64,000 nucleotides of DNA from an uncultured Clostridium sp. (lineage in GTDB: Bacteria > Bacillota > Clostridia > TANB77 > CAG-508). Position numbers and translations under genes: made by a program. The stretch is from NCBI GenBank assembly GCA_900555615.1, contig USMB01000002.1, positions 33,230-97,229 of the forward strand, in the 5' to 3' direction. Positions 1 through 64,000 of this stretch are shown here, piece by piece. Under the pieces are notes generated by a model that was not told the DNA's origin, ran no database searches, and worked only from the letters and a program-made list of their open reading frames with translations. Each line of letters begins with the position of its first letter. Positions within the stretch are counted from its first letter, which is position 1.

Positions 1-85
1 AATGTAAAAGAAAATAGAAGAATTGAATGGATTTAAAGATTTGAGGATAGTTGATAATTTTTATTAAACATCAAGCTTTTTTCCA

Positions 86-943
86 ATGCCAACAACAGAA
101 ATAGGAACATTAATTGAATCAGGTCAAACAAATTTGGGGTCATATTCACTATGTTTTCCATATTACATAGCAGGAAAGGACTATTATGCAATGTTGCTTT
201 GCTGTAGAAATAGTTCAAATACAGCTAAAAATATATTAAGAACAGGAAAATGTACAATCAATTTTATAACAGATAAAAGAAAATATTTTAAAGAAGCGGT
301 AAGACTAGGATATCCAGGAGAAACAACTGAAGAAAAAATGAAAGATTGTATTTTCAATTTAGTTGATGGAAAAAGTGCAAGAGAAAATCCAAATGAACAA
401 TATCCAAAGATAGTTCAAGAAGCCTTCCAAGTATTTGAATGTACATGGGTTAGAGAATTAGACGGTGCGGAAAATGACAAAGTGCAAGATGAATATTTGC
501 CACCATACCATCAATTTAATGGAATAACAAGTCAATTTGGAGCACACTTTATATTAAAAGTGGACCATATCTTAATGAAACCTAAATATTATGATGCAAT
601 AATAAATGGTGTAAGTTCAAGTGTATTCCCACAAGTTCCAGTAGATTATGGATATCGTGATAATAAAAACTTCTGGTATACAAGATTTAAAAGACCAATT
701 TCAGAGCCAATTCCAGCAAGCAAAGGAATCAGCTTAGATACTGTAAAATATGCGGCATCAAGAATTGATCCAGATGTAAAGTTCACGGATGAGGCATGTG
801 CAAAATTGATAAAAGTTCCAAGAGTATTTTTGAGTACTGTATTAAAAGGCTGTGTTTCATGGGCAAAAGAAAATAATGTAACATTGATTACAGAAAAAGA
901 GATGGAAATGATTCAAGATAAGAGAAATAAAGAGAAAAAATAA
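86..943 (+). CDS. Flavin reductase-like (FMN-binding split-barrel) domain protein
   Basis: 285-aa ORF. Motif spacing matches the flavin-reductase-like fold (S..NT..NI..TG...INF segment, then DG..A..NP..P.I.EA..V.EC and GAHFIL.VDHIL segments). No clear Shine-Dalgarno upstream. Only one ATG lies between the upstream stop at 65-67 and the ORF. Confidence 0.5.
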   Translation: MPTTEIGTLIESGQTNLGSYSLCFPYYIAGKDYYAMLLCCRNSSNTAKNILRTGKCTINFITDKRKYFKEAVRLGYPGETTEEKMKDCIFNLVDGKSARENPNEQYPKIVQEAFQVFECTWVRELDGAENDKVQDEYLPPYHQFNGITSQFGAHFILKVDHILMKPKYYDAIINGVSSSVFPQVPVDYGYRDNKNFWYTRFKRPISEPIPASKGISLDTVKYAASRIDPDVKFTDEACAKLIKVPRVFLSTVLKGCVSWAKENNVTLITEKEMEMIQDKRNKEKK

Positions 944-957
944 ATAACATATGGGAT

Positions 958-2079
958 GTGGAAAAAATGAATTGTGAAATTCAAGAAAAATGTGGAGGAT
1001 GTGCATATGGAAAAATACCATATTCACAACAATTAAAAACAAAAACAGAATATGTAGAAAAGCAATTACAAAAATTAACTCAAAAGGTAAAAGTAAATTA
1101 TTGTATTGGAATGGAAAATCCGTACAATTACAGGAATAAGGGAAAATATGCTTTAAAAAATGGTAAAATGGGTTTCTTCGAAGAAGGAACTCATAAAATT
1201 GTATATGCCAAATGTGCAATACAAAATGAAAAAATAAATCAAGTCGCAGATTATATATTTGAACTTGTAAAAAAATATCATATTAGCATTTATAATGAAG
1301 ATTCAGGAAAAGGATTTTTAAGACATATTGTAATAAGATATGGATTTTATACAGATGAAATTATGGTTATATTTGTAACTACAGATGGGAAGATGTATAA
1401 AAAACAAGAAATTGTAAAAGATTTAACAACAAAGTTCAAAGAGATAAAATCAATTATTCAAAATATCAATATAAGAGAAACTAATGCAATATTAGGAAAC
1501 AAAAATTTCAAAATGTATGGCTCTGATTTTATAATGGACAAGTTAGGGGAGTTGAAAATAAAAATTTCGCCATTGTCTTTTTATCAAGTTAATCCTGTCC
1601 AGATGAAAAATTTATATGACACAGCAATTGATTTTGCTAAACTTACAGGAAATGAAGTGGTATATGATTTATATTCTGGAATTGGAACGATTTCTTTAAG
1701 TGTTGCATCAAAGGCGAAAAAAGTGTATGGAATAGAAATTGTTAAAGATGCTGTAATTGATGCAAGGGCAAATGCTAGGATGAACAATATTACAAATGCT
1801 TCTTTTATGGATGGAAAAGTTGAAGAATTGTTGCCTAAATTATGCAACAAGGAAAAGGCTGATGTAGTTTTTGTTGATCCACCTAGAAGCGGTTTGGATG
1901 CTAAAACAATTAAGACAATTCTTAAAGTTAAACCTAAGAAAGTAGTTTATATTAGTTGCAATCCTGATACTTTAGCTGATAATTTGATGTTGCTTGAAAA
2001 GGATTATGATATTAAGGTGGTTCAACCTGTTGATATGTTTCCGTTTACGCGGACATGTGGAATGTGTAGCTGTGTTTGA
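958..2079 (+). CDS. rlmD: 23S rRNA (uracil-C5)-methyltransferase, RlmD/RumA (TrmA) family
   Basis: 373 aa. N-terminal Cys cluster (CGGCAYG) for the Fe-S site. SAM methyltransferase motifs DLYSGIGTISL and VDPPRSGL. C-terminal catalytic region QPVDMFPFTRTCGMCS, typical of RumA/TrmA enzymes. Confidence 0.8.
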   Translation: MEKMNCEIQEKCGGCAYGKIPYSQQLKTKTEYVEKQLQKLTQKVKVNYCIGMENPYNYRNKGKYALKNGKMGFFEEGTHKIVYAKCAIQNEKINQVADYIFELVKKYHISIYNEDSGKGFLRHIVIRYGFYTDEIMVIFVTTDGKMYKKQEIVKDLTTKFKEIKSIIQNINIRETNAILGNKNFKMYGSDFIMDKLGELKIKISPLSFYQVNPVQMKNLYDTAIDFAKLTGNEVVYDLYSGIGTISLSVASKAKKVYGIEIVKDAVIDARANARMNNITNASFMDGKVEELLPKLCNKEKADVVFVDPPRSGLDAKTIKTILKVKPKKVVYISCNPDTLADNLMLLEKDYDIKVVQPVDMFPFTRTCGMCSCV

Positions 2080-2099
2080 TCTTAAGTAAAATATTGCTG

Positions 2100-2151
2100 A
2101 TTTGGGGTCGGTCCTTTTTTGAACATGTGAAAAAAAGGACCGACCCCAAAT
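2100..2151. repeat. Palindromic intergenic element, copy A (type 1); likely bidirectional rho-independent terminator
   Basis: Near-perfect inverted repeat atttggggtcggtcctttttt / aaaaaaaggaccgaccccaaat around a 9-nt loop. It lies between the convergent rlmD and the 2207-2740 gene, with a T-run on the + strand and an A-run (T-run on the - strand). Confidence 0.7.
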
Positions 2152-2206
2152 GCGCAAATGAACAATGAGAAAGCTGATAAGTTTACTAAACTTATCAGCT
2201 TTCTTA

Positions 2207-2740
2207 TTAGTAGTACTTTTCCTTGAAATGAGGCAATCCCCTTTCATCAATGAAAGCAGTAACAGATACATGTTCACATGTATAAGAAACTTCATGGACT
2301 TTAGTGGCCATCAAAATATAGCGAAGATAGTTCTTTGCAGCTAAAGGTAACTCTTCAGCAGTATCTTCATCAAAATCCCAACCACCAACAGAAACGATTG
2401 AGTAAACTGGTTTGCAACTTACTAAATCATTTTCTGGAACAATCCGAGTCATGTTTTGCTTATACTTATAAGTAGTGCAAGCAATAACATTGCCATAAAT
2501 TAATCCAGCTCTACCAATAACATCAAGGTTTTGGATAATCAGTTTCTTTACATTATTCTTCTTGATTAGAGAATTTAATAGAACTAAATCCATCCAACCA
2601 AAGTGTGATGCACTTCCATCATAGCCTTCATAGAATACTTGACCTAAAGAAGTCTCGATAGGAGTTTCAGTAGGAAAGTGATCGTCATCAACCCAAAAAG
2701 CAGGAAGAATCAAGGTTTCATTATTAACAGTGGTAATCAT
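2207..2740 (-). CDS. Hypothetical conserved protein (177 aa)
   Basis: Clean ORF with a strong RBS (AGGAGG 8 nt before the ATG at 2740). No family recognised from sequence. Confidence 0.5.
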   Translation of the reverse strand: MITTVNNETLILPAFWVDDDHFPTETPIETSLGQVFYEGYDGSASHFGWMDLVLLNSLIKKNNVKKLIIQNLDVIGRAGLIYGNVIACTTYKYKQNMTRIVPENDLVSCKPVYSIVSVGGWDFDEDTAEELPLAAKNYLRYILMATKVHEVSYTCEHVSVTAFIDERGLPHFKEKYY

Positions 2741-2835
2741 AAAGTTTTTCCTCCTCGTTTGTATAAATTATTATTACAACGAAAAAACAAAAATTCTACG
2801 AAATATTATACCACTATTTATAAAATAATGCAATA

Positions 2836-2880
2836 GGAAAACCAGCTGCTTCTAGTTTTAGAGCCAGCTGGTCTATTTTA
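2836..2880 (-). terminator. Rho-independent terminator downstream of serS
   Basis: 8-bp stem accagctg/cagctggt (2841-2848 / 2865-2872), followed on the minus strand by a TTTTCC run. Confidence 0.55.
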
Positions 2881-2892
2881 TAGCTACTATTT

Positions 2893-4179
2893 TTATTTAA
2901 CAGGAACTAATTTTTCTTTTCCACCCATGTAAGGTTGTAAAACTTTAGGAATTGTAACACTTCCATCTTCATTATAGTTACATTCAAGAAGAGCGATTAA
3001 AGCTCTAGGAGTAGCTAAAACAGTATTGTTTAAAGTATGTACAAATTTATTTCCTGTTTTTGATTTATATCTTATGCTTAATCTTCTAGCTTGTGCATCA
3101 CCTAATGTTGAGCAAGAGCAAACTTCGAAATATTTTTGTTGACGAGGGCTCCAAGCCTCAATGTCGCAAGATTTTACTTTCAAGTCAGCCATATCACCAC
3201 TGCAACAATCTAATTGTCTAACAGGAATGTCTAAACTTCTAAATAATTCAACAGATATTTTCCACATTTTATTGTACCATTCCATAGAATCTTCTGGTTT
3301 GCAAAGAACAATCATTTCTTGTTTTTCAAATTGATGAACTCTATATAAACCTCTTTCTTCAAGACCATGTGAACCAATTTCTTTTCTGAAACATGGAGAA
3401 TAAGAAGTTAGAGTAATAGGTAATTGAGCTTCATCAACGATTTGATCCTTGAATCTACCAATCATGCTATGTTCAGAAGTTCCAATTAAATATAAATCTT
3501 CACCTTCAATTTTATACATCATAGCTTCCATTTCATCAAAAGACATAACACCATCAACAACATTACTTCTAATCATGAAAGGTGGGATGCAGTAAGTGAA
3601 ACCATGTTCAATCATGAAATCACGAGCATATGCAAGCATAGCTTCATGTAATCTAGCAATATCTCCAACAAGATAATAGAAACCAACACCGCTTGTACGT
3701 CCAGCGCTTTCTTTGTCAAGACCATTAAATCTATCAATAATATCAGCATGATGAGGAATTTCGTAACTTGGAACAATAGGGTCTCCAAATCTTTGAACTT
3801 CAACATTTTCACTATCATCTTTTCCAATAGGAACAGAAGCATCAATTATATTAGGAATTTTCATCATTCTTACTTTGATTTCTTCAGAATATTTTTCTTC
3901 CAATTCTTCGTTTTCAGCAAGAGCATCATTTATTTTTTGAACCTCTTGTCTGATGCTTTCAGCTTCATCTTTTTTACCAGCTTTCATTAATTGACCAACT
4001 TGTTCGCTTAATTTTTTTCTATCAGCTCTAAGGTTGTCGCCATTCAATTTAGCTTCTCTATTTTTTTTGTCCAAATCTAAAACTTCATCAACCAAAACCA
4101 ATTTTTGATCTTGGAATTTTTTCTTAATATTTTCTTTTACTAAATCTGGATTTTCTCTAATTAACTTTATATCAATCAT
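2893..4179 (-). CDS. serS: Seryl-tRNA synthetase
   Basis: 428 aa. N-terminal coiled-coil arm. Class II aaRS core motifs (FRKE..S, GLYRVHQFEK.E, and the GDMADL/VHTLNNT region). Full-length colinear with bacterial SerS. Confidence 0.9.
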   Translation of the reverse strand: MIDIKLIRENPDLVKENIKKKFQDQKLVLVDEVLDLDKKNREAKLNGDNLRADRKKLSEQVGQLMKAGKKDEAESIRQEVQKINDALAENEELEEKYSEEIKVRMMKIPNIIDASVPIGKDDSENVEVQRFGDPIVPSYEIPHHADIIDRFNGLDKESAGRTSGVGFYYLVGDIARLHEAMLAYARDFMIEHGFTYCIPPFMIRSNVVDGVMSFDEMEAMMYKIEGEDLYLIGTSEHSMIGRFKDQIVDEAQLPITLTSYSPCFRKEIGSHGLEERGLYRVHQFEKQEMIVLCKPEDSMEWYNKMWKISVELFRSLDIPVRQLDCCSGDMADLKVKSCDIEAWSPRQQKYFEVCSCSTLGDAQARRLSIRYKSKTGNKFVHTLNNTVLATPRALIALLECNYNEDGSVTIPKVLQPYMGGKEKLVPVK

Positions 4180-4294
4180 TTTAATCGCCCTTTCTGTATT
4201 TTGATGTAGTAATTATACAATAAAATTCAAGAAATATCAATAAAAATTACATAATTTGTGAATAATAGAAGTAATTAGTTTGTGAGGTGGAAAT

Positions 4295-5182
4295 ATGAAA
4301 TTGTTATGGGAAATTGTTCAATTTTTATTTTATACAGGATTGATAGTAGTTATTTCTAAATATTTACTTTTTAGAACATTGCGAAGTCTAGCAGAAAATT
4401 TGAAGTTAAAACCAAAGACAGTAGGGGATATAGCAGGTGTTGCAACCTCTGTACCAGAACTCTTAACCATTAGTGCATCAAGCCTAAGTGGGTTGAACAC
4501 AGCTGGTATTTATAACATAATAAGTTCAAATGTAATTAATTTAATTCAATATTTTGCTGCGATTTTATTAAATAAAAATCAAAAAATTTTTAGAAATAAA
4601 GCCATTTTTATAGATGTAATTCTTGTTGTTATCACAATTATTTTGCCAATACTTATTGTCTGGAGCGGAGTAGAAGTAGACTTGAAAATGTTGCCAATAC
4701 TGCTTTTGTTGTATATCGGATTTGTGCGAATAGACAGAAATGTGCATAAATTGTATTTGAAAGATGCAGAGGAGACGAATGATGTTGAGGATGTGAAATA
4801 TGTGGGTGATGTGAAAAAGACGAAACATGAGAATAAAGAATGGCAAAAGGGAAGTCAAGTAGATAAAAAAACTGTAGCTAAAAATATTTGTATATTAATA
4901 ATTACAGCAGTATTGCTATTTTTCATTGGAGAATTGTTAGGAAATACCCTAGAAAATTTGTGTAGAAAATTTAATGTTCCAGAACTAATGATAGGAATCA
5001 TATTGGGGTTTGCTACAAGTATACCAGAATTGATAACATTCTTTGAAGCGCAAAAACATCATTCAAAAGAACAAAACAATATTCATGGAGTTGTTGAGGC
5101 TACAAATAATTTGCTTACATCAAATATGATGAATTTATTTATTATTCAATCTATTGGAATATTAATAGCAAGTTTTGCATAA
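4295..5182 (+). CDS. Ca2+/cation antiporter (CaCA family, YrbG-like) membrane protein
   Basis: 295 aa and multi-TM. Two alpha-repeat motifs typical of Na+/Ca2+ exchangers (GDIAGVATSVPEL and GFATSIPELIT). RBS GAGGTGG present. Confidence 0.65.
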   Translation: MKLLWEIVQFLFYTGLIVVISKYLLFRTLRSLAENLKLKPKTVGDIAGVATSVPELLTISASSLSGLNTAGIYNIISSNVINLIQYFAAILLNKNQKIFRNKAIFIDVILVVITIILPILIVWSGVEVDLKMLPILLLLYIGFVRIDRNVHKLYLKDAEETNDVEDVKYVGDVKKTKHENKEWQKGSQVDKKTVAKNICILIITAVLLFFIGELLGNTLENLCRKFNVPELMIGIILGFATSIPELITFFEAQKHHSKEQNNIHGVVEATNNLLTSNMMNLFIIQSIGILIASFA

Positions 5183-5183
5183 A

Positions 5184-5216
5184 ATGTGAAAAAAAGGACC
5201 GACCCCAAATTCGCAA
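5184..5216. repeat. Half copy (right arm only) of the type 1 palindromic element, copy B
   Basis: atgtgaaaaaaaggaccgaccccaaattcgcaaagg matches 32 of 33 nt of the right arm and flank of copy A (2124-2158). There is no left arm upstream. Confidence 0.5.
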
Positions 5217-5228
5217 AGGAGGAAGAAA

Positions 5229-5516
5229 ATGCAAGAAGAATATTTAATCGAAAAGATGATAAAAGGGAAGAATGACAAGGAAAAAGAGTTAGAATTAATG
5301 AGAAGCATAATTGAGACAAAAGAACTATTAAAAGTTGCAAGATGCAATTTTGAATACGCAGAAGATGAGCTGATTGATTATTATACTTATCAAATAAAAG
5401 CACATCAATCTAAGTTGGATTATCTTATTAAAATTGCGAAAAGAAAAGGAATTGTGCTTAGTAGAATTAATGAACTAATGGCGAGATTATATAGAAATAA
5501 TAATAATGTGGTATAG
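5229..5516 (+). CDS. yaaL: YaaL-like (DUF2508) small protein
   Basis: 95 aa. Strong RBS AAAGGAGG. DUF2508-like ID..Y..Q.KA.Q.K.DYLIK motif. The position immediately upstream of bofA mirrors the B. subtilis yaaL-bofA order. Confidence 0.45.
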   Translation: MQEEYLIEKMIKGKNDKEKELELMRSIIETKELLKVARCNFEYAEDELIDYYTYQIKAHQSKLDYLIKIAKRKGIVLSRINELMARLYRNNNNVV

Positions 5517-5529
5517 AAAAGATTAAAGA

Positions 5530-5557
5530 ATATTTGTCCGATGTTCAACATACAAAT
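5530..5557 (+). promoter_or_regulatory. Putative sigma-E-type promoter upstream of bofA
   Basis: ATATT(5530-5534), 14-nt spacer, CATACAAA(5549-5556). This matches the Bacillus sigma-E consensus (ATATT -14- CATACA-T). B. subtilis bofA is sigma-E dependent. Confidence 0.4.
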
Positions 5558-5639
5558 TATAATAAATGCTTAGATAGTCTAAAGGATAGGTTAAGAGATC
5601 GTTTAAGTTTATTAATTTGTTGATGTTGAGGTGAATGCA

Positions 5640-5909
5640 ATGGATGTTAATATGAGTATTCTTGTAATAATTTCTTGTATATGCATATTGTTTGTAATTG
5701 GAAGGATTTTTATTGTTCCTATTAAATTGATAGCAAAATTAATTTTAAATTCGATATTAGGTGGAGTTCTTATATGGATAATTAATTTGATAGGCGGAAT
5801 ATGGAGTTTTCATATAGGATTGAATTTATTGACTTCAATTTTAGTTGGAATATTAGGTGTTCCAGGTGCTTTACTTCTTATATTCATAAGGTTGATGGTT
5901 GGAGTTTAA
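5640..5909 (+). CDS. bofA: Pro-sigma-K processing inhibitor BofA
   Basis: Two TM helices and a GILGVPGALL motif matching the BofA GILGIPG signature. ~85-90 aa. The start is ambiguous between ATGs at 5631, 5640 and 5652; GAGGTGA at 5622-5628 favours 5640. Confidence 0.7.
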   Translation: MDVNMSILVIISCICILFVIGRIFIVPIKLIAKLILNSILGGVLIWIINLIGGIWSFHIGLNLLTSILVGILGVPGALLLIFIRLMVGV

Positions 5910-5995
5910 ACAAGTAGTTAAAATTCTAATAATTCACATATTTATTTTATATAGAAAAATCACCCATTAGGTAAGTCTTATTACACAATAAAAAA

Positions 5996-6039
5996 GCAAG
6001 GGGTAACAACTTAATGTTACCTCTTGTTATACCCCTTGC
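5996..6039. terminator. Long hairpin, likely terminator for the minus-strand 6078-6338 gene (weakly bidirectional)
   Basis: gcaagggg...ccccttgc outer stem with nested taacaa/ttgtta. On the minus strand it is followed by TTTTTTATT. On the plus strand it is preceded by an A-run. A second small hairpin gcagcggttaggctgc+TTTT at 6048-6075 may terminate bofA. Confidence 0.55.
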
Positions 6040-6077
6040 TTGCGAGGATGGTGCAGCGGTTAGGCTGCTTTTAATCA

Positions 6078-6338
6078 TTACCAGTCAACCCTGTTAAAAT
6101 ACAGGATTTCCTCTAATTTCTGACAAGCGTCATCGAAAATGACTATATCCGCCTTGCCAGGAAACTGTTTCAGGAAAGTTCTTTCAAACTCCCCACGATA
6201 CTTCAGATTAGGACCGTAAAGTCTAACCATAGGTATAACTTTTTCTTCCCCTGTTTCCAAGTTACGGATAACAAAGTCAGAAGAGTTCGTTTTCAACCGG
6301 ACGGAAATTGCCTTTTTGGCGCTAATCATAGTAATCAT
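6078..6338 (-). CDS. Hypothetical small protein (86 aa)
   Basis: Good RBS (GGAGGT 7 nt before the ATG). Followed by a terminator. No family recognised with confidence. Confidence 0.5.
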   Translation of the reverse strand: MITMISAKKAISVRLKTNSSDFVIRNLETGEEKVIPMVRLYGPNLKYRGEFERTFLKQFPGKADIVIFDDACQKLEEILYFNRVDW

Positions 6339-6403
6339 ATAGACTACCTCCTCTAAAATTAAGATACTTCTATTATACTACAAAATTCGACAAAATGCAA
6401 ATA

Positions 6404-8932
6404 TTAAATAATTTTGTTGAAATTTCCATTTGTGAATTCTTGACCTTCTAATTTTTTGCCAGTTTTTACTGTGTCAATTATATTATTTATTTCAGATATT
6501 GATTCATCTAAAATGTCGATTCTGACTGAATTTACACAGATTTCATCATGTTCGATAGATGTGATTTTACTATTGTAGATTGTGGTAACAGTGTCAACAT
6601 TGTCAGGGATAACTCTAAACAAAAATCCAAGTCTATCTTTTAAATAGAATTTATTTGTTGAATTACATAGGTGAGGACAAGCTGAATAGCATTTATTTGA
6701 CTTTCCAAGCAAACAGTAATTAGAATTCATTAATGGGGTTCTTCCATAAACAATCAATTCTGTTGAGCAAGATGTTCTGGCAAATGTTTGTAGATCTGAT
6801 TTGTTTAACTCTGGAGAAAGTGTCACGGTGTTTTTAGAAGAGTCAGCTAATTCTGCAATTGTCAAATTGTTGAAAACATTTAATGTATAGTTATAAATAA
6901 ATTCATATTTGTCTTTATAATTTTTTAATAGTTCGAGATTGCCTATATTTGAAAGCACAAATCCTTTGATTTTATACTGTTCAAGTATGGTTGACAAATT
7001 GTTTGCAATTATTTTGTGATAATTATTTCTCATAATTGTTGGCATATAAATATAAGTTTCAAAATTTTCAGTTAATTCAGCCATAACATTCTTGAAATCT
7101 TTAAGTACGAAATATTTTAGTGGAATATAGACTTTGTCGATTCCGTGCAATTGAGTGTAATCAAAATTTGGGCTTAAGATGTTAAGCAATACACTGATTT
7201 TTTTATTTGTGTTAGAATTTTTTGCAGGATTTATGTCCAATCTAGGTAATTTCAAATTTCTTCTAAAAGATTGCACAAGCAAAGCTTCGTATTGAGCTAA
7301 AGCATGACGTCTAAGCTCGTTGATTGCACTGATTCCTTGAATATATAGACCATCATCCAAATCAATTTCAATATTTTCAAAATGAAATGGAGTATTGTTA
7401 GTCTTAGAAAGTTGAGCAGCTAGACGCTCTTGAGTTATAGGTGCATTTATAGCCTCAACAGGAATTATGTCAGAAGTTATTTTTACTTCATGTGAATTAA
7501 AATCTGAAACATAAAGTTCAACAGGCTGATTTCGCTTAACTATCATCTTACAATTTAAATTTATTTTACGATTTTCTTTATTTAAGGTTTCAAGGGCAGA
7601 AGTGGTAAGCAATTTATCAGCAATTTTGTAGATTTTATCACCAACAGAAATGTTGCCTTTCATTCTACCAATCTTGATTTTGTCGCCACATGTGGCTTGT
7701 AGCACATTTTTATCTTGAATCATCAACTCAGAAATTGTATATGTTGAAGTTTCATGCTTTTTATTTTCTACACTAATTTTGTCGCCAACTCTTACAGTTA
7801 CATCTGAATCTCTTGAAACAGTAAGAGAAATGTGACCTTTGTTATTGTTAAAATTAGAAATAGTGCCTAAATAAATTCCCATATTATTAGATTTATTTTT
7901 ATATATTAAATTTTTATTTGGAGTACTTTCTAGGTGACCACTAGAAAATCCACCACGGTTGAATACTTGTAAAAGTTCAGTTTTGTCCTGAGGATTTATT
8001 TTGTACTCAGACCTATTAGCTTGAGCTAAGTCTAGGTATTTTCTATAAATTCTTGTTACAGTTGCAACATATTCAGGCGTTTTCATTCTGCCTTCAATTT
8101 TTAGGCAAGTTACGCCAGCATCAACTAATTCAGGTAAATAATCTAATCCACATAAATCACGAGGACTTAAAAGATATCCTTTATCAAGTGAAGTTAAACT
8201 TTCAGAAGATGCTGAGCTTAGATTAGCAGAAGTTAAATTTGCTAAATGCGTTGTAAGTGATATGCCTTGTGAGGCTGAATCTGTTGAGGTTGTTGAGCCT
8301 TGTTGATTTGAAGTTGTTGAACTGCAAGAAAGTAATTCATATGGAAGACGACAAGGTTGAGCACATTTGCCACGATTACCAGAACGTCCTCCAATCATGC
8401 TTGAAAATAAGCATTGGCCAGAATATGAAATACATAAAGCACCATGTGCGAAAACTTCAATTTCTACATTAGAATTCTTACAAATATGTTCAATTTCTTG
8501 CAAAGAAAGTTCACGAGAAAGAACAACACGAGAAAAGCCAAGCTTTTGTAATTCAAGAACTCCTTCAAGATTATGTACAGACATCTGTGTGCTTGCATGA
8601 ACAGCAAGTCCAGGAAAATTCTTAATTAAATAACGTGCAAGACCCAAATCTTGAACAATTATTGCATCAATTCCGTATTCATAAGCTTTTTTTGCTAATT
8701 CAATAGCATCATTAATCTCATCATTTTTTATTAAAGTATTTAAAGTAAGATTTGTTTTTACACCACGAAGTTTGGCGTAAGATATTGCTTTTTCTAAAGC
8801 AGAATCATCAAAATTAGAAGCAAAAGCTCTTGCACTAAAAGAACTTGCTCCAAAATATACAGCATCAGCTCCATTTTGAACTGCTGCTTTTAAACATTCG
8901 AAATCACCAACTGGTGAAAGTAACTCTATCAT
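6404..8932 (-). CDS. U32 family peptidase (collagenase-like) with C-terminal DUF3656-like extension
   Basis: The true start is MIELLSPVGDF, with AGGAG 7 nt upstream (ATG at 8932). The ORF-track start at 9010 lacks an RBS. Carries U32 signatures (E.L..P.G, ..AGADAVY.G, CAQPCR). A ~45-aa S/T-rich low-complexity insert follows the CAQPCR motif. Confidence 0.8.
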   Translation of the reverse strand: MIELLSPVGDFECLKAAVQNGADAVYFGASSFSARAFASNFDDSALEKAISYAKLRGVKTNLTLNTLIKNDEINDAIELAKKAYEYGIDAIIVQDLGLARYLIKNFPGLAVHASTQMSVHNLEGVLELQKLGFSRVVLSRELSLQEIEHICKNSNVEIEVFAHGALCISYSGQCLFSSMIGGRSGNRGKCAQPCRLPYELLSCSSTTSNQQGSTTSTDSASQGISLTTHLANLTSANLSSASSESLTSLDKGYLLSPRDLCGLDYLPELVDAGVTCLKIEGRMKTPEYVATVTRIYRKYLDLAQANRSEYKINPQDKTELLQVFNRGGFSSGHLESTPNKNLIYKNKSNNMGIYLGTISNFNNNKGHISLTVSRDSDVTVRVGDKISVENKKHETSTYTISELMIQDKNVLQATCGDKIKIGRMKGNISVGDKIYKIADKLLTTSALETLNKENRKINLNCKMIVKRNQPVELYVSDFNSHEVKITSDIIPVEAINAPITQERLAAQLSKTNNTPFHFENIEIDLDDGLYIQGISAINELRRHALAQYEALLVQSFRRNLKLPRLDINPAKNSNTNKKISVLLNILSPNFDYTQLHGIDKVYIPLKYFVLKDFKNVMAELTENFETYIYMPTIMRNNYHKIIANNLSTILEQYKIKGFVLSNIGNLELLKNYKDKYEFIYNYTLNVFNNLTIAELADSSKNTVTLSPELNKSDLQTFARTSCSTELIVYGRTPLMNSNYCLLGKSNKCYSACPHLCNSTNKFYLKDRLGFLFRVIPDNVDTVTTIYNSKITSIEHDEICVNSVRIDILDESISEINNIIDTVKTGKKLEGQEFTNGNFNKII

Positions 8933-8967
8933 AAATTTGCTCCTTTTATTAAAAAAATCTCCGGTAC

Positions 8968-9005
8968 AAAATTGACAAGGTGTCAAAAAACACCGACCCC
9001 AAATT
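8968..9005. repeat. Partial palindromic element, copy C (type 2: ttgacaNNNtgtcaa core plus right arm)
   Basis: aaaattgacaaggtgtcaaaaaacaccgaccccaaatt. About 90% identical to copy E (15682-15720). Lies in the 5' leader of the U32 peptidase gene. Confidence 0.5.
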
Positions 9006-9058
9006 AGCATAATTATATCATAAAAATTTCAAAAAATATATAAAAAATAGGAATATAA

Positions 9059-9087
9059 TTGACAATTTAACATAAAAATGGTATTAT
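9059..9087 (+). promoter_or_regulatory. Sigma-A-type promoter for the 9168 gene
   Basis: TTGACA(9059-9064), 17-nt spacer, TATTAT(9082-9087). The palindromic AATTGACAATT also reads TTGTCA-17-TATATA on the minus strand toward the U32 peptidase gene. Confidence 0.5.
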
Positions 9088-9167
9088 ATAAGAATGCATA
9101 AGAAATGCACGAGGTAAAAGTTAAACTGTTAGAAAACTAGGAAAAGCAACTTAAGGAGGAAAACATT

Positions 9168-9554
9168 ATGATTAGTTTTGTATGGTTGATAGTAATAGGG
9201 ATAATTTTTTTATGTGAGATTATTTTAATTAATGATCTAGAAAAGCCCAATAGTATTGTAAGAAAAATTTACAATCGGATAGAATATCTATGTGATCCAC
9301 AAAAATATGTAGCGTATGCTTTAAAGAAGAATACGCTTGCATGGAAAAAGATTGAGGATATCGAAAATCTGCAAAAAGCAATTTCAATTGATTTAGAAGA
9401 AAATGAAGATAATTTAGTTGTTTCTCATAATTTGATTGAAATTGGGTATGAAAAATATTGGAAACTATATCTCTTCATGGAAGAAAAAAAGAACGTACAG
9501 ATTATGTACGTGAAATATGATGCACTGTGCCTCATGAACCCCTATAAAGTTTAA
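9168..9554 (+). CDS. Hypothetical small membrane-anchored protein (128 aa)
   Basis: RBS AAGGAGGA. N-terminal TM helix. Followed by a terminator. Confidence 0.55.
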   Translation: MISFVWLIVIGIIFLCEIILINDLEKPNSIVRKIYNRIEYLCDPQKYVAYALKKNTLAWKKIEDIENLQKAISIDLEENEDNLVVSHNLIEIGYEKYWKLYLFMEEKKNVQIMYVKYDALCLMNPYKV

Positions 9555-9586
9555 CTTACTGATAGCATTGCTGTTAGTAGACAAAG

Positions 9587-9616
9587 AAATCTAGTTTTTC
9601 AACTAGATTTTTTTGT
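9587..9616 (+). terminator. Rho-independent terminator
   Basis: aaatctagtt/aactagattt 10-bp stem, 4-nt loop, then TTTTTTTG. Confidence 0.65.
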
Positions 9617-9750
9617 TATTTTTTGTTATTTTGCTGTAACATAAATGTAATAAAAAAAAAGTATGCCAAATGTTGACTTAATTGAAAATTAAATGATATA
9701 ATAATGTCGAATAAATATGGAAAAAACATGAATAAACAAAAGAGGTGTAT

Positions 9751-11484
9751 ATGATGAAAAAAACGAAGCAAATATTGTCGATTTTGCTAATTTTATATAT
9801 AATAATAAATTTGATTTTTGGAAATATTTCATTTGCAGTAAATCAAACAACAACAAATGATTTTAATTCAATTGATTCAAACACATATCCACAGATAAAA
9901 GAAATGATACAAGAACTAAAAAATCAATATCCAAATTGGAATTTTGAAATTTTGTATACAGACATAAATTGGACAGATGCAATAGCAAATGAATATGTTG
10001 GACACGGAAGTTCTCCAAGAAATTTAGTTCCAGCAAATAATATTAATTATGACAGAGATTGGATATGCAATGTTTGTGGAGAGCAAACATATGATAGTGG
10101 AAAATGGTATTGTGCATCAGAGGCAGCAATTGCCTATATGATGGATCCAAGAAATTCATTAAATTACAGTGATATTTTTCAATTTATGCAATTATCATAT
10201 ACAGATTGTAATTATGAAAGAATATATGCAATGGTTGAAGGAACATTTTTACAAAATAGTGTAAATGTAATAATTGATTCAGCACAGAAATATGATGTTA
10301 ATGCATATTATATTGTCGCAAGATTATTGCAAGAACAAGGAAAAAATGGTTCTACATTAACTGCAGGAAATGGATACAATGGACAATATGAAGGATATTA
10401 TAATGCGTTTAATATAGGAGCAAATGGAAACGGAAAAGAAAATGTTATTTTAAATGGATTAGCAACAGCCCAAAGTTATGAATGGACATCTTTAGATAGT
10501 TCAATAATTGGTGGAACTGAAATAATTGCCAAAAGATATATTGCAAGAGGACAAAACACATTATATTTTCAGAAATTTGATGTAGAAAATTCAGATGGAA
10601 ATTTGTATTGGCACCAATATATGCAAAACATTTTAGCAGCTCAAAAAGAAGGACAAACATTAAGAAATACATTTGAAGATATTGATGCAATAAATGCATC
10701 ATATACGTTTATTATTCCAGTATATAAAAACATGCCATTATCAGCTTCTCAAAGACCATCATCAACATCTTCACCATCAAATCCAGTTAATCCAGATACT
10801 CCAACAACAAGTGATATGGTAAGAGTTAATGTTACAGGTTCACTATATTTAAGAGAGGAACCAAGTAAAAATTCAGAAAAAATAGATAAAGTATATAAAG
10901 ATGAGATAGTAACAAGATTAGTTAAAGCAACAGAGAAAGTCGATGGTACATATTGGGATTATGTAATGAAAGCAAATGGATCAAGAGGCTATGCTGCTAG
11001 AGAAACATATGATACTGAGCCTAATTACAAATTATACTTAGTACCAGTAGAGGATGAAAATCCATCAACTCCAGAGGTTCCAGATGATGAAGCAGTTATA
11101 AGAAATGATAAAGTTAAAATTAATACAGTAACTAATAATGTAACAACTGTTCCAGGTGCAACAGTTCAAGATTTTTCAAATCTTATTGGTAAAGATGTTA
11201 CTGCTAAAAATTCAAATGGTGATGTTTTAAACTCTGATGCTAAACTTTCAACAGGCTGTGTAATAAATGATGAATATACTGTTGCAGTCCTTGGTGATGT
11301 TAATGGAGATGGGGAAACAACAGCATTGGATGCGGCAATTATATTAAGGTATACTGTAAATCAATATAATATGACAGAAGTTCAAAAAAATGCTGGAGAT
11401 TTAGCAAATTCAAATAATCCAACAGCATTAGATGCAGCTAAAATATTAAGATATACTGTTGGACAGTATAATATAAACATATAG
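9751..11484 (+). CDS. Secreted cell-wall hydrolase: GH73 glucosaminidase domain + SH3b + C-terminal dockerin
   Basis: Signal peptide. GH73-like LLQEQGKNGSTL...YYNAFNIGA segment. SH3b-like VRVNVTGSLYLREEP...YWDYV segment. C-terminal duplicated dockerin repeats GDVNGDGETTALDAAIILRYTV and GDLANSNNPTALDAAKILRYTV. ATG at 9751 after AAGAGG. Confidence 0.7.
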   Translation: MMKKTKQILSILLILYIIINLIFGNISFAVNQTTTNDFNSIDSNTYPQIKEMIQELKNQYPNWNFEILYTDINWTDAIANEYVGHGSSPRNLVPANNINYDRDWICNVCGEQTYDSGKWYCASEAAIAYMMDPRNSLNYSDIFQFMQLSYTDCNYERIYAMVEGTFLQNSVNVIIDSAQKYDVNAYYIVARLLQEQGKNGSTLTAGNGYNGQYEGYYNAFNIGANGNGKENVILNGLATAQSYEWTSLDSSIIGGTEIIAKRYIARGQNTLYFQKFDVENSDGNLYWHQYMQNILAAQKEGQTLRNTFEDIDAINASYTFIIPVYKNMPLSASQRPSSTSSPSNPVNPDTPTTSDMVRVNVTGSLYLREEPSKNSEKIDKVYKDEIVTRLVKATEKVDGTYWDYVMKANGSRGYAARETYDTEPNYKLYLVPVEDENPSTPEVPDDEAVIRNDKVKINTVTNNVTTVPGATVQDFSNLIGKDVTAKNSNGDVLNSDAKLSTGCVINDEYTVAVLGDVNGDGETTALDAAIILRYTVNQYNMTEVQKNAGDLANSNNPTALDAAKILRYTVGQYNINI

Positions 11485-11494
11485 GAGATTGAAT

Positions 11495-13192
11495 ATGAAA
11501 AATAAAGTAAAAATAAGTTTATTTGTATTTTTTATAATATTATTTGGATATTATATAAAATCAAATGCAGCAATATTGGCACAATCAAAACAAGTAAATT
11601 CAGGTGAACAATTTTCTGTAAATGTAACATCAGATGTTTCTCTTGCATCATATAGTGTTAAAGCACAAAGTTATGATGGATTGGAATTTGTTGGAAGTAG
11701 CGGAGGAATAGGAAGTGGAACGACAACAATTTCTAGTGCATTAGCTCAAGGCGGAACAACTAATTTGGCTACATTTACATTTAAAGCTCCAACTGTCGAA
11801 AAGGATACACAATATACAATTAAATTTTCAGCTACAGGGATGGGGGACGAAACTTTAACACAAATACCTAATTCAGATAAAAGTGTTACAATAACAGTTA
11901 AAGCTCCAGAAAACAATAATTCAAATTCTAATAATGATGGTAATAGTGGAAATAATGGTAGCAGTGAGCCAGCACAAAAATCAACAGAAGCAGTATTAAG
12001 CAATTTAAAAATACGACCAAATGACTTTACAGGGTTTAAGCCAAATAAGAAAGAATATTCTGTAGAAGTTCCAAACAGTACATCAGAAGTAGAAGTTTAT
12101 GCTACAGCATCAAAGGGCGAAATTATATCAGGTCTTGGAAAAGTAGCATTAAAAGAAGGCAATAATACTGTAGAAGTAGTAGTAAGGGCAGAAGCTGGTA
12201 ATACAGAAACATACACATTAAAAATTAAAAGAAGAACAGCAGAAGAAGAAGCGCAAAATGCATCTGATGCAACATTAAAAAATCTAGGAATAAATCCAAA
12301 AGAATATGATTTTTCAGGATTCAAAAAAGATCAGACAGAATATAGTGTAGAAGTACCAAATGAAATAAAAACAGTCGAAGTTTATGCAGAAGCAACAGAT
12401 TCAAAAGCTCAAGTAACAGGAACAGGAGACATAGAATTAAACGAAGGTGCAAATGAAGCGAAAGTAGAAGTAATAGCACAAGATGGAACAAAGAAAACAT
12501 ATACAATAACAATAACAAGAAAAGCATCAGAAACAGCTGCTACAACAGATTCAAAATTTGGATTATCAAGCCTATCAATAAGCGGTCAAACAATAAGTCC
12601 AAATTTTAAAAATACTATTTATTCATATACTGTTGGAATAAAAGAAGATATTTCAAGTTTAGAAATAAATGCTGTTGCAACAGATAAAGAAGCAAAAATA
12701 GAAATCATGGGAAATGAAAATTTACAACAAGGTGAAAACACAATAACAGTGATAGTAAAAAATGAAAAAACAAATCAAACAGTAACATATAAAATTACAG
12801 TTAATAAAAATGTAGTTAGTGAAACAAAAGTAGAAAGAAACTTTTTTAATCCATCAACATGGGGAAAAGAGATGATTATCAAATCAATAATTGTAGCAGT
12901 TTTAATTTTATTGATTATAATTGCAGTGGTATTGAAAGTAAAAATATCTAAAGAAGCAAAATTAGAGAATGGTAATGATAATCATGATGATATTGACTTC
13001 CCAGGAGCAAATGAATTAAATAAGGCTATTGCAGAACATCAAGAATTAAGTGAAAATAATGAAAAAAATGAAGAAAGTAAAGCAAAAAAATATGTTGAAA
13101 ATGATGCAAAAACAGAAGAAAAAATGAAAAAAATTGATGCTGAAGAAAATGACGCTAATGCTAGTGGCAGAAGAAAAGGAAAGCATTTTTAA
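11495..13192 (+). CDS. Membrane-anchored cohesin-domain protein with four cadherin-like beta-sandwich repeats
   Basis: Signal peptide. ~110-aa cohesin-like module (V.SGEQFSVNV......L.SYSVKAQSYDGLEFVG). Four ~85-aa repeats of the form NLKIRPNDF.GFKP.K.EYSVEVPN...VEVYA. A TM helix and a charged tail. Starts 11 nt after the dockerin gene stop, with AGGAG 7 nt upstream. Confidence 0.65.
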   Translation: MKNKVKISLFVFFIILFGYYIKSNAAILAQSKQVNSGEQFSVNVTSDVSLASYSVKAQSYDGLEFVGSSGGIGSGTTTISSALAQGGTTNLATFTFKAPTVEKDTQYTIKFSATGMGDETLTQIPNSDKSVTITVKAPENNNSNSNNDGNSGNNGSSEPAQKSTEAVLSNLKIRPNDFTGFKPNKKEYSVEVPNSTSEVEVYATASKGEIISGLGKVALKEGNNTVEVVVRAEAGNTETYTLKIKRRTAEEEAQNASDATLKNLGINPKEYDFSGFKKDQTEYSVEVPNEIKTVEVYAEATDSKAQVTGTGDIELNEGANEAKVEVIAQDGTKKTYTITITRKASETAATTDSKFGLSSLSISGQTISPNFKNTIYSYTVGIKEDISSLEINAVATDKEAKIEIMGNENLQQGENTITVIVKNEKTNQTVTYKITVNKNVVSETKVERNFFNPSTWGKEMIIKSIIVAVLILLIIIAVVLKVKISKEAKLENGNDNHDDIDFPGANELNKAIAEHQELSENNEKNEESKAKKYVENDAKTEEKMKKIDAEENDANASGRRKGKHF

Positions 13193-13206
13193 GTTTGGCT
13201 TGGTGA

Positions 13207-13271
13207 TAATTTGGTGTCGGTGTTTTTCTTGACATTCTTGTCAAAAAAAAAACACCGACACCAAATTGACA
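13207..13271. repeat. Palindromic intergenic element, copy D (type 2, full)
   Basis: aatttggtgtcggtgtttttcttgaca ttc tgtcaaaaaaaaaacaccgacaccaaattgaca. The arms are near-perfectly complementary. Directly follows the cohesin gene stop. Its 3' end supplies the TTGACA of the tRNA promoter. Confidence 0.7.
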
Positions 13272-13294
13272 TTTTAATTAGCATATACTATAAT
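13266..13294 (+). promoter_or_regulatory. Consensus sigma-A promoter for tRNA-Thr
   Basis: TTGACA(13266-13271), 17-nt spacer, TATAAT(13289-13294). About 23 nt upstream of the mature tRNA 5' end. Confidence 0.65.
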
Positions 13295-13317
13295 GTAAAT
13301 GTTCTGTTTGAACTTAT

Positions 13318-13393
13318 GCCACTATAGCTCAGTTGGTAGAGCGACGGATTCGTAACCCGTAGGCCAGCAGTTCGATTCTGCTTGGTGGCACCA
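13318..13393 (+). tRNA. tRNA-Thr (anticodon CGU)
   Basis: 76 nt. 7-bp acceptor stem (GCCACUA/UGGUGGC), D-arm GCUC/GAGC, anticodon loop UUCGUAA, T-arm AGCAG-UUCGAUU-CUGCU, encoded CCA. Confidence 0.85.
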
Positions 13394-13602
13394 ATGATGT
13401 ATTTGTTTGAACTAGTAGAACAGATAGAGACAAAATTTTGGGCATGAAGATATTTCATTTCTTATGCAAACCACTATAGTATATAATATAAAATAAATCA
13501 ATATAAAAGAAACGAAATTTCGCAAAACTTTTGAATGAAGTTTTATGTATTTAACTTAACTTTCAGCTACTTTTGTAGTAAGATAGAAAACCAAGTGATT
13601 TT

Positions 13603-13636
13603 GGAAAGTTCAAAATAACTTTCCTTTTATTTTTTC
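13603..13636 (+). terminator. Rho-independent terminator ~200 nt downstream of the tRNA
   Basis: ggaaagtt/aactttcc 8-bp stem, 6-nt loop, then TTTTATTTTTTC. Confidence 0.55.
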
Positions 13637-13645
13637 TAGCAGTAT

Positions 13646-13685
13646 AAAAAAGCCTAGAACCATTCAAGATTCTAGACTTTTTATT
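13646..13685. terminator. Bidirectional terminator (murC 3' end)
   Basis: aaaaa-gcctagaa...ttctagac-ttttt: hairpin flanked by an A-run and a T-run. Confidence 0.5.
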
Positions 13686-13705
13686 ATTAAAACAAATATT
13701 TTAAA

Positions 13706-15085
13706 TTATTCAACAATCATAGGACCGATATTTGTAACAGTACCAGCACCTAAAGTTAAAACGATATCATTTTCTTTAACATTTTCTTTCAAATATTTTG
13801 CACAATCTTCCAAAGCAGGAATGTATTGAGCATTTTTCCCTAATTTTACAATAGCATCAGCTAAATCTTTTGAAGAGATGTTGTAAGTGTTAGTTTCTCT
13901 TGCTGCATAAATATCAGTAACGATTATGTGGTCAAAAGAAAGTAATGCATTAGCAAAATCATTTAACAAATTGAAAGTTCTACTATAAGTATGAGGTTGG
14001 AAAACAACCCAAGATTCATTATATTTCTTATTTTTTAGAGCCTTAGCAGTTGCAGAAACTTCAGTAGGGTGATGACCATAATCATCAAAAACTTTTGCAC
14101 CATTTACCATTCCTTTAAATTCAAATCTTCTATCAGCACCTTTAAAATTCTCTATAGCACTTTTTATTGTTTCTACAGAAATATCATATGCATCGCAAAG
14201 AGCTATACAAGCTAAAGCATTTAAAACATTATGTTTGCCTGGAATTGATAATTTAAAATGTCCGAAAAATTCACCATATTTATAAACATCGAATTCAGGG
14301 AATCCGTCTTCACTAAAAACTATGTTTTGGGCTAAAAAGTCAACATCATCATTTTCAATTCCATATTTTATGGCTGGAGCCTTAGAATACACAGGTAAAT
14401 CTAAGCAGTTTAAATCATCTGCATTAATTATTAAATGTCCATCTTCTGGCAATAATTTTACATATTTAATAAATGCTTTTTTAATATTTTCAAGATTTTT
14501 GTAATAATCTAAATGATCGTTATCAATATTTAAAATTATTTCTGACCTTGGACTGAATTTTAAAAAGCTTTCAACATATTCACAAGCTTCAATTATAAAG
14601 TTTTCACTATTTCCAACTCTGTAATTTCCGCCAAGTTCTTTAATAATTGCACCAACTTGAATACTTGGATCTCTCAATGCTTCAATAAAGCATAATGAAA
14701 CAAGTGAAGTGGTAGTTGTTTTTCCATGTGTTCCAGAAATTGCTATAGTATTTTTGTAACATCTAGTAAGTTCGCCAAGAAAATCTGACCTTTCAATAAC
14801 AGGAATACCAAGCTCTTTAGCGTGGACTAATTCAGGATTATCTTTGCTAATTGCAGCAGTGTATACAACACAATCAGCACCTACAACGTTTTGAGCATTG
14901 TGACCAATAAAGATTTGAATTCCTGAATTTTTTAGTATATGTAAAAGTTCAGAATCAGTGCGGTCACTGCCAGAAACTGAAAATCCCCAATTTACAAGGA
15001 TTTCAGCAATTCCACTCATACTAACCCCACCAATACCAATCATATGTATTTTTTTATATTTTTTTATATTATTAATATTTGGCAT
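13706..15085 (-). CDS. murC: UDP-N-acetylmuramate--L-alanine ligase
   Basis: Mur ligase motifs (IGIGGVSMSGIAEIL, GTHGKTTTTS, DNDHLDYY). The start is MPNIN, with AAGGAG 9 nt upstream. The ORF-track start at 15094 would overlap that RBS. Confidence 0.9.
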   Translation of the reverse strand: MPNINNIKKYKKIHMIGIGGVSMSGIAEILVNWGFSVSGSDRTDSELLHILKNSGIQIFIGHNAQNVVGADCVVYTAAISKDNPELVHAKELGIPVIERSDFLGELTRCYKNTIAISGTHGKTTTTSLVSLCFIEALRDPSIQVGAIIKELGGNYRVGNSENFIIEACEYVESFLKFSPRSEIILNIDNDHLDYYKNLENIKKAFIKYVKLLPEDGHLIINADDLNCLDLPVYSKAPAIKYGIENDDVDFLAQNIVFSEDGFPEFDVYKYGEFFGHFKLSIPGKHNVLNALACIALCDAYDISVETIKSAIENFKGADRRFEFKGMVNGAKVFDDYGHHPTEVSATAKALKNKKYNESWVVFQPHTYSRTFNLLNDFANALLSFDHIIVTDIYAARETNTYNISSKDLADAIVKLGKNAQYIPALEDCAKYLKENVKENDIVLTLGAGTVTNIGPMIVE

Positions 15086-15334
15086 TATAAACACTCCTTA
15101 TTTTTGTTTTATTATTATATACTTATATAATGTAAAATTCAAGATTTTTGCTACAAAATCTTTTACAAAATATATTTAAATTATTTATTTGTAAAAAAAT
15201 GACGAAAAAAATAAAAATATAATAAAAAATTTGTAAAAAAAAGAGGGGAAAAAATTTTTGTTGGAGAATAATATAATAGTACATAAGATACAAATACATA
15301 TGTACAAAATTTAAAAACAGTGGAGGTGCACACA

Positions 15335-15607
15335 ATGCAAATAACAGACGTACGTTTAAGAAAAGTAAATTCAGAGAACAGAATGAAAGCTGTTGCTTCT
15401 GTAACATTCGATAATGAATTTGTTATCCATGATATCAAAGTTATCGAAAGTCAAAATGGATTATTCATTGCTATGCCAAGCAGAAAAACTCCAAACGGAG
15501 AATTCAAAGACATAGCTCATCCAATCAATGCTGAAACAAGAGAGAAGATTCAAAAAGCTATCTTAGAAGCTTATGAAGCTCCTGAAACAGAAGAATCAGC
15601 AGAATAA
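15335..15607 (+). CDS. spoVG: Septation protein SpoVG
   Basis: [12 protein letters not shown]...[22 protein letters not shown] is highly similar to SpoVG. GGAGGTG RBS 6 nt before the ATG at 15335. The track's GTG at 15320 overlaps that RBS. Confidence 0.9.
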
Positions 15608-15621
15608 TAAATTGATTTCAA

Positions 15622-15653
15622 ACCGATGCTAATTTATGGCATCGGATTTTTTT
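15622..15653 (+). terminator. Rho-independent terminator of spoVG
   Basis: ccgatgc/gcatcgg stem, then TTTTTTT. Confidence 0.7.
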
Positions 15654-15660
15654 GCGTTTT

Positions 15661-15725
15661 TGTCAAGAAAAAATCTGTCCCAAAATTGACAGGGTGTCAA
15701 GAAAAACACCGACACCAAATTGACA
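15661..15725. repeat. Palindromic element, copy E (type 2, partial; ttgacaGGGtgtcaa core plus right arm)
   Basis: ...caaaattgacagggtgtcaagaaaaacaccgacaccaaattgaca. Near-identical to copy C. Shares its right arm with copy D. Confidence 0.55.
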
Positions 15726-15732
15726 AAAAGAT

Positions 15733-15763
15733 GTCATAACCCGCTAATAGCCTGCATATACAT
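15733..15763 (+). promoter_or_regulatory. Possible sigma-E-like promoter for the spoVID-like gene
   Basis: GTCATAAC(15733-15740), 14-nt spacer, CATATACAT(15755-15763). Loosely resembles the sigma-E consensus TCATATT-14-CATACA-T. Inference only. Confidence 0.3.
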
Positions 15764-15795
15764 TAATAAAAAAAGAAGTAGAGGAGGTTATTTTC

Positions 15796-17376
15796 ATGGA
15801 AATAAATATGACAAAAGAGACTTTAAAAGTTAAAAAAGTTATCTGTGAAAAAAAAGAAATGATAAGCATACAAGGTGACATGATAGTGCCAGATTCAAAG
15901 CCTGATATATTAAGTACTGTAAACACGAGTGGAACCATATGCATATATAAAAAAGAGATGATGGATGGAAAAATAAGAATTGATGGAAATGTTCTTACAT
16001 ATATAATGTATCTTGCTGATACTAGCTCGAGAGAGAATATGAATGATAATATTAGGGGATTGAATACAGGATTGGATTTCTCTGAGACGATAAGTGTTCC
16101 AGATTTGCAGGAGGGAATGAACGCTGATTTGACGCCTACTATAAAGCTGATTGAATGTAAGATTTTGAATGGAAGAAAGATTTCTATAAAAGCTTCTGTT
16201 GAGGTGTCAATTAAGGTGTATTCAACAGATCCGATTGATATTATAACAGACATGAATGACAGCAATATTCAAGTGCTTAGCAAATCTATGAGGGTAAATT
16301 CTTTACTAGGTGATGGGATGACAAAGTCATCTATTAAAGAAAATATTTCGATTCCTACTACAGATAATCTTGCAGAGATTTTGGGCGAGCAAGTTTGCTT
16401 GGTTGATAAAGATATCAAAATTAGCTATAATAAAATTTTGGCTAAATCAGAGGTTGAAGTTAAACTAATTTATTTAACTGAGGATGGCAGAATTTGCACT
16501 ACTAGAAATCGTTTACCACTTGTAGGTTTTATCGATATGCCAAACATAAAGGAAGATAATATTTGCGAGCTTTCTTATTTAATTAAGAACATCATCATTA
16601 AGCCTAATTCAGTGGAGGAGCACACTGTATATATTGAGATGGAAGTTGAAATTTCTTGCATCGTGTATGAAGAAAAAGAAATTAAGAGCATTCAAGATAT
16701 GTACTGTCCTGGCGAAAAGATGGATTTTGACCAGACGATGGTTAATACGATTTCTAACAAACAATGCAGAAAAAGTACGTGTAGCATCAGAGAAAAGGTC
16801 AATGTGCCAGAGTTGCAAAATGTAGAACAGAGTAAGATTATCGATGTTGAGGTAAATCCAACTATCGAAAAACAAAATAAGATGAATGGCAAAATCAAAT
16901 TTGAGGGAGAGGTTGAACTTAACTTTATTTTTATGGAGGCAGCTACGAGCACAATCAATTCTAAAAAGGCAGTGGTTCCTTTTGAACAGACAGTTGATGG
17001 AATTGAAGGCCTAGATGATTGCAAAGTTGATACAAATATAGACATAGATTCACAAAGTTTTGAAAATCAAGCTGGAACAGTCAGTGTAAATATTGATTTG
17101 AGCTTCGAGGTTAGTGCTTATAGAAATTCAACAATTCCCGTAATTTCAAACATTTCTATGGAAGAAGATGACGAAATGGAAGATTACAGCGTTGTTATTT
17201 ATGTGGTTAAAGCAGGGGACACTTTGTGGAAAATTGCGAGAAGGTTCGGAAGCACGGTTGACGATATTGCTAGAGTGAATGGGATGGAAAATCCAAATAA
17301 ATTAAATGCCGGAGAAAAAATCTATATTCCTAAATTTGTACTTAAAAGAGCGAAAGAGCCAATTGTTCTGGCATAA
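15796..17376 (+). CDS. SpoVID/SipL-like sporulation protein (repeated DUF3794-type region plus C-terminal LysM)
   Basis: 526 aa. C-terminal LysM (YVVKAGDTLWKIARRFGSTVDDIARVNG...GEKIYIP). The N-terminal two thirds resembles the DUF3794 region of SpoVID/SipL. RBS GAGGAGG. Confidence 0.6.
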   Translation: MEINMTKETLKVKKVICEKKEMISIQGDMIVPDSKPDILSTVNTSGTICIYKKEMMDGKIRIDGNVLTYIMYLADTSSRENMNDNIRGLNTGLDFSETISVPDLQEGMNADLTPTIKLIECKILNGRKISIKASVEVSIKVYSTDPIDIITDMNDSNIQVLSKSMRVNSLLGDGMTKSSIKENISIPTTDNLAEILGEQVCLVDKDIKISYNKILAKSEVEVKLIYLTEDGRICTTRNRLPLVGFIDMPNIKEDNICELSYLIKNIIIKPNSVEEHTVYIEMEVEISCIVYEEKEIKSIQDMYCPGEKMDFDQTMVNTISNKQCRKSTCSIREKVNVPELQNVEQSKIIDVEVNPTIEKQNKMNGKIKFEGEVELNFIFMEAATSTINSKKAVVPFEQTVDGIEGLDDCKVDTNIDIDSQSFENQAGTVSVNIDLSFEVSAYRNSTIPVISNISMEEDDEMEDYSVVIYVVKAGDTLWKIARRFGSTVDDIARVNGMENPNKLNAGEKIYIPKFVLKRAKEPIVLA

Positions 17377-17392
17377 AATTTGAGTGGTGCGA

Positions 17393-18154
17393 ATGGATAA
17401 AATTGATAAGATTTATTCAAGAAGGAGATTTGTGTTAGGAAATTTTGGTGGTGAACGTGGCGGAAAATGCAGAAAGAGCAAAATTCCTTCTAATTATAAT
17501 AAGTATAAAATCTATAAATTTAGAAAAAGTGTTGTTTTGATTGCTGTGATAATAATTGCTTTTGTGGCATTAAGGACGGCATTTAGAAGGATAGATCCGA
17601 TGTTTGAAGCTTTGTGTGAGGAAAGGCTAAAATACAAGGCTACTATTATTACCAATCAGCAGTCGACAGTTGTTATGGAAAAGTATAAGTACGAAGAACT
17701 GTATACTGTTGAAAGAGATGAAACTGGAAATGTGACAGTGATAAGGGCAAATGTCCTTCCTATTAATAATATGATTTCTGATTTGACAGAAAGCATTCAA
17801 AATGAATTTGAAAAGATGGAGAAGAGTAAAATTTATATTCCTTTTGGGAGTTTGACCGGCTCATATTGGCTTGCAGAGTATGGACCTAGTATTCCAATAA
17901 GTTTTTCGATGTTGGGCACTCTTGATACTGAAATTAAGAGTGAGTTTGTGGCTCAAGGTATTAATCAGACTTTACATAGAGTTTGGGTGAATTTTAGTTG
18001 CGATATGAAGGTTGCTACTCCTTTGAAGATTTATAAAGAGAATGTGGTTAATCAGGTGGTTCTTGCTGAACATGTTATTGTTGGGAATATTCCTGATACT
18101 TATTATAATTTTGATGGTGTGGGACAGGATGAAGTTTTGAATGTGATAAAATAA
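17393..18154 (+). CDS. yunB: Sporulation protein YunB family
   Basis: N-terminal TM anchor. Conserved core IPFGSLTGS.L....GP.IPISF...G.....E....GINQTLHRVW. Starts 16 nt after the upstream gene, so probably co-transcribed. The track's GTG at 17384 is an alternative start. Confidence 0.6.
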   Translation: MDKIDKIYSRRRFVLGNFGGERGGKCRKSKIPSNYNKYKIYKFRKSVVLIAVIIIAFVALRTAFRRIDPMFEALCEERLKYKATIITNQQSTVVMEKYKYEELYTVERDETGNVTVIRANVLPINNMISDLTESIQNEFEKMEKSKIYIPFGSLTGSYWLAEYGPSIPISFSMLGTLDTEIKSEFVAQGINQTLHRVWVNFSCDMKVATPLKIYKENVVNQVVLAEHVIVGNIPDTYYNFDGVGQDEVLNVIK

Positions 18155-18230
18155 CAATTTTGTGTCAATTTTGGGTCGTTTTTTTTGACAGGGCTGTCAA
18201 AAAAAACGACCCAAAATTGACACAAAATTG
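18155..18230. repeat. Palindromic element, copy F (type 2, full; perfect 37+2+37 inverted repeat)
   Basis: caattttgtgtcaattttgggtcgttttttttgacag gg ctgtcaaaaaaaacgacccaaaattgacacaaaattg. The two arms are exact reverse complements. Begins 1 nt after the yunB stop. Confidence 0.8.
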
Positions 18231-18283
18231 TAATATAAATGTAATATAAAAATGTTGACAAAGATAAAAATAGATAGTAAAAT
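18229..18283 (+). promoter_or_regulatory. Sigma-A promoter preceded by a tandem TGTAATATAAA motif
   Basis: tgtaatataaatgtaatataaaaatg, then TTGACA(18255-18260), 17-nt spacer, TAAAAT(18278-18283). Confidence 0.5.
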
Positions 18284-18376
18284 AAAATTAATTGATGAAA
18301 AAAGATAAAAATAAAAAAGATGAGGCTAAAATAAAAAAAAGAAAATAAAAGAACAAGGAAAAGGGAGAGAAAAAAC

Positions 18377-19597
18377 ATGAAGGGAAAAAGTCAGAAAAAC
18401 AAAAGAAAATCAGAGTTGAATGCAATGTTTTTTATTATATTGATTGCAGCTGTATTATTTATTATTTCAACATATGCGTGGTTCTCAACTCAAAAGAACG
18501 TATCTATTACAAATTTAAAAGGTACTGTACAAGTTGCTGAAGGTTTGGAAATTTCACTTGATGCCAAGAGTTGGTCAAATTCTATTAAGTTAGGTGATGG
18601 AGATGGAGAAGTTAATATTATAGATAATGCTTATACAGGACATCATAATATTTCACCTTCTGAGATGTTGCCAGTTTCAACTTTAGCTATACCTGCAAAA
18701 GATTCAAAGGGTGATCCAATAGATAATTATTTAAAAATGCTTAGAGGTAAAATTAATGATTCAAAGAAATTAAGTGAGATTGGTTTTACTGCTGATGAAG
18801 GAAAACCGGAAACTAGTAGTCTACCATCTACAGATAAGACATTTCCTGGATTTTTCGCATTTGATATATTTTTAAAGAACTCTTCTAAACAAGAGAAAGA
18901 TGATGATATTCTACAATTAAATTATGATTCATCATTAGAAATTTTGGATGCCTCAAAAAAGAGTACAGGTTTACAAAATACAGCAAGAATTGCTTTTGCT
19001 AGATATACTGGAACAGCTGATGTTATGGCTGGACAAGATGAGGTATTAAAAGCTACTGTAGGAATTGGTGTTGGAGCTACAGAACCTAAAGTAGACAATG
19101 CTGCTATTTGGGAACCAAATGCTGGGGACCATGCTGAATATATGGTTGCAAACAATAACTTAGTAAAGTGGTCTGCATCAGATGCACTAAAATATGCACC
19201 TAAAAAATTAGATAATCCAAAAGATGGTGTTACACAAGGATTTGATGTTGATACTCAAATTCCTACATATGCATTGTCAGACAAAGCTGCTGGAAAAAAT
19301 ATAGATGATATATATAAATGGGATGGAACAGAATCTTTAGTAGCAAAACAAAATACTTTACAAACAAATAAAAAATCTGAAGATGATTATACAATAAAAG
19401 AGGGTGTACAAGATTTAGTAAGTACTTCTGATGGAACTACTAAATTCGGTATTGCACCAAATAAAATTTGTAGAATAAGAGTTTATTTATGGTTAGAAGG
19501 TCAAGATGTTGACTGTATTAACTATGCATCACATGGTGGAGGAGTTAAAGTTAATATAGGATTAGTTAAAGGTTCAACTGTTGGAGCTACAAACTAA
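18377..19597 (+). CDS. Secreted protein with SipW-cognate-like signal peptide; possible TasA/camelysin (M73)-like protein
   Basis: N-terminus K-rich...FFIILIAAVLFIISTYAWFST resembles the TasA-class signal peptide (…GGGTWAAFND). 406 aa, otherwise unrecognised. No sipW in the window. Confidence 0.4.
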   Translation: MKGKSQKNKRKSELNAMFFIILIAAVLFIISTYAWFSTQKNVSITNLKGTVQVAEGLEISLDAKSWSNSIKLGDGDGEVNIIDNAYTGHHNISPSEMLPVSTLAIPAKDSKGDPIDNYLKMLRGKINDSKKLSEIGFTADEGKPETSSLPSTDKTFPGFFAFDIFLKNSSKQEKDDDILQLNYDSSLEILDASKKSTGLQNTARIAFARYTGTADVMAGQDEVLKATVGIGVGATEPKVDNAAIWEPNAGDHAEYMVANNNLVKWSASDALKYAPKKLDNPKDGVTQGFDVDTQIPTYALSDKAAGKNIDDIYKWDGTESLVAKQNTLQTNKKSEDDYTIKEGVQDLVSTSDGTTKFGIAPNKICRIRVYLWLEGQDVDCINYASHGGGVKVNIGLVKGSTVGATN

Positions 19598-19645
19598 TTT
19601 TAACATTGCAAACCAATTATAAATCAATTACCAAAAAATATAAGG

Positions 19646-19670
19646 AGGATACCAAGAGGTGTCCTTTTTA
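19646..19670 (+). terminator. Rho-independent terminator
   Basis: aggatacc-aaga-ggtgtcct stem-loop (one G-U pair), then TTTTT. Confidence 0.65.
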
Positions 19671-19717
19671 TAATTGATGTCACAAAAATATTACAACAAT
19701 ATTACAAAATGCAAGTT

Positions 19718-19776
19718 AAATGTAATACAAATGTAACATAAAACATATTGAGATTGAATGGAAAATGATGTATAAT
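19718..19776 (+). promoter_or_regulatory. Sigma-A promoter preceded by the same tandem TGTAATAYAAA motif
   Basis: aaatgtaatacaaatgtaacataaaacat, then TTGAGA(19748-19753), 17-nt spacer, TATAAT(19771-19776). The inverted partner atattacaacaatattacaaaat lies at 19688-19710. Confidence 0.5.
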
Positions 19777-19824
19777 ATAATAAATAATTATCGATTATAA
19801 AAATACTAAAGACTGGAGGTTAAA

Positions 19825-21087
19825 ATGGCTGGAAATTTATTGAGAAAAACAAAAGAAATTGAAGATAATGTATATAAAATAGATTTTGGCGTTGAAGATG
19901 AAACTGAAATCGAAGCTGAAAATGAGAAAAAAACGTTGAAAGAAGAAGCAGAAAAGCTAGACACAGAAATTGCCAAAGAATTACAACCCAAAAAAGGAAA
20001 AATAATCAAAATAATAGATGATGATGACGAAATAGATGATATTTTTGGTAATGTAGGCGGATTAAATATTGAACAAACAAGCGAAGAGAAACAAAAAGAT
20101 GAAACTGAACAAGAAACTGTCGAAAAAACAAAAAAGAGAAAACTAGCTAGGATAGAAGATGGCATAAAAAGCAGTAAAGTAAGTAAAAAAACAAGTACAA
20201 AAGTAAAAAACAAAGTTCAAAAAATAGCTAAAACTCCTGCCAAACGAGGAAGAAAACCTAAATTAAAAGATATAGAGACAATTGCAGATAACCAAAGTGC
20301 AATAAAAATGCATACAGAAGGTAATTTAACTGAAATAATTTTACTTGAAAACAAATATAAAATAGAACTACAAAAAAACGAGTATAATATATATACAGAA
20401 GCAAACGAAACATCATACATAATAGTAAGAGAAACAATGCTAAGAATAGTTTCTGGAGGAGTTTACATATTGATTGAAAAACAAGGAGAAGACTATGCGA
20501 TAACAACTAACCAGGACTTTAAAATTAATTATGTTATAGATAATTTGGAACGAAAAAATAATGCAGTAAATTTTAAGCTTACAAATTTAACAGAAATTGT
20601 AGCAAATGAAGATGGAATAAATTTTGAAATAGATGAAGAAAAAGTTATAGAAAATAGCTTAGAAGACAACAAAACATTAGTAATTTCTGAAGAAGATGGA
20701 AAAGTTTATTTGCCATACACTAAAGAAGATATAAAAAAAGATATTTCGGAAAATAAAGGTGCGAAAATCTCAGAAGTTATTGACCAAAACTATGTATTGC
20801 CATTAGATAAATATAAAAATTCTATGAGAGCACGTTTTAGAGAAGGATATAATTTAATGTATTATAGAGAAAAAAAATCTAAACGAAGTGCTATAATGCT
20901 AGGAATTGAATTAATGTTTGAGTCAAATTTACATCCTGCAATAATATCTGCGTGCAAAACATTAGAAGAATTAGATATTTATTTAGATTGCCTTGAAGAT
21001 AATGAGTTAGAGAAATTTTCTTGCTTTAGAATTATTTATAAAAGTCTTCCAACTTTACATAAAAATAATAAGGCACAAGAGTTTTAA
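19825..21087 (+). CDS. Hypothetical charged protein with AT-hook-like motif
   Basis: 420 aa. N-terminal half is E/K-rich with KRGRKPK (AT-hook-like GRP core). C-terminal half of unknown family. RBS GGAGG. Confidence 0.5.
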   Translation: MAGNLLRKTKEIEDNVYKIDFGVEDETEIEAENEKKTLKEEAEKLDTEIAKELQPKKGKIIKIIDDDDEIDDIFGNVGGLNIEQTSEEKQKDETEQETVEKTKKRKLARIEDGIKSSKVSKKTSTKVKNKVQKIAKTPAKRGRKPKLKDIETIADNQSAIKMHTEGNLTEIILLENKYKIELQKNEYNIYTEANETSYIIVRETMLRIVSGGVYILIEKQGEDYAITTNQDFKINYVIDNLERKNNAVNFKLTNLTEIVANEDGINFEIDEEKVIENSLEDNKTLVISEEDGKVYLPYTKEDIKKDISENKGAKISEVIDQNYVLPLDKYKNSMRARFREGYNLMYYREKKSKRSAIMLGIELMFESNLHPAIISACKTLEELDIYLDCLEDNELEKFSCFRIIYKSLPTLHKNNKAQEF

Positions 21088-21227
21088 AATTGTAAATTGA
21101 AATACAAAAATAGTGGGCTGATTCTAAATAAACAAATTGTAAAATAATGTAAAAATATATTAAAATTTTAAAAGCCTGAAACCTTAGAAATAAACGGGTT
21201 TGAAGTAAAAATAAAAATAAAAGAAAA

Positions 21228-21254
21228 AAGTGCTAAAAATGGCACTTTTTTTTT
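21228..21254 (+). terminator. Rho-independent terminator (part of the giant-gene 1 upstream cassette)
   Basis: aagtgcta-aaaa-tggcactt stem-loop, then nine T's. Confidence 0.7.
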
Positions 21255-21274
21255 GAAAAAAATCGCGAAAATTG

Positions 21275-21303
21275 TTGAAAAAAAACAGTGATTATGATAT
21301 AAA
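21275..21303 (+). promoter_or_regulatory. Putative promoter of giant gene 1
   Basis: TTGAAA(21275-21280), 17-nt spacer, TGaTATAAA(21298-21303). A second TTGAAAAAAA box sits 23 nt upstream. The whole cassette is duplicated upstream of giant gene 2. Confidence 0.5.
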
Positions 21304-21352
21304 TATATAGAGAAAAATATAAGATTTTTGAAGCAAAAGATGGAGGAAAAAC

Positions 21353-24300
21353 ATGTTAAAAAATAAAATAATTGTTAAGAAAATTAGAAATATATTAATA
21401 TTATTTATGGCAATCTTGATAATGATTGGAGCATACCATAATGTTCGAAGGTCAAGAGCAGAAAATGTAATAGAAATTTCGATGGAGGTAGCAGATAAAA
21501 ACAACAGCTTGGAAAAACAAACAGTAACGATTGATGCTACAGAAACTAAAAATGGAGTTTATTTAGCAGAGTTACCAACATCTGTAAACGGAAATAGGGT
21601 AACTAAATATTATACATCAGATGGCGAAGAACTTGAAATAGATCCAGCTAGTGTAGAAAAAATAACATTAGAGTTAACAGAAGATGAATTAGCAAATAAA
21701 AAAATTAGCTTAGGAACAGAGTATGACAAAAAGACTGCTATTATTGATGATGTTGAAACAACTCTTTACAACAAAGAATTTATAAATGAAGACGGAGATG
21801 TTATTGTAACAGGATATATGCCTCTAGATATTCAATTAGATTTTACTGAAATTGATGCTAATGCATTAAAAGATATAAGACTTCCTAGTGATGATTTAAC
21901 AGTAAAAAAATCTTTTGGAATCTCTATACAAGAAATGATAGATGTATCCAAGACAACAGACAAAGCCGAAACAGATGATACAACTAAAACTGATGGAAAG
22001 AATCAAGTGAATGATACAACTGGATTAGCTGAAAATGCTCAAACAAATGAAACAGAAAAACAATTAATAGAATATGATTCAACAAAATATGGTGAAGATA
22101 TAACAATAAAAATAAAACAAGCTGATAGCAAAGAAGAAACTGTAATCTATAGTTTTTCTGATGGCACACCAGTAACAGAAGTTGTTTATACAAACACAGA
22201 TGGAATATTGAGTTTCTTAAAGAATGATAATGATAAATTCATATATACAGTAAAAAAACAAGAGACAACAGATAATGTAGCAAGTGAAGAACAAGTTGTT
22301 GATGATACACAAGATAGTGATGCAGTTCAAATAGATGAAGATACAACAACTTCTGATGATAGTACAATAGTAAATAGGCCTAACAATGGACCTAAAAAAG
22401 CTCAAGCAAGAGCAGGAAGTAAAGTTGCGACATTAGACACAATTTGGAGTCATGGAGAATCACTTGGAAACGGACTAAATAATGCACAAAATAGTAATTT
22501 CTTTGGATTAGTTCCAAGAGGAAAAATATCTAGTATAACATTACTTACATCTGATGGAAAAGATTCAAGTGGAAATAAAATAAATTTTGATGTTAGTGGT
22601 GCACAAAGTCAATCAATAGCGACTGGTGGATCAGTTATTCTTTACTGTATACCTAATGGTAGCACATATAAAGCTTATATGCTTCCGGGTTCTGATGTAG
22701 GAACTATAAAATTTAATTCAGATTCAAAATTTATATTTTCATATTTAGGATATGAATCTTCATGTACTGAAACAGAAGTTGTAAAAGGATTTTTTGATTC
22801 TAGCAGTATAGTTGATACAAGTGGAATTACACAGGCAAGAGCAATGTTTGCACATATTGGAAGAAATGGAAGTATGAGAACATTAACTATTGGACCTAAA
22901 TTTACTACAACTTCAATAAAAGATACACAAGATATGTTTTATGAATGTGGATTTTCAAATATGACAACCTTGAAATTTAGTTCTAATTTCAAACTGGAAA
23001 ATGCAACAAATCTTTTATCAATGTTTTACAGATGTGGATACAACAAATTAACAAGCTTAGATTTATCAAATATGACAACTGCTAATGCAACAAGTATGGA
23101 ACATATGTTTAATATGTGTGGAAATCAAAGTTTGACAAGTTTGAAAATAGGATTTAATACAAGCAAAGTAACAAATATGCATGCTATGTTTGCTAACTGC
23201 GGAACAGAAAAATTGACGACATTCAGCTTAGGAAACAATTTTAATACAAGCAATGTAACAGACATGGGATATATGTTTGAAAAATTTGGTGGACCATTAA
23301 CAGAACTAAAATTGGGAAGCAATTTTTCAACAAGTAAAGTAACTAATATGCAAGGAATGTTCTCTCAAACAGGAACAAAATCAATGAAAAAAATCCAACT
23401 TGGAGATAAATTTACATCAATAGCTTCTGGAAATTATTCAGACTTCTTAAATAATACAGGAGCAAGTGGATGTAAAATATATGTACCAGGAGCAATATAT
23501 TCAAATAAACATGCAGTAAAATTAAGTACTAGTTCATCAACAACAATATCATATACAAAAGGATATATAGTAGGACCTGACAATGCAGCTCCAACATGGG
23601 CAGACAATGTAAACGGTGCAAAATATTCAGCAACTGATCATACATATACAATGAATTTAGTAGGTTCTGATGCAGTGGCATTAGATGCAGAAGCTTCAAC
23701 ATTAACTAAAGGCTCAACTATAAAAGTAAAAATAGGAAATTCAGAAACATCTAATTATACGCTTGGTGCAACGAGTTTAAGTTCAGATGAAAATACTAAA
23801 ACATTTCCATTAACTATAAACAATTACACAGGTGGGGCAATTACAATTACAATATCAGCAGGAACACTTATAGACTTAAGAGAAAATAAAAGTGCTGCCA
23901 AAACTTATAATATTGCATCTGTTGATGGAACTGCACCAAAATGGAGCTCAAGTGTAAGTGGAGGAACATATTCAGGGACTGATAAAACATATACATTAAG
24001 TTTAGTAGGTACTGATGAAACTTCATTAGATGATAGCGAGTCTAAACTAACAAGAGGTTCAAATATAACTGTAAAAGTAAATAATACAAGTACGTCAAAT
24101 TATACACTTGGAAATACAACATTAAGCTCAGATGGAAGAACTAAAACTTTCCCATTGACAATAAGCAGTTATTCAGGAGGAACAATTGTAATTACAATAA
24201 CAAAAGGGGCATTAGTAGATAGAAATGGAAATACAGAAGCAAGTGGTGCAACATATACAATAAGACCTAATGTAGATACAACAGCACCAAAATGGAGTAG

Positions 24301-27300
24301 TAATGTAACTAATGGAAGTTATTCATCAACTGGACATACATATAGCTTGACTATAACAGGAACAGATGAAACTCAATTACAATCTAATAAGCTAAGTACT
24401 TTTAATACAACGGTTCAGGTTAATGGAAGTAAAGTAACCAATTTAGACTTTGCACAACCAGTACTTAGCTCTGATAAAAAAACAATAACAATTAAATTAA
24501 CAATTAAAAATTACACCGGTGGAAAAATTACAATAAAAATTGCATCAGGAGCGTTGATTGATGCAACAGGAAATGCAGATACTAAAGGAGCAACATATGA
24601 ATTTACTCCTAATACAGATGTAACAGCACCAAAATGGAATAGTTCAGTAAATAATGCAACATATTCATCATCTGCTAATACATATACATTTGAAGTTGTG
24701 GGAACAGATGAAACAAGTTTAAAAACAGGATTGACATTAAATGCATCTAATGCACCAATAACAGTAAATGGTTCAACAGCAAGTGTAACATATGGTTCGG
24801 GACAATATTCAAACAGTAATAAAACAGTAACATTTAAAATAACAGTAAGAAATTATTCTGGTGGAAAAATAGTAATGAATATTAAAGCAGGTGCATTGCA
24901 AGATAATGGTAATCCAGTAAATTCGAGCGTTGCACAAAATTACACGATGGATCCTCAGACAGATTTTACAGCACCAGTATGGAATGGGTCTATAAATAAT
25001 GGAAAACTTTCTGGTAGTACATATACATTAAATTTAATAGGAACAGATGAAACAAAATTACAACAAACAACATTAAGCACATCAAATGTTTCTGTAACAG
25101 TAGGAGGAAAGTCAGCATCATTTTCTTTCTCAAATAGAGGACAAGGACAATTGTCAAATAACAACAAAACAATAACATTTGGAATGACGATTTCAAATTT
25201 CACAGGTGGAAATGTAACAATAACAATTAATGCAGGAGCATTAAAAGATACAGAAGGAAATTTGAGTGTAAAACAAACATATTCATTTTCAGTAGATGGA
25301 ACTGCACCAAAATGGAATTCAAGTGTTACTGGAGGTACATATTCAAGTACTGCACATACTTATACTGTGAAATTGATAGGAACTGATGAAACAAAATTAA
25401 ATGACTCAATGTCAGCATTAAGTTCATCAAATGTAACAATAAAAATAAATGGAACACCAATAAGTACTTTCTCATTTAAATCATCAATTAGCTCTGACTA
25501 TAAAACCAAAACATTTACATTAACAATTACAAATTATACAGGAGGAAAAATAACAATTCAAATAGACGAAGGAGCATTAGTTGATACAGCAGGAAATAAA
25601 GAAGCAAATGGAGCAAAATATGAATTTACCCCAAATATAGATTCTGTGGTACCAGCATGGAAGACTAGTATAAGTGGTGGAACGTATTCATCAACTAACC
25701 ACACATATTCATTTAGTTTGGTAGGTACTGATGAAACAGCATTAAATAATTCAGCATCTGTATTAAATTATGATAATATGCTAGTAACAGTAAATGGAAC
25801 AAAAGTTACACGATCTAATTTAGTATTTGGCTCAACCTCAATAAGCTCAGATAATAAAACAAAAACATTTCCAATAACCATAAATGGATTCACAGGAGGA
25901 GCTGTAGTAATAACAATAAATTCTGGTGCATTATCAGATATGACTGGAAATAAGAGTAGCGAAATTAGCTATAAATTTACTATTGATGGTACTTTACCAG
26001 TATGGAGTAATGCTATAAATGGTGGAACATATGATGAAAATGCTAAAACATATACATTTAAATTGGTTGGATCAGATGAGACTGGAATCCAACAAACTAC
26101 ATTAAGCTCATCAAATGTAACAGTAACAATGGGCGGAAAAACAGCAAATGTTACATTTTCTAATGGCGGTAAAGGAACTATAAATGATAAAACAATAACA
26201 TTTGAGTTAACAATTAATAGCTTTGTAGGTGGACAGATAAATATTTCAATTAGTGCAGGAGCATTAAAAGATACTTCAAATAACTTAAGTGTGGCAAAAA
26301 CATATTCATTTAGCAAAGACGTAACGCCACCAACATGGGATTCTAAAATAACAAGTACATCATATAAAAACAGTATATATACAGTTAATGTTACAGGTAC
26401 TGATGAAACAGCATTAAATAATTCAAGTTCAACATTAAGCTCATCAAATGTAACAGTAACAGTAAATGGAACTGCAGTAAGTGCTTCAAATTTAACATTT
26501 AGTGGTCAATTAGCATCAGATTCAAAATCAAAAGCATTTGCGATTGGAATAAAGAGCTTTACAGGTGGAGAAATAAAAATTGTAATAAATCCAGGGGCCT
26601 TGACAGATACATCAGGAAATAAAGAAAAGACTGGAGCAACATATAATTTAACTGCTGATATAACACCACCTGCTTGGGGAAATGCAACAGGAAAATATAA
26701 TCCAGATGACCAATCTTATACAATAACAGTAACTGGTACAGATGATATTGAATTAAATACTAGTGCATCTGCACTTACAACATCTAATTCAACATTGACA
26801 GTTGGCGGAACTGCAGTGACACCAACAATAACTAAAACAGCTTCTACATCAAAAAGTGTGACATATGAAATAAAAATTTCAAAGCATACAGGTGGAGCAA
26901 TTTCATTTAAAATTAATGCAGGAGCATTAAAAGATGCTCAAAACAATACTAGTGCTGAAAAAACATATACATTTGCAGCAGTAGATGCAGTAAAACCAAC
27001 ATGGGCAAGTAACATTTCTGGAGGTACATATTCAAATGGTACATACTCATTTAGTGTAGTGGGTTCTGATGAAACAAAGTTGGATACTTCAAAATCAGTA
27101 CTAAGTTCATCAAATTTTTCAGTAACCACTAGTGGAAATGCAGTAAGCTCAAGTGATATAACTTTTGGATCACCAACACTAAGTTCAGATGGAAAAACAA
27201 AAACATTTCCTATAACAATAAAAAACTTTAAAGGTGGACAAGTAAATATTACAATTGCTGAAAAAGCTTTGTATGATACAACTGGTAACTGGAGTGTTTC

Positions 27301-30300
27301 AAAAACATATTCATTCTATAAAGATATAACACCACCAGTATGGGATGATAGCATACAAAATCCATTATATAATCATTCAACAAAAGGATATTATTTTGAA
27401 TTAGTAGGAACAGATGAAACAAAATTAAATACAAGTAGTTCAACATTGACAACATCAAATGTAAAAATAACAGTTGGAGGAACAAATACAACTAATTTTA
27501 CACTTGGAACAGCAACAACAAGTTCTGATTCTAAAACAAAAACATTTCCTATAACACTTAATAGCTATACAGGTGGAGAAATTATAATAACAGTATCTGC
27601 TGGAGCTTTAAAAGATACAGCAGGAAATTCAAGTGCTGTAAAAGAATACAAAATTACACCAGATATTACAAAACCAGTTTGGTCATATCAAAATTTAACA
27701 TATGACCCAGACTCAATGACATATTCAGTTGAACTAGTCGGAACTGATGAAACAGCGTTAAATACAAATGTTTCTACATTGATATCAACAGGTAGCTCAA
27801 AAAATCTTTTAGTAACTTGTGGTGGTACATCAGTTACGCCAACATTGGAAAAGACTTCAACAACTTCAACAAAGATAATTTATAAATTAACTATTAATGA
27901 TTATCCAGGTGGAGCAGTGGCTATAACAATATCAGAGGGAGCATTAATAGATACATCATCAAATAGAAGTGACCATAAAGTTATAAATCTTCCTGAAAAG
28001 GATAGAACAAAACCAACTTTAAAAGTACAAAACAATAATTATTCTGATGATTCAGGACAATATACATTTGAAGTTGTAGCAACAGATGAGACTGCGATAG
28101 ACACAACAAGATCTAATTTGGCACCAAATGGAAGCTCAAAAAATATTACAGTAAAATGTGGAAATACAACAATTGTTCCATCAATCACTTCAAGAAATAC
28201 TTCTGATGGAAAATCAATTATATATACTGTTACAATTTCTGAGTATCCAGGTGGAACAGTATCAGTTGCAATCGATGCAGGTGCAATTTACGATACAACA
28301 GGAAACAAGAGTAATTCTGCTTCATTTACATTACCAGCAGCAGATGTTCAAAAACCACAATGGGCAGACAGTGCAGAATTCTCATATGATGAAAATAATA
28401 GTACAGTTAGTATAACATTGACTGGTACAGATGATGTTGGATTAAATGATTCAAAATCAGTTTTAAATTTATCAACCAATTTAGTAATTTATAATAATGG
28501 TGCAGTTGTATCTTCTGAAAATATTAAGCTTGGAACTCCAACAATTAGCCAAGATAAGTTGACTAAGAAGTTCCCAATTACACTTAATAACTTTGCAGGA
28601 GGAACAACATCTATTGCAATTAGCAAAGGGGCATTGGTTGATAATAGTGGAAAAACAAGTGATGCTAAGACATATAATTTTACTGATATGATAAAACCAA
28701 AATGGTACATGGATGGAAATGGCTCATATAATACAAAATCAAAAGAATATACTATAACACTAGATGCAAGAGATGATACAGAAATTAAAACAGTAAATTT
28801 GACAACTTCAACAATGACAGTTACTGTTGGTGGAACAGCAGTAACACCTACAATAACACAAGTGACTGATGGAATTCAGGAAAAGAGATATACTATTACA
28901 ATTCCTAACTATACAGGAGGAACGATAAATATAACATTAAATGCAGGAACTATAGTAGATACTGCTGGAAATGCAAGTATTCAAACACCATTTTCTGTAA
29001 CACCAGATGTTACAGCTCCATTATGGAAAGCTGGAAGTGCAGGCTATGTAAATGCAACAACAAGTGATGATGTTACAATAGAATTGCTTGGTACTGATAC
29101 TAAAATGCTTGCCACATCAAATTTAACAAAACAAGATTTAATTGTTAAATATGGTGATACAATTATTGATTATGATAAAATTAATTTGAGTGAAGTAACC
29201 TATACAAATGACGGAAAAGGTGGAGTTAAATATGTATTAACTCTTCAGGAATATACAGGTGAGGTGGTATCTGTATTCTTACCAGCAGGTACATTAACAG
29301 ATCAAGCAGGAAATACAAGTGTTGATACTACACTTGCAATAGAGTCAATTTTACCACCAGAGGATACAGATGTGCCAACAGTAAGTGGTACTCAAGTAAA
29401 GGTAGATAATCTTTCTCAGGTAATTTATATAACTTTTGATATTACAGATATGAGTTTTGATTATACTCATCATTTGACAGCAGAAGATTTTGAAGTTACA
29501 AAGACTTATAAAGTAAGAAATGGATATTGGGGAACTAAAGAAGAAACAGTAACAATTACTCCAACAATAGAAATTGTAAGAGAAACAAGATTAACAGGAA
29601 AAAAAGGTTATAGATATAAGATAAAACTAACTAATGTTGATATAACAACAACACCGTTATGGGGAATTGGAGGAACACAAAGTAACCCAGCTACAATTAA
29701 AGTATATTTAAATAAAGATGCAATGTTAGATAGATTGAGTAAAGGAAATGAGAAAACACTATTAATGAACCAGCAAGTTACATTTGAATCTTCAACAACA
29801 GATGCAGCAATTTCTTTAAGAAGTGCAATAGTAAATAATACCGATGATGATAAAAACTTGACTATACAATTAACTGTAAACAAGAGCAATTCGTGGTGGG
29901 GAACATTCTTCTTTATACCAGGAATTTATGGTTCAACTGCAACAAACAAAAAACTATCTACAGATAATATATATGATTTAAGATTTGATGGTGTATCTGT
30001 AGGTGATAGTAGTGCAATTGATATTACAGTTGAAGAATTAACAAGTAGTAGTACTACTACAGGAGGAGGGTTCTGGTGGAACCAAGGAACTACAACTACT
30101 ACAGCAGTATATAGAATAATTTTATCAAACCTTGAAGAAGCATTAAGACAAAACTTAAAGAGCTACAAAGAATGGAGTGGTTGTGTTGAGTTAGACATAG
30201 GACCAAGCTCAGATACAATATATACTGTAAGAAATGAGGATGAAGATTTAGAAGGTTTTGAATATAAAAATACACAAGATATACTATTCGTAGATGTTAT

Positions 30301-33300
30301 AAAACCAGAATTAGAAGTAAAAGGTGTAACAATAAATGATGAAGAATCAGATAGTGCCACAGTAAATTTACAAGCAACAGATAAATATTTTAGCACATAT
30401 TATACAACAAACCAAACCGCATCATTTGATAAAACCAAAATATATTTAACAGCTGATGGAGTAAAGGCAACAGAAGAGGAGACAGGTGTTAAATTACAAT
30501 GGGAAAAAGCAAAAGATGTAACAGAAACAAGAAGTGGTGAGAAAAAGGTTATAGGAATTACTCAAAGTGTGACAATAACTGGTATGAAAGATAATTTAGA
30601 TAAAAAATTAAAATTAGTAATAGAAGAAGGTGCATGTCTAGATAATTCAGGTAACCCAAATGAAAGAAAAGAAATATCACTATTTAGTAGATTGATGTCT
30701 GCTTCAACAGAAACAGCAGCAACAAGTACATTCTTAAATAACCCATATGCAATTCAAAGACAAAATGTACAAAGTGTAGAATTTAGAAGTTCTACAACAG
30801 GATTGATTTCAAATTGTGCATGGGATGTTTCTGAAAACCAAGATGGTTCAATAATGGCATGGTATGACGGAACAGGTCCATACAGAGTATATATTGCAGG
30901 TGATGGATTGATATATGCAAATCCAGACTCATCATATTTATTCTCATATGTAGGATATGCAACAAATTGTACAGATACAACAGTTGTAAAGAACCTTAAC
31001 TTATTAAATACAAAATTTGCAACTAAAATGGATGCAATGTTTAATTATACAGGTTATAGGTCAATGACTGGATTAAGTTTAGGAGATAAATTTGATACAA
31101 GCAATGTTACCTCAATGAATAGAATGTTTGACAATTGTGGATATACAAGAATGGGTTCATTGAATTTAGGTACAGCTTTTGATACAACAAAAGTAACTTC
31201 AATGAGTCTGATGTTTAGAAATTGTGGATATACAGCAATGACATCAATGGAACTAGGAACAAAATTTAATACTTCAAAAGTAGAGAATATGACTTCAATG
31301 TTCTATTATACTGGATATACAGCAATGACAACATTAAAATTAGGAAACTACTTCTATACAAAATCTGCAACAAATATGTCTCAAATGTTTAACTATACAG
31401 GTGCTAGTGCGATGACATCATTAGATTTAGGACCAGCATTTACAAAAATAGCAGATACAAATACAAATTTTGCAACAGGTTGTGGTAAAAATGGTTCAGT
31501 AACTATATATGTAGGTTCATCAATTTACTCAACAAAAAATGCATTTAAATTAAGTGCAGATGTAACAACAACAATATCATATGCAAGAGGAACAATAAAT
31601 CCAAAATATAAACCAGATTGGACAAAAGTTTCAACAACATTAAATACAACAGATAAAAATATAACAGTAAAATTACAAGGAAATGTAAATACTGCAAATT
31701 ATACAGGTGATGCTTTAAAATCAGTAATAAATAGATTAGCAATGGGAACAGGTGACAGCTCAAAGATAACAGTAAAAATAGATGGAACAGTTGCAAATAA
31801 TTTAGTAAAAACAGTTCAGACATCTGTAAAAGGACCAGCAAATACGGTTACTGCAGAAATAATAATTTCAAGTTTTGCAGAAACTACAGTCCAAAGTGGA
31901 AAAACATATTTGGAATGGGCAGGAAATATTGCAATACAATTAGCTCAAGGAACATTGACAGATGCATATGGAAACCCAAATTTGGCTCAATTAGATGGAA
32001 GTGCTGTAGAAATAAAAGATGCAACAATAGATAAAAATACAGATGGAAAAATGTTCGCAGATTTTATAAAACCAAAATTAATGTATGAACAATCAAGTGT
32101 AGTAGTAGATAAAACTGGAAAAACAGTTACAATAGTATTTTCAATAACAGATAAATACTATGCTAGTGAAAGCTTAGATGTTTCAAAATTGAGCATAAGA
32201 GTAGATGGTACTGATGTATCAGAAATTCCATCAATAAAGAAAACATTAACAAAATCCACTTCAAGTACAGGTGTAAAATATACATTGGTATTATCAGAAT
32301 TTGAACAGGATTCAATTGCAAGTGGAAAGAGATACTTAGATTACAGTGGTTCTATTACAGTAACAGTGCCAGCAGGAGCTGTGTTAGATAAATCTGGAAA
32401 TGGAAATGTTACAGAAGGATTAGGAATTGGACCACAAAATACAATTGTAAAGGATAATGCATCAAATTTAGCAGAAATAGACTTGGTAAGACCAAGTTGG
32501 CAATTACAACCAAATAAAGGTGTTACATTAGATTTTGCAAGTAAAACAGTAACAATTCCACTAGAAGTAACAGATAAGTATTTTTCAACAAGTACATTAA
32601 CAAATAATATAAAACTTTTAGTAAATGGAGCTGAATCGACATCAGGAGGAACAATTTCAATTCAGTCAGGACCAACAAATATTACTGAAACAAGAGGTGG
32701 AAATACAGTATTAATAGGACATTCTTATACTGTAAAAATAACTAATATTTCAGTAGATTCAGGTCAATTAGGTGTTAGAATTTTAGAAGGAGCAGCATCA
32801 GATACTTCTGGAAATACTAGCTCACAAAAAGACATATTATTATTAAATCGTTTGAAAGAAACAAATACTGAGACAGCAGCGACAAGTGGATTCTTAGGAA
32901 GTGCAAGTAATACTAATGCAACAATAAAAGCGATACAAAGACAAAATATAAATAAGGTTGTATTCGAATCAGGTATTTCAAGTGCTGTTTATAATCACAC
33001 AACAAAAACAATTTCAGATGCTACAAGAGCATGGGATGTATCAAAAGCAGGTGATCAATCAATTGTAGCATGGTTTGTAGATAGCGAAAAATCAAACGGA
33101 ACTTACGTAATTCACATAGGTAGTGAAGGTGGAATTCTTGCAAATACAGATTCAAGTTATTTGTTTGCAAATATAGGAAGTTCTGCAAATTGTAAGTCAA
33201 TAGTAGCAATTGCAAACTTAAGTTTACTAGATGTAAGTACTGTAACAAATATGAATTACATGTTTACAAATACAGGTAAACAAGCAATGACAGAATTAGA

Positions 33301-36300
33301 CTTAGGAACAAACTTTAGTACAAGTAGTGTAACTACAATGGTTGGAATGTTCCAAGGTGCCGGTTATAATGCAATGACGACATTAACCCTTGGAAATCTA
33401 TTTGTAACTACGAAGGTTACGGATATGAACAATATGTTTAATGAAACAGGTTATAAAGCATTAAAGAGTTTGAATTTGAGCACATTTAATACGGCAAGTG
33501 TAACAAATATGCAAAGAATGTTTAGAGCAACAGGACATGATTCAATGACAACATTAACATTAGGAAGTAACTTTAATACCGCAAAAGTAACTAATATGCT
33601 TGGAATGTTTGCAAATTGTGGATATGGTAGTCTAACAGCATTAAACTTAGGTGGAGCATTTGATACAGGAAATGTAACAGATATGAGTTATATGTTCACA
33701 GGTGCAGGACATGATTCAATGACAGGCTTAAATTTAGGAAGTTTATTTAAAACAAGTAAAGTAACAAATATGAGTTATATGTTCCAAAATACAGGTGCAG
33801 GAAAAATGACAACATTGACCTTAGGAAGCAACTTTAATACAAGTGCAGTAACTAACATGAGTTATATGTTTAATGGAACAGGTAGTTCATCAATGCAAAG
33901 CTTAGTTTTAGGTGGATATTTCTATACAAGTAAAGTTACAAATATGACTAGTATGTTTGAAGCTTGTGGTCAAGGAAGTATTAAGACGATAGATTTAGGA
34001 CCAGCATTTACAAATGTGTCTAGTACTAATACAAATATGTTAAAAACATTGAATAATACAAATATTTATACAGGTACAGCAATTTATTCAAATGAGAATG
34101 CAGTAAGATTAAACTTGAACTCAAGTACAACAGTAAGTTTTGAAAGAGGAAAAATTATAGCAAAATATCAACCAGAATGGCAAAAATCTACTACAACTCC
34201 AGATACTGCAAATACAGCAATAACAGTAGTATTAAGAGGAATAGTAAATGCAACAAATTATGCTGGATATAATAAAAACATAACAAATAAATTTGCAAAT
34301 GGAACAACAACACAAATAACAGTAGCAATAGATGGAGAATCAACTCCAAATAGCAGAATTATAAAAACAATAAGTGGTGCTAGTTCAACAGCAGCAGAGA
34401 GTGTTCAATGTAATGTAAGATTAACAGGATTTAATGAAGGATACATATCATCAAAAGGATATAAAGAGTGGAGTGGTAATGTAGCATTAAACATACCGCA
34501 AGGAACCTTAACAGATGCATATGGAAATCCAAATTTAGCTCAAGAAATTAAAGAGGATGCAGTAGAAAAAAATACTGCAGGAGACTTATTCTTGGATTCT
34601 ATAAAACCAGAAATAATATATGAATACTCAGAAACAACAATAAATCATGACAGTCAAACAGTAACTGTTGGATTTAGAGTTACAGATAAATATTTTGCAA
34701 ATACATTGTTAACAGTAGAGCAATTGGCTAGCCAAATAACAGTAAAAGTTGATAGTGAAGCAGTAAATGTTGAAAAAGAAGTAAGAGAAATAAAAGCATT
34801 GAATGAACCAGTAAATGGTCAAAATAGAACAGTTGGAAAGAAATATGAATTGGTAATTAGTAAATTAGACCAAGGTGATGGTATAAGATACAGTGGACCA
34901 ATGCAAATTGTATTTCCAACAGGAATAGTAAAAGATGCATCAAATAATACCAATACAGGAAAAACGATTTCAATTGGTGTGGATGATCCAGTAAATGATG
35001 CAGAACATAAATCAGAGGTTATAGTCGATGTAGTAAAACCAGTATGGTCAGTTGAAAACTTAAAAATTACTCAAGTAAATGGAAAAGCACAAGCAACAAT
35101 GGATTTAATAGGAACAGACAAATACTTAAACAAAACAAATAGTAAAAGCTTAACTCCAAATGAGATAAAAGTTTTTGTAGATGGAGTAGATATTACAAGT
35201 ATAGCAACAGGACTTAGCAAGAGTTTAGCAGGACCTATAGATATAGATAATGGAATAAAATATACACTAACAATTACTAACTTAGAGGAATCTTATGATG
35301 CATTTATTGCAGCAAGAAATGCTAATAAGAGAGTATATAGAGAGTACAGTGGAGATGTAACATTAGAGGTACCTGAAGGAAAATTAGTTGATAACTCAGG
35401 AAATAAAAGTTCAAAACTTTCAGTAAAGGTTGGAATAGTTGATACATTAAAGCCAGAAATAGTAAAAGTTTCATCAACAGTAAATCCAACGGCAAAAACA
35501 GAGACAATAATATTTGATGTTACAGATAAATATTTTGGAACAATATTAGATGAGCAAACACTTCTTTCAAAACTACATGTATTTGTAGATGAAGAAGCAG
35601 CAGATAGTATAACAAAACAAATAACAAATGTTGAAACACTAACAGATACAGTAGATGGAATATCTAAAACAGTTGGAAAGAGATATACATTAGTATTATC
35701 AAACTTTGAAAAAGAAGGACTACAAAGTGGATATGAATTTAAAGGAATAAGTGGAACTGTAAAGGTTACAGTAGATGCAGAAATTGCAACAGACTCTAAC
35801 GGAAATACAAGTAATTCTGCAACATTAGCAGGAGACTTTACAGACTTTATTGAACCAAGTGTGGTTTATAGATTTTCAAAACCAGCAAGTGGAGCAAATT
35901 CTGTAACAATAACATTTGACGTAACAGATAAATATTATAAAAGCGGAGATTTGACATTAGCAGATTTAGCATTAAAAATGCAAAATGGTAAAAATTTAAG
36001 CAATTATATTGATATGAAAACAATATCTGGTGCACAAATTCAATTTGGAACACCTTCAAATGTTACTTGCCCAACAGCAATGAATAAAACCGTAAATGGA
36101 ACAGTTCAAAAAGGATTGACAAATCAAATAATAGGAAGACGTTATACAATAACGATTTCAAATTTAGAGCAAGCACAGATTAAAGATGGAGACCAATACT
36201 TAGAATATAGTGGTAATGTACAAATTGGAGTAGCAAAAGGTAAAGTAAAAGATCAAGGAAATAATACAAATCTTGCACAAACTATTACATTTGGTATAAA

Positions 36301-39300
36301 TTTACCAGAAGGAACAGGAATAAAAGAAGCTCTTGATATAGTAAAACCAATTTGGTCAGTAGAATCACAAACAGTAGACCTAGATAAACAAGAAGCAACA
36401 ATAATTATTAAAGGTACAGATAAATATTTCTCAAAAAGTACATTAACAAATGATACGTTACAATTAATAATGAATGGTTCAAAAGTAACTACAAATGACA
36501 CTGCTTCAGGAAGAACTCTTGAAATAACAGGGCCAAAAGAAATATATGAAGATTGGATAGAAAATGGAGCAACTTCACAACATTTAGTTGGAGTGGAATA
36601 TACAATTATAGCAACAGGATTTGCTGTTGATGAAGGACAAGTAAAAATAAGAATTCCAGAAGCAACCTTAACAGATAATTCAGAAAATAGCAGTAATGCA
36701 TTAGAATTTATGTTATACAGTTGTTTAAAAGCAACTAATACAGAAACATCAGCAACAAGTGGATTCTTAGGAAATACTTCAATTCAAAGACAAAACATAG
36801 AAAGTGTAACATTTGAATCTGGCTTGTCAAAGATGATTAGTAGCACAAAATGGGATGTATCAGCTGGAAATGATGGTTCAATAATGGCATGGTATAAAAC
36901 TGCAGCAAGTGGTGCTCTAGAAGTTTACATTGGAGGAACTACAGCAATATTTGCAAATCCAAATTCAAGTTATTTATTCGCAAATATTGGAACAGCAACA
37001 AAATGTACAGCAACAGAGGTTGTTAAGAATTTAGATTTAGTAACAACTAAAAGAGTAACAAATATGAGTTATATGTTCTTAAATACAGGTACAACAGCAA
37101 TGACAACATTAAATTTAGGCTCAAACTTTAATACAGAAAAAGTAACAAATATGACATCTATGTTTAGTGGCTGTGGAATAAATAAAATGTCAACTCTAAA
37201 CTTAGGTGGTAAATTCTACACAAGCGAAGTAACTCTTATGAATAATATGTTTAGTAGTTGTGGTAGATATGCATTAACAGCATTAGATTTAGGAGAATAT
37301 TTTGATACAAGCAAAGTAACAAATATGGCTGGAATGTTTAATTGTACAGGTTCAAGCCAAATGACAAGCTTTAATATTGGTAAAAAATTCGATACAACTA
37401 ATGTAACAAATATGTCTTATATGTTTAATATGTTAGGAAATGCAAAATTAACAAGTTTAGATTTAGGCGATTTGTTCTATACAACAAATGTAACAAATAT
37501 GGACTCAATGTTCTACAATTGTGGTTCATCTGCAATGACAACAATAGATTTAGGACCAGCATTTACAAAGATTGCTGGAACGAATACAAATTTTGCAATG
37601 AATTTTGGTAAATCTGGAGCAACATTGAATGCACCAGAGGCAATATATCAAGATAGCAAGAATTTCAGATTAGGAATTGAAAGTACAACAACACTAGCAT
37701 ATTCAAGAGGAACAATTACTCCAAAATATAGAACAGAATGGGTAGTAACTACAAAGACTGTTGATAAAACAAATAAAACAGTAAGAATAACATTGAGAGG
37801 AAAAACAAACTCACAATTAACTGTAGCAGAATATCCAGGTGGAGCAAATGGACTTTTAAGTAAGGATAAAGTAACAGTTTTGGTTGATGGAACAAATGTT
37901 AAAGCAGTACAAGATTCTATGGAAATTAGTTCTGCAAACTATATTACAAATTCTTCAACAAACAAGGTTGAAGTTGAACAAATAATAACCTTAAAAGACT
38001 TTGTTGAAGATGCAAGACAAACAGGAAAGAGTTATAAAGAATGGAGTGGAAATATTTCATTAAAAATAGCAAAAGATTCTGGACTAAAAGATGATTATGG
38101 AAGCGAAAATATAGCTCAAGACATAAATGATATAATATTAGCAGATGTAGTAAAGCCAGAATTTACTTATAAATATTCATCAACAGATATTAATTACACA
38201 AATAAAACATTAACAGTTGAATTTGATATAGTAGATAAGTATTTCTTTAGTACAACTTTGAGTGCTACGAATGCAGTAAATAATATTACAGTAAAAATGA
38301 TAGACATTAATGCAGTTCCAGCAAATATTACAAAAACATTGAAAAAGAAAACAATATCTGCAGATCAAACAAGTGGAAGCATTACATATAAAGCAAATGG
38401 AGATATTTATGAAAATTCAAGAAAAATAGGAGAAAGATATACTTTAGTAATTAGTGGATTAGAGCAAGCAAGTAAATCAGCAGATGGAAAATATAAAGAT
38501 TACAGTGGACCAATGAGTGTGGCATTCCCAGCAGGAGTAATAACAGATACATCTGGAAACACAAGTGATCAAATAACAATTACTGTTGGTATAGATGAAC
38601 CAGATAAATCTGGAATGCAAGAAATTGTGGATGTTGTAACACCAATTTGGGAAGCAAAAAGTACTACAATAGATAAATGGAATAAGAGAGCTATTATCCA
38701 ATTACAAGGAACAGATAAATATTATGCAAGTAATAGTTTAGACACTTCAAAAATTACAGTATATGTTGACGGAAAAGAAATCACAAATATTGAAAAAACT
38801 TTAAGTGAATCAACTCCATTAACAGAAACTAGAAATGGCCAAGAGATGCAGTATGGTGTTGAATATACATTAACATTAAGTGGATTTTCAGAGCCAGACA
38901 GTGAGTTTATGACAGCAAGAAAGAATGGAAGTAGAGAATATCGAGAATATAGTGGAAAAACCGAAGTAAAGATTGCGGCAGGAACATTATCAGATGCACA
39001 TAATACAAACAAAGAACAGACAATTTCATTAGGAAATGTTGATTGTTTGAAACCTGATATTATTTATGAAACTTCAAATACAACAATAGATCAAGGAAAC
39101 AAGATTTTAACAGTAGTGTTTGAGGTAACAGATAAATATTATAATGCATCAGCAAGTAGTTTGAAATTATCAGATTTAACAGTTACAGTTGATGAAAAGA
39201 CAATGACATCAGCAGAATTAACAGCAAGTGGAAATTCATTAACAGCAACAGCTTTAGCAAGTGGAAAAGGAACCAAATACACATTAGTAATTAAAAATTT

Positions 39301-42300
39301 ACAACAAAATCCAAATGATGGTGTTGATTACAGTGGTATAGTATCAATTGCAATACCTAGCGGTAAATTTGCAGATACTACAGGTAATACAAATGATGCT
39401 AAAACAATTACTATTGGTGTAGATACACCTACAAATGATGAAAATCATAATACAGGAACAATTGTCGATGTTGTTAGCCCTGTATGGAAAGCAGAAAATT
39501 TTAGAGCAAGTAGTGATAATACTCAAATATTAGTAGACCTTGTAGGAACAGATAAATATTTAGACACATCAAAAACATCTGTTGACCCAAGCAAGATTAA
39601 AGTAGTTATAAACAATCAAGACATAGAGGCAACAGCAGGAATTGCAGTTAATAAGTCTATTGAGTATAAAGGAACAAGAAGTGATATATTAACAGGTGCA
39701 AAAGATGTAATATATACATTAACATTATCAAACTTTAAAGAAAGTGATGAAACTTTCTTAGCAGCAAGAGCGGCAGGAACAAGATTATACAGAGAATATA
39801 GCGGATTTACTCAAATAGAAATGCCAGCAGGTCAATTAAAAGATACGTCAAATAATACAAACGTAAAAACAACATTAGATTTAGGAAACATAGATAGAAT
39901 TCCACCAGAAGTTGTAAAAGTATCTTCAACTGTTGATAAAACTAATAAGAAAGAAACTATAGTATTTGATATAGTAGATAAATATTTAAAAACTTCAACA
40001 TTAGGAACAACTACAACAGAAGCAAATAATAATTTATCAAAATTACATGTATTTGTAGATGATGAAGCAGCAGATAACATAACTAAAAAAATTACAAAAG
40101 TTGAGAAATTAACTGATACAATAGGAACTACAACAAATCAATTAATTGGATATAGATATACATTAGAATTAACTAATTTTGAAAAGAGTAAGAATTCAAA
40201 AGGAGTTAAGGATTGGAGTGGTACTGTAAGAGTTGATGTTGATGCTGCAGTGGCAATAGATACAAATGGAAATACAACTGACGAAACATCAATTGAATGT
40301 GATTTTGTAGACCTTATAAAACCATATCTAGAATATACTCACCAATCATCAGATATAAGTACAACAAACAAAACTTATACAATGAAATTTAGAATAACAG
40401 ATAAATATTATAAATCTGGAAAATTGACATTAAATGATTTAACAGTAAAAATTAAAAATGGTCAATTAAAAAATGGAAGCGAAATTGTTTATAATTTAAG
40501 TGATTTAGCAAAAGCAGGAACAGTTACACTTGCATTAAGTGATACAGAAATCTATGCAAATGACATATATATAACAGATGAAACAACTGGAGAAATAGAT
40601 GTTACTGATAAGAAACTAATTGGGCATGAATATACATTAAAAATGTCAAACTTAGAAAAATTACAGATTGCAGATGGAATGACAACAGCAGATTATAGTG
40701 GTATTATCAGTGTAGGAATAGCTGCAAATAAGGTATTAGATAGAACATATAATGGAAGTAATAATGGAAATACAGCATCAACAATAACTTCAGGTGTTAA
40801 TATTCCTAATGGAAGCGGAAATGGAACGGTTGTGGATGTGGTAGACCCATTAATTACAGGAGTTAGCACAGTAGCTGACCCAACAAAAGGTACAGCAACA
40901 TTAACATTTAGAGCAACAGATTCTTATTTTGCAAGTAGTTCAATATCAGCAGCAAATATACAGATATATGTAAATGGTACACAAAAAGCAGTAGGAGTTG
41001 CTTCAGGGGATGGAATTACAAAAACTCTATCTCAAACTTCAAAGACAGAGTCAAGATTACAAAATGGAACAACTTCAAATGTACAATATGGAATTGAATA
41101 TACATTAAATATTACAGGTTACCCAGCAAATATTAATCAGTTGAGAGTGGTAATTCCAGCAGGATTGGTAGCTGACCAATCAGGCAACCACAATAAAGAG
41201 AAATCATTTAACTTGTTTAATACTTTAGCTACAGCAGAATCAAGTCCAAGTGCAACAACAGCATTTATGGGTAATACATATGGAATTCAAAGAGGAAAGA
41301 TTGCACAAATAGTATTTGAAAGTTATATTGGAGGAACTTCAAGTACACGTTGGGATGTATCTGCACAAAAAGATCAATCTATTATGGCATGGTATAATGC
41401 AAATGAAAAACCAACTAGTGATACATATATTATCCATATAGGTAGTGAAACTTTAATTGGAGCAAATGTAAATTCAAGCAATTGGTTTAGTTATATTGGA
41501 TATGATGCTAATTGCAAGGCAACAAGTGAAGAAAGTGATCCAATTATAAAGAACTTAAAGATAATAAGTGTTGCAAATGTAACAAATATGTCAAACATGT
41601 TTGCATATCTTGGATATAGTAATATGACTACATTTAGTTTAAGCAGTAATTTCTATACAACTAGTGCAACAAATATGAGCGGAATGTTCAAATATGCGGG
41701 ATTTACAAAAATGACAACAATAAACTTAGGTTCAAACTTTAATACAAGTAAGGTAACCAATATGAATGCTATGTTTAATCATACAGGATATACTGCAATG
41801 ACTGGTCTAAATTTAGGTTCAGCATTCTATACAAGCAAAGTAACAAATATGGGGTCTATGTTTGGAGAAACAGGATATACTGCAATGACAAGTTTAAATT
41901 TAGGCACAAATTTTGATACTAGTGCAGTAACTTCTATGAGTTGGATGTTTAGCAACTGTGGACATGACAAGATGACAAGTTTAACATTAGGTGCTAACTT
42001 TAATACAAGTTTAGTAACAACAATGCAAGGAATGTTTAATGGGACAGGAAATAAATTATTAACAAGCTTAGACTTAGGAGATTTATTCTACACAACAAAT
42101 GTAGAAAATATGACAAATATGTTTAGTAACTGTGGTACAGGTGCAATGACATCACTTGACTTAGGACCAGCATTTACAAAGATTGCATCAACAAATACTG
42201 AATTTGCAACGAATTTAGGAAAATCAGGTTTTGTTGCCTATGTACCAGAAGCGATTTACCAAGATTCTACTCACTTTAGAATAGGTGGAGCAGGTTCAAC

Positions 42301-45300
42301 AGCAATTGCATGTACAAGTGGAAGAACGATAAATCCAAAATATAGAACAGAATGGGTAGTAGAAACAACAGCATTTAATACAACTAATAAAACTTTAGCA
42401 ATAACATTAAGAGGTAGAACAAATTCACAAGTAACAGCAAGTGAGTACAAGAGTGATGTAAGTGGAGGAATTACAGATAAAACTAAAGTAGAATTCTACA
42501 TGAACATTGGTGGTACATTAACAAAAATGTCTAATGTATCAATAAGCTTAGGAACAGCAAGTCAAACAACACAAAATGTATCTAAAGGAACAAAAGAAGT
42601 ATTACAAACAATAACAATTGGAAACTTAGAAGAAACTGCAAGACAATCTGGAAAATTATATAAGGAATACAGTGGAAATATTGTTGTTAAAGTACTTCAA
42701 GATTCTGGATTGAAAGATTCTTATGGTAATGGAAGTCAAAATATTGCTCAAAATGTTTCAACATCAGATGTAGACAAAAATACAACAGGAAAGCTATTTG
42801 CAGACTTTATAAAACCAGAATTCAATTATTTATCATCAGAAACAACAATAAATCATAATACAAAAACAGTTACAATATTGTTCAGTGTAAGAGATAAATA
42901 TTTTAGTACTTCAGGATTAACAGCAGATACAACAGCATCTAAAATTTCAGTAACAGTTGCTGATGAAGATGTAAATAGTAAGATAACTAAGAAATTAGAA
43001 ATTGTTGAAGAAGAAAAAGATGTAATAAATGGAAAGAACCAAAAAGTTGGAGAAAAATACAGATTAACAATAACAGGTTTAGACCATAATGATGGAACTC
43101 ATTACAGTGGAATAATGCAATTAGGATTTGCAAAAGATCTAGTAGCAGACTTATCTGGAAATAAAAATGATGCACAAACAATAACAATAGGAGTAGATAC
43201 ACCAAATGGATCAGGCTCTGGAAGTATAGTCGATGTAGTAGACCCAGTATGGAATACACAAAACTTTACAATAGATAAGACAAACAAAAAGATAACTGTA
43301 GACTTAATAGGAACAGATAAGTATTATTTAAGCAATAGCTTAACAACAGACAAGATTAAAGTTTTTGTAGATGGAAAAGAAGCATCAAGCATAACAAAAC
43401 AACTAAGTGCTAGTTCTTCAGTTACAAATGGTGTAAAATATACCTTAACTCTTTCTGGATGGGAAGAAGCAAGTGAACAAACAGGAAATATATATAAAGA
43501 GTGGAGTGGTATAACAAAGATTCAAATAGCAGCAGGAACATTAACAGATAAATATACTAATACAAGTAAACAACAAGAATTTACATTAGGACATGTGGAC
43601 TTTATAAAACCAGTAATTAAAAAAGTATCTTCAACAAAGAATTCAACAAATGGTACAGAAACAATATTATTTAATGTAATTGATAAATATTTAGATACAA
43701 CAAGTACATTATCAGCAAATGATATTACAGTTTATGTAGATAAAGTTGAGGCAACAGGATTAAGCAAGACATTAACAAAAACTTCAACACAATTTACAGC
43801 ATCAATCAATGGAAGTACACAAGTTGTAGGACAACAATATCAATTAGTATTGTCAGGATTTAAACAAGCTCGTTCAAGTATTGATTCTGCAAAGAATTAT
43901 ACAGAGTGGAGTGGAACTGTTTCAATAGATGTTGCAGCTGGAAAGATAAAAGACAAAATAGTTAGTCCAAATACAACTGCAAATACAAACAACAAAACTA
44001 CAATATATGGTGATTTCGTAGACTTTATAAAACCAGAAATTACTTATAAATATGCATCTTCAGATATCAATTATACAAATAAAACATTTACAATGGACTT
44101 CGAAATTACAGATAAATACTTTAACAGTATTACAGAATTGACAACTCAAAATATAACACAATATGTAACAATAAAAGTTGATGGGGTAGACATAACAAAT
44201 AATACAGCAATTACAAAAGAAATTATTTCTACAACAAATGTAACAGCTGGAACAACTGCAAAACCAATCAATAAGACTGTTAATGGGACAGTTCAAACTG
44301 GATTGACAAATCAAGTAATAGGAAGACATTATAAATTGAGAATATCTGGATTGCAACAAGCAATAAAAACAGGAAATACATTAGATTATAGTGGTGTTAT
44401 AACAGTTGCATTTAAAGAAGGAATTGCAACAGATACAACAACAAATAAAAATGCAGCAACAACAATAACTTCAGGAGTTAACTTACCAGGTGGTTCTGGC
44501 TCAGGAACAATAGTCGATGTTGTTGACCCAATGTGGGAACAAATCGGTAGAGCAAGCGTAGAAGCTGGTAAGGGAACAGCAAGTATGGTAATCAGAGGAA
44601 CTGATAAATACTTGAATAAAGTAACTAGTGCATTAACATCTGGAAAAATAACAGTAACAGTAAATGGAACAACTCCAACAACAACAGTAACAGTAAATGT
44701 ACAAGAAGATACTTCAATATCAGAGACATGGGCAAAACAATATAAAGTAACACTTACAGGATTTGATCCAAAGGCTTATCAGGTAGCATTTAAGATACCT
44801 GCAGGAGTGTTGGTTGATAGTTCTGGAAATACAAGTAAAGAAAAAGAATTTATCTTGTTTAGCAGTTTAAAGAAAACTGATACTGAAACAGCATCAACAA
44901 GTTTATTCTTAGGAATTACAGGAGTTCAAAGACAAAATGTTGAACAAGTAATATTTGAAGAATATATTGATGATTCAAAGACATTGTTTGATGTATCAGC
45001 AGCTCAAAATAGAACAATAATGGCTTGGTATGAAAAAACTTCAAGAAATACTTACATTGTTCATATAGGAAGTACAATAATAATAAATGGAAATGCAGAT
45101 TCAACAAACTTATTTAATTATGTTGGATATAGTACAAATTGTGCGGTTACAAACGAAACATCTAATAAGATAATAAAGAATATTGAATTATTACATGTAG
45201 ACAATGTAACAAATATGAAGAATATGTTCGCATATTTAGGCTATGGTAAAATGCAAACATTTAGCTTAGGAAGTGCATTTGATACAACAAATGCAACAGA

Positions 45301-45919
45301 TATGAGCGGAATGTTCCAATATACTGGATTTACAGCAATGACAAGTATAAACTTAGGAGGAAACTTTAATACAGCAAGTGTAACAAAGATGAATTCTATG
45401 TTTGACCATACAGGATATACTGCAATGACAGGATTGAATTTAGGCGGTAAGTTTAATACAGCTAAAGTAACAGAAATGAGTTCAATGTTTGCAGACACAG
45501 GATATACAAAGATGACAACATTAAACTTAGGCGGAGAATTTAGTACAGTAAAAGTAACTAAAATGGATTGGATGTTCAAAAATTGTGGACATGAAGCATT
45601 AACCGCATTAAACTTAGGAACTAAATTTAATACAAGTATAGTACAAACAATGGAAGGAATGTTTAATGCAACAGGATATAAAGCTATGGTAAGTTTGGAT
45701 TTGGGTGATAACTTCTATACATCAACAGTAACTAACATGGATAATATGTTTAATTCAACAGGTGCAGTGTCAATGATGGCATTGGATATGGGATCAAACT
45801 TTAAGAAGATAGCAGCTAAACATGCAAACTTTGCTACTAACTGCGGAAAGAAAGATGTTGTAATATATGCTCCAGAGGTAATATATTCAACACAAACTTC
45901 TTTCAAATTAGGGATATAG
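21353..45919 (+). CDS. Giant modular cell-surface protein (8,188 aa): signal anchor, ~17 tandem Ig-like ~100-aa repeats, multiple TDKYF-type beta-sandwich domains and six DUF285/BspA-like LRR-type repeat blocks
   Basis: One uninterrupted 24,567-nt ORF in the track. RBS GGAGG. N-terminal hydrophobic anchor. Repeat structure described in the findings. No LPXTG or C-terminal TM. Confidence 0.85.
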   Translation: MLKNKIIVKKIRNILILFMAILIMIGAYHNVRRSRAENVIEISMEVADKNNSLEKQTVTIDATETKNGVYLAELPTSVNGNRVTKYYTSDGEELEIDPASVEKITLELTEDELANKKISLGTEYDKKTAIIDDVETTLYNKEFINEDGDVIVTGYMPLDIQLDFTEIDANALKDIRLPSDDLTVKKSFGISIQEMIDVSKTTDKAETDDTTKTDGKNQVNDTTGLAENAQTNETEKQLIEYDSTKYGEDITIKIKQADSKEETVIYSFSDGTPVTEVVYTNTDGILSFLKNDNDKFIYTVKKQETTDNVASEEQVVDDTQDSDAVQIDEDTTTSDDSTIVNRPNNGPKKAQARAGSKVATLDTIWSHGESLGNGLNNAQNSNFFGLVPRGKISSITLLTSDGKDSSGNKINFDVSGAQSQSIATGGSVILYCIPNGSTYKAYMLPGSDVGTIKFNSDSKFIFSYLGYESSCTETEVVKGFFDSSSIVDTSGITQARAMFAHIGRNGSMRTLTIGPKFTTTSIKDTQDMFYECGFSNMTTLKFSSNFKLENATNLLSMFYRCGYNKLTSLDLSNMTTANATSMEHMFNMCGNQSLTSLKIGFNTSKVTNMHAMFANCGTEKLTTFSLGNNFNTSNVTDMGYMFEKFGGPLTELKLGSNFSTSKVTNMQGMFSQTGTKSMKKIQLGDKFTSIASGNYSDFLNNTGASGCKIYVPGAIYSNKHAVKLSTSSSTTISYTKGYIVGPDNAAPTWADNVNGAKYSATDHTYTMNLVGSDAVALDAEASTLTKGSTIKVKIGNSETSNYTLGATSLSSDENTKTFPLTINNYTGGAITITISAGTLIDLRENKSAAKTYNIASVDGTAPKWSSSVSGGTYSGTDKTYTLSLVGTDETSLDDSESKLTRGSNITVKVNNTSTSNYTLGNTTLSSDGRTKTFPLTISSYSGGTIVITITKGALVDRNGNTEASGATYTIRPNVDTTAPKWSSNVTNGSYSSTGHTYSLTITGTDETQLQSNKLSTFNTTVQVNGSKVTNLDFAQPVLSSDKKTITIKLTIKNYTGGKITIKIASGALIDATGNADTKGATYEFTPNTDVTAPKWNSSVNNATYSSSANTYTFEVVGTDETSLKTGLTLNASNAPITVNGSTASVTYGSGQYSNSNKTVTFKITVRNYSGGKIVMNIKAGALQDNGNPVNSSVAQNYTMDPQTDFTAPVWNGSINNGKLSGSTYTLNLIGTDETKLQQTTLSTSNVSVTVGGKSASFSFSNRGQGQLSNNNKTITFGMTISNFTGGNVTITINAGALKDTEGNLSVKQTYSFSVDGTAPKWNSSVTGGTYSSTAHTYTVKLIGTDETKLNDSMSALSSSNVTIKINGTPISTFSFKSSISSDYKTKTFTLTITNYTGGKITIQIDEGALVDTAGNKEANGAKYEFTPNIDSVVPAWKTSISGGTYSSTNHTYSFSLVGTDETALNNSASVLNYDNMLVTVNGTKVTRSNLVFGSTSISSDNKTKTFPITINGFTGGAVVITINSGALSDMTGNKSSEISYKFTIDGTLPVWSNAINGGTYDENAKTYTFKLVGSDETGIQQTTLSSSNVTVTMGGKTANVTFSNGGKGTINDKTITFELTINSFVGGQINISISAGALKDTSNNLSVAKTYSFSKDVTPPTWDSKITSTSYKNSIYTVNVTGTDETALNNSSSTLSSSNVTVTVNGTAVSASNLTFSGQLASDSKSKAFAIGIKSFTGGEIKIVINPGALTDTSGNKEKTGATYNLTADITPPAWGNATGKYNPDDQSYTITVTGTDDIELNTSASALTTSNSTLTVGGTAVTPTITKTASTSKSVTYEIKISKHTGGAISFKINAGALKDAQNNTSAEKTYTFAAVDAVKPTWASNISGGTYSNGTYSFSVVGSDETKLDTSKSVLSSSNFSVTTSGNAVSSSDITFGSPTLSSDGKTKTFPITIKNFKGGQVNITIAEKALYDTTGNWSVSKTYSFYKDITPPVWDDSIQNPLYNHSTKGYYFELVGTDETKLNTSSSTLTTSNVKITVGGTNTTNFTLGTATTSSDSKTKTFPITLNSYTGGEIIITVSAGALKDTAGNSSAVKEYKITPDITKPVWSYQNLTYDPDSMTYSVELVGTDETALNTNVSTLISTGSSKNLLVTCGGTSVTPTLEKTSTTSTKIIYKLTINDYPGGAVAITISEGALIDTSSNRSDHKVINLPEKDRTKPTLKVQNNNYSDDSGQYTFEVVATDETAIDTTRSNLAPNGSSKNITVKCGNTTIVPSITSRNTSDGKSIIYTVTISEYPGGTVSVAIDAGAIYDTTGNKSNSASFTLPAADVQKPQWADSAEFSYDENNSTVSITLTGTDDVGLNDSKSVLNLSTNLVIYNNGAVVSSENIKLGTPTISQDKLTKKFPITLNNFAGGTTSIAISKGALVDNSGKTSDAKTYNFTDMIKPKWYMDGNGSYNTKSKEYTITLDARDDTEIKTVNLTTSTMTVTVGGTAVTPTITQVTDGIQEKRYTITIPNYTGGTINITLNAGTIVDTAGNASIQTPFSVTPDVTAPLWKAGSAGYVNATTSDDVTIELLGTDTKMLATSNLTKQDLIVKYGDTIIDYDKINLSEVTYTNDGKGGVKYVLTLQEYTGEVVSVFLPAGTLTDQAGNTSVDTTLAIESILPPEDTDVPTVSGTQVKVDNLSQVIYITFDITDMSFDYTHHLTAEDFEVTKTYKVRNGYWGTKEETVTITPTIEIVRETRLTGKKGYRYKIKLTNVDITTTPLWGIGGTQSNPATIKVYLNKDAMLDRLSKGNEKTLLMNQQVTFESSTTDAAISLRSAIVNNTDDDKNLTIQLTVNKSNSWWGTFFFIPGIYGSTATNKKLSTDNIYDLRFDGVSVGDSSAIDITVEELTSSSTTTGGGFWWNQGTTTTTAVYRIILSNLEEALRQNLKSYKEWSGCVELDIGPSSDTIYTVRNEDEDLEGFEYKNTQDILFVDVIKPELEVKGVTINDEESDSATVNLQATDKYFSTYYTTNQTASFDKTKIYLTADGVKATEEETGVKLQWEKAKDVTETRSGEKKVIGITQSVTITGMKDNLDKKLKLVIEEGACLDNSGNPNERKEISLFSRLMSASTETAATSTFLNNPYAIQRQNVQSVEFRSSTTGLISNCAWDVSENQDGSIMAWYDGTGPYRVYIAGDGLIYANPDSSYLFSYVGYATNCTDTTVVKNLNLLNTKFATKMDAMFNYTGYRSMTGLSLGDKFDTSNVTSMNRMFDNCGYTRMGSLNLGTAFDTTKVTSMSLMFRNCGYTAMTSMELGTKFNTSKVENMTSMFYYTGYTAMTTLKLGNYFYTKSATNMSQMFNYTGASAMTSLDLGPAFTKIADTNTNFATGCGKNGSVTIYVGSSIYSTKNAFKLSADVTTTISYARGTINPKYKPDWTKVSTTLNTTDKNITVKLQGNVNTANYTGDALKSVINRLAMGTGDSSKITVKIDGTVANNLVKTVQTSVKGPANTVTAEIIISSFAETTVQSGKTYLEWAGNIAIQLAQGTLTDAYGNPNLAQLDGSAVEIKDATIDKNTDGKMFADFIKPKLMYEQSSVVVDKTGKTVTIVFSITDKYYASESLDVSKLSIRVDGTDVSEIPSIKKTLTKSTSSTGVKYTLVLSEFEQDSIASGKRYLDYSGSITVTVPAGAVLDKSGNGNVTEGLGIGPQNTIVKDNASNLAEIDLVRPSWQLQPNKGVTLDFASKTVTIPLEVTDKYFSTSTLTNNIKLLVNGAESTSGGTISIQSGPTNITETRGGNTVLIGHSYTVKITNISVDSGQLGVRILEGAASDTSGNTSSQKDILLLNRLKETNTETAATSGFLGSASNTNATIKAIQRQNINKVVFESGISSAVYNHTTKTISDATRAWDVSKAGDQSIVAWFVDSEKSNGTYVIHIGSEGGILANTDSSYLFANIGSSANCKSIVAIANLSLLDVSTVTNMNYMFTNTGKQAMTELDLGTNFSTSSVTTMVGMFQGAGYNAMTTLTLGNLFVTTKVTDMNNMFNETGYKALKSLNLSTFNTASVTNMQRMFRATGHDSMTTLTLGSNFNTAKVTNMLGMFANCGYGSLTALNLGGAFDTGNVTDMSYMFTGAGHDSMTGLNLGSLFKTSKVTNMSYMFQNTGAGKMTTLTLGSNFNTSAVTNMSYMFNGTGSSSMQSLVLGGYFYTSKVTNMTSMFEACGQGSIKTIDLGPAFTNVSSTNTNMLKTLNNTNIYTGTAIYSNENAVRLNLNSSTTVSFERGKIIAKYQPEWQKSTTTPDTANTAITVVLRGIVNATNYAGYNKNITNKFANGTTTQITVAIDGESTPNSRIIKTISGASSTAAESVQCNVRLTGFNEGYISSKGYKEWSGNVALNIPQGTLTDAYGNPNLAQEIKEDAVEKNTAGDLFLDSIKPEIIYEYSETTINHDSQTVTVGFRVTDKYFANTLLTVEQLASQITVKVDSEAVNVEKEVREIKALNEPVNGQNRTVGKKYELVISKLDQGDGIRYSGPMQIVFPTGIVKDASNNTNTGKTISIGVDDPVNDAEHKSEVIVDVVKPVWSVENLKITQVNGKAQATMDLIGTDKYLNKTNSKSLTPNEIKVFVDGVDITSIATGLSKSLAGPIDIDNGIKYTLTITNLEESYDAFIAARNANKRVYREYSGDVTLEVPEGKLVDNSGNKSSKLSVKVGIVDTLKPEIVKVSSTVNPTAKTETIIFDVTDKYFGTILDEQTLLSKLHVFVDEEAADSITKQITNVETLTDTVDGISKTVGKRYTLVLSNFEKEGLQSGYEFKGISGTVKVTVDAEIATDSNGNTSNSATLAGDFTDFIEPSVVYRFSKPASGANSVTITFDVTDKYYKSGDLTLADLALKMQNGKNLSNYIDMKTISGAQIQFGTPSNVTCPTAMNKTVNGTVQKGLTNQIIGRRYTITISNLEQAQIKDGDQYLEYSGNVQIGVAKGKVKDQGNNTNLAQTITFGINLPEGTGIKEALDIVKPIWSVESQTVDLDKQEATIIIKGTDKYFSKSTLTNDTLQLIMNGSKVTTNDTASGRTLEITGPKEIYEDWIENGATSQHLVGVEYTIIATGFAVDEGQVKIRIPEATLTDNSENSSNALEFMLYSCLKATNTETSATSGFLGNTSIQRQNIESVTFESGLSKMISSTKWDVSAGNDGSIMAWYKTAASGALEVYIGGTTAIFANPNSSYLFANIGTATKCTATEVVKNLDLVTTKRVTNMSYMFLNTGTTAMTTLNLGSNFNTEKVTNMTSMFSGCGINKMSTLNLGGKFYTSEVTLMNNMFSSCGRYALTALDLGEYFDTSKVTNMAGMFNCTGSSQMTSFNIGKKFDTTNVTNMSYMFNMLGNAKLTSLDLGDLFYTTNVTNMDSMFYNCGSSAMTTIDLGPAFTKIAGTNTNFAMNFGKSGATLNAPEAIYQDSKNFRLGIESTTTLAYSRGTITPKYRTEWVVTTKTVDKTNKTVRITLRGKTNSQLTVAEYPGGANGLLSKDKVTVLVDGTNVKAVQDSMEISSANYITNSSTNKVEVEQIITLKDFVEDARQTGKSYKEWSGNISLKIAKDSGLKDDYGSENIAQDINDIILADVVKPEFTYKYSSTDINYTNKTLTVEFDIVDKYFFSTTLSATNAVNNITVKMIDINAVPANITKTLKKKTISADQTSGSITYKANGDIYENSRKIGERYTLVISGLEQASKSADGKYKDYSGPMSVAFPAGVITDTSGNTSDQITITVGIDEPDKSGMQEIVDVVTPIWEAKSTTIDKWNKRAIIQLQGTDKYYASNSLDTSKITVYVDGKEITNIEKTLSESTPLTETRNGQEMQYGVEYTLTLSGFSEPDSEFMTARKNGSREYREYSGKTEVKIAAGTLSDAHNTNKEQTISLGNVDCLKPDIIYETSNTTIDQGNKILTVVFEVTDKYYNASASSLKLSDLTVTVDEKTMTSAELTASGNSLTATALASGKGTKYTLVIKNLQQNPNDGVDYSGIVSIAIPSGKFADTTGNTNDAKTITIGVDTPTNDENHNTGTIVDVVSPVWKAENFRASSDNTQILVDLVGTDKYLDTSKTSVDPSKIKVVINNQDIEATAGIAVNKSIEYKGTRSDILTGAKDVIYTLTLSNFKESDETFLAARAAGTRLYREYSGFTQIEMPAGQLKDTSNNTNVKTTLDLGNIDRIPPEVVKVSSTVDKTNKKETIVFDIVDKYLKTSTLGTTTTEANNNLSKLHVFVDDEAADNITKKITKVEKLTDTIGTTTNQLIGYRYTLELTNFEKSKNSKGVKDWSGTVRVDVDAAVAIDTNGNTTDETSIECDFVDLIKPYLEYTHQSSDISTTNKTYTMKFRITDKYYKSGKLTLNDLTVKIKNGQLKNGSEIVYNLSDLAKAGTVTLALSDTEIYANDIYITDETTGEIDVTDKKLIGHEYTLKMSNLEKLQIADGMTTADYSGIISVGIAANKVLDRTYNGSNNGNTASTITSGVNIPNGSGNGTVVDVVDPLITGVSTVADPTKGTATLTFRATDSYFASSSISAANIQIYVNGTQKAVGVASGDGITKTLSQTSKTESRLQNGTTSNVQYGIEYTLNITGYPANINQLRVVIPAGLVADQSGNHNKEKSFNLFNTLATAESSPSATTAFMGNTYGIQRGKIAQIVFESYIGGTSSTRWDVSAQKDQSIMAWYNANEKPTSDTYIIHIGSETLIGANVNSSNWFSYIGYDANCKATSEESDPIIKNLKIISVANVTNMSNMFAYLGYSNMTTFSLSSNFYTTSATNMSGMFKYAGFTKMTTINLGSNFNTSKVTNMNAMFNHTGYTAMTGLNLGSAFYTSKVTNMGSMFGETGYTAMTSLNLGTNFDTSAVTSMSWMFSNCGHDKMTSLTLGANFNTSLVTTMQGMFNGTGNKLLTSLDLGDLFYTTNVENMTNMFSNCGTGAMTSLDLGPAFTKIASTNTEFATNLGKSGFVAYVPEAIYQDSTHFRIGGAGSTAIACTSGRTINPKYRTEWVVETTAFNTTNKTLAITLRGRTNSQVTASEYKSDVSGGITDKTKVEFYMNIGGTLTKMSNVSISLGTASQTTQNVSKGTKEVLQTITIGNLEETARQSGKLYKEYSGNIVVKVLQDSGLKDSYGNGSQNIAQNVSTSDVDKNTTGKLFADFIKPEFNYLSSETTINHNTKTVTILFSVRDKYFSTSGLTADTTASKISVTVADEDVNSKITKKLEIVEEEKDVINGKNQKVGEKYRLTITGLDHNDGTHYSGIMQLGFAKDLVADLSGNKNDAQTITIGVDTPNGSGSGSIVDVVDPVWNTQNFTIDKTNKKITVDLIGTDKYYLSNSLTTDKIKVFVDGKEASSITKQLSASSSVTNGVKYTLTLSGWEEASEQTGNIYKEWSGITKIQIAAGTLTDKYTNTSKQQEFTLGHVDFIKPVIKKVSSTKNSTNGTETILFNVIDKYLDTTSTLSANDITVYVDKVEATGLSKTLTKTSTQFTASINGSTQVVGQQYQLVLSGFKQARSSIDSAKNYTEWSGTVSIDVAAGKIKDKIVSPNTTANTNNKTTIYGDFVDFIKPEITYKYASSDINYTNKTFTMDFEITDKYFNSITELTTQNITQYVTIKVDGVDITNNTAITKEIISTTNVTAGTTAKPINKTVNGTVQTGLTNQVIGRHYKLRISGLQQAIKTGNTLDYSGVITVAFKEGIATDTTTNKNAATTITSGVNLPGGSGSGTIVDVVDPMWEQIGRASVEAGKGTASMVIRGTDKYLNKVTSALTSGKITVTVNGTTPTTTVTVNVQEDTSISETWAKQYKVTLTGFDPKAYQVAFKIPAGVLVDSSGNTSKEKEFILFSSLKKTDTETASTSLFLGITGVQRQNVEQVIFEEYIDDSKTLFDVSAAQNRTIMAWYEKTSRNTYIVHIGSTIIINGNADSTNLFNYVGYSTNCAVTNETSNKIIKNIELLHVDNVTNMKNMFAYLGYGKMQTFSLGSAFDTTNATDMSGMFQYTGFTAMTSINLGGNFNTASVTKMNSMFDHTGYTAMTGLNLGGKFNTAKVTEMSSMFADTGYTKMTTLNLGGEFSTVKVTKMDWMFKNCGHEALTALNLGTKFNTSIVQTMEGMFNATGYKAMVSLDLGDNFYTSTVTNMDNMFNSTGAVSMMALDMGSNFKKIAAKHANFATNCGKKDVVIYAPEVIYSTQTSFKLGI
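22930..23420 (+). repeat. DUF285/BspA-like ~26-aa repeat block 1 of giant gene 1
   Basis: Iterated ...MF..CG...LTSLDLSNFNTSNVTNM..MF... units. Confidence 0.55.
23590..29350 (+). repeat. Tandem array of ~17 Ig-like ~100-aa repeats (coding, giant gene 1)
   Basis: Each unit follows [A/K/P]P.W...V.GGTYS...HTYT..LVGTDET.L...S.L..SNVTV.VNGT.....F....LSSD.KTKTF.LTI..YTGG.I.I.I..GAL.D..GN. Confidence 0.6.
31000..31500 (+). repeat. DUF285/BspA-like repeat block 2 (giant gene 1), preceded by a WDVS...SIMAWY lead-in
   Basis: Same ~26-aa periodicity, ending ...LDLGPAFTKIADTNTNFATGCGKNG. Confidence 0.55.
33230..34040 (+). repeat. DUF285/BspA-like repeat block 3 (giant gene 1)
   Basis: As above, about 10 units. 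Confidence 0.55.
37040..37620 (+). repeat. DUF285/BspA-like repeat block 4 (giant gene 1)
   Basis: As above. Confidence 0.55.
41560..42230 (+). repeat. DUF285/BspA-like repeat block 5 (giant gene 1)
   Basis: As above. Confidence 0.55.
45190..45860 (+). repeat. DUF285/BspA-like repeat block 6 (giant gene 1, C-terminal)
   Basis: As above. The protein ends 20 aa after the block. Confidence 0.55.
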
Positions 45920-45942
45920 TTTATATAACTAATGCTGAGAGG

Positions 45943-45979
45943 GAGCGGAAAACTTTTAAAGAGTTTTCTGCTCTTTTTT
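45943..45979 (+). terminator. Strong rho-independent terminator of giant gene 1
   Basis: 12-bp stem gagcggaaaact/agttttctgctc (one G-U pair), 7-nt loop, then TTTTTT. Confidence 0.75.
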
Positions 45980-46227
45980 ATTGCTGTTTAACTAATTTTT
46001 ATAAAATATACAATAATTGTAAAAAAACTCTTGCTAAATAGAGTAAGACGTGTTATATTAATAATGTACTTGAATTTAGTACAAAACAACTTAGTGTTTA
46101 CACAAAATAAATTTTTGATTTTTTCAGTAATTTTATTCAATTCTAACTGAAGAAAAAATAAGGAAAATAAAGACGTAAAACAGTGGTAAAAAAGCTTGAA
46201 AAATAAATAGAAAAAAACTTAGAAAAA

Positions 46228-46254
46228 AGCACCAAAATTGGTGCTTTTTTTTTT
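46228..46254 (+). terminator. Rho-independent terminator (part of the giant-gene 2 upstream cassette)
   Basis: agcacca-aaat-tggtgct stem-loop, then ten T's. Paralogous to the hairpin at 21228, with complementarity kept on both strands of the stem. Confidence 0.7.
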
Positions 46255-46274
46255 GAAAAAAATGCCGAAAAACG

Positions 46275-46303
46275 TTGAAAAAAATAGCCTGTTATGATAT
46301 AAA
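46275..46303 (+). promoter_or_regulatory. Putative promoter of giant gene 2 (paralogous to 21275-21303)
   Basis: TTGAAA(46275-46280), 17-nt spacer, TGaTATAAA(46298-46303). Upstream TTGAAAAAAA box at 46253. Exactly 25,000 nt downstream of the giant-gene 1 promoter. Confidence 0.5.
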
Positions 46304-46354
46304 TTATATAGATAAATAAAATAGGAGTTATGAGTCAAAAAACGGAGGATAAAC

Positions 46355-49300
46355 ATGTTAAAAAAGAGAAAAAATGTAAGAAAAATAATAGTATTATTAA
46401 TGAGTATAATTTCAATAATAAGTCTTGGTATAAATTTAAATAAAGTAACAAAAGAAAAATATAATCCAGCATTAAATTTATATAATGCTAGTGAAACGAT
46501 AAATATAGACAAAGGTGAAATAGATCCAATATATAGACCAAAGTGGGAAAAAGTATCAAGTTCTTTTAGTGCAGCCAATAAAACACTAACTGTTATAGTA
46601 AAAGGTTCTGCATATGAAAATAAAACAATAGATGCAAATACGCAAATAAAGTATGCAAGTGATGTAATAAGTACTTTAAGTGCATCAAATGTAAAAGTAT
46701 TTATAGATGGAGTAGAGGTAACAAGTACAACAAATCCAACAGTAAAAATAACAGATACTAAAACATCAACAAATACAACATCAGGAAAAAAAGAAGTAAC
46801 ACATACAATTCAGTTATCAAACCTAGAAGAAGCAGTAAGACAAGCAGGAAAAAACTATAAAGAATGGAGTGGAAATATTGCATTAAAAATAACAGGAAGA
46901 GGTCAAGATGAAAGTACATATTCATCAAATGTATTAACAGATGCTGATGGAAATCACAGCATGATGGAAATCCAAGAAGATGGAGCATGGGTAAATATAG
47001 AATTAAAAGATACAAAAACAGACCATAATACAGATAATGTAATGTTTGCGGATTATATAAAACCAGAATTCACATATGTATATGCAGCAAAAGATATAGA
47101 CCATACAAACAAAACATTAACAATAGATTTTTCTATAACAGATAAATATTTTGATAGCACAAAATTGATAACAGATACAAATGGAACATTAACAGCAAAT
47201 CAATCAGTAGTTAATCAAATTACAGTTGCTATGAAAGATGATGCTACAACAGCAGTAAATACTAAAGTAACAAAGAAAATAACCAATATTCAATATATAA
47301 CAGAAAAAAGAGATAATGAGAATGTAAGAATTGGAGCAAAATTTACTTTAGTAATTGGAAATTTACAACAAGAAACATCAAGTGGAAATTATAGAGATTA
47401 CAGTGGCCCAATGAGTATAACATTTCCAAAAGAAATTGCATCAGATAAATCTGGAAATCAAAATGATGCAAAGACAATTACAATAGGTATAGGAGAACCA
47501 AGTAATTCTGGAAGTCAACAAATAGTCGATGTTGTAGACCCAGTATGGAGAGTTGAAAATTTACAAAAAACAGTAAATAGCACAACAGGAAAACTTACAG
47601 CAACAATGGACATATATGGAACAGATAAATATTTTAAGCAAAGTACATTAACAGCTGAACAAATTCAAGTATGGGTAGATGGAGTAAATATTACAGCATC
47701 AGGAAGTACAGCTAAAATTTCTAGAACATTGACAAAAGTAGAAGATTTAACAGAACAAAGAGATGGAAAAACAGTAACATATGGAATTCATTATAAATAT
47801 ACAATAACGGACTTGGAAGAAACTGATGCATTATTTAATGCAGAAAGAGCAAAATATGCAGCTAACACAAGTACTGGTAGAGTATATAGAGAATATTCAG
47901 GAGATATGAGTATTGTAATACCAGCTAATACAATGGTCGACAATTATACAAATACAAATAAAGCTTTAACTTATTCTTTAGGACATATAGATTCAATAAA
48001 ACCAGAAATTATCAAGATATCTTCAACAAGAGATGCAACAAACAAAAAAGAAACGTTTGTATTTGATGTAGTAGATAAATATATTGCAAGTTCAGCATTA
48101 GGAACAACAGTAACAGAAGCAAATAATAACAAATCTAAAGTACATGTATTTGTTGATGGAGAGGCAGCAGATAGTGTAACAAAGAATTATACAAGAGTAA
48201 CTCCGTTATCAGCTAAGATTAATGGAACAAGCAAAGTTGTAGGATATAGATATACATTAGAATTAACAGGATTTGAAAAAGCAAGAACAGCAATTAACTT
48301 TAATAGAGAATATTCTGATTGGAGTGGTAATGTAACATTAGAGATTGATGCAGGGGTTGCAAAAGATACTGCAAATAATTTTAGTGTAAAAACAGTATTT
48401 ACAGGAGATTTTGTAGATTTTATAAAACCAAATGCAACATATCAATATGCAACAGCTGATATAGATCATACAGATAAAACATTTACAATGGTGTTTGATG
48501 TAACAGATAAATTCTACAGTTCAGGAACATTAGCAATAGGAGATTTAACAATTAAGATAGATGGAAAAGATGTAGATTGGAACAAAGTAAGCAAAAGCTT
48601 AACTGTTGCAGATAGACAAAATACTGTAAAAATCACAGAAAACGGAGTAGTAAAAAGTGTAACAAAAACAATTGGTAAACGTTATACATTGAAATTATCT
48701 AATTTGGAGCAAATCCAAACAAGAGATACATCTGGAAATTACATTTCTTACAGTGGTGTAGTTACAGTAGCAATACCAGGAAGTAAGTTTAGTGATACAG
48801 GTGTTGATGGACAAAATACATCTCCAAATAGAAATGATGGAACTACAATAACTTCTGGTATAAATATTCCAGGTGGAAGCGGAACAGGACAAGTAGTCGA
48901 TGTAGTAGATCCATTAGTAGAAAGATTAAATTCATCAGCTAATGCAGTAAATAAAACTGCTACAGTAAAATTCAACATAACAGATAAATATTATGATGCA
49001 ACAAAGGCTGCATTAACACAAAATGATATGAAAGTTCTAGTAAATGGAACAGAAGTTACAGGAAAAATAACAGGATTTTCTACTAAGGCATTAACAGAAT
49101 CAAAAACAACAAATGGTACAACTTCACAAGTACAATACGGAGTTGAGTATACAGTAACAATATCAAACTTTGATACTTCTGCAAATCAAGTATTACTTAG
49201 AATACCACAAGGTAAAGTAATAGACCAATATGGAAACAGTAATAAGCAAACAGATTTGATTTTATACAATGTATTAAAATCAGCAGCATCAGAAGCAGAT

Positions 49301-52300
49301 ACAACAAGCGTATTTTTAGGAGGAAAAATCCAAAGACAGAACATTGAAAATATAACATTTGAAAAAATAATATCAAGTGCAGTGTATAATCATACAACTA
49401 AGGAAATCACAGATACAACAAGAGCATGGGATGTATCAGCACAAGGTGACCAATCTATAGTTGCTTGGTATGTGGACAGTGAAAAAAATGCAAATGGAAT
49501 GTATAAAATTCATATAGCAAATAATAATGTTACAACAATAGCAGCAGATTCAAAAACAACAGATGTAAGTAATAGCATAATATATGCAAACCAAAACTCC
49601 ACACAATTATTCTCATATATAGGTTATGCAACAGGATGTACAGCAACAACAACAATTACTAATTTGAGTTTATTAAATACAACTAGTGTAACAAATATGT
49701 ATAGAATGTTTAGAGGAACTGGATATACCGCAATGACAAAACTAGATTTAGGAGCTTTTGATACAAGCAATGTAACAAATATGTCAGCAATGTTTGAGAC
49801 AACTGGATATACCGCAATGCAAACATTAAATTTAGGAACAAGCTTTAAGACAAATAAGGTTACAAATATGGCATATATGTTCAATGCTTGTGGTGAAACT
49901 GCATTGAAAAGCTTAGATTTAGGCACAAACTTTAATTCAAGTGAAGTAACAAATATGTATAGGATGTTTAGAAGATGTGGATATTCTGCAATGACAAGTA
50001 TTAATTTAAGAAATATGAATACAAGTAAAGTAACAAACATGAGTGGAATGTTTTATGAAACAGGTAGAACTAAATTAACGACCTTAGACCTTGGAACAAA
50101 TTTTAATACAAGTAAAGTAACAAACATGAGTGGAATGTTTAATTGGATGGGGGCATTAACTACTTTAAATTTAAGAGATAAATTTGATACAAGTAATGTA
50201 ACAGATATGAAGAGTATGTTCTGGGGAACAGGATATAGCAATATGACAAGTTTCAGCTTAGGTGATAAATTTAATACAGGTAAAGTAACAGATATGAGTG
50301 GAATGTTTTATGATTTTGCACATAATATTTCAAAACTAGATTTAGGAGATAATTTCTATACAACAAGTGCAACAAATATGACTAATATGTTCTATCAAGC
50401 AGGACAAACTGCAATGACAGTGTTAGATTTAGGACCAGCATTTACAAGAATTGCAGATACTCGTACAAATATGTTCTATAACACAGGAAAATCTGGAAAT
50501 GTAGTTTATGCATCAGAACAAATTTACTTAGATAAAAATAACTTCAAACTAAACACAAGTGTAACAACATCAGCAATAAATTATACAAGAGGAACAATAA
50601 ATCCAAGATATAGAACAGAATGGATAAAACAATCATCACAAATAACAATAGATAGTGCAAATCCAAAAAATAGTAAAATAACAATAACACTAAGAGGTAG
50701 AACAAATGCCGAAGCAGGAAAAGAGTTTACAAGTAATGTAACAAGCTCGTTAACACAAAGTCAAATAAATGACCAAATAAAAGTATTTATAGATGGCAAA
50801 GAGGCAACAACAATAACCAAAACAATAGGAAATGCAACAGCAGATACTAATGCTACAACAGGAGCAAGTGATGTAGTTCAAGTATTAACAATAACAAATT
50901 TCCAAGAAGCTGCAAGACAAAGTGGAAAAAGCTACAAAGAGTGGAGTGGTAATATTTCATTAAAGATAGCTAAAAAGACATTAACAGATACTAAATATTC
51001 AAACCAAAACTTAAGTGCAATAGACACAACAGGAACAATGACAGACATAGTTTTAGCTGGAACAGGAACTGAAAAACAAAATGATACAACAAGTACTTCT
51101 ACAATGTTTACTGACTTTGTAAAGCCAGAGTTTAATTATTTATCATCAGAAACTACAATAAATCATGATACAAAAACAGTTACAATATTGTTCAGTGTAA
51201 GAGATAAATATTTTAGCAATTCAGGATTAACAGCAGATACAACAGCATCTAAAATTTCAGTAACAGTTGCTGATGAAGAGATAAATAGTAAGATAACTAA
51301 GAAACTAGAAGTTGTTGAAGAAGAAAAAGATACAGTAAATGGAAAGAACAAAAAAGTTGGAGAAAAATATAGATTAACAATAACAGGACTAGACCATAAA
51401 GATGGAACTCATTACAGTGGAATAATGCAATTAGGATTTGCAAAAGACTTAGTAGCAGACTTTTCTGGAAACAAAAATGATTCACAAACAATAACAATAG
51501 GAGTAGACACACCAAATGGAACAGGCTCTGGAACAATAGTTGATGTTGTAAGTCCGGTATGGTCAATAGCTAGCACAAATGCTATAACTGGAGTTATAAA
51601 ATTAAGAGTAACAGATAAATATTTGGTAAAAGCAGATAGTATATTTGCATTAACTAAAGATAGTATTAAAGTAATAGTAAATGGTGTTGAATCAACAACA
51701 ATTGAAAAATCGTTATCAGGACCAACAGAGATTACAGCTAATCAAGTATATGAATATACTTTAACATTATCAAATATAGAACCAAGTGATGGAGGTTATA
51801 CAGAATTTACACCAATTGACCCAATAGTAGGAGGAACAGCAAAATATAGAAATGAAAATGGTGGAGATGTTAAATTAAGAATTGTTGCTGGAACAGTAAC
51901 AGATAAATATGGAAACAAAACATTACAACAAGATTTAGTAGTTGGAAGTTTGGATAATACAAAACCAGAAGTATATTATGTTCAAACAACTAGAGATAAT
52001 ACAAATCATAAAGCAACTATAGTATTTAATGTAACAGATAAAAACTATTATTCATCTAAGATTATAGGAACAGATGAAATGTCAATTTGGATGGATGGAA
52101 CACAAATTGATTCAAATATAACAAAAACAATTACTAAAAAAGTAGAGATAAAAACTACAATTGACAATAAAACAAAAGTAGTTGGACATCAATATACATT
52201 AGAAATAAATAAACTTAGAGAAACAGACCAAACATTTATAAATTCAGCTAGAAGTTATAGAGAATATAGTGGTACTTTACAAGTAAAAATTAATCCAACA

Positions 52301-55300
52301 GCAGCAAGAGATATTAAAGGTAACACAATAAATCAAAATACAGCAACATTATCATCATTTGTTGATACATTAAAACCAGAAGTGGTATATAAATATTCAT
52401 CATCAGATATAAATAAAGAAAATAAAACATTTTCAATGACTTTTGATATTGTAGACAAATATTATAATTCAGCAAGCTCAAGTGCAATATCTATAAGTGA
52501 TTTAGCAATTAGAATTGATGGAAAAGAACCAGATTGGTCAAAAGTAACAAGAACACTAACTCCAACAGGAGGAGACGATATAACAGCAACAAATATAAGC
52601 TATACAGATAATGGAACTATAAAGACAGGAAATAAAGTAGTTGGAAAACGTTATACGTTAACATTATCTAATCTAGAGCAACTTCAAACTAAAGATATTT
52701 CTGGAAATTATATAGAATATAGTGGTGTGGTTTCAGTAGTAATTCCACAAAACAAAGTTGCTGATATAGGAACAACAGGAGATAAAACAAATTTAAATAA
52801 AAATATTACAACAACAATTACATCTGGTATTAGTCTTCCAGGAGGTTCTGGAAATGATCAGGTAGTCGATGTTGTAGATCCATTAGTTGAGAAAATAACT
52901 TCTTCAGCTAGTGCAGTTAATAAAACAGCATCAGTTAACTTTAAGATAACTGATAAGTATTTTGCAAAAAGTACATTGACACAAAATAATATAAAAGTTT
53001 TAGTTAACGGAACAGAAGTTACAGGAAAAATAACAGGATTTACAAGTAAAGAATTAAAAGAAGATAGAACTTCAGGTTCAACAACAACTCAATTTCAATA
53101 TGGTGTTGAATATACAGTAAATGTTGGTGGATTTGATTCAAATGTTAACCAAGTTATAGTTAGAATTCCTCAAGGAGTTGTAACAGATACATCTGCAAAT
53201 GGTAATAAACAAACAGATTTAGTATTGTATAATGTATTAAAGAAAACAGATACAGAGTCAGCTATTACAAGTGTATTTTTAGGTGGTAAAATACAAAGAC
53301 AAAATATTTATAATATAACATTTGAAAAAGTTATTCCAAATTCAGTATACAATCATGCTACTAAAAAGATTTCAGATACAACAAGAGCATGGGATGTATC
53401 AGCACAGGGAGACCAATCTATAGTTGCTTGGTATGTTGATAGTGAAATAAAGAATAGCACTTATAAAATTCATATAGCAACTAATAGCCAAGTTCCAGGA
53501 CAAACAACTGTAGGAAATAATGAGATATTTGCAAATGTTAATTCATCAAGATTATTCCAAAACATAGGATATTCAACAAATTGTACAGCAACAGAGGTAA
53601 TTACAAATCTTAATTTATTAGATACAGCTAGTGTAACAGACATGAGATGGATGTTCCAGTATACAGGTTATAATGCAATGAAAAAATTAGACTTAAGTAG
53701 CCTAGATACAAGAAATGTAACTCTTATGAGTGCAATGTTTTATGGAACAGGATATAAGGCAATGGACACCTTAACTTTTGGAACGAACTTTAATACAAGC
53801 AAAGTTACAACAATGGAATATATGTTCTATGAAACAGGTTATACAGCAATGCAAACTCTAAATTTAGGAAGTAACTTTAATACAAGTAAAGTAACAAATA
53901 TGCAATATATGTTTAGAGATTGTGGACATGATGCATTAACTGCTTTAGACTTAGGAAGTAACTTTGATACAAGCAAAGTAACAAATATGGATAGTATGTT
54001 CTATAGAGTTGGTTTTGCAAAACTAGAAACATTAAACTTAGGCAACAATTTTAATACAATTAAAGTAACAAGTATGGGTGGAATGTTTGCTGGAGTAGGA
54101 CAAACCTCTCCATTAAAAACATTAGACTTAGGAAAGAATTTTGATACAAGAAATGTAACAAACATGAGTTATATGTTCCATTGCACAGGAACTTCGGGAA
54201 TGACAAGTTTAGACTTAGGAGATAAATTCTATACAACAAGTGCAACAAATATGCAGAACATGTTCTATCAATTAGGAACAAATGCGATGACCTTATTAGA
54301 TTTAGGACCAGCATTTACAAGAATTGCTGATTCTTATACAGATATGTTTACAAATGCAGGAAAATCTGGAGAAATGAAAATTTATGCATCAGAGCAAATT
54401 TATTTGGATAAAAATAATTTCAAACTAAATACAAGTGCAACAGAATCAGCAATAAGTTACACAAGAGGAACAATAAATCCAAAATACAGAACAGAATGGG
54501 TAAAAGAAAGCTCATCAATAAGTACAGCTAATAAAAATATAACAATTACATTAAGAGGTAGAACAAATTCAGAAGCAGGGGTAGACTTTACAAGTAATGT
54601 AACAAGTTTATTAACACAAAATCAAATTAATGATCAAATAAAAGTATTTGTAGATGGAAAAGAAGCAACAAGTATAACCAAAACAATTGCTACAGCTACA
54701 ACAGATAAAAATGCTGTAACAGGAGCAAATGATGTAATACAAGTATTAACATTATCAAATTTTGAAGAAACAGCTAGACAAAGTGGAAAGAGTTACAAAG
54801 AATGGAGTGGTAACATTTCATTAAAGATAGCTAAAAAGACTTTGACAGATGAGACATATTCAAACCAAAACTTAAGTGCAATAGACACAACAGGAACAAT
54901 GACAGATATAGTTTTAGCAGGAACTGGAACAGAAAATAAAAATAATACAACAAGTACATCAACAATGTTCACAGACTATATAAAACCAGAGTTCACATAT
55001 AGTTTCTCAACAGGAAATATAAATTATATAGATAAAACATTAACAGTAGACTTTACTGTAACAGATAAATATTTCGAAAGTACAATATTAAAAACAGATA
55101 CAACAGCTCAAAATATTACATTAAAACTAAAAGATGATGAAACAGCACCAGTAAACAGTAATGTAACAAAAGAATTGAAATATGTTTCAGACGTAATGGA
55201 TACAGTAAATGGAAAATCTGTAAAAGTTGGAGAAAAATATAAATTAGTAGTAAAAGGATTAGAGCAAAAGACATTAAATGGAGATTACAAAAACTACAGT

Positions 55301-58300
55301 GGTCCAATGAGTATATCATTCCCAGCAGGAACAATAAAAGATACATCAGGAAACTTAAGTGATGCAAAGACAATCACAATAGGTGTAAATGAACCAGATA
55401 ATACTGGAACAGATAAAATTGTCGATGTTGTAGATCCAATGTGGAGAACAGATAATATAAACATAGACTATACAAATAAACAAGTAACAGTAGATTTAAT
55501 AGGAACCGATAAATATTATGCAAGCAATAGCCTAACAACAGATAAAATTAAAGTTTTAGTTGACGGAGAAGAAGCAACAAGCATAAAGAAAACATTAAGT
55601 ACTGCTAGTACAATTCAATATGGAGTTAAATACACATTAACACTTTCAAATTGGGAAGAAAGTACAAAACAATCTGGAAAACAATTCTTTGAATGGAGTG
55701 GTACAACAAAGATTGAAATTGCAGCAGATACATTAAAAGATGAATCAAATAACACAAGTAATAAACAACAATTTACATTAGGGCATGTAGACTTTATAAA
55801 ACCAAAAATTGAAAGAGTATCATCAACAAAGAATGCAAGCAACAAGACAGAAACAATAGTGTTTAATGTAATTGATAAATACTTAGATGTAACAGATTTA
55901 GTTACAGAAAGTGATATTTCAGTATATGTAGATAATGAATTAGCTTCACAAATAAGCAAGAAATTAACAAAAGTATCTGATATATCAGGAACTGTAAATG
56001 GAGTATCTAAAGTAGTTGGACATCAATATCAATTAGTATTAAGTAACTTTGAGCAAAAGAGAACAGCAATTAACTACAACAGAGAATATTCTGATTGGAG
56101 TGGCAATGTAAAAATCAAGATTGCTAAAGATGCTGTAAAAGATACAAATACACCAACACCTAATAAAAATGATGAAACAGAAATTGCAGGAGAATTTATT
56201 GATTTTATAAAACCAAATGCAACATATCAATATTCATCATCAAATATAGATTATAATGGAAAAACATTTACAATGGTATTTGATATAACAGATAAACACT
56301 ATAGTTCAGCTACATTAGCATTAAGTGATTTAACTATTAGAATAGATGGCGAAGAACCAAATTGGGATGATACAGGAGTTCATGGAGTAATTAAACAACT
56401 TACTATTATAGATAGGACTAATACTGTAAATGGCCAAACACAAACAATTGGTAAACGTTATACCTTAAAACTTTCTCATTTAGAGCAATTAGAAAAATTG
56501 GCAGGAAAAGAAACAATGGATTACAGTGGTGTAATTACAGTTGCAATTCCTAAAGATAAGGTAGCAGATACTTCTGAAAATAAAAATGATGCTTTAACTA
56601 TTACTTCTGGTATAGAAGTTAAAGGTGAAACAGGAAAAGGAGAGATAGGACTTCCTGCTAATAATACAGTAATGGCTATAGGAACTAACCCTGGAGGAAG
56701 CAGTGCTAGTAGTAGTTTTGCAAATATGAATGTTTATGCATTAGAAATTTCTAATGAAACAGGAATAATAGGAAAATATGATGCTACAAATAATACTGGA
56801 AATGGACATAGTAACTCTACAACAACATGGAAAGACCTAAATGGAAGCAATAATGGTACAATTAATGGAGCAATTTGGGGAAATAATTATTTAAAATTTG
56901 ACGGAGTAAATGATTGGGTAAACCTAGGCCAAATGAGCTTTACTAATTATGCAAGTTTAGATATAACAATGTCAATAGATAAAGTTCAAAGTGGTGAGGT
57001 TGATCTTGTTTCAAACTTTGAAGATGGCGGTATAGGAATATACTTAATGAATGGCGTACCAAGATTTTCTATATATAGTAAAAATTTGAATAAATATATA
57101 GAAATTAGTGCAGACACAGCCTTAACAGTTGGTGAAAAAACAAATATTAAAGGTATATATGATGGAAATAACTTATACTTATATATAAATGGAAATCCAG
57201 TAACAGGAACTGTAGTAGACGTTGTAGACCCAATATGGGAAAGAGTAAGTTCATCAGCAAGTGCCGCAAATCAAACAGCTACAATTACAGTAAGAGGAAC
57301 AGATAAATATTTTGCAAGCAGTGCTTTAACAGCAGATAAGATAAAAATTCTTATAAATGGAAAAGAAGTTTCAACAAATGTTTCAGTAAATGTTGGAACG
57401 GCAACACCAGTATATTCAGCAGATGGAACAACAAGAATAGGAGACCAATATACAATAACACTTAGTGGTTCTGGATTACCTAAAGATACTAACCAAATTA
57501 AAGTTCAAATCCAAGAATGTGCATTAACAGATACTTCTGGAAATAAGAATAAAGCAACAGATTTGATAGTATTTAATGCATTAGCAAAGACAGATACAGA
57601 AACAAGTGCAACAAGTGGATTCTTAGGAAGTGCAAGTAGTGCTAATACAAAAGTAAAAACAATCCAAAGACAGAACATTGACAATGTAACATTTGTAGAT
57701 AATATACCTTCAACAGTATATGATAAATCAGCACAAGCATATGTTGATGATAAAGCATGGGATGTTTCAGCAATGCAAGATAAGTCAATTTTAGCTTGGT
57801 ATACAACAAATGCTAATGGAAGTTTAAAAGTTTACATTGGTAGTGATAATGAAATATTTGGAAATTATAATTCTAGCTATTTATTTAAATATATTGGATA
57901 TTCAGACAAGTGTACTTCAGCAGAGACGATTACTAATATTAATTTATTAAATGTAAGCAGTGTAACAAATATGAGAGGAATGTTCTGGATGACTGGATGG
58001 AGAAGCATGAAAAAATTAGAGCTAGGAGCTAATTTTGATACAAGTAATGTAACAAGTATGTTATGTATGTTTGGAGAAACAGGAAAACAAGCTATGACAA
58101 CTTTAGACTTAGGAAGCAAGTTCTATACAAGTAAAGTTACTGATATGAGCTATATGTTTAGTCAAGCAGGATGGGTTGCAATGACAAGCTTGAATTTAGG
58201 TGGAAACTTCAATACAGTTAGTGTAACTAATATGAATAATATGTTTAGTAATACTGGACATGAGGTATTGACAACTTTAAATTTGGGCGGAAACTTTAAT

Positions 58301-61300
58301 ACAAGTAATGTAACAGACATGGCACATATGTTTGAAGCTACAGGATATAAGGCAATGACAGGCTTAGATTTAGGTGAAAAATTTAATACAAGTAGTGTAA
58401 CAAATATGAATAGTATGTTTGAAGAAACAGGATATACAGCAATGACAAGCTTAGATTTAGGTGGCAATTTTAATACAGTTAAGGTAACAAATATGAATGC
58501 AATGTTCTATAGAACTGGTCGCACAGCAATGACAACATTAAATTTAGGAAGCAATTTTGATACAACAAATGTAACAGATATGAGATCAATGTTTAATGAA
58601 ACTGGATTCACAGCAATGACAAAATTGGACTTAGGTGATAAGTTTAATACAAGTAAAGTAACTAATATGTACAGAATGTTCTTTAATACAGGGGCAACTC
58701 AAATGACATTATTAGATTTAGGACCAGCATTTACAAAGATAGCAGATGGAAACATTACTATAGATTCAAATACACTTAAAGCATATTCAGAGATGTTCAC
58801 ATATACTGGAAAAAATAATGCAATAACAATTTATGCATCAGAACAAATTTACTTAGACAAAAACAACTTCAAGTTAAACACAGATGCAACAAGTTCTGCA
58901 ATAAACTACACAAGAGGAACAATAAATCCAAGATATAGAACAGAATGGATAAATGAAAACTCAAAAATAACAATAGATACAGCAAATCCAAAGAACAGTA
59001 AAATAACAATAACATTAAGAGGTAGAACAAATGCAGAAGCAGGAGTAGACTTCACAAGTAATGTAACAAGTTCATTAACACAAGCAAAACTAAATGATCA
59101 AATTCAAATATTTATAGATGGTGAGCAAGTTGATGGACTAACTAAAACAATAGGAGATGCAACAGTAGTAAAAAATGCAGTAACAGGAGCAAATGATGTA
59201 ACACAAGTATTAACATTATCAAACTTTGAAGAATCAGCAAGACAAAGTGGAAAGAACTTCAAAGAATGGAGTGGTAATATAATATTAAAGATAGACAAAA
59301 AGACATTAAAAGATGACAAATATGGAAACCAAAACTTAAAGGCAATAGACACAACAGGAACAATGCAAGACATTGTAATACAAGGAACTGGAACAGAAAC
59401 AAGCAATAATACAACAAGTACAACAACAATGTTTACAGATTACATTAAGCCAGAATTTACATATGAATATGCAAATACTCAAATAGACTATGACAAAAAG
59501 ACTGTAACAGTGGTATTTGATGTAACTGATAAATATTTTAAACAATCAACAGTATCTTTAGACAATACAACAATAAAAGTTGATGGAAAAGATGTAGATT
59601 GGACAAAAGTAAATAAAACATTAGCAAAAAAGAAAACAAATGCAGACCAAAAAGTTGGAGAAATCGTTTATAAAACAGATGGAACAATCTGGTACCCAGT
59701 AAATGGTAAATTACAACAAATTGGTGAGAGATATGAACTTATAGTAAGTGGTTTAGAAACAAAGAATGGTGAAGGTTACAGTGGTACAATGACATTAGCA
59801 TTTCCAAGTGGAATTGTAACAGACCAATCAAATAATTCAAACTCTGCAAAAACTATAACACTTGGTATAGATGACCCAGAAAATCATGGAGACCACAAAG
59901 ACCCAATAGTAGTCGATGTTGTAAATCCATTATGGAGTTATGGAACAAGTAGTATAAACAGAGTAAGAAATGGAGCAACAGCAGATACAGTAGACCTAAC
60001 AATTATCGGAAGTGATAAGTATTATAAAGCAAATACATTAACAGAAGATAAGATAAAGGTATATGTAGATGATAAATTACAAGTTTCAATAACTAAAAAG
60101 TTAACTCAAATAACAGATACAGCAACATTAAAGAAATTAGCTACAAAACAAGGATTAGCAGATATAAATAACTTGAAATTTACAGGATATAAGTTAACTC
60201 TAGGAAATTTCGGAACAATAAACGGAGTTACAAAGATTGTAATAGATGCTGGAACAATCCAAGACGAAAGTGGAAATAAGAATATAGAAACAACGATAAA
60301 TGTTGGAAATATAGAATGGATTGAAAATGGAGATAGCAGTACAAATCAAAAATATCCAGCATTCAGAAATAGTATTGTAGACTTCATAAAACCAGTAATC
60401 AAATACAAATATTCAGCTGTAGAAGGAGCAAGAAATCCTGATATAGATTATGAAGCGAGAACATTAACAGTTAAATTTACGGTAACAGATAAATATTTAC
60501 GCGAAAGTACAATAATAAAAGCAGATGGAACATTAAATACAGATGCAGTAAAGATTAAAGTTGCTGGAACAGATTTAACAACTCAATTACATACAGTAAT
60601 TACTTCAGCAGATATTACAGATGGAAAAGAATATACATTAGTAATATCAAACTTTGAATTAGTATATAACACTGGAAAAGGATATGAAGACTATAGTGGT
60701 GAGGTACAATTAGTATTTGAAGCAAATAAGATTGATGATACATCAGGAAACAAAAATGATGCAACAACAATTACAATTGACACAGATGATGGAGATGATC
60801 CAGACCATTCAATAATAGTCGATGTAATTGACCCATTAATAGAAAAAACAAAAGATAGCTTAAGTGTTAGAAATGCTCAAAATAATATTGTAAGAGACTT
60901 AAATACAGAAACAGGTGTAGTATCAGTAGAAATAAGAGCAACAGATAAATACTTAAAATCTGGAACACTTGAAAACGTTGCAGAACAAATTAAAGTAATG
61001 ATGATAAAACCAGGAACAACAGAAAAGGTTGAAGTTCCAACAATCAAGAAAACTGTAACAAAATTAAGACAACAAGCAACATTGATTGATTATAAAATTA
61101 CATTAAGCAACTTTGAAAGAAACGAAGGAATAACAAGTATTGTAATTCCAAAAGGAGTAATCAAAGATACATCAGAAAATGGAAATAAAGAAACAGAATT
61201 ATTAGTAGGAAATGCAACATGGGTTGAAGTTGGAGATTCAAAAGGAGAATATACAGCATTTAGAGATAGTATTATAGATGTAACTAGACCAACATGGAAC

Positions 61301-64000
61301 TATGCAACAAGTAGTATTACAAGAGATAGAGATGGCGAAACAGGAACAGTAACAATAAAAATACTAGGAAAAGATACATATTACTTAAAAGATACATTAA
61401 CAACAAATGACATTAGCGTATATGTAGCAAATAGCGAAAATCCAGAAGAACCAATAACAACAATAACTAAGACATTAACAAAAATTACAGACACAGCTCA
61501 ACTTGAAGGAGCAGATACAGGATATACATTAACATTAGGAAACTTTGGAAAATATGATGGAAAAGTAAAAATTAAAATTGATGCAGATACAATCAAAGAT
61601 ACATCAGGAAATGGAAACAAAGAAACAGAAATTTCAGTAGGAAATAGCAAATGGGTAGAAACTGATGTTGGTGATAGTTCTACAAATCCTAAATATACAG
61701 CATTTAGAAACAGTATTGTAGACTTTATAAAACCAATAATCATATATCAATATGAAGATGGAGTAAACCCAGTAATAGACCGTGATAACAAGAAAGTATC
61801 AATATCATTTAATGTAACAGATACAAATTTCTTAGAAAGTAATATCACAGCATCAGATATTAGAGTTCTTGTAGATGATATGGAAGTTACAGATTCTATA
61901 ACAAAAAAACTAGAAAAATCAGATATAAAAGATACTACAGATACAAATAAGAAGAATGGAGTTAAATATACATTAACATTATCAAACTTCGAATTAGACC
62001 AAAACTTAGAAGATGAAATCTTCAGAAGACATAGTGGAAAAATCGAATTAATAATTGCTAAAGATAAAGTAAGAGATACATCTGGAAACGGAAATATCGA
62101 AACAAGCATAATAGTTGATAATGAAAATGGTGATGATGAAAATAACTTTATAAATGTAGACTTTGTAAAACCAAAGATATTCTATGACAGTAAATTCATT
62201 AGTTGGGATAATAGGTATGCAGAGGTAACAATAAAGGGAACAGATAGATTCTATGACTTTAATACAAAATTGGAACCAGAAGATATTAAATTATATCAAC
62301 AAAATGATAATGGAGATTACATAGAGGTTACTAATTTACCTGTAACTATAAAATCTGTAAAAAATAAATATGGATATGACTTTGTTATCAGATTAGGAGA
62401 ATTTGAAGAAGAATACAAGATGAAGATTGTAATAGCAGCTGGCAAAATTTCAGATTCATCTGGAAATGTAAACGAAGAAACAGAAATTATAGTTGGATTA
62501 GATAATAAGAAACCAATATGGAAATATATCAGTACAGATACTTCAAAATTTGAGACAGATGGTAAAATAAGCTTTACAGTTAAAGGTCAAGATAAATTCT
62601 TGAATTTAACAAAGAGCGGATTACAAGATTCTAATATGAAAATTTATAAAGATGGAGTAGAATTAACAGACAGTGTTGGAATTACAGTAAATTACTTAGG
62701 ACAAGATACGACTGAAAAATCAAAATCTTATAAAATTGATATAACAGGATTAAAAGAAATTGGCTCTTATTCATTAGTATTTGAAGAAAAAACATTAATT
62801 GATGAGTTTGATAATGAAAGTAATGCAACAACAATAAGCTTCTCTAAATCAGCAATTTCATCAAATACAAATAATTACACAGCAGTAACATACCATGCAA
62901 GCCATGACTTTGAATTAATGCATCAAGCATATGTACATGAATTGATGAGTGTAAATAAAACTGGAAAGAACTCAGAAAGCAAGACATATAGAGCAAGTTC
63001 AGTTGGAGAAATTTATAAAAATGTTGGAAACACAACATTTGCAGAACCATTTACATATACAAATGGAACACAATCAGCTTATAGCTTTAAAGGATGGGGT
63101 GTAGCAAATGAAAATGGACATTTAGTAGATGACCAAGGAACAATTTTAACAGATGAATCAAAAGCAACAATATATGGATTATATGATGAAATTCCAGAGA
63201 CAGTTACAAATTTGAAAGCAATATGGCAAAAAGCGACAGTAATCTTTGTGTCAAAGAATGGAAATAACGCAAACAACGGATTTTCACCAGAGACACCAGT
63301 TAAAGATATAAAGACAGCATATAGCAAATTAAGTGCTTCTGGAACAATGAAAACAAATGTAATTGTTATTATGGATGCAATTGAATGGAATAGCAGTGAT
63401 GTTTTAACAGGAAATGCAACAATAACAAGTTTATATGCAGGAGTTGATTATACAAACAAAGGTGCAGAGTTAAAGATTAGTTCTAATATGCAAATAAATG
63501 GTAATGTAATGTATGATGATATTAAGTTATATTCAAATTCTACAACAGTAAGTGATGGTAGTGATTATTTAGCAAATGGTTCATATAACAACATGTTAAT
63601 TACAAACTATGGAAATGTAGTTTTAGGAAGAGGAATAATAACACCAAATGGAAAATATACATTTGGAGCAGTAATTGGAGGAGAATATAGGCAAGAGACA
63701 AAGACAGGTTCAATTGGAATTCATACAGTAATAGTAGAAGCTGGTAAATACAATGATATAGTAATTGGAAGTGCTTTGGGCTCAGGCGGACAATCAATAA
63801 AACCTAAATATGTTTCTCATCAAATAACTATAGGAACTATGAAAGAAGCGGCAATATCAAGAAATAGTCGTGTAACAATAACAGGTTACTTGAGCATGGG
63901 AGAACTAGAAGATAGATGTTATCCATATAAGACTTCTGGAAATCAAGAAACAAGTTCTTCATATAGTAGAACATATTCAATAACAAGATTATATAGTGCA
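46355..64000 (+). CDS. Second giant modular surface protein, paralog of 21353-45919 (at least 5,882 aa, 3' end beyond the window)
   Basis: ATG at 46355 after GGAGGA. Frame (position mod 3 = 2) was checked by hand at 49.6 kb, 58.0 kb and 63.96 kb, with stops in the other frames. No + strand ORF with a stop is listed anywhere in 46-64 kb. N-terminus MLKKRKNVRKIIVLLMSIISI matches the MLKNKIIVKKIRNILILFMAI of gene 1. Same domain types. Confidence 0.8.
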   Translation, partial: MLKKRKNVRKIIVLLMSIISIISLGINLNKVTKEKYNPALNLYNASETINIDKGEIDPIYRPKWEKVSSSFSAANKTLTVIVKGSAYENKTIDANTQIKYASDVISTLSASNVKVFIDGVEVTSTTNPTVKITDTKTSTNTTSGKKEVTHTIQLSNLEEAVRQAGKNYKEWSGNIALKITGRGQDESTYSSNVLTDADGNHSMMEIQEDGAWVNIELKDTKTDHNTDNVMFADYIKPEFTYVYAAKDIDHTNKTLTIDFSITDKYFDSTKLITDTNGTLTANQSVVNQITVAMKDDATTAVNTKVTKKITNIQYITEKRDNENVRIGAKFTLVIGNLQQETSSGNYRDYSGPMSITFPKEIASDKSGNQNDAKTITIGIGEPSNSGSQQIVDVVDPVWRVENLQKTVNSTTGKLTATMDIYGTDKYFKQSTLTAEQIQVWVDGVNITASGSTAKISRTLTKVEDLTEQRDGKTVTYGIHYKYTITDLEETDALFNAERAKYAANTSTGRVYREYSGDMSIVIPANTMVDNYTNTNKALTYSLGHIDSIKPEIIKISSTRDATNKKETFVFDVVDKYIASSALGTTVTEANNNKSKVHVFVDGEAADSVTKNYTRVTPLSAKINGTSKVVGYRYTLELTGFEKARTAINFNREYSDWSGNVTLEIDAGVAKDTANNFSVKTVFTGDFVDFIKPNATYQYATADIDHTDKTFTMVFDVTDKFYSSGTLAIGDLTIKIDGKDVDWNKVSKSLTVADRQNTVKITENGVVKSVTKTIGKRYTLKLSNLEQIQTRDTSGNYISYSGVVTVAIPGSKFSDTGVDGQNTSPNRNDGTTITSGINIPGGSGTGQVVDVVDPLVERLNSSANAVNKTATVKFNITDKYYDATKAALTQNDMKVLVNGTEVTGKITGFSTKALTESKTTNGTTSQVQYGVEYTVTISNFDTSANQVLLRIPQGKVIDQYGNSNKQTDLILYNVLKSAASEADTTSVFLGGKIQRQNIENITFEKIISSAVYNHTTKEITDTTRAWDVSAQGDQSIVAWYVDSEKNANGMYKIHIANNNVTTIAADSKTTDVSNSIIYANQNSTQLFSYIGYATGCTATTTITNLSLLNTTSVTNMYRMFRGTGYTAMTKLDLGAFDTSNVTNMSAMFETTGYTAMQTLNLGTSFKTNKVTNMAYMFNACGETALKSLDLGTNFNSSEVTNMYRMFRRCGYSAMTSINLRNMNTSKVTNMSGMFYETGRTKLTTLDLGTNFNTSKVTNMSGMFNWMGALTTLNLRDKFDTSNVTDMKSMFWGTGYSNMTSFSLGDKFNTGKVTDMSGMFYDFAHNISKLDLGDNFYTTSATNMTNMFYQAGQTAMTVLDLGPAFTRIADTRTNMFYNTGKSGNVVYASEQIYLDKNNFKLNTSVTTSAINYTRGTINPRYRTEWIKQSSQITIDSANPKNSKITITLRGRTNAEAGKEFTSNVTSSLTQSQINDQIKVFIDGKEATTITKTIGNATADTNATTGASDVVQVLTITNFQEAARQSGKSYKEWSGNISLKIAKKTLTDTKYSNQNLSAIDTTGTMTDIVLAGTGTEKQNDTTSTSTMFTDFVKPEFNYLSSETTINHDTKTVTILFSVRDKYFSNSGLTADTTASKISVTVADEEINSKITKKLEVVEEEKDTVNGKNKKVGEKYRLTITGLDHKDGTHYSGIMQLGFAKDLVADFSGNKNDSQTITIGVDTPNGTGSGTIVDVVSPVWSIASTNAITGVIKLRVTDKYLVKADSIFALTKDSIKVIVNGVESTTIEKSLSGPTEITANQVYEYTLTLSNIEPSDGGYTEFTPIDPIVGGTAKYRNENGGDVKLRIVAGTVTDKYGNKTLQQDLVVGSLDNTKPEVYYVQTTRDNTNHKATIVFNVTDKNYYSSKIIGTDEMSIWMDGTQIDSNITKTITKKVEIKTTIDNKTKVVGHQYTLEINKLRETDQTFINSARSYREYSGTLQVKINPTAARDIKGNTINQNTATLSSFVDTLKPEVVYKYSSSDINKENKTFSMTFDIVDKYYNSASSSAISISDLAIRIDGKEPDWSKVTRTLTPTGGDDITATNISYTDNGTIKTGNKVVGKRYTLTLSNLEQLQTKDISGNYIEYSGVVSVVIPQNKVADIGTTGDKTNLNKNITTTITSGISLPGGSGNDQVVDVVDPLVEKITSSASAVNKTASVNFKITDKYFAKSTLTQNNIKVLVNGTEVTGKITGFTSKELKEDRTSGSTTTQFQYGVEYTVNVGGFDSNVNQVIVRIPQGVVTDTSANGNKQTDLVLYNVLKKTDTESAITSVFLGGKIQRQNIYNITFEKVIPNSVYNHATKKISDTTRAWDVSAQGDQSIVAWYVDSEIKNSTYKIHIATNSQVPGQTTVGNNEIFANVNSSRLFQNIGYSTNCTATEVITNLNLLDTASVTDMRWMFQYTGYNAMKKLDLSSLDTRNVTLMSAMFYGTGYKAMDTLTFGTNFNTSKVTTMEYMFYETGYTAMQTLNLGSNFNTSKVTNMQYMFRDCGHDALTALDLGSNFDTSKVTNMDSMFYRVGFAKLETLNLGNNFNTIKVTSMGGMFAGVGQTSPLKTLDLGKNFDTRNVTNMSYMFHCTGTSGMTSLDLGDKFYTTSATNMQNMFYQLGTNAMTLLDLGPAFTRIADSYTDMFTNAGKSGEMKIYASEQIYLDKNNFKLNTSATESAISYTRGTINPKYRTEWVKESSSISTANKNITITLRGRTNSEAGVDFTSNVTSLLTQNQINDQIKVFVDGKEATSITKTIATATTDKNAVTGANDVIQVLTLSNFEETARQSGKSYKEWSGNISLKIAKKTLTDETYSNQNLSAIDTTGTMTDIVLAGTGTENKNNTTSTSTMFTDYIKPEFTYSFSTGNINYIDKTLTVDFTVTDKYFESTILKTDTTAQNITLKLKDDETAPVNSNVTKELKYVSDVMDTVNGKSVKVGEKYKLVVKGLEQKTLNGDYKNYSGPMSISFPAGTIKDTSGNLSDAKTITIGVNEPDNTGTDKIVDVVDPMWRTDNINIDYTNKQVTVDLIGTDKYYASNSLTTDKIKVLVDGEEATSIKKTLSTASTIQYGVKYTLTLSNWEESTKQSGKQFFEWSGTTKIEIAADTLKDESNNTSNKQQFTLGHVDFIKPKIERVSSTKNASNKTETIVFNVIDKYLDVTDLVTESDISVYVDNELASQISKKLTKVSDISGTVNGVSKVVGHQYQLVLSNFEQKRTAINYNREYSDWSGNVKIKIAKDAVKDTNTPTPNKNDETEIAGEFIDFIKPNATYQYSSSNIDYNGKTFTMVFDITDKHYSSATLALSDLTIRIDGEEPNWDDTGVHGVIKQLTIIDRTNTVNGQTQTIGKRYTLKLSHLEQLEKLAGKETMDYSGVITVAIPKDKVADTSENKNDALTITSGIEVKGETGKGEIGLPANNTVMAIGTNPGGSSASSSFANMNVYALEISNETGIIGKYDATNNTGNGHSNSTTTWKDLNGSNNGTINGAIWGNNYLKFDGVNDWVNLGQMSFTNYASLDITMSIDKVQSGEVDLVSNFEDGGIGIYLMNGVPRFSIYSKNLNKYIEISADTALTVGEKTNIKGIYDGNNLYLYINGNPVTGTVVDVVDPIWERVSSSASAANQTATITVRGTDKYFASSALTADKIKILINGKEVSTNVSVNVGTATPVYSADGTTRIGDQYTITLSGSGLPKDTNQIKVQIQECALTDTSGNKNKATDLIVFNALAKTDTETSATSGFLGSASSANTKVKTIQRQNIDNVTFVDNIPSTVYDKSAQAYVDDKAWDVSAMQDKSILAWYTTNANGSLKVYIGSDNEIFGNYNSSYLFKYIGYSDKCTSAETITNINLLNVSSVTNMRGMFWMTGWRSMKKLELGANFDTSNVTSMLCMFGETGKQAMTTLDLGSKFYTSKVTDMSYMFSQAGWVAMTSLNLGGNFNTVSVTNMNNMFSNTGHEVLTTLNLGGNFNTSNVTDMAHMFEATGYKAMTGLDLGEKFNTSSVTNMNSMFEETGYTAMTSLDLGGNFNTVKVTNMNAMFYRTGRTAMTTLNLGSNFDTTNVTDMRSMFNETGFTAMTKLDLGDKFNTSKVTNMYRMFFNTGATQMTLLDLGPAFTKIADGNITIDSNTLKAYSEMFTYTGKNNAITIYASEQIYLDKNNFKLNTDATSSAINYTRGTINPRYRTEWINENSKITIDTANPKNSKITITLRGRTNAEAGVDFTSNVTSSLTQAKLNDQIQIFIDGEQVDGLTKTIGDATVVKNAVTGANDVTQVLTLSNFEESARQSGKNFKEWSGNIILKIDKKTLKDDKYGNQNLKAIDTTGTMQDIVIQGTGTETSNNTTSTTTMFTDYIKPEFTYEYANTQIDYDKKTVTVVFDVTDKYFKQSTVSLDNTTIKVDGKDVDWTKVNKTLAKKKTNADQKVGEIVYKTDGTIWYPVNGKLQQIGERYELIVSGLETKNGEGYSGTMTLAFPSGIVTDQSNNSNSAKTITLGIDDPENHGDHKDPIVVDVVNPLWSYGTSSINRVRNGATADTVDLTIIGSDKYYKANTLTEDKIKVYVDDKLQVSITKKLTQITDTATLKKLATKQGLADINNLKFTGYKLTLGNFGTINGVTKIVIDAGTIQDESGNKNIETTINVGNIEWIENGDSSTNQKYPAFRNSIVDFIKPVIKYKYSAVEGARNPDIDYEARTLTVKFTVTDKYLRESTIIKADGTLNTDAVKIKVAGTDLTTQLHTVITSADITDGKEYTLVISNFELVYNTGKGYEDYSGEVQLVFEANKIDDTSGNKNDATTITIDTDDGDDPDHSIIVDVIDPLIEKTKDSLSVRNAQNNIVRDLNTETGVVSVEIRATDKYLKSGTLENVAEQIKVMMIKPGTTEKVEVPTIKKTVTKLRQQATLIDYKITLSNFERNEGITSIVIPKGVIKDTSENGNKETELLVGNATWVEVGDSKGEYTAFRDSIIDVTRPTWNYATSSITRDRDGETGTVTIKILGKDTYYLKDTLTTNDISVYVANSENPEEPITTITKTLTKITDTAQLEGADTGYTLTLGNFGKYDGKVKIKIDADTIKDTSGNGNKETEISVGNSKWVETDVGDSSTNPKYTAFRNSIVDFIKPIIIYQYEDGVNPVIDRDNKKVSISFNVTDTNFLESNITASDIRVLVDDMEVTDSITKKLEKSDIKDTTDTNKKNGVKYTLTLSNFELDQNLEDEIFRRHSGKIELIIAKDKVRDTSGNGNIETSIIVDNENGDDENNFINVDFVKPKIFYDSKFISWDNRYAEVTIKGTDRFYDFNTKLEPEDIKLYQQNDNGDYIEVTNLPVTIKSVKNKYGYDFVIRLGEFEEEYKMKIVIAAGKISDSSGNVNEETEIIVGLDNKKPIWKYISTDTSKFETDGKISFTVKGQDKFLNLTKSGLQDSNMKIYKDGVELTDSVGITVNYLGQDTTEKSKSYKIDITGLKEIGSYSLVFEEKTLIDEFDNESNATTISFSKSAISSNTNNYTAVTYHASHDFELMHQAYVHELMSVNKTGKNSESKTYRASSVGEIYKNVGNTTFAEPFTYTNGTQSAYSFKGWGVANENGHLVDDQGTILTDESKATIYGLYDEIPETVTNLKAIWQKATVIFVSKNGNNANNGFSPETPVKDIKTAYSKLSASGTMKTNVIVIMDAIEWNSSDVLTGNATITSLYAGVDYTNKGAELKISSNMQINGNVMYDDIKLYSNSTTVSDGSDYLANGSYNNMLITNYGNVVLGRGIITPNGKYTFGAVIGGEYRQETKTGSIGIHTVIVEAGKYNDIVIGSALGSGGQSIKPKYVSHQITIGTMKEAAISRNSRVTITGYLSMGELEDRCYPYKTSGNQETSSSYSRTYSITRLYSA
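49670..50500 (+). repeat. DUF285/BspA-like repeat block 1 (giant gene 2)
   Basis: ~26-aa ...VTNM..MF..TGY.AMT.L.LG.NFNTS.. units. Confidence 0.55.
53620..54370 (+). repeat. DUF285/BspA-like repeat block 2 (giant gene 2)
   Basis: As above. Confidence 0.55.
56640..57200 (+). other. LamG-like (concanavalin-A-like lectin/jellyroll) domain inserted in giant protein 2
   Basis: GNNYLKFDGVNDWVNLGQMSFTNY.SLDITMS..KVQSGEVDLVSNFEDGGIGIYLMNGVPRFSIY...LYLYINGNPV is a typical Laminin_G_3-like pattern. It is absent from every other module in either gene. Confidence 0.45.
57950..58820 (+). repeat. DUF285/BspA-like repeat block 3 (giant gene 2)
   Basis: As above. Confidence 0.55.

Follow-up and report, generated by a model that had tools for sequence, protein, structure and literature searches.

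A REP/REPIN-like extragenic repeat family with a probable RAYT-type transposase partner in uncultured gut Clostridia

Six intergenic sites built from one repeat unit

The window, by which we mean the whole 64-kb stretch of DNA analysed here, contains six intergenic sites (copies A to F) at which an nhmmer search detects 11 units of a short repeat. The building block is a unit of 28-33 nt, TGTCAA-A(5-9)-CACCGACMCC-AAATTGACA, and the consensus unit of the family is TGTCAAGAAAAACACCGACACCAAATTGACA, the complement of which reads TTTGGGGTCGGTG. A first-pass annotation of this DNA had described six palindromic copies. Each of the six sites was confirmed, none more than a few bases from the stated position, and copies A, D and F are true palindromes (inverted doublets that form long hairpins), whereas B is a single unit and C and E are direct tandem units. 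The motif ACCGACMCCAAAT, with up to two mismatches allowed, is found 10 times in the window against 1.35 expected, a number reached in none of 100 shuffles, and 9 of the 10 matches fall in the six sites; the tenth, at position 56152 with two mismatches, was rejected as a chance match and not a family member. Neither the motif nor the unit search finds a unit in 21.4-64 kb of the window, as had been noted earlier, because this stretch is almost entirely occupied by two giant ORFs.

Copy A (2094-2157, no strand assigned) is an inverted doublet of two subfamily-2 units (2095-2125 on the minus strand, 2126-2156 on the plus strand) with the core GGACCGACCCC and arms of 32+32 nt that are 88% complementary. 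It lies 15 nt past the stop codon of a tRNA-methyltransferase gene and ahead of a canonical terminator (2168-2204), and its RNA folds at -40.9 kcal/mol (z -9.2); strain L002 lacks it and has an island in its place. Copy B (5185-5215, plus strand), a single subfamily-2 unit 2 nt from a gene 3' end, fills the 46-nt intercistronic gap from a stop codon (5182) to the ribosome-binding site and ATG (5229) of a DUF2508 gene. Copy C (8950-9009, plus strand) comprises a degenerate unit (8950-8977) and a full unit (8981-9009) in direct orientation, and is located in the divergent promoter region between a U32 peptidase gene (start ~8932, minus strand) and a gene at 9168. The RNA folds of B and C are no better than those of shuffled sequences, and in the sister species CAKOTX each of the two sites has three direct units, so that the unit number at B is one versus three between species.

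Copy D (13204-13271, no strand assigned) is an inverted doublet of units at 13204-13234 (minus) and 13239-13271 (plus) with the core CACCGACACC, 11 nt past a stop codon at 13192; in the palindrome listing its arms are 23+23 nt (13208-13267) and 96% complementary, and its RNA folds at -38.6 kcal/mol (z -8.4). In the CAKOTX ortholog both arms have switched from ACACC to CCCC, a concerted change. The final six bases of copy D are the -35 hexamer of a sigma-70-type promoter, TTGACA-17-TATAAT (13266-13294, plus strand), upstream of tRNA-Thr(CGU) (13318-13393), and this is the sole 12/12 promoter match in positions 1-20000 of the window. The earlier proposal that D forms a consensus promoter for this tRNA is borne out; the terminal TTGACA of E and F forms no promoter. 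In CAKOTX, a 7-nt insertion puts another hexamer (TTGATT) at the -35 position.

Copy E (15661-15725, plus strand) consists of two direct units, 15661-15691 with the variant core ATCTGTCCC and 15695-15725, and is located 70 nt ahead of the SipL gene, past the terminator of spoVG (15623-15645); the site has two units in the window, three in CAKOTX and four in CAKPGU. Its RNA fold (-21.3 kcal/mol, z -4.3, with 1 of 200 shuffles as good) is weaker than those of A, D and F. Copy F (18151-18234, no strand assigned) is a palindrome with units at 18163-18190 (minus) and 18195-18222 (plus), a shortened core ACGACCCA and arms of 41+41 nt that are 98% complementary; it overlaps the yunB stop codon and has an RNA fold of -55.2 kcal/mol (z -15.9). 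Four of the copies (A, B, D and F) abut gene 3' ends, as first reported.

The unit itself is not a palindrome, since its inverted termini (TGTCAA/TTGACA) are no longer than 6 nt and enclose an A/C-rich core of 19 nt, and as single-unit DNA it folds at just -1.9 kcal/mol (z -1.1), compared with -3.9 kcal/mol (z -2.5) for the junction hairpin TTGACA-GGG-TGTCAA. Since units begin with TGTCAA and finish with TTGACA, the TTGACA-NNN-TGTCAA "core" described at C and E is a mere unit junction, and the palindrome TTGACA-N3/4-TGTCAA is found at every such junction; in direct arrays the units recur with a regular period of 34-35 nt. Neither GTAG/CTAC nor CGTC/GACG is present in the consensus unit or its complement. 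In a search against Rfam 15 only the tRNA passes the gathering score, and the elements give sub-threshold matches to generic hairpins (miRNA precursors).

Abundance, position and arm symmetry in related genomes

We surveyed the family with nhmmer in the window and in 34 8-kb blocks of the sister-species MAGs CAKOTX01, CAKPGU01 and CALXHG01. At least 101 further units are present in these blocks, and as the blocks were chosen for containing a match and form a biased sample, both this copy number and the resulting density are lower bounds. Among the matches listed, 57 of 60 clusters lie outside ORFs of at least 100 aa, which make up 89% of that DNA. The family occurs as singlets, direct arrays and inverted doublets (30-bp hairpins), and one doublet arrangement predominates, with 23 cases one way and 1 the other among the matches listed. 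Doublets lie a median of ~6 nt past stop codons and 21 of 23 are within 19 nt of one. Singlets and direct arrays without a significant fold make up half of the sites and are found in 5' leaders or before ribosome-binding sites; the direct arrays are mostly co-oriented with the downstream gene and finish at its ribosome-binding site, and singlets and arrays together are co-oriented with the flanking genes in 15 of 19 cases. The neighbours of the more than 100 copies have no gene function in common.

The observation that the two arms are complementary within a copy and differ between copies extends to 24 doublets in the related genomes. Core subtypes agree in 22 of 24 inverted doublets versus 6 of 22 direct neighbours (permutation p < 5e-5), and 94.4% of stem cells in doublets are paired, a share that drops to 45-54% on sliding the partner. 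At one stem position 15 doublets have G-C and 11 have U-A, with no unpaired case, and the covarying positions include ones outside the hexamer palindrome. Doublet RNAs fold at -37 to -55 kcal/mol (z -8 to -16), and A, D and F are strong hairpins within the same range of z. It had also been concluded that selection does not act on primary sequence; this has to be abandoned, as the more than 100 units of the related genomes have almost the same sequence and vary between copies only as a few discrete subtypes. In 18 doublets whose flanks were inspected, the flanking bases often extend the palindrome with partial units (TTGG...CCAA).

A transposase gene at the site of copy F

The decisive fact lies beyond the window and is the association of the repeats with a RAYT-type transposase gene. 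In related strains the site of copy F is occupied by a single-copy Y1/HUH transposase gene flanked by units, and this gene is immediately downstream of yunB in conspecific strains, in the sister species CAKOTX and CAKPGU and in two distant lineages, whose homologs share 56-57% protein identity. The gene has an inverted doublet on its upstream side and one or two units on its downstream side, and this inverted, REPtron-like layout is seen in conspecific L100, L108 and L109, in L047 and L048 of the sister species and in the distant lineage L101. L101 is the only distant lineage that was examined in detail. Its gene lies between 3+2 units in inverted orientation, which are of the lineage's own type, GCAAAACAGAACCGGTCCCAAATGTGCA; 20 kb of L101 contain 18 copies of this unit, all of them extragenic.

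The gene is present in L108, which is 99.3% identical to the window left of F, and in L109 (98.5%), and is missing from the window, L106 and L107; no transposase gene was found anywhere in the 64 kb of the window strain. The window carries the derived allele, in which the transposase gene has been deleted and the perfect palindrome F is left, and this deletion accounts for the perfect symmetry of F. In several strains the locus also contains an IS4/DDE_Tnp_1 element, which has inserted next to the doublet on the downstream side of the RAYT -10 box and is not enclosed by units. Within one species, the transposase gene is present, deleted or IS-disrupted.

The protein has the HUH motif, the catalytic Tyr and the RAYT fold, and the structure it matches best is 4ER8, a REP-associated transposase of E. 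coli. It scores 54.5 bits against NCBIfam REP_Tyr_transpos, below the cutoff of 80. Its C-terminus is formed by an extra conserved helical domain of ~130 aa (about residues 140-263) that ends in an HTH-like helix pair; among 26 homologs this domain gives no Pfam match to Bac_DnaA_C, HTH_23 or HTH_28 and only stray weak HTH hits.

Interpretation and comparison with known repeat systems

We consider it probable (roughly 80%) that the elements are a REP/REPIN-like extragenic repeat family partnered with a single-copy, vertically inherited RAYT-type Y1/HUH transposase. The hosts are uncultured, spore-forming gut Clostridia, and the family is another instance of the known REP/REPIN-RAYT (TIRtron-like) repeats and not a set of terminators. 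By analogy with E. coli TnpA-REP and IS608 TnpA, the transposase may recognise and cut the repeat as folded single-stranded DNA and might thereby spread and maintain units and doublets in trans. If a doublet were copied or repaired as a whole, its two arms would stay complementary. Selection would then retain copies where they are tolerated or useful, namely just past stop codons, within short gaps between cistrons and in 5' leaders, and side effects on expression would be set by the position of each copy, with doublets giving stable 3'-UTR hairpins and a terminal TTGACA being recruitable as a -35 box, such as at tRNA-Thr. No transposition event was seen in ~10 conspecific contigs per site, which offer no clean presence/absence of a unit; the conspecific variation at the sites is limited to changes in unit number, slips in homopolymers, one-sided SNPs and the replacement of larger stretches.

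The first-pass annotation had taken the copies at gene 3' ends for bidirectional intrinsic terminators. However, the T/A runs lie inside the stem, no T-tract follows it on either strand, and a terminator scan that does call the canonical terminators at 2204-2168 (beside A) and 15623-15645 (before E) calls none of A, D and F; with such terminators adjoining A and preceding E, the elements are not needed for termination there. A broader form of this idea, in which the palindromes are mainly such terminators or 3'-end hairpins that stabilise RNA, kept by selection on RNA structure and only incidentally linked to the transposase, draws on the great stability of the hairpins, the covariation of doublet arms and the closeness of 21 of 23 doublets to stop codons, and REPs of E. 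coli have published effects on mRNA stability and attenuation. We nevertheless judge it unlikely, because half of the sites lack a significant fold and lie in 5' leaders or before ribosome-binding sites, because convergent terminators would not be expected to have almost the same primary sequence more than 100 times, and because the transposase gene is flanked by the lineage's own unit in both lineages read (that of the window and L101). An RNA-level side effect of the hairpins may exist alongside the transposase link.

The units could also be viewed as operator- or iteron-like double-stranded DNA sites for a dimeric protein, possibly the transposase C-terminal domain, that form a regulon or nucleoid-organising array and are not mobile DNA. 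The palindrome at every unit junction, the regular 34-35 nt period of the arrays at promoters and leaders and the HTH-like end of the extra domain would all suit such sites, but more than 100 copies mostly past stop codons of genes without a shared function, arm covariation outside the hexamer palindrome (which protein half-sites do not require) and the lack of a Pfam DNA-binding family match for the C-terminal domain make this quite improbable. It is very improbable that the elements are MITEs moved by the transposase of a DDE-type IS, such as the IS4-family element found at site F in several strains, since, despite the inverted ends of the doublets, none of 18 doublets examined has a target-site duplication, the ~65-nt doublets differ from TIR-bounded MITEs in being made of a 31-nt unit that is also found singly and in direct arrays, the IS has inserted next to the doublet without being enclosed by units, and the partner conserved across lineages is the Y1 gene and not the IS.

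To our knowledge, almost all work on REP/REPIN-RAYT systems has concerned Proteobacteria, and a clear case in uncultured human-gut Clostridia widens their host range. Distinctive here are the diverged unit, the enlarged transposase and the strain-level presence, absence or disruption of the gene; this strain variation provides a population-genomic handle on the dependence of the repeats on the enzyme, as repeat number and diversity may be compared between gene-positive and gene-negative strains in existing metagenomes. For annotation, these hairpins should not be labelled terminators, and they mark a recombination-prone junction adjoining a hypervariable locus of giant surface proteins. We would only tentatively suggest, and consider it somewhat doubtful, that no REPIN-RAYT-type partnership has been documented in Gram-positive gut anaerobes before this one and that it has an architecture of its own, in which the unit is a non-palindromic 31-nt sequence, the structural entity is the doublet or the inter-unit junction, the transposase C-terminal domain is of a class that earlier work had reported to lack a REP association, the gene stays beside yunB across deep divergence, and the repeat-derived -35 box and the direct arrays that form entire 5' leaders up to the ribosome-binding site reflect host co-option and not passive tolerance. 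If so, the family would offer a natural experiment on the fate of a repeat population after loss of its transposase.

Several known systems share some of these features. Like Correia/NEMIS in Neisseria and BOX/RUP in Streptococcus, the family is intergenic, forms RNA hairpins and can supply promoter hexamers (here the TTGACA of D), but those are either MITEs bounded by TIRs or modular elements, with transposases that are of the DDE type or unknown, and we found no sequence or architectural relationship to them. Unlike in IS200/IS605 and its non-autonomous derivatives (PATEs), the gene is single-copy and syntenic over deep divergence and has not multiplied, and what repeats is a 31-nt unit in place of IS ends that bear left-end and right-end hairpins. 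No REP-like sequences were found for Y1 transposases of the subclass that has C-terminal HTH domains (TnpA-Y1 subclass 2.1; Quentin 2018, PMC6006769), whereas the present family is abundant, with REPIN-like hairpins, and its transposase C-terminal domain has no detectable similarity to the Bac_DnaA_C, HTH_23 or HTH_28 domains. Longer proteins with C-terminal helical or HTH-type extensions are common to this subclass, the TIRtrons and our case. In TIRtrons/TIRYTs, RAYT-like genes have inverted repeats of a non-GTAG kind on their flanks, and these repeats occur as dimers and clusters (Di Nocera 2013, PMC3733652), much as our gene lies between non-GTAG inverted repeats of a moderately abundant family of dimers and clusters. 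The TIR motif GGGGWSAS of some TIRtrons agrees with the unit core GGGGTCGG at 7 of 8 positions (G for A at position 7), and the other unit subtypes GGTGTCGG and GGTACCGG fit it less well.

The REPIN-RAYT systems of Pseudomonas and Enterobacteria combine REP doublets that form hairpins with a REP-associated tyrosine transposase (Nunvar 2010; Bertels & Rainey 2011, PMC3116915; Ton-Hoang 2012; structure 4ER8), and RAYTs are single-copy and vertically inherited, with Group 1 RAYTs occurring in Clostridia (Bertels 2017, PMC5581495). Our family differs in that its unit is not a palindrome (the REP unit being an imperfect palindrome of 20-40 nt) and carries neither the GTAG nor the CGTC tag that marks classical REPs, that its clusters consist of direct units recurring every 34-35 nt and do not alternate as in BIMEs, that its transposase has the extra C-terminal domain of ~130 aa and scores below the NCBIfam equivalog cutoff, and that its host is a low-GC Gram-positive anaerobe, with no mobility observed here. 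As in those systems, however, many short extragenic repeats are present, mostly downstream of genes, either singly or in inverted doublets and clusters, the doublets are long hairpins with symmetric arms, and a single-copy, vertically inherited Y1/HUH gene, whose product matches 4ER8 best in structure, lies between repeats in inverted orientation.

Repeat units and their sites in the window

All six intergenic sites listed in the first-pass annotation are present in the window, and they are built from units of 28-33 nt reading TGTCAA-A(5-9)-[C]ACCGACMCC-AAATTGACA, which begin with TGTCAA and finish with the complementary TTGACA. With up to two mismatches allowed, the window has 10 matches to the motif ACCGACMCCAAAT (1.35 expected), a count reached by none of 100 shuffles, and nine of these 10 matches fall inside sites A-F. 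A search of the window with an HMM of the unit recovered 11 units, none of them past position 18222, arranged as inverted doublets at sites A (2094-2157), D (13204-13271) and F (18151-18234), as two direct units each at sites C (8950-9009) and E (15661-15725), and as a singlet at site B (5185-5215). The family had been described as six palindromes; it is real, but just three of the six copies (A, D, and F) are palindromic, and the TTGACA-NNN-TGTCAA "core" assigned to C and E is the junction of consecutive direct units. Site B occupies the 46 nt separating a stop codon from the following ribosome-binding site, and site C falls between two divergent genes, 18 nt away from the start of a U32 peptidase gene. 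The stretch from 21.4 to 64 kb contains no unit copies because it consists of two giant ORFs.

Several features of the surrounding genes were recorded along the way. The two giant ORFs, at 21353-45919 (8188 aa) and 46355-64000 (more than 5880 aa, open at the window end), make up two thirds of the window and contain DUF285/BspA-like leucine-rich modules along with numerous repeated Ig-like segments, and their locus varies strongly among strains. The U32 peptidase gene (6404-8932, minus strand) carries a Ser/Thr-rich low-complexity insertion (...SSTTSNQQGSTTSTDSASQ...), and its longest ORF has a start over-extended into copy C, 842 aa being called in related contigs. A 177-aa gene at 2207-2740 on the minus strand partially matches adenylosuccinate synthetase (Pfam Adenylsucc_synt) and may be a truncated purA paralogue; full-length purA lies about 3-4 kb outside the window start in related contigs.

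When folded as RNA, the doublets are very stable (A -40.9, D -38.6, and F -55.2 kcal/mol; z -8 to -16), site E is moderate (-21.3 kcal/mol, z -4.3), and sites B and C fold no better than shuffles; a single unit folded as DNA gives a non-significant -1.9 kcal/mol. Hairpin symmetry and the position of the elements at gene 3' ends, both noted in the first-pass annotation, hold, but its reading of them as bidirectional intrinsic terminators is rejected: the stems lack a U-tract, the T/A runs of the doublets lying within the stem with nothing T-rich after it, and a terminator scan made no call at A, D, or F while it called canonical terminators that adjoin the elements, one directly next to A (2204-2168) and another ahead of E (15623-15645). 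Gathering-threshold and E-value searches of the window against Rfam returned no family for the elements, only sub-threshold generic hairpin matches, and tRNA-Thr is the sole Rfam family in the window. The promoter proposed at copy D was borne out, with TTGACA (13266)-17-TATAAT (13294) standing upstream of tRNA-Thr at 13318 as the sole 12/12 match within the first 20 kb; the terminal hexamers of E and F form no such promoter. In CAKOTX, an uncultured Clostridia species, the tRNA-Thr promoter uses a separate TTGATT hexamer instead of the unit-derived TTGACA because of a 7-nt insertion.

Distribution of the family and pairing of doublet arms

Judged by gene content and composition, the neighbours spoVG, SipL, yunB, bofA, murC, and serS together with 30% G+C suggest a lineage of spore-forming Clostridia. 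Exact-protein look-ups gave conspecific human-gut metagenome contigs, one of which, GCA_900524785.1 ULYB01048600.1, matches the window at 100% identity. Copies A-D remain at unchanged positions across conspecific strains, except for one strain in which A is replaced by an island. This island, about 4.4 kb long (contig L002, 11990-16430; approximately window 2080-2210), takes the place of copy A and the adjoining sequence. It codes for a TIR-domain protein, a nuclease of the DUF1016/YhcG type, and a protein of 638 aa, and it resembles a hotspot for defence islands. Copy A was considered as its attachment site and rejected, since the whole intergenic region is replaced and no split repeat is left.

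The unit pattern AAAARSACCGACMCCAAAT was run against 185,579 species genomes. Among the matches listed, many multi-match blocks come from three uncultured Clostridia MAGs (CAKOTX01, CAKPGU01, and CALXHG01), and other genomes gave only single, chance-like AAAARSACCGACMCCAAAT matches. CAKOTX01 and CAKPGU01 share 74-95% nucleotide identity with the window over a collinear region and represent sister species. A scan of viral contigs with the pattern yielded 10 single matches and no full unit, all in unrelated coding sequences. With nhmmer, the MAG blocks, which had been picked for containing a match, gave at least 101 units, forming 60 clusters when the window's six sites are included. Among the matches listed, inverted doublets occur 23 times in one arrangement and once in the other, direct arrays comprise 2-4 units at a 34-35 nt period, and singlets are found too.

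Confinement of the units to extragenic DNA is robust: 57 of the 60 clusters avoid ORFs of 100 aa or longer in DNA that is 89% ORF (among the matches listed), and the remaining three are found at over-extended ORF starts. The median distance of doublets past a stop codon is about 6 nt (21/23 within 19 nt), and 15 of 19 singlets and arrays are oriented like the flanking genes, again among the matches listed. Many direct arrays finish right at a ribosome-binding site; one has a TTGCAA-17-TATAAT promoter just upstream and would therefore make up the entire 5' leader. The same sites persist between species with different unit numbers (one versus three at B; two, three, or four at E). As a separate observation, many direct arrays carry reiterations of an 11-nt sub-repeat, CCAAATTGACA, at their 3' ends (L025 6932-6954, L035 1317-1323, L037 2940-2952, and L086 around 2920-2940); in L025, L035, and L037 this sub-repeat directly adjoins the ribosome-binding site of the gene that follows.

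The within-copy complementarity of arms proposed from the window proved right and general beyond it, in subtype matching as well as in covariation. Core subtypes are few and discrete (ACACC, CCCC, GGTACC, and a GGACCGACCCC subfamily without TGTCAA ends); among the matches listed, both arms carry the identical subtype in 22 of 24 inverted doublets, versus 6 of 22 pairs of adjacent direct-array units (permutation p <5e-5). When 26 distinct doublets were aligned, pairing was seen in 94.4% of cells, versus 45-54% when the partner is slid, and the main polymorphic stem position reads G-C in 15, U-A in 11, and unpaired in none. At site D, both arms are ACACC in the window and CCCC in the CAKOTX ortholog; recent one-sided SNPs occur as well (L005). 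Among the matches listed, 18 of 23 doublets consist of a TGTCAAG arm opposite a TGTCAAA arm (contigs L014, L029, L039, L048, L053, L066, L069, L072, L073, L085, L086, L087, and L093, and window site D), which leaves one position of the stem with a constant C.A or G.T mismatch, so that the hairpins are regularly imperfect and the doublets have a built-in polarity; the side of the "G" arm relative to the upstream gene shows a weak bias. The primary sequence is highly uniform across copies, and this uniformity favours amplification from a small number of master sequences over free drift constrained by structural selection alone.

A transposase gene at site F

A link to a RAYT-type transposase, missed in the first-pass annotation, lies at site F, downstream of yunB. 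In CAKOTX01 and CAKPGU01, the F ortholog is split by about 1 kb encoding a protein of approximately 267 aa, with an inverted doublet upstream and two direct units downstream. The protein scores 40.7 bits against Pfam Y1_Tnp (cutoff 23), and among NCBIfam models it matches REP_Tyr_transpos best (E 1.2e-14), although its 54.5 bits are under the cutoff of 80. Across 26 homologs, neither the HUH motif (NHVH) nor the tyrosine motif (CRYVHRNP) varies. PDB sequence and profile searches gave nothing, even at an E of 1, and the relationship to a PDB entry (4ER8, the E. coli REP-associated transposase) was found by fold comparison only. A C-terminal helical domain of about 130 aa is conserved, for which a Pfam scan of the 26 homologs returned nothing consistent.

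About 690 transposase homologs of similar length were found in metagenomes, one labelled at its source as "REP element-mobilizing transposase RayT". In two lineages at 56-57% identity the gene again stands beside yunB, in opposite orientation in one of them. On contig L101, the gene is flanked by three upstream and two downstream inverted copies of a lineage-specific unit, GCAAAACAGAACCGGTCCCAAATGTGCA, which has a common layout and the ...ACCGGTCCCAAAT core with the window unit and occurs 18 times in 20 kb, always extragenically (18/18). Several transposase ORFs run on into the downstream repeat, giving repeat-encoded protein tails (L048 4432-4480; homologs P0033, P0088, P0093, and P0108) that read ...CQEKHRHQIV in the L048 lineage and ...EPAPNA in others.

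Three alleles of site F were distinguished among strains of the species to which the window belongs. The first consists of a doublet, a TTGACT-17-TATAAT promoter, the transposase gene, and one or two units (L100, L108, and L109). The second has the same left part, with an IS4-family (DDE_Tnp_1) element directly past the transposase -10 box (L105 and L110-L114), and its downstream genes differ. In the third (the window, L106, and L107), the gene is gone and a 41+41 nt palindrome is found instead. Identity to the window is high left of F (L108 99.3%, L109 98.5%) and low right of it (87% and 89%), and F is therefore a recombination junction too. The third allele is derived, because the gene adjoins yunB in the sister species and in far more distant lineages. 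Its left arm mirrors the right one, including a 3-nt core deletion, and the mirrored stretch holds bases (cacaaaa) that are unique right-flank sequence in gene-bearing strains. Thus, we infer that the exactness of F most likely stems from a recent inverted-duplication or fold-back event with gene loss, not from long-term selection.

Possible mechanism and relation to known systems

By analogy with the established biochemistry of TnpA-REP and IS608 TnpA, the observed architecture, placement, and arm covariation of this repeat family and its partnership with a transposase gene could be read as follows. The enzyme would bind the repeat folded in single-stranded DNA, cutting and joining it so that units and doublets spread in trans, and a doublet propagated or repaired as one hairpin would keep its arms matched. 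The tendency of singlets to be oriented like genes could just as well arise from action on the template of the lagging strand; in the window, GC skew and genes run in the same direction. Effects on expression (hairpins in 3' UTRs and the -35 box at tRNA-Thr) would be by-products of placement. Among conspecific strains, there were no clean insertion polymorphisms of units and no transposition event was seen, and a search for target-site duplications at the doublets found none.

RAYTs have been described as single-copy and vertically inherited, with Group 1 RAYTs present in Clostridia (Bertels 2017, PMC5581495), and no REP-like sequences were found for the Y1 subclass whose members bear C-terminal HTH extensions (Quentin 2018, PMC6006769). 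The literature signature of REP/RAYT systems, a single-copy syntenic gene with lineage-specific dispersed flanking repeats, is seen here. In contrast to classical REPs, the present elements have neither a self-palindromic unit nor a GTAG tag; as these two defining features are absent, they should be called REP-like. "TIRtrons" and their "TIRYTs" have non-GTAG flanking repeats in dimers and clusters, some with GGGGWSAS (Di Nocera 2013, PMC3733652), a motif that the unit here matches at 7 of 8 positions (GGGGTCGG). The elements behave as REP/REPIN sequences do and can be placed in the looser TIRtron class, which extends such systems to gut Clostridia, with a transposase gene that has been lost within a species.

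Follow-up and report, generated by a model that had tools for sequence, protein, structure and literature searches.

What does a dockerin do on a peptidoglycan hydrolase of a gut bacterium, and is the membrane protein encoded directly downstream its partner? We addressed this question for two adjacent genes in a 64,000-nt stretch of DNA, here called the window, from an uncultured Clostridium sp. (GCA_900555615.1 USMB01000002.1:33230-97229).

A conserved gene pair in uncultured gut Clostridia

Gene 1 (9751..11484; ATG at 9751, stop codon ending at 11484) encodes a predicted secreted GH73-SH3b-X-dockerin peptidoglycan hydrolase of 577 aa, and gene 2 (11495..13192; ATG at 11495, stop codon ending at 13192) encodes a predicted type I membrane anchor protein of 565 aa. 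Both genes, and all their features given below, are located on the plus strand. The spacer between the two ORFs is 10 nt long and a GGAG precedes the ATG of gene 2, which agrees with the two-gene operon proposed in an earlier, sequence-only reading of the window. A terminator was sought between the two genes, and none was found. An AAGAGG is placed 5 nt upstream of the gene 1 ATG. Further upstream, a terminator-like hairpin (9580-9617) closes the preceding ORF, and a promoter-like site on the plus strand, TTGACT-18-TATAAT with an extended TG (9673..9702), lies 49 nt 5' of gene 1. This site is a consensus match only, and such sites are no more frequent upstream of gene 1 than in shuffles of the same region.

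The locus is present in 39 species-level genomes of uncultured gut Clostridia from humans, rabbit and deer, and the two genes are kept adjacent in 38 of these 39 related loci, which represent different species. The exact gene 1 protein was found in NCBI, Logan and ENA assemblies, where it carries no name. Its family comprises 2,431 clusters in public data, and none of the 120 clusters listed carries a name.

The peptidoglycan hydrolase and its dockerin

The gene 1 protein starts with a signal peptide predicted by reading the sequence (9751..9837; aa 1-29, MMKKTKQILSILLILYIIINLIFGNISFA, followed by VNQ). Homology places a GH73 N-acetylglucosaminidase catalytic domain at 10033..10728 (aa ~95-326), with matches to AtlE of S. 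aureus (4pi7, E = 3.4e-17), Atl (6fxo, E = 3.8e-12) and SagB (6u0o, E = 6e-11; 4e-11 to 6e-11 for the SagB structures 6u0o and 6fxp), and the NCBIfam SagB model matches the protein at 2.3e-18. The codon for Glu195 (10333-10335) is part of the motif LLQEQG, and Glu195 aligns with a residue that is E in 4pi7 and A in the variant entry 4pi8. From this difference between the two entries, we consider Glu195 the putative catalytic glutamate. The motif [ILM][IL]QEQ is matched in 35 of the 39 gene 1 homologs; L002, the only non-matching homolog inspected, reads ILQEQK, and the glutamate is thus kept there too. The glucosaminidase domain of the sequence-only reading is supported by this homology to AtlE, Atl and SagB but not by the HMM search proposed with it, as Pfam Glucosaminidase (PF01832) gives no match to gene 1 at E <= 1. 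Precomputed annotations of the gene 1 homologs likewise lack PF01832.

The catalytic domain is followed by an SH3b domain (SH3_3, PF08239; 10840..11004), which presumably binds the cell wall. The SH3_3 model scores 28.6 bits on the isolated fragment, against a cut-off of 27, which bears out both the domain and the HMM check suggested for it, and 23.6 bits in the whole protein. Among the ten sequences scanned (the window and nine homologs), nine match SH3_3 at E <= 0.01, five of them above the cut-off. Adjoining the dockerin, at the position of an "X" module, is a module of ~74 aa (11071..11292), which has no Pfam match and is located outside the swappable cassette described below. Most loci keep it, but it is absent from L018, L022, L023 and L029-L038.

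The dockerin (11293..11481; aa 515-577) consists of two 22-residue repeats. Dockerin_1 (PF00404; gathering cut-off 22.9) confirms the assignment, scoring 33.1 bits on the full-length protein and 37.9 bits on the isolated dockerin, and matches all 38 of the 38 homologous C termini. A dockerin is recognized by two repeats of ~22 residues, each with a Ca2+ loop that has Asp/Asn at positions 1, 3, 5 and 12 and is followed by a helix. Both repeats of the window dockerin had been described as canonical. This holds for the first Ca2+ loop, which follows the pattern D-x-N-x-D...D and reads D-V-N-G-D-...-D, but not for the second, which is degenerate (D-L-A-N-S-N-N-P-T-A-L-D): Ala occupies position 3 and Ser position 5, so that positions 1 and 12 are kept and two of the four ligand side chains are lost. 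Among the 38 sequences, this degeneracy is limited to the window, L001 and L002. The helices of the two repeats, TALDAAIILRYTV and TALDAAKILRYTV, are both intact and near-identical, sharing 12 of 15 residues.

A membrane protein with a cohesin-like tip

The order of features in the gene 2 protein is a signal peptide, a cohesin-like tip, an N/S-rich linker, three Cadherin-like domains, a TM helix and a charged tail. The signal peptide (11495..11569; aa 1-25, ending in YYIKSNA and followed by AILAQ) is predicted by reading the sequence. Behind it, a compact beta-sandwich of about 115 aa (11567..11917; aa 25-141) forms the tip module, which is N-terminal in nearly all of 96 representative relatives. 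AlphaFold2 modelled the tip with a pLDDT of 96.3, and in a Foldseek search of the model against 350,542 PDB chains the top six matches are cohesins (E = 2e-5 to 4e-4; TM-score normalized to the query 0.51-0.71), including 2vn6_A (E = 2e-5) and 5n5p_A (0.71). The best matches are cohesins from the cohesin-dockerin complexes 2vn6, 5n5p, 4fl4 and 6kgf, and PDB entry 2w1n ranks tenth. As modelled, the gene 2 tip module is thus a cohesin-type beta-sandwich. The modelled fold is that of type A only, and the other tip types are joined to it by profile-profile alignments with 95-98% probability that were built from small, compositionally similar alignments.

The cohesin-like module of the sequence-only reading is hence supported by fold, while the Cohesin HMM check remains below threshold. 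Pfam Cohesin (PF00963) does not match the whole gene 2 protein, and it scores 19.8 bits (E = 9.6e-4) on the isolated tip, below the cut-off of 24.1, with an alignment that covers profile positions 58-139 only. The tip modules of L001 and L002 score 17.8-17.9 bits, and the module at the same position in L032 passes the cut-off with 32.9 bits. The tip is shorter than the cohesins to which it was matched (117 versus 138-151 aa), and the Pfam model has 139 positions.

The tip is joined by the N/S-rich linker (11909-11989) to a stalk of Cadherin-like beta-sandwich domains (11990..12805). Cadherin-like (PF12733) matches gene 2 with 113.7 bits against a cut-off of 24.2 (E = 5.7e-33) in three stretches, and the repeat units begin at 11990, 12269 and 12560 (aa 166, 259 and 356). 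The repeats had been recognized correctly, but there are three rather than the four previously counted. L037 has an S/T-rich stalk instead of the Cadherin-like one, and keeps the tip module and the TM helix. A helix predicted from the sequence at 12872..12934 (aa 460-480, MIIKSIIVAVLILLIIIAVVL) agrees with the membrane anchor suggested earlier, and it is followed by a presumably cytoplasmic tail of 85 aa (12935..13189) that is rich in K, E and N (15, 14 and 11 of 85 residues).

Non-SLH anchoring scaffoldins carry a single cohesin and a C-terminal TM helix, and the class is defined by at least one cohesin and a C-terminal membrane helix in a protein that lacks an SLH domain or sortase signal (PMC11557425). 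Gene 2 resembles them in having a single cohesin-like module and a C-terminal TM helix, and we place it in this class on a tip assigned by fold, the TM helix and the lack of an SLH match in Pfam. In precomputed annotation, gene 1 is marked only by Dockerin_1 (sometimes also SH3_3) and gene 2 only by Cadherin-like. Since a whole-protein Pfam scan gives no match to Glucosaminidase or Cohesin, surveys that rely on the cohesin model would miss such pairs.

Co-variation of the dockerin and the tip

The distances between dockerins are strongly correlated with those between tip modules (Mantel r = 0.81, p <= 5e-4), and r does not change when the GH73-SH3 region and the remaining part of gene 2 are controlled for. 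The dockerin and the tip each correlate at only 0.09-0.18 with the catalytic region, which itself correlates at 0.69 with the remaining part of gene 2. In sequence, the dockerin and the tip thus co-vary as a unit that is almost uncoupled from the remainder of both genes. The coupling is looser in the "DY(V/M/I)xIKN" group, where some dockerins are alike and their tips differ (L038 versus L030: distances of 0.27 for the dockerin and 0.78 for the tip).

The unit corresponds to a swappable cassette of 571 nt (11317..11887), a block that is replaced in conspecific contigs and in four other locus pairs. It spans the part of the dockerin that is 3' of the first Ca2+ loop, the stop codon, the 10-nt spacer, the start and signal peptide of gene 2, and the tip to "...ITVKAP". 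In the conspecific contigs L042 and L044, identity to the window is 99.0-99.2% at 3757-11316 and 11888-13438, and there is no similarity to it between 11316 and 11888. Likewise, L035 and L036 have 95-96% nucleotide identity on both sides of a block of about 560 nt across which there is no similarity, and the same block is swapped in L014/L016, L010/L022 and L033/L039. Different cassettes are present in 28 of the 38 locus pairs that have nearly the same catalytic region. Within the species of the window, dockerins of types A and D occur together in the 90% cluster of gene 1, and type B was found on a 98%-identical background. We found no literature report of a swappable dockerin-cohesin cassette.

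The prediction that a type D dockerin is followed by a type D tip held in 11 of 11 contigs, all four type A contigs were A/A, and no mixed combination was seen. A second prediction, from a type B dockerin to a type B tip, held in L061 and L063, and the short fragment L060 carries a type B signal peptide. The family comprises at least 13 dockerin helix types, and the species of the window has at least three alleles. Across the family, the Ca2+ positions 1, 3, 5 and 12 of the dockerin are conserved, and positions 11, 14 and 15 vary most. At positions 8-22, repeats within a protein share 78% identity, compared to 29% between types, from which it follows that both helices have changed in parallel in every allele. 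Such parallel change is as expected if each dockerin allele serves its own ligand.

A putative cognate tether and its alternatives

These results suggest that the locus probably encodes an autolysin together with its tether, an allele-specific pair of cognate cohesin and dockerin, for which we infer the binding, the topology and the physiological role. The gene 1 protein would be exported, its GH73 domain would cut the glycan strands of peptidoglycan and its SH3b domain would contact the wall. The gene 2 protein would likewise be exported and be held in the membrane by its C-terminal helix, with the linker and the Cadherin-like domains projecting the cohesin-like module away from the membrane, to a position inside the wall or outside it. 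This module would be bound by the dockerin at the C terminus of the gene 1 protein; the near-identical helices of the dockerin suggest a dual binding mode, which is probably Ca2+-dependent. With its dockerin bound to the tip of a membrane stalk, the autolysin would be kept on its producer cell at a fixed distance from the membrane, and may act in wall turnover or cell separation. The interface would be allele-specific, with the dockerin helices and the cohesin-like module replaced jointly as a 571-bp cassette. That a cognate pair in one operon tethers the hydrolase, as the sequence-only reading had proposed, now has stronger support than had been put forward, from the modelled fold, the cohesin match in L032, the pairing in 38 of 39 loci, the co-variation and the conspecific swap. 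It is also supported by P0055, a single polypeptide that contains an Amidase_3 wall hydrolase, this cohesin-like module and Dockerin_1.

The concordance between dockerin and tip types would be perfect even without binding. Because the two are adjacent and the block is non-homologous between alleles, homologous recombination cannot separate them, and full concordance is expected by linkage alone. The locus could then be a hypervariable surface cassette, in which phages, host IgA or competitors diversify the tip, which in the gene 2 protein lies farthest from the membrane and is presumably the most exposed, while the dockerin hitch-hikes in a non-recombining block with another role or none. Several contigs end at or near the locus, as at strain-variable sites, and in L040 and L041 a stop codon or frameshift is located just 5' of the variable part. 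However, neutral hitch-hiking explains neither why the Ca2+ ligands are fixed alongside recast helix positions nor why both dockerin helices change in parallel. The edge of the block is sharp, just inside the dockerin and after the first Ca2+ loop, with no decay with distance, and the tip has a cohesin fold and is fused elsewhere to a dockerin-bearing amidase. We regard this reading as unlikely. We find it highly improbable that the two modules have different partners and separate surface roles, with the dockerin using a remote cohesin or a wall polymer and the tip acting as an adhesin or capturing other dockerin proteins. Cadherin-like domains are indeed common in adhesins, Ruminococcus albus has dozens of dockerins and at most one cohesin (PMC4081043), and the third gene in L035, L036 and L038 encodes another GH73 protein that is membrane-anchored and lacks a dockerin. 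But a dockerin with a remote, unchanged partner should not alter its helices whenever the neighbouring tip changes, the pair is adjacent in nearly all species-level loci, and there is no further dockerin or cohesin-like sequence within the 64-kb window besides the modules of genes 1 and 2. This includes the giant ORF that begins at 21353, 8.2 kb downstream of the pair; the distance given for this "giant adhesin locus" was correct, but the link that it implied was not borne out, as the ORF has DUF285 repeats only and neither a cohesin nor a dockerin was found in it.

The putative tether could also be used in sporulation, in the manner of wall hydrolases that are scaffolded by the membrane during engulfment or mother-cell lysis. 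Sporulation genes are abundant around the locus (BofA, SpoVG, SipL-LysM and YunB), and dockerins are present on SpoIID-annotated (K06381) proteins in Christensenellales single-cell genomes (PMC10266427). The promoter-like site upstream of gene 1 nevertheless looks housekeeping, to the extent that a consensus match can tell, and the synteny differs in other loci (L040 and L046). Enzymes of the GH73-SH3b type are, moreover, typically vegetative autolysins, and a role in sporulation seems very unlikely to us. Beyond the cognate tether itself, we only tentatively, and with more doubt than confidence, consider a polymorphic lock-and-key. The family would then comprise at least 13 orthogonal specificities of compact cohesin-dockerin pairs, with old alleles passed between lineages and at least three of them co-existing in one gut species, so that each strain would capture its own autolysin only.

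Comparison with known systems

The dockerin of the window resembles the type I dockerins of cellulosomes in its two 22-residue repeats, Ca2+ ligands and internally symmetric helices, and the tip resembles cellulosomal cohesins in its jelly-roll-like sandwich fold. Unlike in cellulosomal pairs, the cohesin is only ~115 aa long and sub-threshold in Pfam, the second Ca2+ loop is degenerate, and the specificity appears from sequence to be polymorphic within the species. The arrangement also differs in that the cargo is a peptidoglycan hydrolase rather than a plant-polysaccharide enzyme, and one enzyme is matched to one cohesin in one operon. In a cellulosome, a scaffoldin with several cohesins assembles plant-polysaccharide enzymes that bear dockerins. 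The window does not show this, as a single cohesin-like module and a single dockerin are encoded in it and the enzyme carried is a peptidoglycan hydrolase.

A close parallel is found in Ruminococcus bicirculans, in which, according to PMC4611034, citing Wegmann et al. 2014, a GH73 enzyme is associated with the only cohesin and the only dockerin of the genome. The statement that such use had been described for only a few Firmicutes therefore seems fair. Common to both cases are a non-cellulolytic gut Firmicute and a cohesin-dockerin system cut to a single GH73-tied pair, in our case as judged from the 64-kb window, but we found no report of a membrane stalk partner, allelic types or cassette exchange in R. 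bicirculans. The lineages also differ, one being a Ruminococcus and the other belonging to small-genome uncultured Clostridia.

Cohesin-dockerin contacts outside plant cell-wall degradation are also represented by the GH84C cohesin-FN3 structure of Clostridium perfringens (PDB 2w1n). There, the modules join secreted enzymes mutually, whereas one partner of the pair in the window is a predicted membrane anchor. Furthermore, and in contrast to the C. perfringens glycoside hydrolases, the enzyme in the window would act on the wall of its producer. SagB of S. aureus is itself anchored by a TM helix and contacts SpdC inside the membrane. The gene pair resembles SagB-SpdC (6u0o, 6fxp) in that a GH73 glucosaminidase would be positioned by a membrane protein partner. 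However, the positioning would take place outside the cell, through a modular cohesin-dockerin contact at the end of a stalk. In its genetics only, and by way of analogy, the locus resembles polymorphic C-terminal toxin/immunity cassettes. A single replacement takes the 3' end of a gene along with the beginning of the gene that follows it, which by this analogy may give matched, allele-specific protein pairs on a conserved background. In contrast to such cassettes, the locus has no toxin or immunity domain, and the downstream gene encodes a predicted anchor instead of an inhibitor.

Biological implications

Cohesin-dockerin pairs are best known for holding cellulosomes together. In a widespread group of uncultured gut Clostridia with small genomes, such a pair appears to fix an autolysin to a membrane stalk that spans the wall. 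The exchange of the interface as a discrete cassette between near-identical genomes represents a rare natural experiment on interface diversification, and makes both the orthogonality of the types and the selecting force directly testable. Small orthogonal cohesin-dockerin pairs are wanted for designer enzyme assemblies, and if the lock-and-key is true, the family would be a natural library of orthogonal pairs with cohesins of ~115 aa for protein engineering. For the bacteria themselves, a secreted wall hydrolase could in that case be private to its producer, and the system could serve kin discrimination, or the evasion of phages or foreign lysins that exploit the anchor.

Organization and genomic context of the gene pair

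The two genes are arranged in tandem on the + strand, separated by a gap of 10 bases. The ORF of gene 1, which encodes the dockerin-bearing hydrolase, runs from an ATG at 9751 to a TAG at 11484 with AAGAGG five bases before the start codon, and the ORF of gene 2, which encodes the membrane stalk, runs from an ATG at 11495 to 13192 with GGAG ahead of it. A promoter-like site (TTGACT-18-TATAAT with an extended TG) is located before gene 1 at 9673-9702, and a terminator-like hairpin at 9580-9617 ends the upstream ORF; no such hairpin was found between the two genes. This layout is that of a predicted two-gene operon. The upstream ORF (9168-9554), just 5' of gene 1 and separated from it by the hairpin, encodes a conserved protein of 128 amino acids that gave no family match but was found in all conspecific contigs.

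The genes for SipL-LysM (15796-17376) and YunB (17384-18154) are sporulation genes, and conspecific contigs such as L042 contain BofA and DUF2508 upstream and SpoVG between murC and SipL. The organism is probably a spore former. A gene for tRNA-Thr (anticodon CGT) at 13318-13393 is preceded by a perfect promoter match, TTGACA-17-TATAAT, at 13266-13294. It looks like an integration site, because the identity between the window and the conspecific contig L044 ends exactly at 13393 and a recombinase gene is located downstream of gene 2: in contigs L043-L045 and L047-L050, a gene for a resolvase or for a large serine recombinase takes the place 3' of gene 2 that murC has in the window.

The giant neighbouring ORF of 8,188 amino acids (21353-45919) had DUF285 repeats as its sole Pfam matches, and another open frame, at least 5,889 amino acids long (46334-64000), continues past the window end. 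Neither contains a cohesin or a dockerin, and no further dockerin or cohesin-like sequence was found in the 64-kb window beyond genes 1 and 2. The giant adhesin was therefore rejected as a part of the system, and with it the link to this locus that the sequence-only reading had implied.

Domains of the hydrolase encoded by gene 1

The Dockerin_1 model matched gene 1 with 33.1 bits in the whole protein and 37.9 bits in the isolated domain (Pfam cut-off 22.9), and SH3_3 matched with 28.6 bits when the fragment was scanned alone (cut-off 27). The Pfam Glucosaminidase model, which the sequence-only reading had named as a check, gave no match at all. A phmmer search of the PDB sequences identified AtlE of S. 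aureus (E = 3.4e-17) as well as the Atl glucosaminidase and SagB, and the NCBIfam SagB model matched at 2.3e-18. Glu195 aligns to the Glu of AtlE that is replaced by Ala in the variant entry 4pi8, and the motif (I/L)(I/L)QEQ is conserved across related loci. The glucosaminidase domain that had been read from the sequence is thus upheld by AtlE/SagB homology and the aligned Glu195, and by homology we assign the catalytic domain to GH73 despite the Pfam miss. The 74-amino-acid module between the SH3b domain and the dockerin had no Pfam match.

The dockerin contains two 22-residue repeats with nearly identical helices. Both repeats had been described as canonical, which holds for the first Ca2+ loop, while the second has Ala/Ser at ligand positions 3/5. 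A word-indexed search with the dockerin recovered dockerin-only fragments alone (66-107 amino acids). The two that were inspected, in metagenome contigs L040 and L041, derive from gene 1 homologs broken soon after the SH3 domain, by an in-frame TAA just before the conserved YKLYLVP in L040 (~4757-5001) and by a frameshift just after it in L041 (~4885-5001), so that the dockerin is called as an ORF of its own, 79-87 amino acids in length. The breaks may be genuine pseudogenes, errors of assembly or scars left where the variable part begins.

The stalk encoded by gene 2 has a cohesin-like tip

The protein encoded by gene 2 consists of a predicted signal peptide, a β-rich module of about 115 amino acids, an N/S-rich linker, three Cadherin-like domains, a transmembrane helix and a tail. 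The Cadherin-like assignment made earlier was correct (Pfam E = 5.7e-33), with three such stretches rather than four, and the predicted transmembrane helix was located at residues 460-480, followed by a K/E/N-rich C-terminal tail of 85 amino acids. This order of parts would make it a type I membrane protein, with the N-terminal module farthest from the membrane.

The Pfam Cohesin model did not match the whole of gene 2, and the isolated module scored 19.8 bits (E = 9.6e-4), below the cut-off of 24.1. A word-indexed search with the module gave only two matches; an exhaustive search gave 96 representative relatives, nearly all of which are 440-580 amino acids long and carry the module at residues ~25-140. 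Of these, 38 were aligned (A1) as input for an AlphaFold2 model of the type A tip module, the type carried by the window, which reached a pLDDT of 96.3. When the model was searched against 350,542 PDB chains, the top six matches were cohesins, all of them from structures of complexes with a dockerin (2vn6 of C. cellulolyticum, 5n5p of R. flavefaciens, 4fl4 of C. thermocellum and 6kgf of C. acetobutylicum), with E-values of 2e-5 to 4e-4 and TM-scores normalised to the query of 0.51-0.71. The module at the equivalent position in locus L032 passed the Pfam Cohesin threshold with 32.9 bits. Because of the fold matches and the L032 match, the tip is classified as a compact, divergent cohesin-like module, on the basis of its predicted fold and position and not formally by HMM.

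In profile searches of the PDB sequences, the best cohesin with A1 was 5n5p, at E = 0.2, an alignment of types C and D (A4) gave no match, and an alignment of types B/B'/F/H (A5) gave nothing significant. In profile-profile comparisons, A4 matched A1 with a probability of 96% (104 columns aligned), A5 matched A1 with 95% (101 columns) and A5 matched A4 with 98% (98 columns), in alignments that are small and between tip modules that are similar in composition. Some members showed weak Ig-like Pfam matches. A common ancestry of all tip types is likely, judging from these comparisons.

Conservation of the gene pair

When one genome was scanned for each species, 39 related loci were identified, all from uncultured gut Clostridia of humans, rabbit and roe deer, one of which is placed on a closed chromosome of 1.55 Mb. 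The gene pair was detected by similarity in 37 of them. In locus L037, the partner (7686-8717) retains the tip module and the transmembrane helix, with the Cadherin-like stalk replaced by roughly 200 amino acids of S/T-rich low-complexity sequence; the same MAG contains a second GH73-dockerin locus, L028, whose partner is Cadherin-like. In the remaining locus, L020, the contig edge cuts off the sequence. Since the pair is present in 37 loci and L037 keeps the tip and the helix, the conserved core is an enzyme that carries a dockerin and, next to it, a partner in which a spacer connects the tip module to a membrane anchor.

In one lineage, the pair is followed by a third gene (L035 9230-10348, L036 9226-10344, L038 9215-10324), a GH73 paralog with an N-terminal membrane helix and a SagB-like architecture that lacks a dockerin. 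Another protein, P0055 (L046 5001-6536, 511 amino acids), combines a signal peptide, Amidase_3, a type A cohesin-like module at residues 260-366, an X-like module and Dockerin_1, and a sortase gene adjoins it. The protein could act as an adaptor or as a wall hydrolase that associates with itself.

The dockerin and the tip module are replaced together

The dockerins and the tip modules of the related loci sort into discrete, matching types, with about 13-17 dockerin helix types among 158 sequences. The distances between dockerins and between tip modules were strongly correlated (Mantel 0.81, p <= 5e-4), and this value was unaltered when the catalytic region and the remainder of gene 2 were controlled for. 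Correlations of the dockerin and of the tip module with the GH73-SH3 region were only 0.09-0.18, as compared to 0.69 between the GH73-SH3 region and the remainder of gene 2. Loci L035 and L036 are 95-96% identical in nucleotide sequence on both sides and have nothing in common over ~560 nt from the dockerin start to the tip-module end. Clean block replacements were also observed in L014/L016, L010/L022 and L033/L039, and 28 of 38 locus pairs with near-identical catalytic regions carry different cassettes.

Identical type D dockerins occur on backgrounds with 82-100% identity in the catalytic region, which points to transfer between lineages, as far as the sequences indicate. The alleles also seem to be old, because type D tip modules from different species are only 51-57% identical, lower than their GH73 regions. 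Recent horizontal transfer as the sole source of the common types was thus partly rejected; old alleles and recent transfers both seem to occur.

The exact gene 1 protein was found in public assemblies, and its 90%-identity cluster contains dockerins of two alleles, the window's own type A and type D. L042 matches the window with 99.0% identity across 3757-11316 and 99.2% across 11888-13438, and is unrelated to it across 11317-11887. The forecast, set beforehand, that a type D dockerin would be accompanied by a type D tip held, and all 15 conspecific contigs examined were concordant (4 A/A, 11 D/D); these contigs were chosen by protein identity and do not count as independent samples. A third allele has a type B dockerin on a 98%-identical background; the forecast of a type B tip module held in L061 and L063, and the short conspecific fragment L060 contains the type B signal peptide. 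An intragenomic shufflon with silent cassettes was rejected, as the 64 kb contain no second dockerin or tip module of any type. The serine recombinase beside gene 2 in some conspecific contigs accompanies type A as well as type D alleles and is located at the tRNA-Thr, and was therefore attributed to an integrated element.

Relation to known systems

A GH73 enzyme associated with the sole cohesin and dockerin of Ruminococcus bicirculans has been mentioned (PMC4611034). GH73 entries with dockerins have been tabulated for R. albus (PMC4081043), non-SLH anchoring scaffoldins are single-cohesin proteins with a C-terminal transmembrane helix (PMC11557425), and dockerins occur on proteins annotated as SpoIID in single-cell genomes of Christensenellales (PMC10266427). 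The pair proposed in the sequence-only reading is thus a further member of a kind that has been noticed before. In our literature searches, we came across no cohesin-dockerin cassettes that are swapped together, and no description of a cohesin below the HMM threshold or of an operon of a stalk anchor and one enzyme. What appears to be new is in particular the exchange of a matched cassette within a species, and also the sub-threshold cohesin and the stalk-anchor/one-enzyme operon.

A candidate surface tether for an autolysin

Co-variation by itself is no proof of binding, because the modules are adjacent and the block is non-homologous between alleles, so that recombination cannot separate them. 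The concordance could therefore result from linkage within a hypervariable surface cassette whose parts do not bind each other. We consider this unlikely, since the Ca2+ ligand positions 1, 3, 5 and 12 of the dockerin are nearly invariant while variability is highest at the helix positions 11, 14, 15, 13 and 19, a pattern suggesting that the scaffold is retained and the surface remade between alleles. Moreover, positions 8-22 of the two repeats are 78% identical within a protein, as compared to 29% between types. Such parallel change is not produced by neutral hitch-hiking but is expected in every allele if both helices fit the same allele-specific ligand. The P0055 fusion, whose architecture is unrelated, provides an independent tie of the cohesin-like module to dockerins and wall hydrolases. 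That the dockerin and the tip module each have a separate partner is very improbable in our assessment. The same tether might instead serve sporulation rather than growth, in line with the nearby BofA, SpoVG, SipL and YunB genes, and there is perhaps a slim chance that it does.

The sequence-only reading had proposed a cognate pair in one operon, and its domains and layout, joined here by the fold and the co-replacement, stand; from these we infer the binding, the topology and the physiological role. Most likely, the GH73-SH3b hydrolase is secreted and docks through its dockerin on the cohesin-like module that tips the stalk, and the autolysin would thereby be kept at a constant distance from the membrane. 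Such a tether probably retains the autolysin on the cell that produces it, with a binding specificity that would be determined by the cassette allele.

Follow-up and report, generated by a model that had tools for sequence, protein, structure and literature searches.

The 64,000-nt stretch of DNA analysed here (the window) carries two real and intact giant genes of 8,188 and 7,417 codons, and on balance we think it probable that they encode a pair of separately transcribed, fibre-like surface proteins, each about 0.2 µm long and bearing several LRR blocks. The fibres are probably adhesins. The host is an uncultured spore-forming member of the Clostridia from the human gut, with low GC content (~30%). 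Together, gene 1 and gene 2 take up ~46.8 kb, which would be roughly 3% of the genome if its size is ~1.5 Mb, as in the related complete MAG OV788638.1 (1.55 Mb).

The sequence-only reading had described two giant open reading frames on one strand, the second still open after 5,882 codons at base 64000, and both are present as it described them. At ~30% GC a random frame meets a stop once per ~12 codons, so the lengths of these frames are not due to chance, and the ORF listing of the window gives no ORF of at least 150 aa on the opposite strand of the giant-gene region. Given the metagenomic source and the highly repetitive sequence, the ORFs could conceivably be repeat-collapse chimeras or decaying genes. 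The length of gene 1 varies by assembly (8,188 vs. 8,299 aa), part of the orthologues in other MAGs are truncated, with interrupted ORFs of 420, 725, and 899 aa, and frameshifts abound in L042, a long-read contig from a related species (63–77% amino acid identity). However, internal repeats within the giant genes share just 60–79% DNA identity in self-blastn, and are therefore too divergent for collapse to be likely. Contigs L001–L003 and L043–L050, from independent assemblies of the same species, are 99.4–100% identical to the window, with at least six independent contigs in agreement. In addition, the frames stay open across 8,188 and 7,417 codons, both gene types are conserved in ~25 species along with their promoter, RBS, and leader, and the frameshifts in L042 resemble homopolymer errors of long reads. 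An assembly artefact is unlikely, and we regard artefact or pseudogene, taken together, as a highly improbable account of these ORFs. The interrupted orthologues may mean that the genes are dispensable, or that those assemblies are imperfect.

Since gene 2 runs out of the window, its full length was taken from L048 and L050, two same-species contigs that match it at 99.5–100% identity over the overlap. These were reached through a DNA-pattern scan of metagenomes; the protein database yielded only fragments and the frameshifted L042. The features of both genes are collected in Table 1. After its Ig stalk, of which the first 16 domains are ~113-aa repeats (period 333–345 nt; repeat families D9, D12, and D16), gene 1 continues with LRR-B, three Ig-like domains, LRR-C, six Ig, LRR-D, eight Ig, LRR-E, six Ig, and LRR-F, which forms the C-terminal end of the protein (aa 8188), for a total of 43 Ig-like copies and six DUF285/PARCEL LRR blocks. 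In gene 2, the leader is followed by six Ig, LRR-1, six Ig, LRR-2, five Ig, the LamG-like insert, one Ig, LRR-3, and nine Ig, the last run ending at aa 5514 (27 Ig-like copies and three LRR blocks in the visible part). A beta-helix region begins at aa 5515. Past the window, it includes ~20 ‘GN(I/V)YGGG’ beta-helix rungs (aa ~5900–6500), followed by a C-terminal region of ~900 aa ending in ...KLVFKACFDDAIIQTVRKTFIVTD, a motif conserved among type-2 relatives.

Table 1. Coordinates of the features of the two giant genes and their expression signals (nucleotide positions are those of the window; aa, residues of the respective protein).
Feature	Position	Strand	Description
Cassette 1 hairpin	21221..21254	+	A-run, GTGC stem, loop, GCAC stem, T9
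Cassette 1 promoter	21253..21303	+	Distal TTGAAAAAAA box 21253-21262; -35 TTGAAA 21275-21280; 17-nt spacer; extended -10 TG-A-TATAAA 21295-21303
Gene 1 RBS	21342..21346	+	GGAGG, 6 nt before ATG; invariant in cassette alignment
Giant gene 1 (type 1)	21353..45919	+	ORF, 8,188 aa
Gene 1 leader	aa ~12-32		Hydrophobic, conserved SRA↓EN (hydropathy scan)
Gene 1 N-terminal beta domains	aa 39-198, 235-301		Disordered acidic/Thr-rich linkers between
Gene 1 LRR-A	aa ~380-740		DUF285/PARCEL HMMs
Gene 1 Ig stalk	23579..30736	+	20 tandem Ig-like domains, aa 743-3128 (domain HMM)
Gene conversion patch	42797..43252	+	456 nt, one Ig-like domain; 91.9% identical to 51107-51562 in gene 2
Gene 1 LRR-F	44915..45916	+	Lead-in xDVSAxxxxxIMAWY, seven 29-aa PARCEL/DUF285 repeats, C-terminal cap (VIYAPEVIYSTQTSFKLGI)
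Gene 1 own intrinsic terminator	45934..45984	+	~21-bp stem then T-run, 15 nt past stop codon (terminator scan)
Cassette 2 hairpin	46221..46252	+	A-run, GCACC stem, loop, GGTGC stem, T10
Cassette 2 promoter	46253..46303	+	Distal TTGAAAAAAA box 46253-46262; -35 TTGAAA 46275-46280; 17-nt spacer; TG-A-TATAAA 46295-46303
Gene 2 RBS	46344-46348	+	GGAGG (sequence)
Giant gene 2 (type 2)	46355..64000	+	ATG at 46355; first 5,882 of 7,417 codons in window
Gene 2 leader	aa ~11-29		Hydrophobic
Gene 2 LRR-1, LRR-2, LRR-3	aa ~990-1412, ~2310-2704, ~3760-4187		
Gene 2 LamG-like insert	aa ~3434-3621		
Gene 2 distal tail, start	62897..64000	+	Beta-helix region

By HMM, both ORFs are built from the same module types, and the motifs TDKYF, WDVS, and SIMAWY proposed earlier are all found in the motif map. 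The assignment to DUF285 (PF03382) is also well founded: all four protein chunks match significantly (E 1e-31 to 4e-72; 106–240 bits vs. a cut-off of 25), and the NCBIfam model for the PARCEL repeat (TIGR02167) scores 61–149 bits against a cut-off of 30. The M..MF motif of these blocks recurs with a period of 29 aa, in 38 copies in gene 1 and 26 in gene 2. In the models, the LRR blocks adopt a curved LRR solenoid fold like that of TpLRR/BspA structures (T. pallidum TpLRR 6mlx, B. ovatus 4fs7, PcpA 4cp6), which suggests that DUF285/PARCEL repeats are BspA/TpLRR-like LRRs. Identity is 9–12%, and the window blocks differ in their 29-aa period, in their signature N/D-T-S-x-V-T-x-M-x-x-MF, and in giving no match to LRR_5 (PF13306) in either protein at E up to 0.01. 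The Laminin_G_3 match in gene 2 is weak (E 2e-4), under the curated cut-off, and a sequence search of the PDB with either half of gene 1 and with two upstream unknown genes gave no match.

The Ig-like repeats and the ‘TDKYF’ beta-sandwich domains had been taken for separate types. Both are present, but they belong to one family, with 70 copies over both proteins as counted with an HMM that we built ourselves, and its fold is Ig-like according to AF2 and Foldseek. None of the Big, Cadherin, or Ig models of Pfam that had been suggested matched either protein, and only the C-terminal half of our profile reaches Big_12 proteins, so the window domains form a divergent, unmodelled branch. This gives a clean definition of the family, with 1,817 cluster representatives in a profile search; they are often proteins of 4,000–7,700 aa, and the best matches fall in this range with 20–33 copies. 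The beads-on-a-string arrangement of the stalk is shared with Big_12 extenders of giant RTX/T9SS adhesins and with SbsC S-layer arrays (Foldseek matches the window domain to SbsC, 5ftx), whereas the absence of a significant Pfam Big_* match and a different secretion and anchoring route set the window proteins apart. The D...D-x-S-G-N positions resemble the Ca2+-binding junctions of Big_12/SbsC-type arrays, and these conserved D/N positions may bind Ca2+ at domain junctions here as well.

It had been suggested that the locus is a duplicated tandem adhesin locus. This is not a simple tandem duplicate. By BLASTP, gene 1 and gene 2 are 35–41% identical over stretches of 2–3 kb in several registers, the alignment is not colinear (gene 1 aa 5757–8186 aligns to gene 2 aa 55–2691), and the two products differ in both the N-terminal region and the C-terminus. 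Among relatives there are two conserved N-terminal types, one corresponding to gene 1 and the other to gene 2, and both lineages are found on one contig in several species. Because each gene belongs to its own orthologous lineage and the two co-occur, the duplication must be ancient and the likeness is at the level of modules; the pair is thus old rather than the product of a recent duplication. Upstream, orf406, orf420, the cassette, and the type-1 gene are syntenic in at least ten species, and in L011, L016, L019, L024, and L034 the type-2 cassette comes after a different giant gene, following its LRR cap. Against this old divergence, the 456-nt patch in Table 1 stands out at 91.9% identity vs. 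a background of 60–79% (self-blastn; repeat families D14, D15, and D17), and we read it as the footprint of a recent gene conversion between gene 1 and gene 2.

The variation among relatives points to how such genes grow. The proteins are concatenated supermodules, each of ~850–1,500 aa and comprising ~3–8 Ig domains, a lead-in, an LRR block, and a cap, and recombination adds, removes, and swaps both supermodules and single Ig repeats. For example, a type-2 orthologue that is 75% identical (P0137) ends after LRR block 2, and another relative (P0134) is without two supermodules. Between strains, the Ig repeat copy number of the gene 1 stalk varies: relative to the 99.9%-identical contig L001, the window has one extra 333-nt unit (~24968–25318), while gene 1 of L001 is called as 8,299 aa, 111 aa longer overall, despite being without that repeat. 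Some smaller relatives (~1,400–1,700 aa) may be single-supermodule proteins. Not all ~1,400-aa homologues are free-standing unit genes: P0009 overlaps the ORF before it by 32 nt, which marks it as the end of a giant gene that has been broken.

Each giant gene is preceded by a near-identical cassette, as had been noticed from the letters, which consists of a hairpin, a T-run, two TTGAAAAAAA boxes, TGATATAAA, GGAGG, and an ATG beginning ‘MLK’. The -35 elements lie where they had been placed, with TTGAAA, a 17-nt spacer, and TG-n-TATAAA. The window has exactly two copies of a 32-nt pattern that includes both TTGAAAAAAA boxes (21253 and 46253) vs. zero expected, and the alignment shows that the cassette is conserved from hairpin to ATG and that the promoter pattern is invariant in the window and related loci. 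In a scan of GTDB species representatives, the promoter core was found 34 times, always in MAGs of uncultured gut Clostridia, and 28 of the 34 matches precede a hydrophobic-leader ORF of the M(L/F)K/MSRR type, most of which run off the locus. This conservation across ~25 species-level genomes argues that the cassette is functional, and the specificity of the core could make it a marker for such giant genes in fragmented metagenomes. The exact 25.0-kb spacing of the cassettes had also been remarked upon; the offset is indeed 25,000 nt, but the ATGs are 25,002 nt apart, the spacing varies between strains, and the figure is a numerical coincidence.

The cassette hairpins proposed as terminators hold up, though the earlier reading missed an additional, stronger terminator of gene 1 itself (-25.5 kcal/mol, z -5.6) upstream of the cassette 2 hairpin. 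The cassette 1 hairpin, 137 nt past the stop of the upstream 420-aa gene, folds at -15.5 kcal/mol (z -6.6), was also picked up by the terminator scan, and looks like a bidirectional intrinsic terminator. For the cassette 2 hairpin the values are -17.3 kcal/mol and z -4.6, and its stem changes relative to cassette 1 are compensatory. Among 25 distinct cassettes, 16 retain the hairpin with stem sequences that vary. We prefer a terminator over a protein operator, because base pairing and the A/T runs on either side are retained even where the stem sequence changes. Rfam gives no support for a riboswitch or known leader RNA, with no match in the cassettes or UTRs (only a tRNA-Thr at 13318), and phase variation by homopolymer slippage was set aside, as the -35/-10 spacing is invariant and the sequence here does not differ between the window and three contigs of its species. 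In our model, the upstream intrinsic terminator would insulate each giant gene, and each would have a strong sigma-A-type promoter (A-tract/UP-like distal box, TTGAAA, 17-nt spacer, extended -10 TGATATAAA) with a GGAGG RBS. The two giant genes are therefore likely to be transcribed independently, judging from these signals.

How the proteins are held at the surface is less clear-cut. Each has a single N-terminal hydrophobic segment (Kyte–Doolittle 2.1–2.3 over 19 aa; nothing else exceeds 1.3), which would direct Sec export and would be the sole membrane-interacting segment. As claimed from the sequence, LPXTG and a C-terminal TM are absent, not only from gene 1 but also from full-length gene 2 and nine near-full-length relatives with both termini. 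Neither LP.TG nor a C-terminal hydrophobic segment was found in gene 1, visible gene 2, or these nine relatives, and reading the reconstructed gene 2 tail gave no sorting signal. Neither leader has a lipobox, the searches turned up no known module for wall binding or covalent anchoring, and RTX, T1SS, T9SS, and SLH signals are absent from the window proteins. AF2 models of gene 1 reach pLDDT 86.4 and 77.7, and the model of its N-terminus has a helix at residues 3–33 followed by beta domains; the disordered acidic linkers between these domains could span the wall. A ZU5-like identity for the beta domains was rejected as too weak (Foldseek 4d8o, E 5e-4, TM about 0.15).

The idea of an N-terminal signal anchor as the tether is uncertain for gene 1. 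Every type-1 leader, even in distant relatives, has a strictly conserved S-(R/K)-A↓E motif 5–9 residues past its hydrophobic core, and this motif looks like a signal-peptidase I site; cleavage there would remove the only tether. The proteins might then be secreted and shed, or retained non-covalently, rather than anchored in the membrane, with the type-1 leader cleaved (SRA↓EN), possibly by a SipW-type signal peptidase encoded downstream of gene 2, and the products forming an extracellular matrix or coat, or being retained through the membrane-proximal beta domains or through partner proteins from the flanking TasA/SipW-like genes. Consistent with this, L048 has two SipW/archaeal-type signal peptidase I genes downstream of gene 2 (one at 60.6 bits with TIGR02228, cut-off 51.85; the other at 1e-13 with NF046067, below cut-off), four small N-terminally hydrophobic ORFs lie beside them, and the leader of orf406, which is syntenic upstream, is TasA-like (‘STYAWFSTQ’). 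However, type-2 leaders are without a small-x-small motif, the type-1 c-region is unusually basic (HNVRRSRA), the AF2 helix runs through residue 33, neither orf406 nor any of the small ORFs is identified by NCBIfam as a SipW-cognate protein, and the linkage to SipW genes occurs in one contig only. We therefore consider secretion without a membrane anchor unlikely, while giving it real weight.

In the membrane-anchored fibre that we favour, the N-terminus would be proximal and the C-terminus distal to the cell, the Ig-like domains would form a beads-on-a-string stalk beyond the wall, and the BspA/TpLRR-like DUF285 (PARCEL) blocks would act as putative ligand-binding heads, of which gene 1 has six and gene 2 has three. 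The product of gene 2 would also carry a LamG-like lectin module and, at its distal end, a beta-helix tip. Such fibres would most likely serve multivalent adhesion to gut glycans, mucus, or other cells. Alternatively, the main role of the fibres may be something other than adhesion: they may form a coat for protection or spacing, act as a phage-receptor decoy, or use the beta-helix and C-terminal region of gene 2 to deliver a contact-dependent effector. The final ~1,900 residues of gene 2 (aa ~5515–7417) match no Pfam family and carry a Pmp-like or toxin-like beta-helix repeat, and we know of no DUF285 protein whose LRR ligand has been characterised. In a related lineage, a giant PARCEL protein (L007) has a DGR and a lectin tip diversified by it, and DGR-type diversification is also typical of phage–host arms races. 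In the window we saw neither an RT ORF nor a near-identical TR/VR pair, and the 4.7 kb that follow gene 2 in L048 likewise have no DGR. Signatures of toxins, enzymes, and immunity genes were all undetected, and an Ig stalk with LRR, LamG, and beta-solenoid modules is a classic adhesin layout. A DUF285 protein has moreover been linked to adhesion experimentally: in Lactococcus lactis, a protein with DUF285, Big_3, and MucBP contributes to adhesion to mucin and polystyrene (PMC5071367). A main role other than adhesion therefore seems distinctly improbable to us.

Giant repetitive surface proteins have already been described in gut Clostridia (10.1101/2023.11.21.568195) and in small-genome Firmicutes (PMC12863079), and the comparison helps to place the window proteins. 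With PARCEL/DUF285 surface proteins (PF03382, TIGR02167) they share tandem amphipathic 25–29-residue repeats far above HMM threshold, an N-terminal membrane-targeting sequence (frequent, not universal, in that family), variability and exchange by recombination, and an unassigned function (PMC2996958). Most PARCEL proteins described so far have one repeat tract and are small, being either lipoproteins or membrane proteins (PMC2996958), whereas the window proteins have up to six tracts between Ig-like domains on 7,400–8,200 aa, no lipobox, no link to mobile elements seen in the window, and no DNA dyad symmetry in the one block tested by a crude method that may overlook weak symmetry (LRR-F, 45100–45850: no inverted repeat of at least 12 nt; seed 7, distance up to 120). 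The Giant1–5 proteins of Apilactobacillus kunkeei are likewise encoded by consecutive giant genes (3,000–8,000 aa) that make up several percent of a ~1.5 Mb Firmicute genome, and are elongated at ~0.2 µm, a length predicted for the window proteins, with a beta-solenoid at the anchor-distal end and intragenic recombination (PMC12863079). They are analogues and not homologues: Giant1–3 are alpha-helical repeat rods while the window models are all-beta, and the A. kunkeei giants have a C-terminal SH3b-like/DUF5776 anchor, a cleaved signal peptide, and no DUF285 LRR (PMC12863079); DUF5776 has no match in the window proteins or the gene 2 tail. The gut Clostridia giants of West-Roberts et al. 2023 share the mammalian gut, very large size, LRR/binding repeats, and a proposed role in adhesion, but differ in length (10,000–30,000 aa) and in their RCC1, Listeria-Bacteroides repeat, YG, or dockerin content, and DUF285 is absent from the main text of that study (10.1101/2023.11.21.568195).

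The window proteins are thus of a large but fairly ordinary adhesin-like kind; their architecture is a new variant of giant adhesin-like/PARCEL proteins, and the novelty is modest. Current understanding is not overturned, and a known class of giant adhesin-like proteins is extended. More speculatively, the gene pair could lie at the centre of a surface-fibre system specific to a lineage of genome-reduced gut Clostridia, in which ancient, co-conserved, multi-headed fibres, one of them beta-helix-tipped, are expressed from a dedicated near-invariant cassette, processed or assembled with flanking SipW-type peptidases and TasA-like small proteins, and mediate an obligate attachment of the cells to host mucus or to partner microbes. 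We hold this to be rather unlikely as a whole; if true, it would amount to a new design of adhesin, based on iterating a head-and-stalk supermodule and tied to a dependent lifestyle. To our knowledge, the lineage has no cultured representative. Both genes and their expression signals are conserved across ~25 uncultured species that inhabit the guts of humans, rabbit, goat, and chicken, and the investment of ~46.8 kb implies an important surface function. The pair also provides a worked example of how giant genes grow through the concatenation and exchange of supermodules.

As the sequence-only reading had proposed, two giant open reading frames lie on the same strand, and its coordinates and motif claims were right except in small details. 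GC content is ~30% across both ORFs, and since this makes stops frequent in random frames, such lengths are not due to chance; ORFs on the opposite strand of the region all fall short of 150 aa. Both products start with MLK(N/K) and a hydrophobic segment, and they are 35–41% identical over stretches of 2–3 thousand residues in several alternative registers. Gene 2 runs past the window end, and eight metagenome contigs were recovered with a degenerate DNA pattern encoding the conserved MGELEDRCYPY motif; the final 2 kb of the window matched five of them at 99.4–100% identity. Joining the window to L048, a contig from the same species, gave a full length of 7,417 aa. Together the genes total 46.8 kb, which would amount to ~3% of a genome like that of a related 1.55 Mb MAG.

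Features of the giant-gene locus and of two related contigs (window positions unless a contig is named)
Feature	Position	Strand	Remarks
Glucosaminidase-like secreted-protein gene	9745–11484	+	
Cadherin-like secreted-protein gene	11489–13192	+	
Sporulation genes	15796–18154	+	directly upstream of the locus
orf406	18377–19597	+	
orf420	19825–21087	+	
Cassette 1 hairpin	21221–21254	+	A-run/stem/loop/stem/T-run; −15.5 kcal/mol, z −6.6
Gene 1 ORF	21353–45919	+	8,188 codons, ORF reading
Gene 1 own terminator	45934–45984	+	−25.5 kcal/mol; directly 3' of stop codon; stronger than cassette hairpins
Cassette 2 hairpin	46221–46252	+	A-run/stem/loop/stem/T-run; −17.3 kcal/mol, z −4.6
−35 elements (TTGAAA)	21275 and 46275	+	read directly in sequence
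Gene 2 ORF	ATG 46355 to window end	+	5,882 codons without stop
SipW-type cluster	L048:890–4690	−	same species, directly downstream of gene 2, beyond window
Avd-like ORF	L007:7023–7484		153 aa; adjoins VR/template repeat
Reverse transcriptase	L007:7780–8814		344 aa; RVT_1

An assembly artefact is an unlikely source of these ORFs, because the repeats are too divergent for assembly collapse, several independent assemblies agree, and the frames are intact, with both genes conserved along with their expression signals. Truncated orthologues, and a long-read contig ridden with frameshifts (L042), show that broken copies are possible in individual assemblies or strains. For example, in three species-representative MAGs (L014, L023, L038) the type-1 genes end after 420, 899 and 725 aa with cassettes and leaders intact; pseudogenisation, inactivation at strain level and errors in assembly are all possible causes. 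In a related species (L004:1–10708, L005, L006), a 1,376-aa “PF03382 protein” overlaps a preceding ORF of >2,200 aa by 32 nt and has the appearance of a giant gene's tail, cut off by a frameshift. Fragments probably make up some of the “1,400-aa single-module homologues” found in protein databases.

Both proteins share their domain types, as had been noted, with DUF285 (PF03382; E 1e-31 to 4e-72) the sole family recognised by Pfam; a Laminin_G_3 match in gene 2 was sub-threshold. NCBIfam labels the same repeats PARCEL (TIGR02167), a family described by Röske et al. (PMC2996958). Gene 1 has six blocks of these 29-residue repeats, marked by M..MF, and the part of gene 2 inside the window has three. 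The sequence that separates the blocks is made up entirely of one Ig-like family of ~115–170 aa, defined by an HMM built from the proteins' own sequence (43 copies in gene 1, 27 in gene 2), so that the “Ig-like repeats” and “TDKYF domains” previously listed as separate types are one. Its invariant positions are D1, P5, D31 (T-D-K-Y-F), and D132 and N136 (D-x-S-G-N). Every LRR block closes with the same cap, LDLGPAFT.IA...GK.G..IYAPE.IY....FKL, the Ig run after a cap opens with RGTINPKYRTEW, and gene 1 ends right after its sixth cap. This common cap and restart identify the proteins as in-frame concatenations of a supermodule of ~850–1,500 aa. A model of aa 1–745 (pLDDT 77.7) predicts a helix (3–33), beta domains (39–198 and 235–301), disordered acidic/Thr-rich linkers (200–233 and 304–372) and then the first LRR block; its ZU5-like match was too weak to use. 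The gene 2 tail carries ~20 “GN(I/V)YGGG” beta-helix rungs (aa ~5900–6500), and its C-terminal region of ~900 aa matched no Pfam family. It ends with a motif common to type-2 relatives (...FKA..Q..KTFIV), after which a terminator follows.

DNA repeats within the giant genes are 60–79% identical, with the exception of a 456-nt patch in one Ig-like domain (42797–43252 in gene 1, 51107–51562 in gene 2), whose 91.9% identity indicates a recent conversion event between them. The window has one extra 333-nt Ig repeat (~24968–25318) relative to L001, a same-species contig (L001:9986–10003), with an 18-nt overlap at the junction; the contigs are otherwise 99.9% identical. Such a strain difference within gene 1 makes the “exactly 25.0 kb” cassette spacing of the earlier reading meaningless, and the ATGs are in fact 25,002 nt apart. 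Despite missing this unit, the full L001 gene has a called length of 8,299 aa, 111 aa longer than gene 1, so further copy-number differences must lie downstream. Orthologues vary by entire supermodules: one (P0137) is 75% identical to gene 2 aa 1–2691 and ends after LRR block 2, and another (P0134, 4,628 aa) has two supermodules fewer. The Ig-like profile found 1,817 cluster representatives out of 1.84 billion, the best being proteins of 4,000–7,740 aa with 20–33 copies and the most distant Pfam Big_12 proteins.

Gene 1 has a type 1 leader (MLKNKIIVKKIRNI...RRSRAENVI) and gene 2 a type 2 leader (MLKKRKNVRKI...NKVTKE.Y.P), and both types occur on one contig in several species. Type-1 cassettes lie 3' of orf406 and orf420 homologues in at least 10 species, and type-2 cassettes lie 3' of another giant gene's LRR cap in at least five. 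With the two leader types recurring together, each in its own conserved upstream context, the pair is an old, conserved arrangement rather than a recent duplication. The orf406 and orf420 genes, syntenic with the type-1 giant gene in these at least 10 species, had no Pfam, NCBIfam or PDB match. Conservation is 55–69% for orf406 and 70–79% for the C-terminal 265 aa of orf420, whose N-terminal half is rich in Lys/Glu, and only 36–45% for the giant N-terminus.

The paired cassettes held up well: a 32-nt pattern covering both TTGAAAAAAA boxes occurs exactly twice in the window (21253 and 46253), with 0 expected from shuffles. Each cassette reads as hairpin, distal box, −35, 17-nt spacer and extended −10 (TG-A-TATAAA), then a ~40-nt leader, GGAGG and ATG, and from T-run to ATG the alignment is nearly invariant among same-species contigs and one related species. 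Gene 1 also has its own terminator, and the spacer between the genes therefore contains two. A scan for the promoter core (GTTGAAAAAAA-N7-TTATGATATAAA) in one genome per GTDB species gave 34 matches, all in uncultured Clostridia (or “Bacilli”-labelled) MAGs from human (Hadza, Nepal, Brazil), rabbit, goat and chicken guts, a complete 1.55 Mb MAG among them. GGAGG comes next in 28 of the 34, ahead of an ORF whose hydrophobic leader is of the M(L/F)K or MSRR type, and most of these ORFs extend beyond the 8-kb locus. The conservation of the cassette points to its being functional. Among 25 distinct cassettes, 16 keep the hairpin, and their stems come in at least three sequences; in the window the stems differ (GTGC/GCAC vs. 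GCACC/GGTGC) and both pair. A protein operator was considered, and a terminator or insulator fits better, given that pairing is kept while stem sequences vary. Rfam had no match in the cassette/terminator regions.

We propose that each gene is its own transcription unit, driven by a strong sigma-A-type promoter with a terminator insulating its upstream side, and that its product would be exported by Sec via the N-terminal leader. In gene 1, a disordered wall-spanning linker would lead to an Ig-like stalk displaying multiple LRR heads, reaching perhaps ~0.2 µm at ~4 nm per Ig domain; the gene 2 stalk would additionally bear a LamG-like module and a distal beta-helix. Tethering is the main uncertainty. 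The N-terminal segment alone rises above TM level in both proteins, confirming the predicted lack of a C-terminal TM; nine near-full-length relatives with both termini likewise have one N-terminal hydrophobic segment, and LPXTG is absent from these nine. For gene 1, the uncleaved state of this segment as sole tether is in doubt, as type-1 leaders strictly conserve an S-R/K-A|E motif resembling a site for signal peptidase. The main rival to an N-terminal anchor is that the product is cleaved and then non-covalently retained or shed. Besides this motif, it is favoured by the TasA/SipW-type-looking leader of orf406 (…ISTYAWFSTQKNVS) and by two SipW/archaeal-type signal peptidases downstream of gene 2, of 166 aa (TIGR02228, 60.6 bits, above cut-off) and 243 aa (NF046067, 1e-13, below cut-off), interleaved with four small proteins with N-terminal hydrophobic leaders (283, 144, 213 and 201 aa). 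Counting orf406 upstream, the giant pair appears to lie within a TasA/SipW-like locus.

The sporulation genes encode YunB and a SipL/SPOCS+LysM protein, and in L001 SpoVG (20–292) lies a short way upstream of them. They mark the host as an endospore former within the Clostridia, small though its genome appears to be. Farther upstream, one secreted-protein gene encodes a SagB-like glucosaminidase region together with an SH3_3 domain and a type I dockerin; in its neighbour, three Cadherin-like (PF12733) domains are accompanied by a TM segment at the C-terminus. Finding a dockerin in a gut Clostridia genome of 30% GC is a hint of a surface system based on cohesin and dockerin.

The LRR blocks belong to PARCEL/DUF285 on sequence grounds; their predicted fold resembles BspA/TpLRR, but their sequence does not place them in LRR_5. 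The Ig-like stalk domains are a divergent branch near Big_12, without a Pfam model. The giant proteins do not belong to the LPXTG adhesins or the DGR targets, and are not homologous to Apilactobacillus Giant1–5. In a different lineage without the cassette, a giant PARCEL protein (4,442 aa, cut) lies beside DGR-like parts (L007:6755–8814, ENA ERZ16268059 scaffold_893). The protein's C-terminal DUF1566-like lectin domain has the VR as its last ~105–125 nt, from 6755, and 25 of 31 mismatches to the template repeat (from 7627) fall at template adenines; the giant protein appears to have a genuine diversity-generating retroelement attached. An adhesion role for the giant proteins is suggested by their architecture, by the contribution of a Lactococcus DUF285/Big_3/MucBP protein to mucin adhesion (PMC5071367) and by analogy with other giant surface proteins (PMC12863079; 10.1101/2023.11.21.568195). 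As a general phenomenon, gut Firmicutes are already known to have giant repetitive adhesin-like proteins; the novelty lies in the design of an iterated head-and-stalk supermodule, in the pairing of two anciently co-conserved genes and in their dedicated promoter cassette.

Follow-up and report, generated by a model that had tools for sequence, protein, structure and literature searches.

A tandem array of Ig-like domains as a probable length-variable spacer in a giant protein from an uncultured Clostridia bacterium of the human gut

The window, a stretch of 64,000 nt from an uncultured spore-forming Clostridia bacterium of the human gut, holds a giant gene with an array of 17 Ig-like units, which probably serves a fibrillar-adhesin-like protein as a spacer rod of variable length. 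In the mechanism that we propose, 17 beta-sandwich domains would be strung as beads on a string by short Asp/Pro linkers (D-x-T-x-P-x-W) and would act as a passive and fairly stiff spacer, the stiffness having to be read against a pTM of only 0.63 for the two-unit structure model. With 4-4.5 nm for each domain, a typical value for Ig-like domains, the rod would be ~70 nm long, the longest uninterrupted spacer in a probably exported protein of 8,188 aa. It would hold two parts of the protein at a set distance: the first leucine-rich-repeat (LRR) module with the leader, which is the sole candidate for attachment to the membrane, and the 5,500 aa that follow, which contain the five other LRR modules.

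The array and its host protein

The units follow one another head to tail in a single reading frame at 23576-29359 on the + strand (aa 742-2669 of the giant ORF), in good agreement with a first-pass annotation that had placed about 17 units at 23590-29350, in the N-terminal part of giant protein 1. They have 107-119 aa each (321-357 nt), with a mean of ~113 aa. On the + strand, units 1 to 9 lie at 23576..23920 (aa 742-856), 23921..24271 (aa 857-973), 24272..24613, 24614..24958, 24959..25291, 25292..25636, 25637..25981, 25982..26314 and 26315..26653. Units 10 to 17 follow, also on the + strand, at 26654..26980, 26981..27319, 27320..27658, 27659..27997, 27998..28339, 28340..28681, 28682..29002 and 29003..29359; in unit 14 the P-x-W motif has no W (KPTLK).

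A profile built from the same 17 units that it scored gave 103-143 bits per unit (E 1e-34 to 1e-46), and the residue autocorrelation, with a background of 0.085 +/- 0.012, rose to peaks of 0.14-0.17 at lags of 113-115 and 341. Because of these scores and peaks the periodicity is far beyond chance. The first-pass annotation had described a ~300-nt periodicity, to be checked by a self dot-plot; the periodicity is present, but its period is ~340 nt. Amino acid identity over all pairs of units is 22-60% (mean 39%), and 22-55% between neighbours (average 42%). Adjacent domains in large multidomain proteins are usually less than 50% identical, a rule cited in PMC8201768, and the neighbouring units fit it with the exception of three pairs (1/2, 2/3 and 6/7) at 51-55%. 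Divergence is greatest in the last five units and culminates in unit 17, which is 22-33% identical to the others; thus the 40-60% identity reported at first holds for the first ~12 units only.

The computed consensus, xDxTxPxW...GxYS...TYTxxLVGTDETxL...SSDxKTKTFxxTIxxYTGGxIxIxIxAGALxDTxGN, agrees with the one read previously from the letters. D2, P6, D32, L43, G84 and D98 are invariant across units, which are rich in Thr, Ser and Asn. The conserved residues, Asp, Pro and Trp of the linker and Gly and Leu of the core, look structural. It had also been stated that the array is unique to gene 1. This is the case for this subfamily, as the best match of gene 2 to the array profile has 35 bits whereas no array unit falls below 103 bits, but both giant genes contain divergent relatives of the domain along their whole length, in runs of about eight.

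The giant ORF (21353..45919, + strand) is preceded by a GGAGG 8 nt 5' of the ATG and bracketed by terminator-like hairpins, one upstream (21224..21251, assigned to the minus strand by the scan and flanked on both sides by T/A runs) and the other at 45936..45980 (+), 17 nt past the stop codon. Its N-terminal leader, MLKNKIIVKKIRNILILFMAILIMIGAYHNVRRSRAENV (21353..21466, +), combines a basic n-region with a hydrophobic core and may be cleaved between SRA and EN. This is the sole membrane-targeting element found in the protein, and the same leader is present in several other giant relatives (P0003, P0006, P0016, P0039 and P0071). The leader probably acts as either a signal peptide or signal anchor, and the protein would be exported, with the leader as a candidate for its attachment to the membrane. 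A regular-expression search of gene 1 for LPXTG-type motifs (LP.TG, NP.TG or LP.T[AN]) found none, and Pfam scans covering all but aa 3217-3682 (~470 of the 8,188 residues) returned only DUF285, with no SLH, LysM, choline-binding or other anchor.

DUF285 (PF03382) is the sole Pfam family in the giant ORF and makes up six DUF285/PARCEL LRR modules, at approximately aa 494-665, 3225-3341, 3966-4197, 5237-5382, 6745-6919 and 7954-8128. The first (22832..23347, +) ends ~230 nt (~80 aa) short of the array and the last lies ~60 aa from the C-terminus, while the spacers between the six modules are divergent relatives of the array domain. PF03382, whose cut-off is 25, reached 52-172 bits in five of the segments scanned, which makes the host a DUF285/PARCEL protein, and TIGR02167 remained sub-threshold (25.6 versus 30). 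The modules show 87-nt tandem periods. To our knowledge, no ligand or binding activity has been described for DUF285/PARCEL modules.

Predicted fold and family of the unit

The AlphaFold2 model of one unit (unit 6) is all-beta, with eight strands and no helix (pLDDT 96.6, pTM 0.88). In Foldseek searches of the PDB its top three matches were Ig-like domains of the S-layer protein SbsC (4uj6, 2ra1 and 4uic), with query-normalised TM of 0.58-0.60 and 23-26% identity over ~115 columns (E 1.4e-3 to 2e-3). The next neighbours were titin/obscurin Ig and Ig C1-set domains, matched like SbsC with a probability of 1.00; such generic Ig domains score almost level with SbsC and the E-values are marginal. 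Structural matches in BFVD were likewise Ig-like. The two-unit model (pLDDT 94.6) contains two separate sandwiches with an identical strand pattern, joined by a linker block of pLDDT 84, and resembles two-domain IgG Fc chains. The unit is therefore predicted to be an Ig-like beta-sandwich, the outcome that had been expected of a structure prediction.

At the sequence level, no Pfam or NCBIfam model reached its threshold on the array, and at E <= 1 Ig-like families were absent apart from a sub-threshold match to FixG_C (E 0.016, 15.8 bits versus a cut-off of 25.6). FAD_binding_6 accumulated 27.8 bits in total over the first half of the array (cut-off 21.1); we treated this match as spurious, as no single stretch of it passes. 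When the 17 units were scanned singly at E <= 10, LapA matched three and Big_5 two of them, each with a best E of 0.018 and well below its cut-off. Like the array units, Big_5 (PF13205), LapA (PF20579), Big_12 and Big_13 are beta-sandwiches of ~100-115 aa, and Big_5 domains share with the units a D-x-T-x-P start and a D-x-x-GN near the end; nevertheless, no unit is at the gathering threshold of these families.

A sequence (HMM) search of the PDB with the array gave no relatives, SbsC included. Among 1.84 billion representative proteins the unit profile found 275 matches at E <= 1e-3, of which 15 reach E <= 1e-30, which makes this a rare family. Those in Proteobacteria and Actinobacteria are distant and align only to the C-terminal third of the unit, and in ten of the more distant matches that we scanned the matched stretch was not covered by any Pfam family. 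On these searches the unit represents a sequence family that is absent from Pfam and NCBIfam and needs a model of its own.

Variation of the array between strains

A comparison of repeat number between strains, proposed along with the first description of the array, revealed differences within the species: contigs from human-gut metagenomes that match the window at 96.5-99% identity in their flanks hold 10, 17 or 18 units. No other length class appeared among 11 complete arrays of this species, and related lineages have 13 or 16 units. The relatives of the array come from metagenome assemblies.

The 18-unit form, present in five independent assemblies (L007, L008, L011, L016 and L018), results from an exact duplication of one unit, unit 5 (333 nt), in tandem. 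In L007 the two copies are identical at 317 of 333 positions, and the duplicated segment corresponds to window positions 24968-25318 minus an 18-nt overlap. The 10-unit form, seen in a single contig (L005), arose by an in-frame deletion of 2,388 nt that removes seven units and is joined in a 14-nt identity coding for GTDET. This 14-mer, GGTACTGATGAAAC, is found in the window in units 2, 7 and 9; its copies at 24008-24021 (unit 2) and 26396-26409 (unit 9) correspond to the left and right junctions of the deletion. In natural populations, whole units are gained and lost at short identities (14-18 nt) in conserved motifs, which bears out the earlier suggestion that repeats as divergent as these can still support recombination and length variation.

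The two halves of the array behave differently. In five proteins units 10-17 form position-specific clades, whereas units 1-9 group with others of their own lineage. Turnover takes place in this N-proximal stretch, and units 10-17, the eight that have positional orthologues in all relatives, are stable and unchanged in number across lineages. This strict positional orthology suggests that units 10-17 could not simply replace one another as filler and may have roles tied to their positions. Units 11-17 are in addition exchanged between strains within a dimorphic block of ~7 kb with two deeply diverged allele classes (27030..34100, + strand), whose left breakpoint falls at ~27,013-27,046, inside unit 11. 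Beyond these units the block takes in the region after the array, LRR module 2, another three Ig-like domains of divergent sequence and the greater part of module 3. Relative to type-B alleles, nucleotide identity is 60-80% inside the block and 97-100% on both sides, and dS is 0.82 versus 0.025 in the flanks. Arrays of 17 or 18 units occur with allele type A or B in all four combinations, indicating recombination within the array.

A conserved +1 frame break is always present in the commoner allele class, ~560 nt past the array, and over 3,200 open codons come after it; this class could therefore encode the fibril as two proteins or depend on programmed +1 frameshifting. As a tentative idea that we regard as doubtful, units 11-17 and the next ~5 kb may be an ancient two-allele cassette of a surface-variation system, kept within a single gut species by balancing selection or repeated import.

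It could be argued that the units are themselves a working surface, either binding a ligand such as a glycan or a host protein multivalently or mediating cell-cell self-association, so that their number tunes avidity and not reach. Ligand-binding and self-association roles have been proposed for repeat regions of some biofilm proteins, and the Thr-, Ser- and Asn-rich composition would agree with such a role. Units 10-17 keep their positional identities as if each had an individual partner, and a block with two deeply diverged classes is typical of variable-partner regions; however, dN/dS along the array is 0.33-0.40, the same in its dimorphic as in its conserved part, and at this resolution nothing points to positive selection. 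The natural loss of seven units in frame, the structural appearance of the conserved residues, and the failure of known binding-domain families to match the array in the Pfam/NCBIfam and per-unit scans also argue against this explanation, which we consider unlikely.

A further explanation is that frequent intragenic recombination rapidly alters stalk length as an adaptive, quasi-phase-variable switch, as in the Periscope Proteins (PMC8201768; the SHIRT domains of Sgo_0707, SasG, Rib). These too are rods of globular domains in tandem, with a copy number that depends on the strain and changes the predicted length, and the occurrence of 10, 17 and 18 units among otherwise near-identical strains, as well as the recombination within the array, is what such a switch would produce. 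However, neighbouring SHIRT domains are 82-100% identical in amino acid sequence (PMC8201768), while the array has none of the long, highly identical DNA repeats of Periscope genes: the repeat is weak at the DNA level, with 43-69% nucleotide identity between units (mean 56%) and a longest exact inter-unit match of 31 nt, and Tandem Repeats Finder did not report the ~340-nt period. The length changes are few, employ 14-18-nt motif identities and occur only in the N-proximal half. Given the few length classes and the constant number of units 10-17, the events look rare, and a rapid switch is improbable.

The spacer reading and related surface proteins

The spacer rod, which we favor, resembles the stalk regions of fibrillar adhesins and FA-like proteins (PMC8286594). 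As in these, a long single exported chain would carry an elongated tandem Ig-like array, here of 17 contiguous units, next to putative binding modules. On the other hand, the stalk domain is below threshold for every Pfam family, and the surface anchor that FA-like proteins "usually" have was not found, as is the case for nearly half of the FA-like proteins detected (PMC8286594). Moreover, the adhesive region of such proteins is usually at a terminus (PMC8286594), whereas the six putative binding modules of the giant protein are on both sides of the array. The first-pass annotation had taken the array for the stalk of a long fibrillar adhesin with a distal binding region. A tandem, Ig-like, stalk-like array is indeed there, and its function as a stalk is what we infer. 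With LRR modules on both of its sides, the protein cannot be taken literally as an anchor, a stalk and one adhesin at the far end, and the searches brought up no wall anchor.

The closest solved fold, that of Geobacillus SbsC (4uj6, 2ra1, 4uic), with Ig-like domains in a row as in the array, raises the idea that the array belongs to an S-layer-like or sheath lattice. We regard this as very improbable, as the resemblance is limited to the fold of single domains and generic Ig domains match nearly as well; the array has no HMM-level homology to SbsC, the Pfam scans, over all but ~470 residues, showed no SLH or cell-wall-polymer-binding domain, and a chain of 8,188 aa with six LRR modules is an entirely different protein context, unlike any S-layer protomer. 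That the array is an assembly artefact or functionless decaying repeat DNA, for which we found no supporting evidence, is refuted by a 24.6-kb open frame in DNA of 30% G+C, for which a chance origin is impossible, by its colinear recovery in more than 15 independent assemblies, by dN/dS below 1 and by the confident fold prediction.

The host of the array also shares above-threshold DUF285/PARCEL modules with the PARCEL surface proteins, described in the abstract of PMC2996958 as membrane-targeted ORFs of diverse microbes with ~25-residue repeats of unknown function. That abstract mentions no Ig-like array, whereas here six modules are set in a giant, mostly Ig-like chain.

Tandem Ig-like stalks are well known in giant bacterial surface proteins, and the kind itself is not new. 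The unit family has no Pfam or NCBIfam model, and therefore most of the 8,188-aa protein and its neighbour are invisible to standard annotation. The gain and loss of whole domains by repeats of ~56% nucleotide identity in human-gut populations extends the idea of length variation beyond Periscope repeats. A plastic N-proximal half, as opposed to a positionally conserved distal half swapped as a dimorphic block, offers a lead on variation at the outermost surface of a gut commensal. If the two-allele cassette were real, it would combine with the whole-unit length changes to vary both reach and antigenic type in a prevalent uncultured lineage of human-gut Clostridia.

The tandem array and its predicted fold

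The array lies in a single open reading frame of 8,188 aa (21353-45919, plus strand), preceded by a Shine-Dalgarno sequence (GGAGG) 8 nt ahead of its ATG. Between aa 747 and 2556 of this giant protein a P-x-W motif, replaced by KPTLK in one unit, recurs at a spacing of 107-119 residues, and when unit boundaries were cut five residues upstream of each motif, 17 contiguous units were obtained (aa 742-2669; nt 23576-29359, plus strand), numbered here from the N- to the C-terminal side. The tandem array described in the first-pass annotation at 23590-29350 is therefore real, although the repeat is longer and more divergent than proposed there. A profile built from the same 17 units that it scores gave each of them 103-143 bits (E 1e-34 to 1e-46), and residue autocorrelation rose to 0.14-0.17 at lags of 113-115 and of 341 residues, from a background level of 0.085 +/- 0.012. 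Both confirm a periodicity, which the unit length of 107-119 aa sets at 321-357 nt, about 340 nt instead of the suggested 300. Likewise, the copies share 22-60% of their residues in pairwise comparisons (mean 39%), not 40-60%, units 13-17 being the most divergent. The motif string first noticed in the sequence was reproduced by the computed consensus, xDxTxPxW..GxYS..TYTxxLVGTDETxL..SSDxKTKTFxxTIxxYTGGxIxIxIxAGALxDTxGN, in which D2, P6, D32, L43, G84 and D98 are invariant across units. A three-unit super-repeat, considered for the autocorrelation peak at lag 341, was rejected, since mean identity at lag 3 (0.44) barely exceeds that at lag 1 (0.42); neighbouring units are no more similar than distant ones.

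At the nucleotide level the units are 43-69% identical (mean 56%) and the longest exact word that they have in common is of 31 nt, which explains why Tandem Repeats Finder, run over 20-64 kb, reported only the 87-nt periods of the DUF285/PARCEL modules and none of about 340 nt. The array is thus a repeat at the protein level.

No credible Pfam or NCBIfam match to the array was found, only scattered and mostly sub-threshold ones: units scanned singly at E <= 10 gave sub-threshold matches to LapA (3 of 17) and Big_5 (2 of 17), and one each to Big_12, Big_13, Big_3_3, TIG and CARDB. A profile search of all PDB sequences returned chance-level matches only (BTF3, Fab chains). The AlphaFold2 model of unit 6, with the other 16 units as its alignment, is all-beta, with eight strands and no helix (pLDDT 96.6, pTM 0.88), and its top Foldseek neighbours in the PDB are the Ig-like domains of the Geobacillus S-layer protein SbsC (4uj6, 2ra1 and 4uic; TM 0.58-0.60, 23-26% identity, E 1.4e-3 to 2e-3), followed by titin/obscurin Ig and Ig C1-set domains. 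A viral fold library gave generic matches, to Ig-like proteins only. From this confident all-beta model and its Ig-like neighbours, the unit is predicted to be an Ig-like beta-sandwich, as had been expected from the sequence. A model of units 6-7, made with an alignment of the 16 adjacent unit pairs, consists of two separate sandwiches with identical strand pattern (pLDDT 94.6, falling to 84 in the linker block; pTM 0.63). In Foldseek it matched IgG Fc chains, which have two domains, but with a TM as low as 0.3, which is uninformative on interdomain geometry. Isopeptide or CnaB-like stabilisation is unlikely, as the units have no invariant Lys. By analogy with cadherin-type linkers, a Ca2+-binding role for the invariant D2, D32, D98 and N102 would be attractive.

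The sequence family of the unit is described by no curated library. A word-indexed protein search with the unit profile found two fragments only, and an exhaustive HMMER search of 1.84 billion representative proteins found 275 at E <= 1e-3 and 15 at E <= 1e-30. All strong full-length matches are giant relatives carrying DUF285-type LRR motifs, several of them with the same N-terminal leader as the giant protein (MLKNKIIVKKIRNI...). Weaker matches in other phyla cover only the C-terminal third of the unit (...GAxxDxxGN), and ten distant matches that were scanned had no Pfam family over the matched stretch. The exact giant protein is absent from a collection of 15 billion proteins, and a search for literature on this protein class in gut Clostridia found nothing specific.

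The host protein and its neighbourhood

The only Pfam family in the giant protein, scanned over all but aa 3217-3682, is DUF285 (PF03382; NCBIfam PARCEL repeat), and its six DUF285 LRR modules lie at aa ~494-665, ~3225-3341, ~3966-4197, ~5237-5382, ~6745-6919 and ~7954-8128. The 87-nt (29-aa) periods of these LRR repeats, 68-80% identical, are the sole DNA-level tandem repeats in the giant gene and in gene 2, the second giant gene downstream; Tandem Repeats Finder placed them at 31088-31282, 33635-33870, 41710-41931, 45310-45576, 49676-50141, 53735-54077 and 58031-58723. They are a possible second recombination substrate, between modules and between the two giant genes.

Weak copies of the array domain were found by the unit profile between all LRR modules (E 1e-4 to 1e-16) and also throughout gene 2, in runs of roughly eight. 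Of this domain type, present all through both giant genes, the array is the only long run of homogeneous units. Accordingly, the claim that it is unique to the first gene holds for the subfamily, as gene 2 scores 35 bits at best and every array unit 103 bits or more, but not for the domain type, whose divergent relatives occur throughout both. Gene 2 (46355-64000, plus strand) begins 436 nt beyond the end of the first and is cut by the window edge after more than 5,880 aa. Its product carries a leader of its own (MLKKRKNVRKIIVLLMSIISIISLG..., found also in the related proteins P0043, P0023 and P0060), three or more DUF285 LRR modules and numerous divergent Ig-like domains, but no homogeneous array.

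The giant protein begins with a basic and hydrophobic leader. Behind it, within aa 1-370 (21353-22460), follow about 330 aa with acidic, Thr-rich low-complexity stretches (e.g. ...TTDKAETDDTTKTDGKNQVNDTTG... and ...DDTQDSDAVQIDEDTTTSDDS...) and no family match, which could be a wall-spanning segment if the protein is N-terminally anchored. A search for sortase motifs in the giant gene found none, nor did the Pfam scan (all but aa 3217-3682) reveal another known anchor domain; the protein ends about 60 residues beyond the last motif of LRR module 6. Terminator-like hairpins lie on both sides of the gene. The flanking genes (RlmD, SerS, MurC, YunB and a LysM sporulation-type protein), together with the G+C content of 30%, indicate a spore-forming Firmicute.

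Directly upstream lie genes for two conserved hypothetical proteins of 406 aa (18377-19597, plus strand) and 420 aa (19825-21087, plus strand), neither with a Pfam or NCBIfam match. Both hold the same position in the related loci L005 and L006, and L002 has DNA 73-78% identical to both. The 406-aa protein has an N-terminal hydrophobic segment followed by YAWFS, which we take to resemble a TasA/camelysin-type SipW-dependent signal. It may help to assemble or anchor the giant proteins. In L006, yunB and the 406-aa gene are separated by a Y1 transposase (PF01797, IS200/IS605-type; L006:2982-3848) that the window does not have; at the same junction (window ~18,195-18,223) an insertion of similar size is present in L007 (L007:2712-3780). 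This is evidence of mobile-element activity beside the locus.

Variation of the array between strains

Related loci were sought with the whole array as a single protein query; their units were counted and each was assigned to the best-matching window unit. The genome records with related loci are Hadza gut MAGs that bear the label 'uncultured Clostridia bacterium', and several related contigs are labelled human gut metagenome assemblies. Unit number differs between strains. Within the same species, taken as flanks 96.5-99% identical to the window at the nucleotide level, there are 17 units in the window, L006, L009, L010 and L017, 18 in L007, L008, L011, L016 and L018, and 10 in L005; in other lineages there are 16 (L002) or 13 (L015 and the proteins P0004 and P0005). 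The 18-unit form differs by an exact tandem duplication of unit 5 (333 nt). In L007 the copies agree at 317 of 333 positions, and the junction falls in an 18-nt overlap at the TAPxW-coding motif. The 10-unit form corresponds to the L006 allele (98.5-99.9% identical) from which exactly 2,388 nt, or seven units, have been removed, and its junction is a 14-nt identity (GGTACTGATGAAAC) coding the conserved GTDET of units 2 and 9; in the window this 14-mer occurs in units 2, 7 and 9. The 10-unit allele was seen in one contig only (L005, from the reads of ERR13898732). If Logan contigs are built from 31-mers, a 14-nt identity should not produce a false join. Whole units have thus been gained and lost in frame at short motif identities, and the expectation that divergent repeats can still vary in length is borne out.

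In L001 (ENA ERZ21549425, contig s7154.ctg007930l, 5500-20546) a homologous giant gene is called as at least 12 short ORFs in shifting frames, with at least 12 array units over six of them. The cause is either indel errors of sequencing or assembly that were left uncorrected, or decay into a pseudogene.

A second kind of variation concerns the distal half. The window and L006 are 97-100% identical up to ~27,013-27,046, inside unit 11, then 60-80% identical to ~34,000-34,300, and 97-100% again beyond. Two allele types of this block exist within the same species background: type A (window, L007 and L008, at least 98.6% mutually identical overall from unit 5 onward) and type B (L003, L005, L006, L009-L014 and L016-L018). 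The ten type-B loci compared over the whole block (L005, L006, L009-L011, L013, L014 and L016-L018) are 98-100% mutually identical; L003 and L012, which are partial contigs, were typed by unit identities. Arrays of 17 and of 18 units each occur with both type A and type B, which implies recombination within the array. The types have diverged at synonymous sites by 0.82 in units 11-17 and by 0.025 in units 1-10; dN/dS is 0.33-0.40 throughout, and the reading frame holding the array is under purifying selection. In a unit tree the window groups with P0004 and with L002, a locus of another species, to the exclusion of the type-B units. This placement points to a polymorphism of long standing, or else to import from a lineage further removed.

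The site of a frame break (L006:15440-15620, and equivalents in L005, L009-L011, L013, L014 and L016-L018; window ~29,900) is covered by ten type-B loci, and in every one of them the giant frame is closed by a TAA some 560 nt downstream of the array (...GQWGWRNNI*). About 22 codons of the stopped frame are overlapped by the +1 frame, which remains open to the locus end, for at least 3,200 codons in nine loci and for 1,105 codons in L005, a shorter locus. A protein read through the shift is continuous with homologues (...GDGGTTYNY...). In type-A alleles, including the window, the frame is continuous here. The break reflects either programmed +1 frameshifting or a conserved division of the gene in two, of which the second lacks a signal peptide.

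When units of five proteins were placed in a neighbour-joining tree, units 10-17 fell into eight clades by position, with every protein contributing one unit to each clade; the distal eight units are therefore old and stable in number and order. Units 1-9 group by lineage (e.g. units 1-5 of L002, units 1/2 and 3/6/7 of the window, units 2-4 of P0005), and the N-proximal part is the site of unit birth and loss. The array thus has a plastic proximal half and a conserved distal half, the latter subject to allelic exchange. The tolerated loss of seven units and gain of one argue that the proximal units are interchangeable length elements; that units 10-17 have kept their positions argues against the distal ones being mere filler.

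Proposed role and standing among known classes

An Ig-like domain is usually 4-4.5 nm long, and the array would form an extended spacer of about 70 nm. If the N-terminal leader provides membrane attachment, the array would hold the C-terminal 5,500 aa, with five LRR modules, off the cell, and unit number would set their reach. The overall interpretation in the first-pass annotation, a tandem Ig-like stalk, holds up, with the spacer role as a probable function.

The host is a DUF285/PARCEL protein (PMC2996958). It is alike in architecture to the fibrillar adhesin-like proteins (PMC8286594), and its array qualifies as a stalk in their sense; however, a known anchor is lacking, and the putative binding modules are scattered over the length of the protein. 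With the Periscope Proteins (PMC8201768) the array has in common the variation of repeat number from strain to strain, but not their defining highly identical DNA repeats. The likeness of the unit to the SbsC Ig-like domains is in fold only. The array is a new domain family within a well-known kind of structure; the length polymorphism documented here and the dimorphism of its distal half add to its interest.
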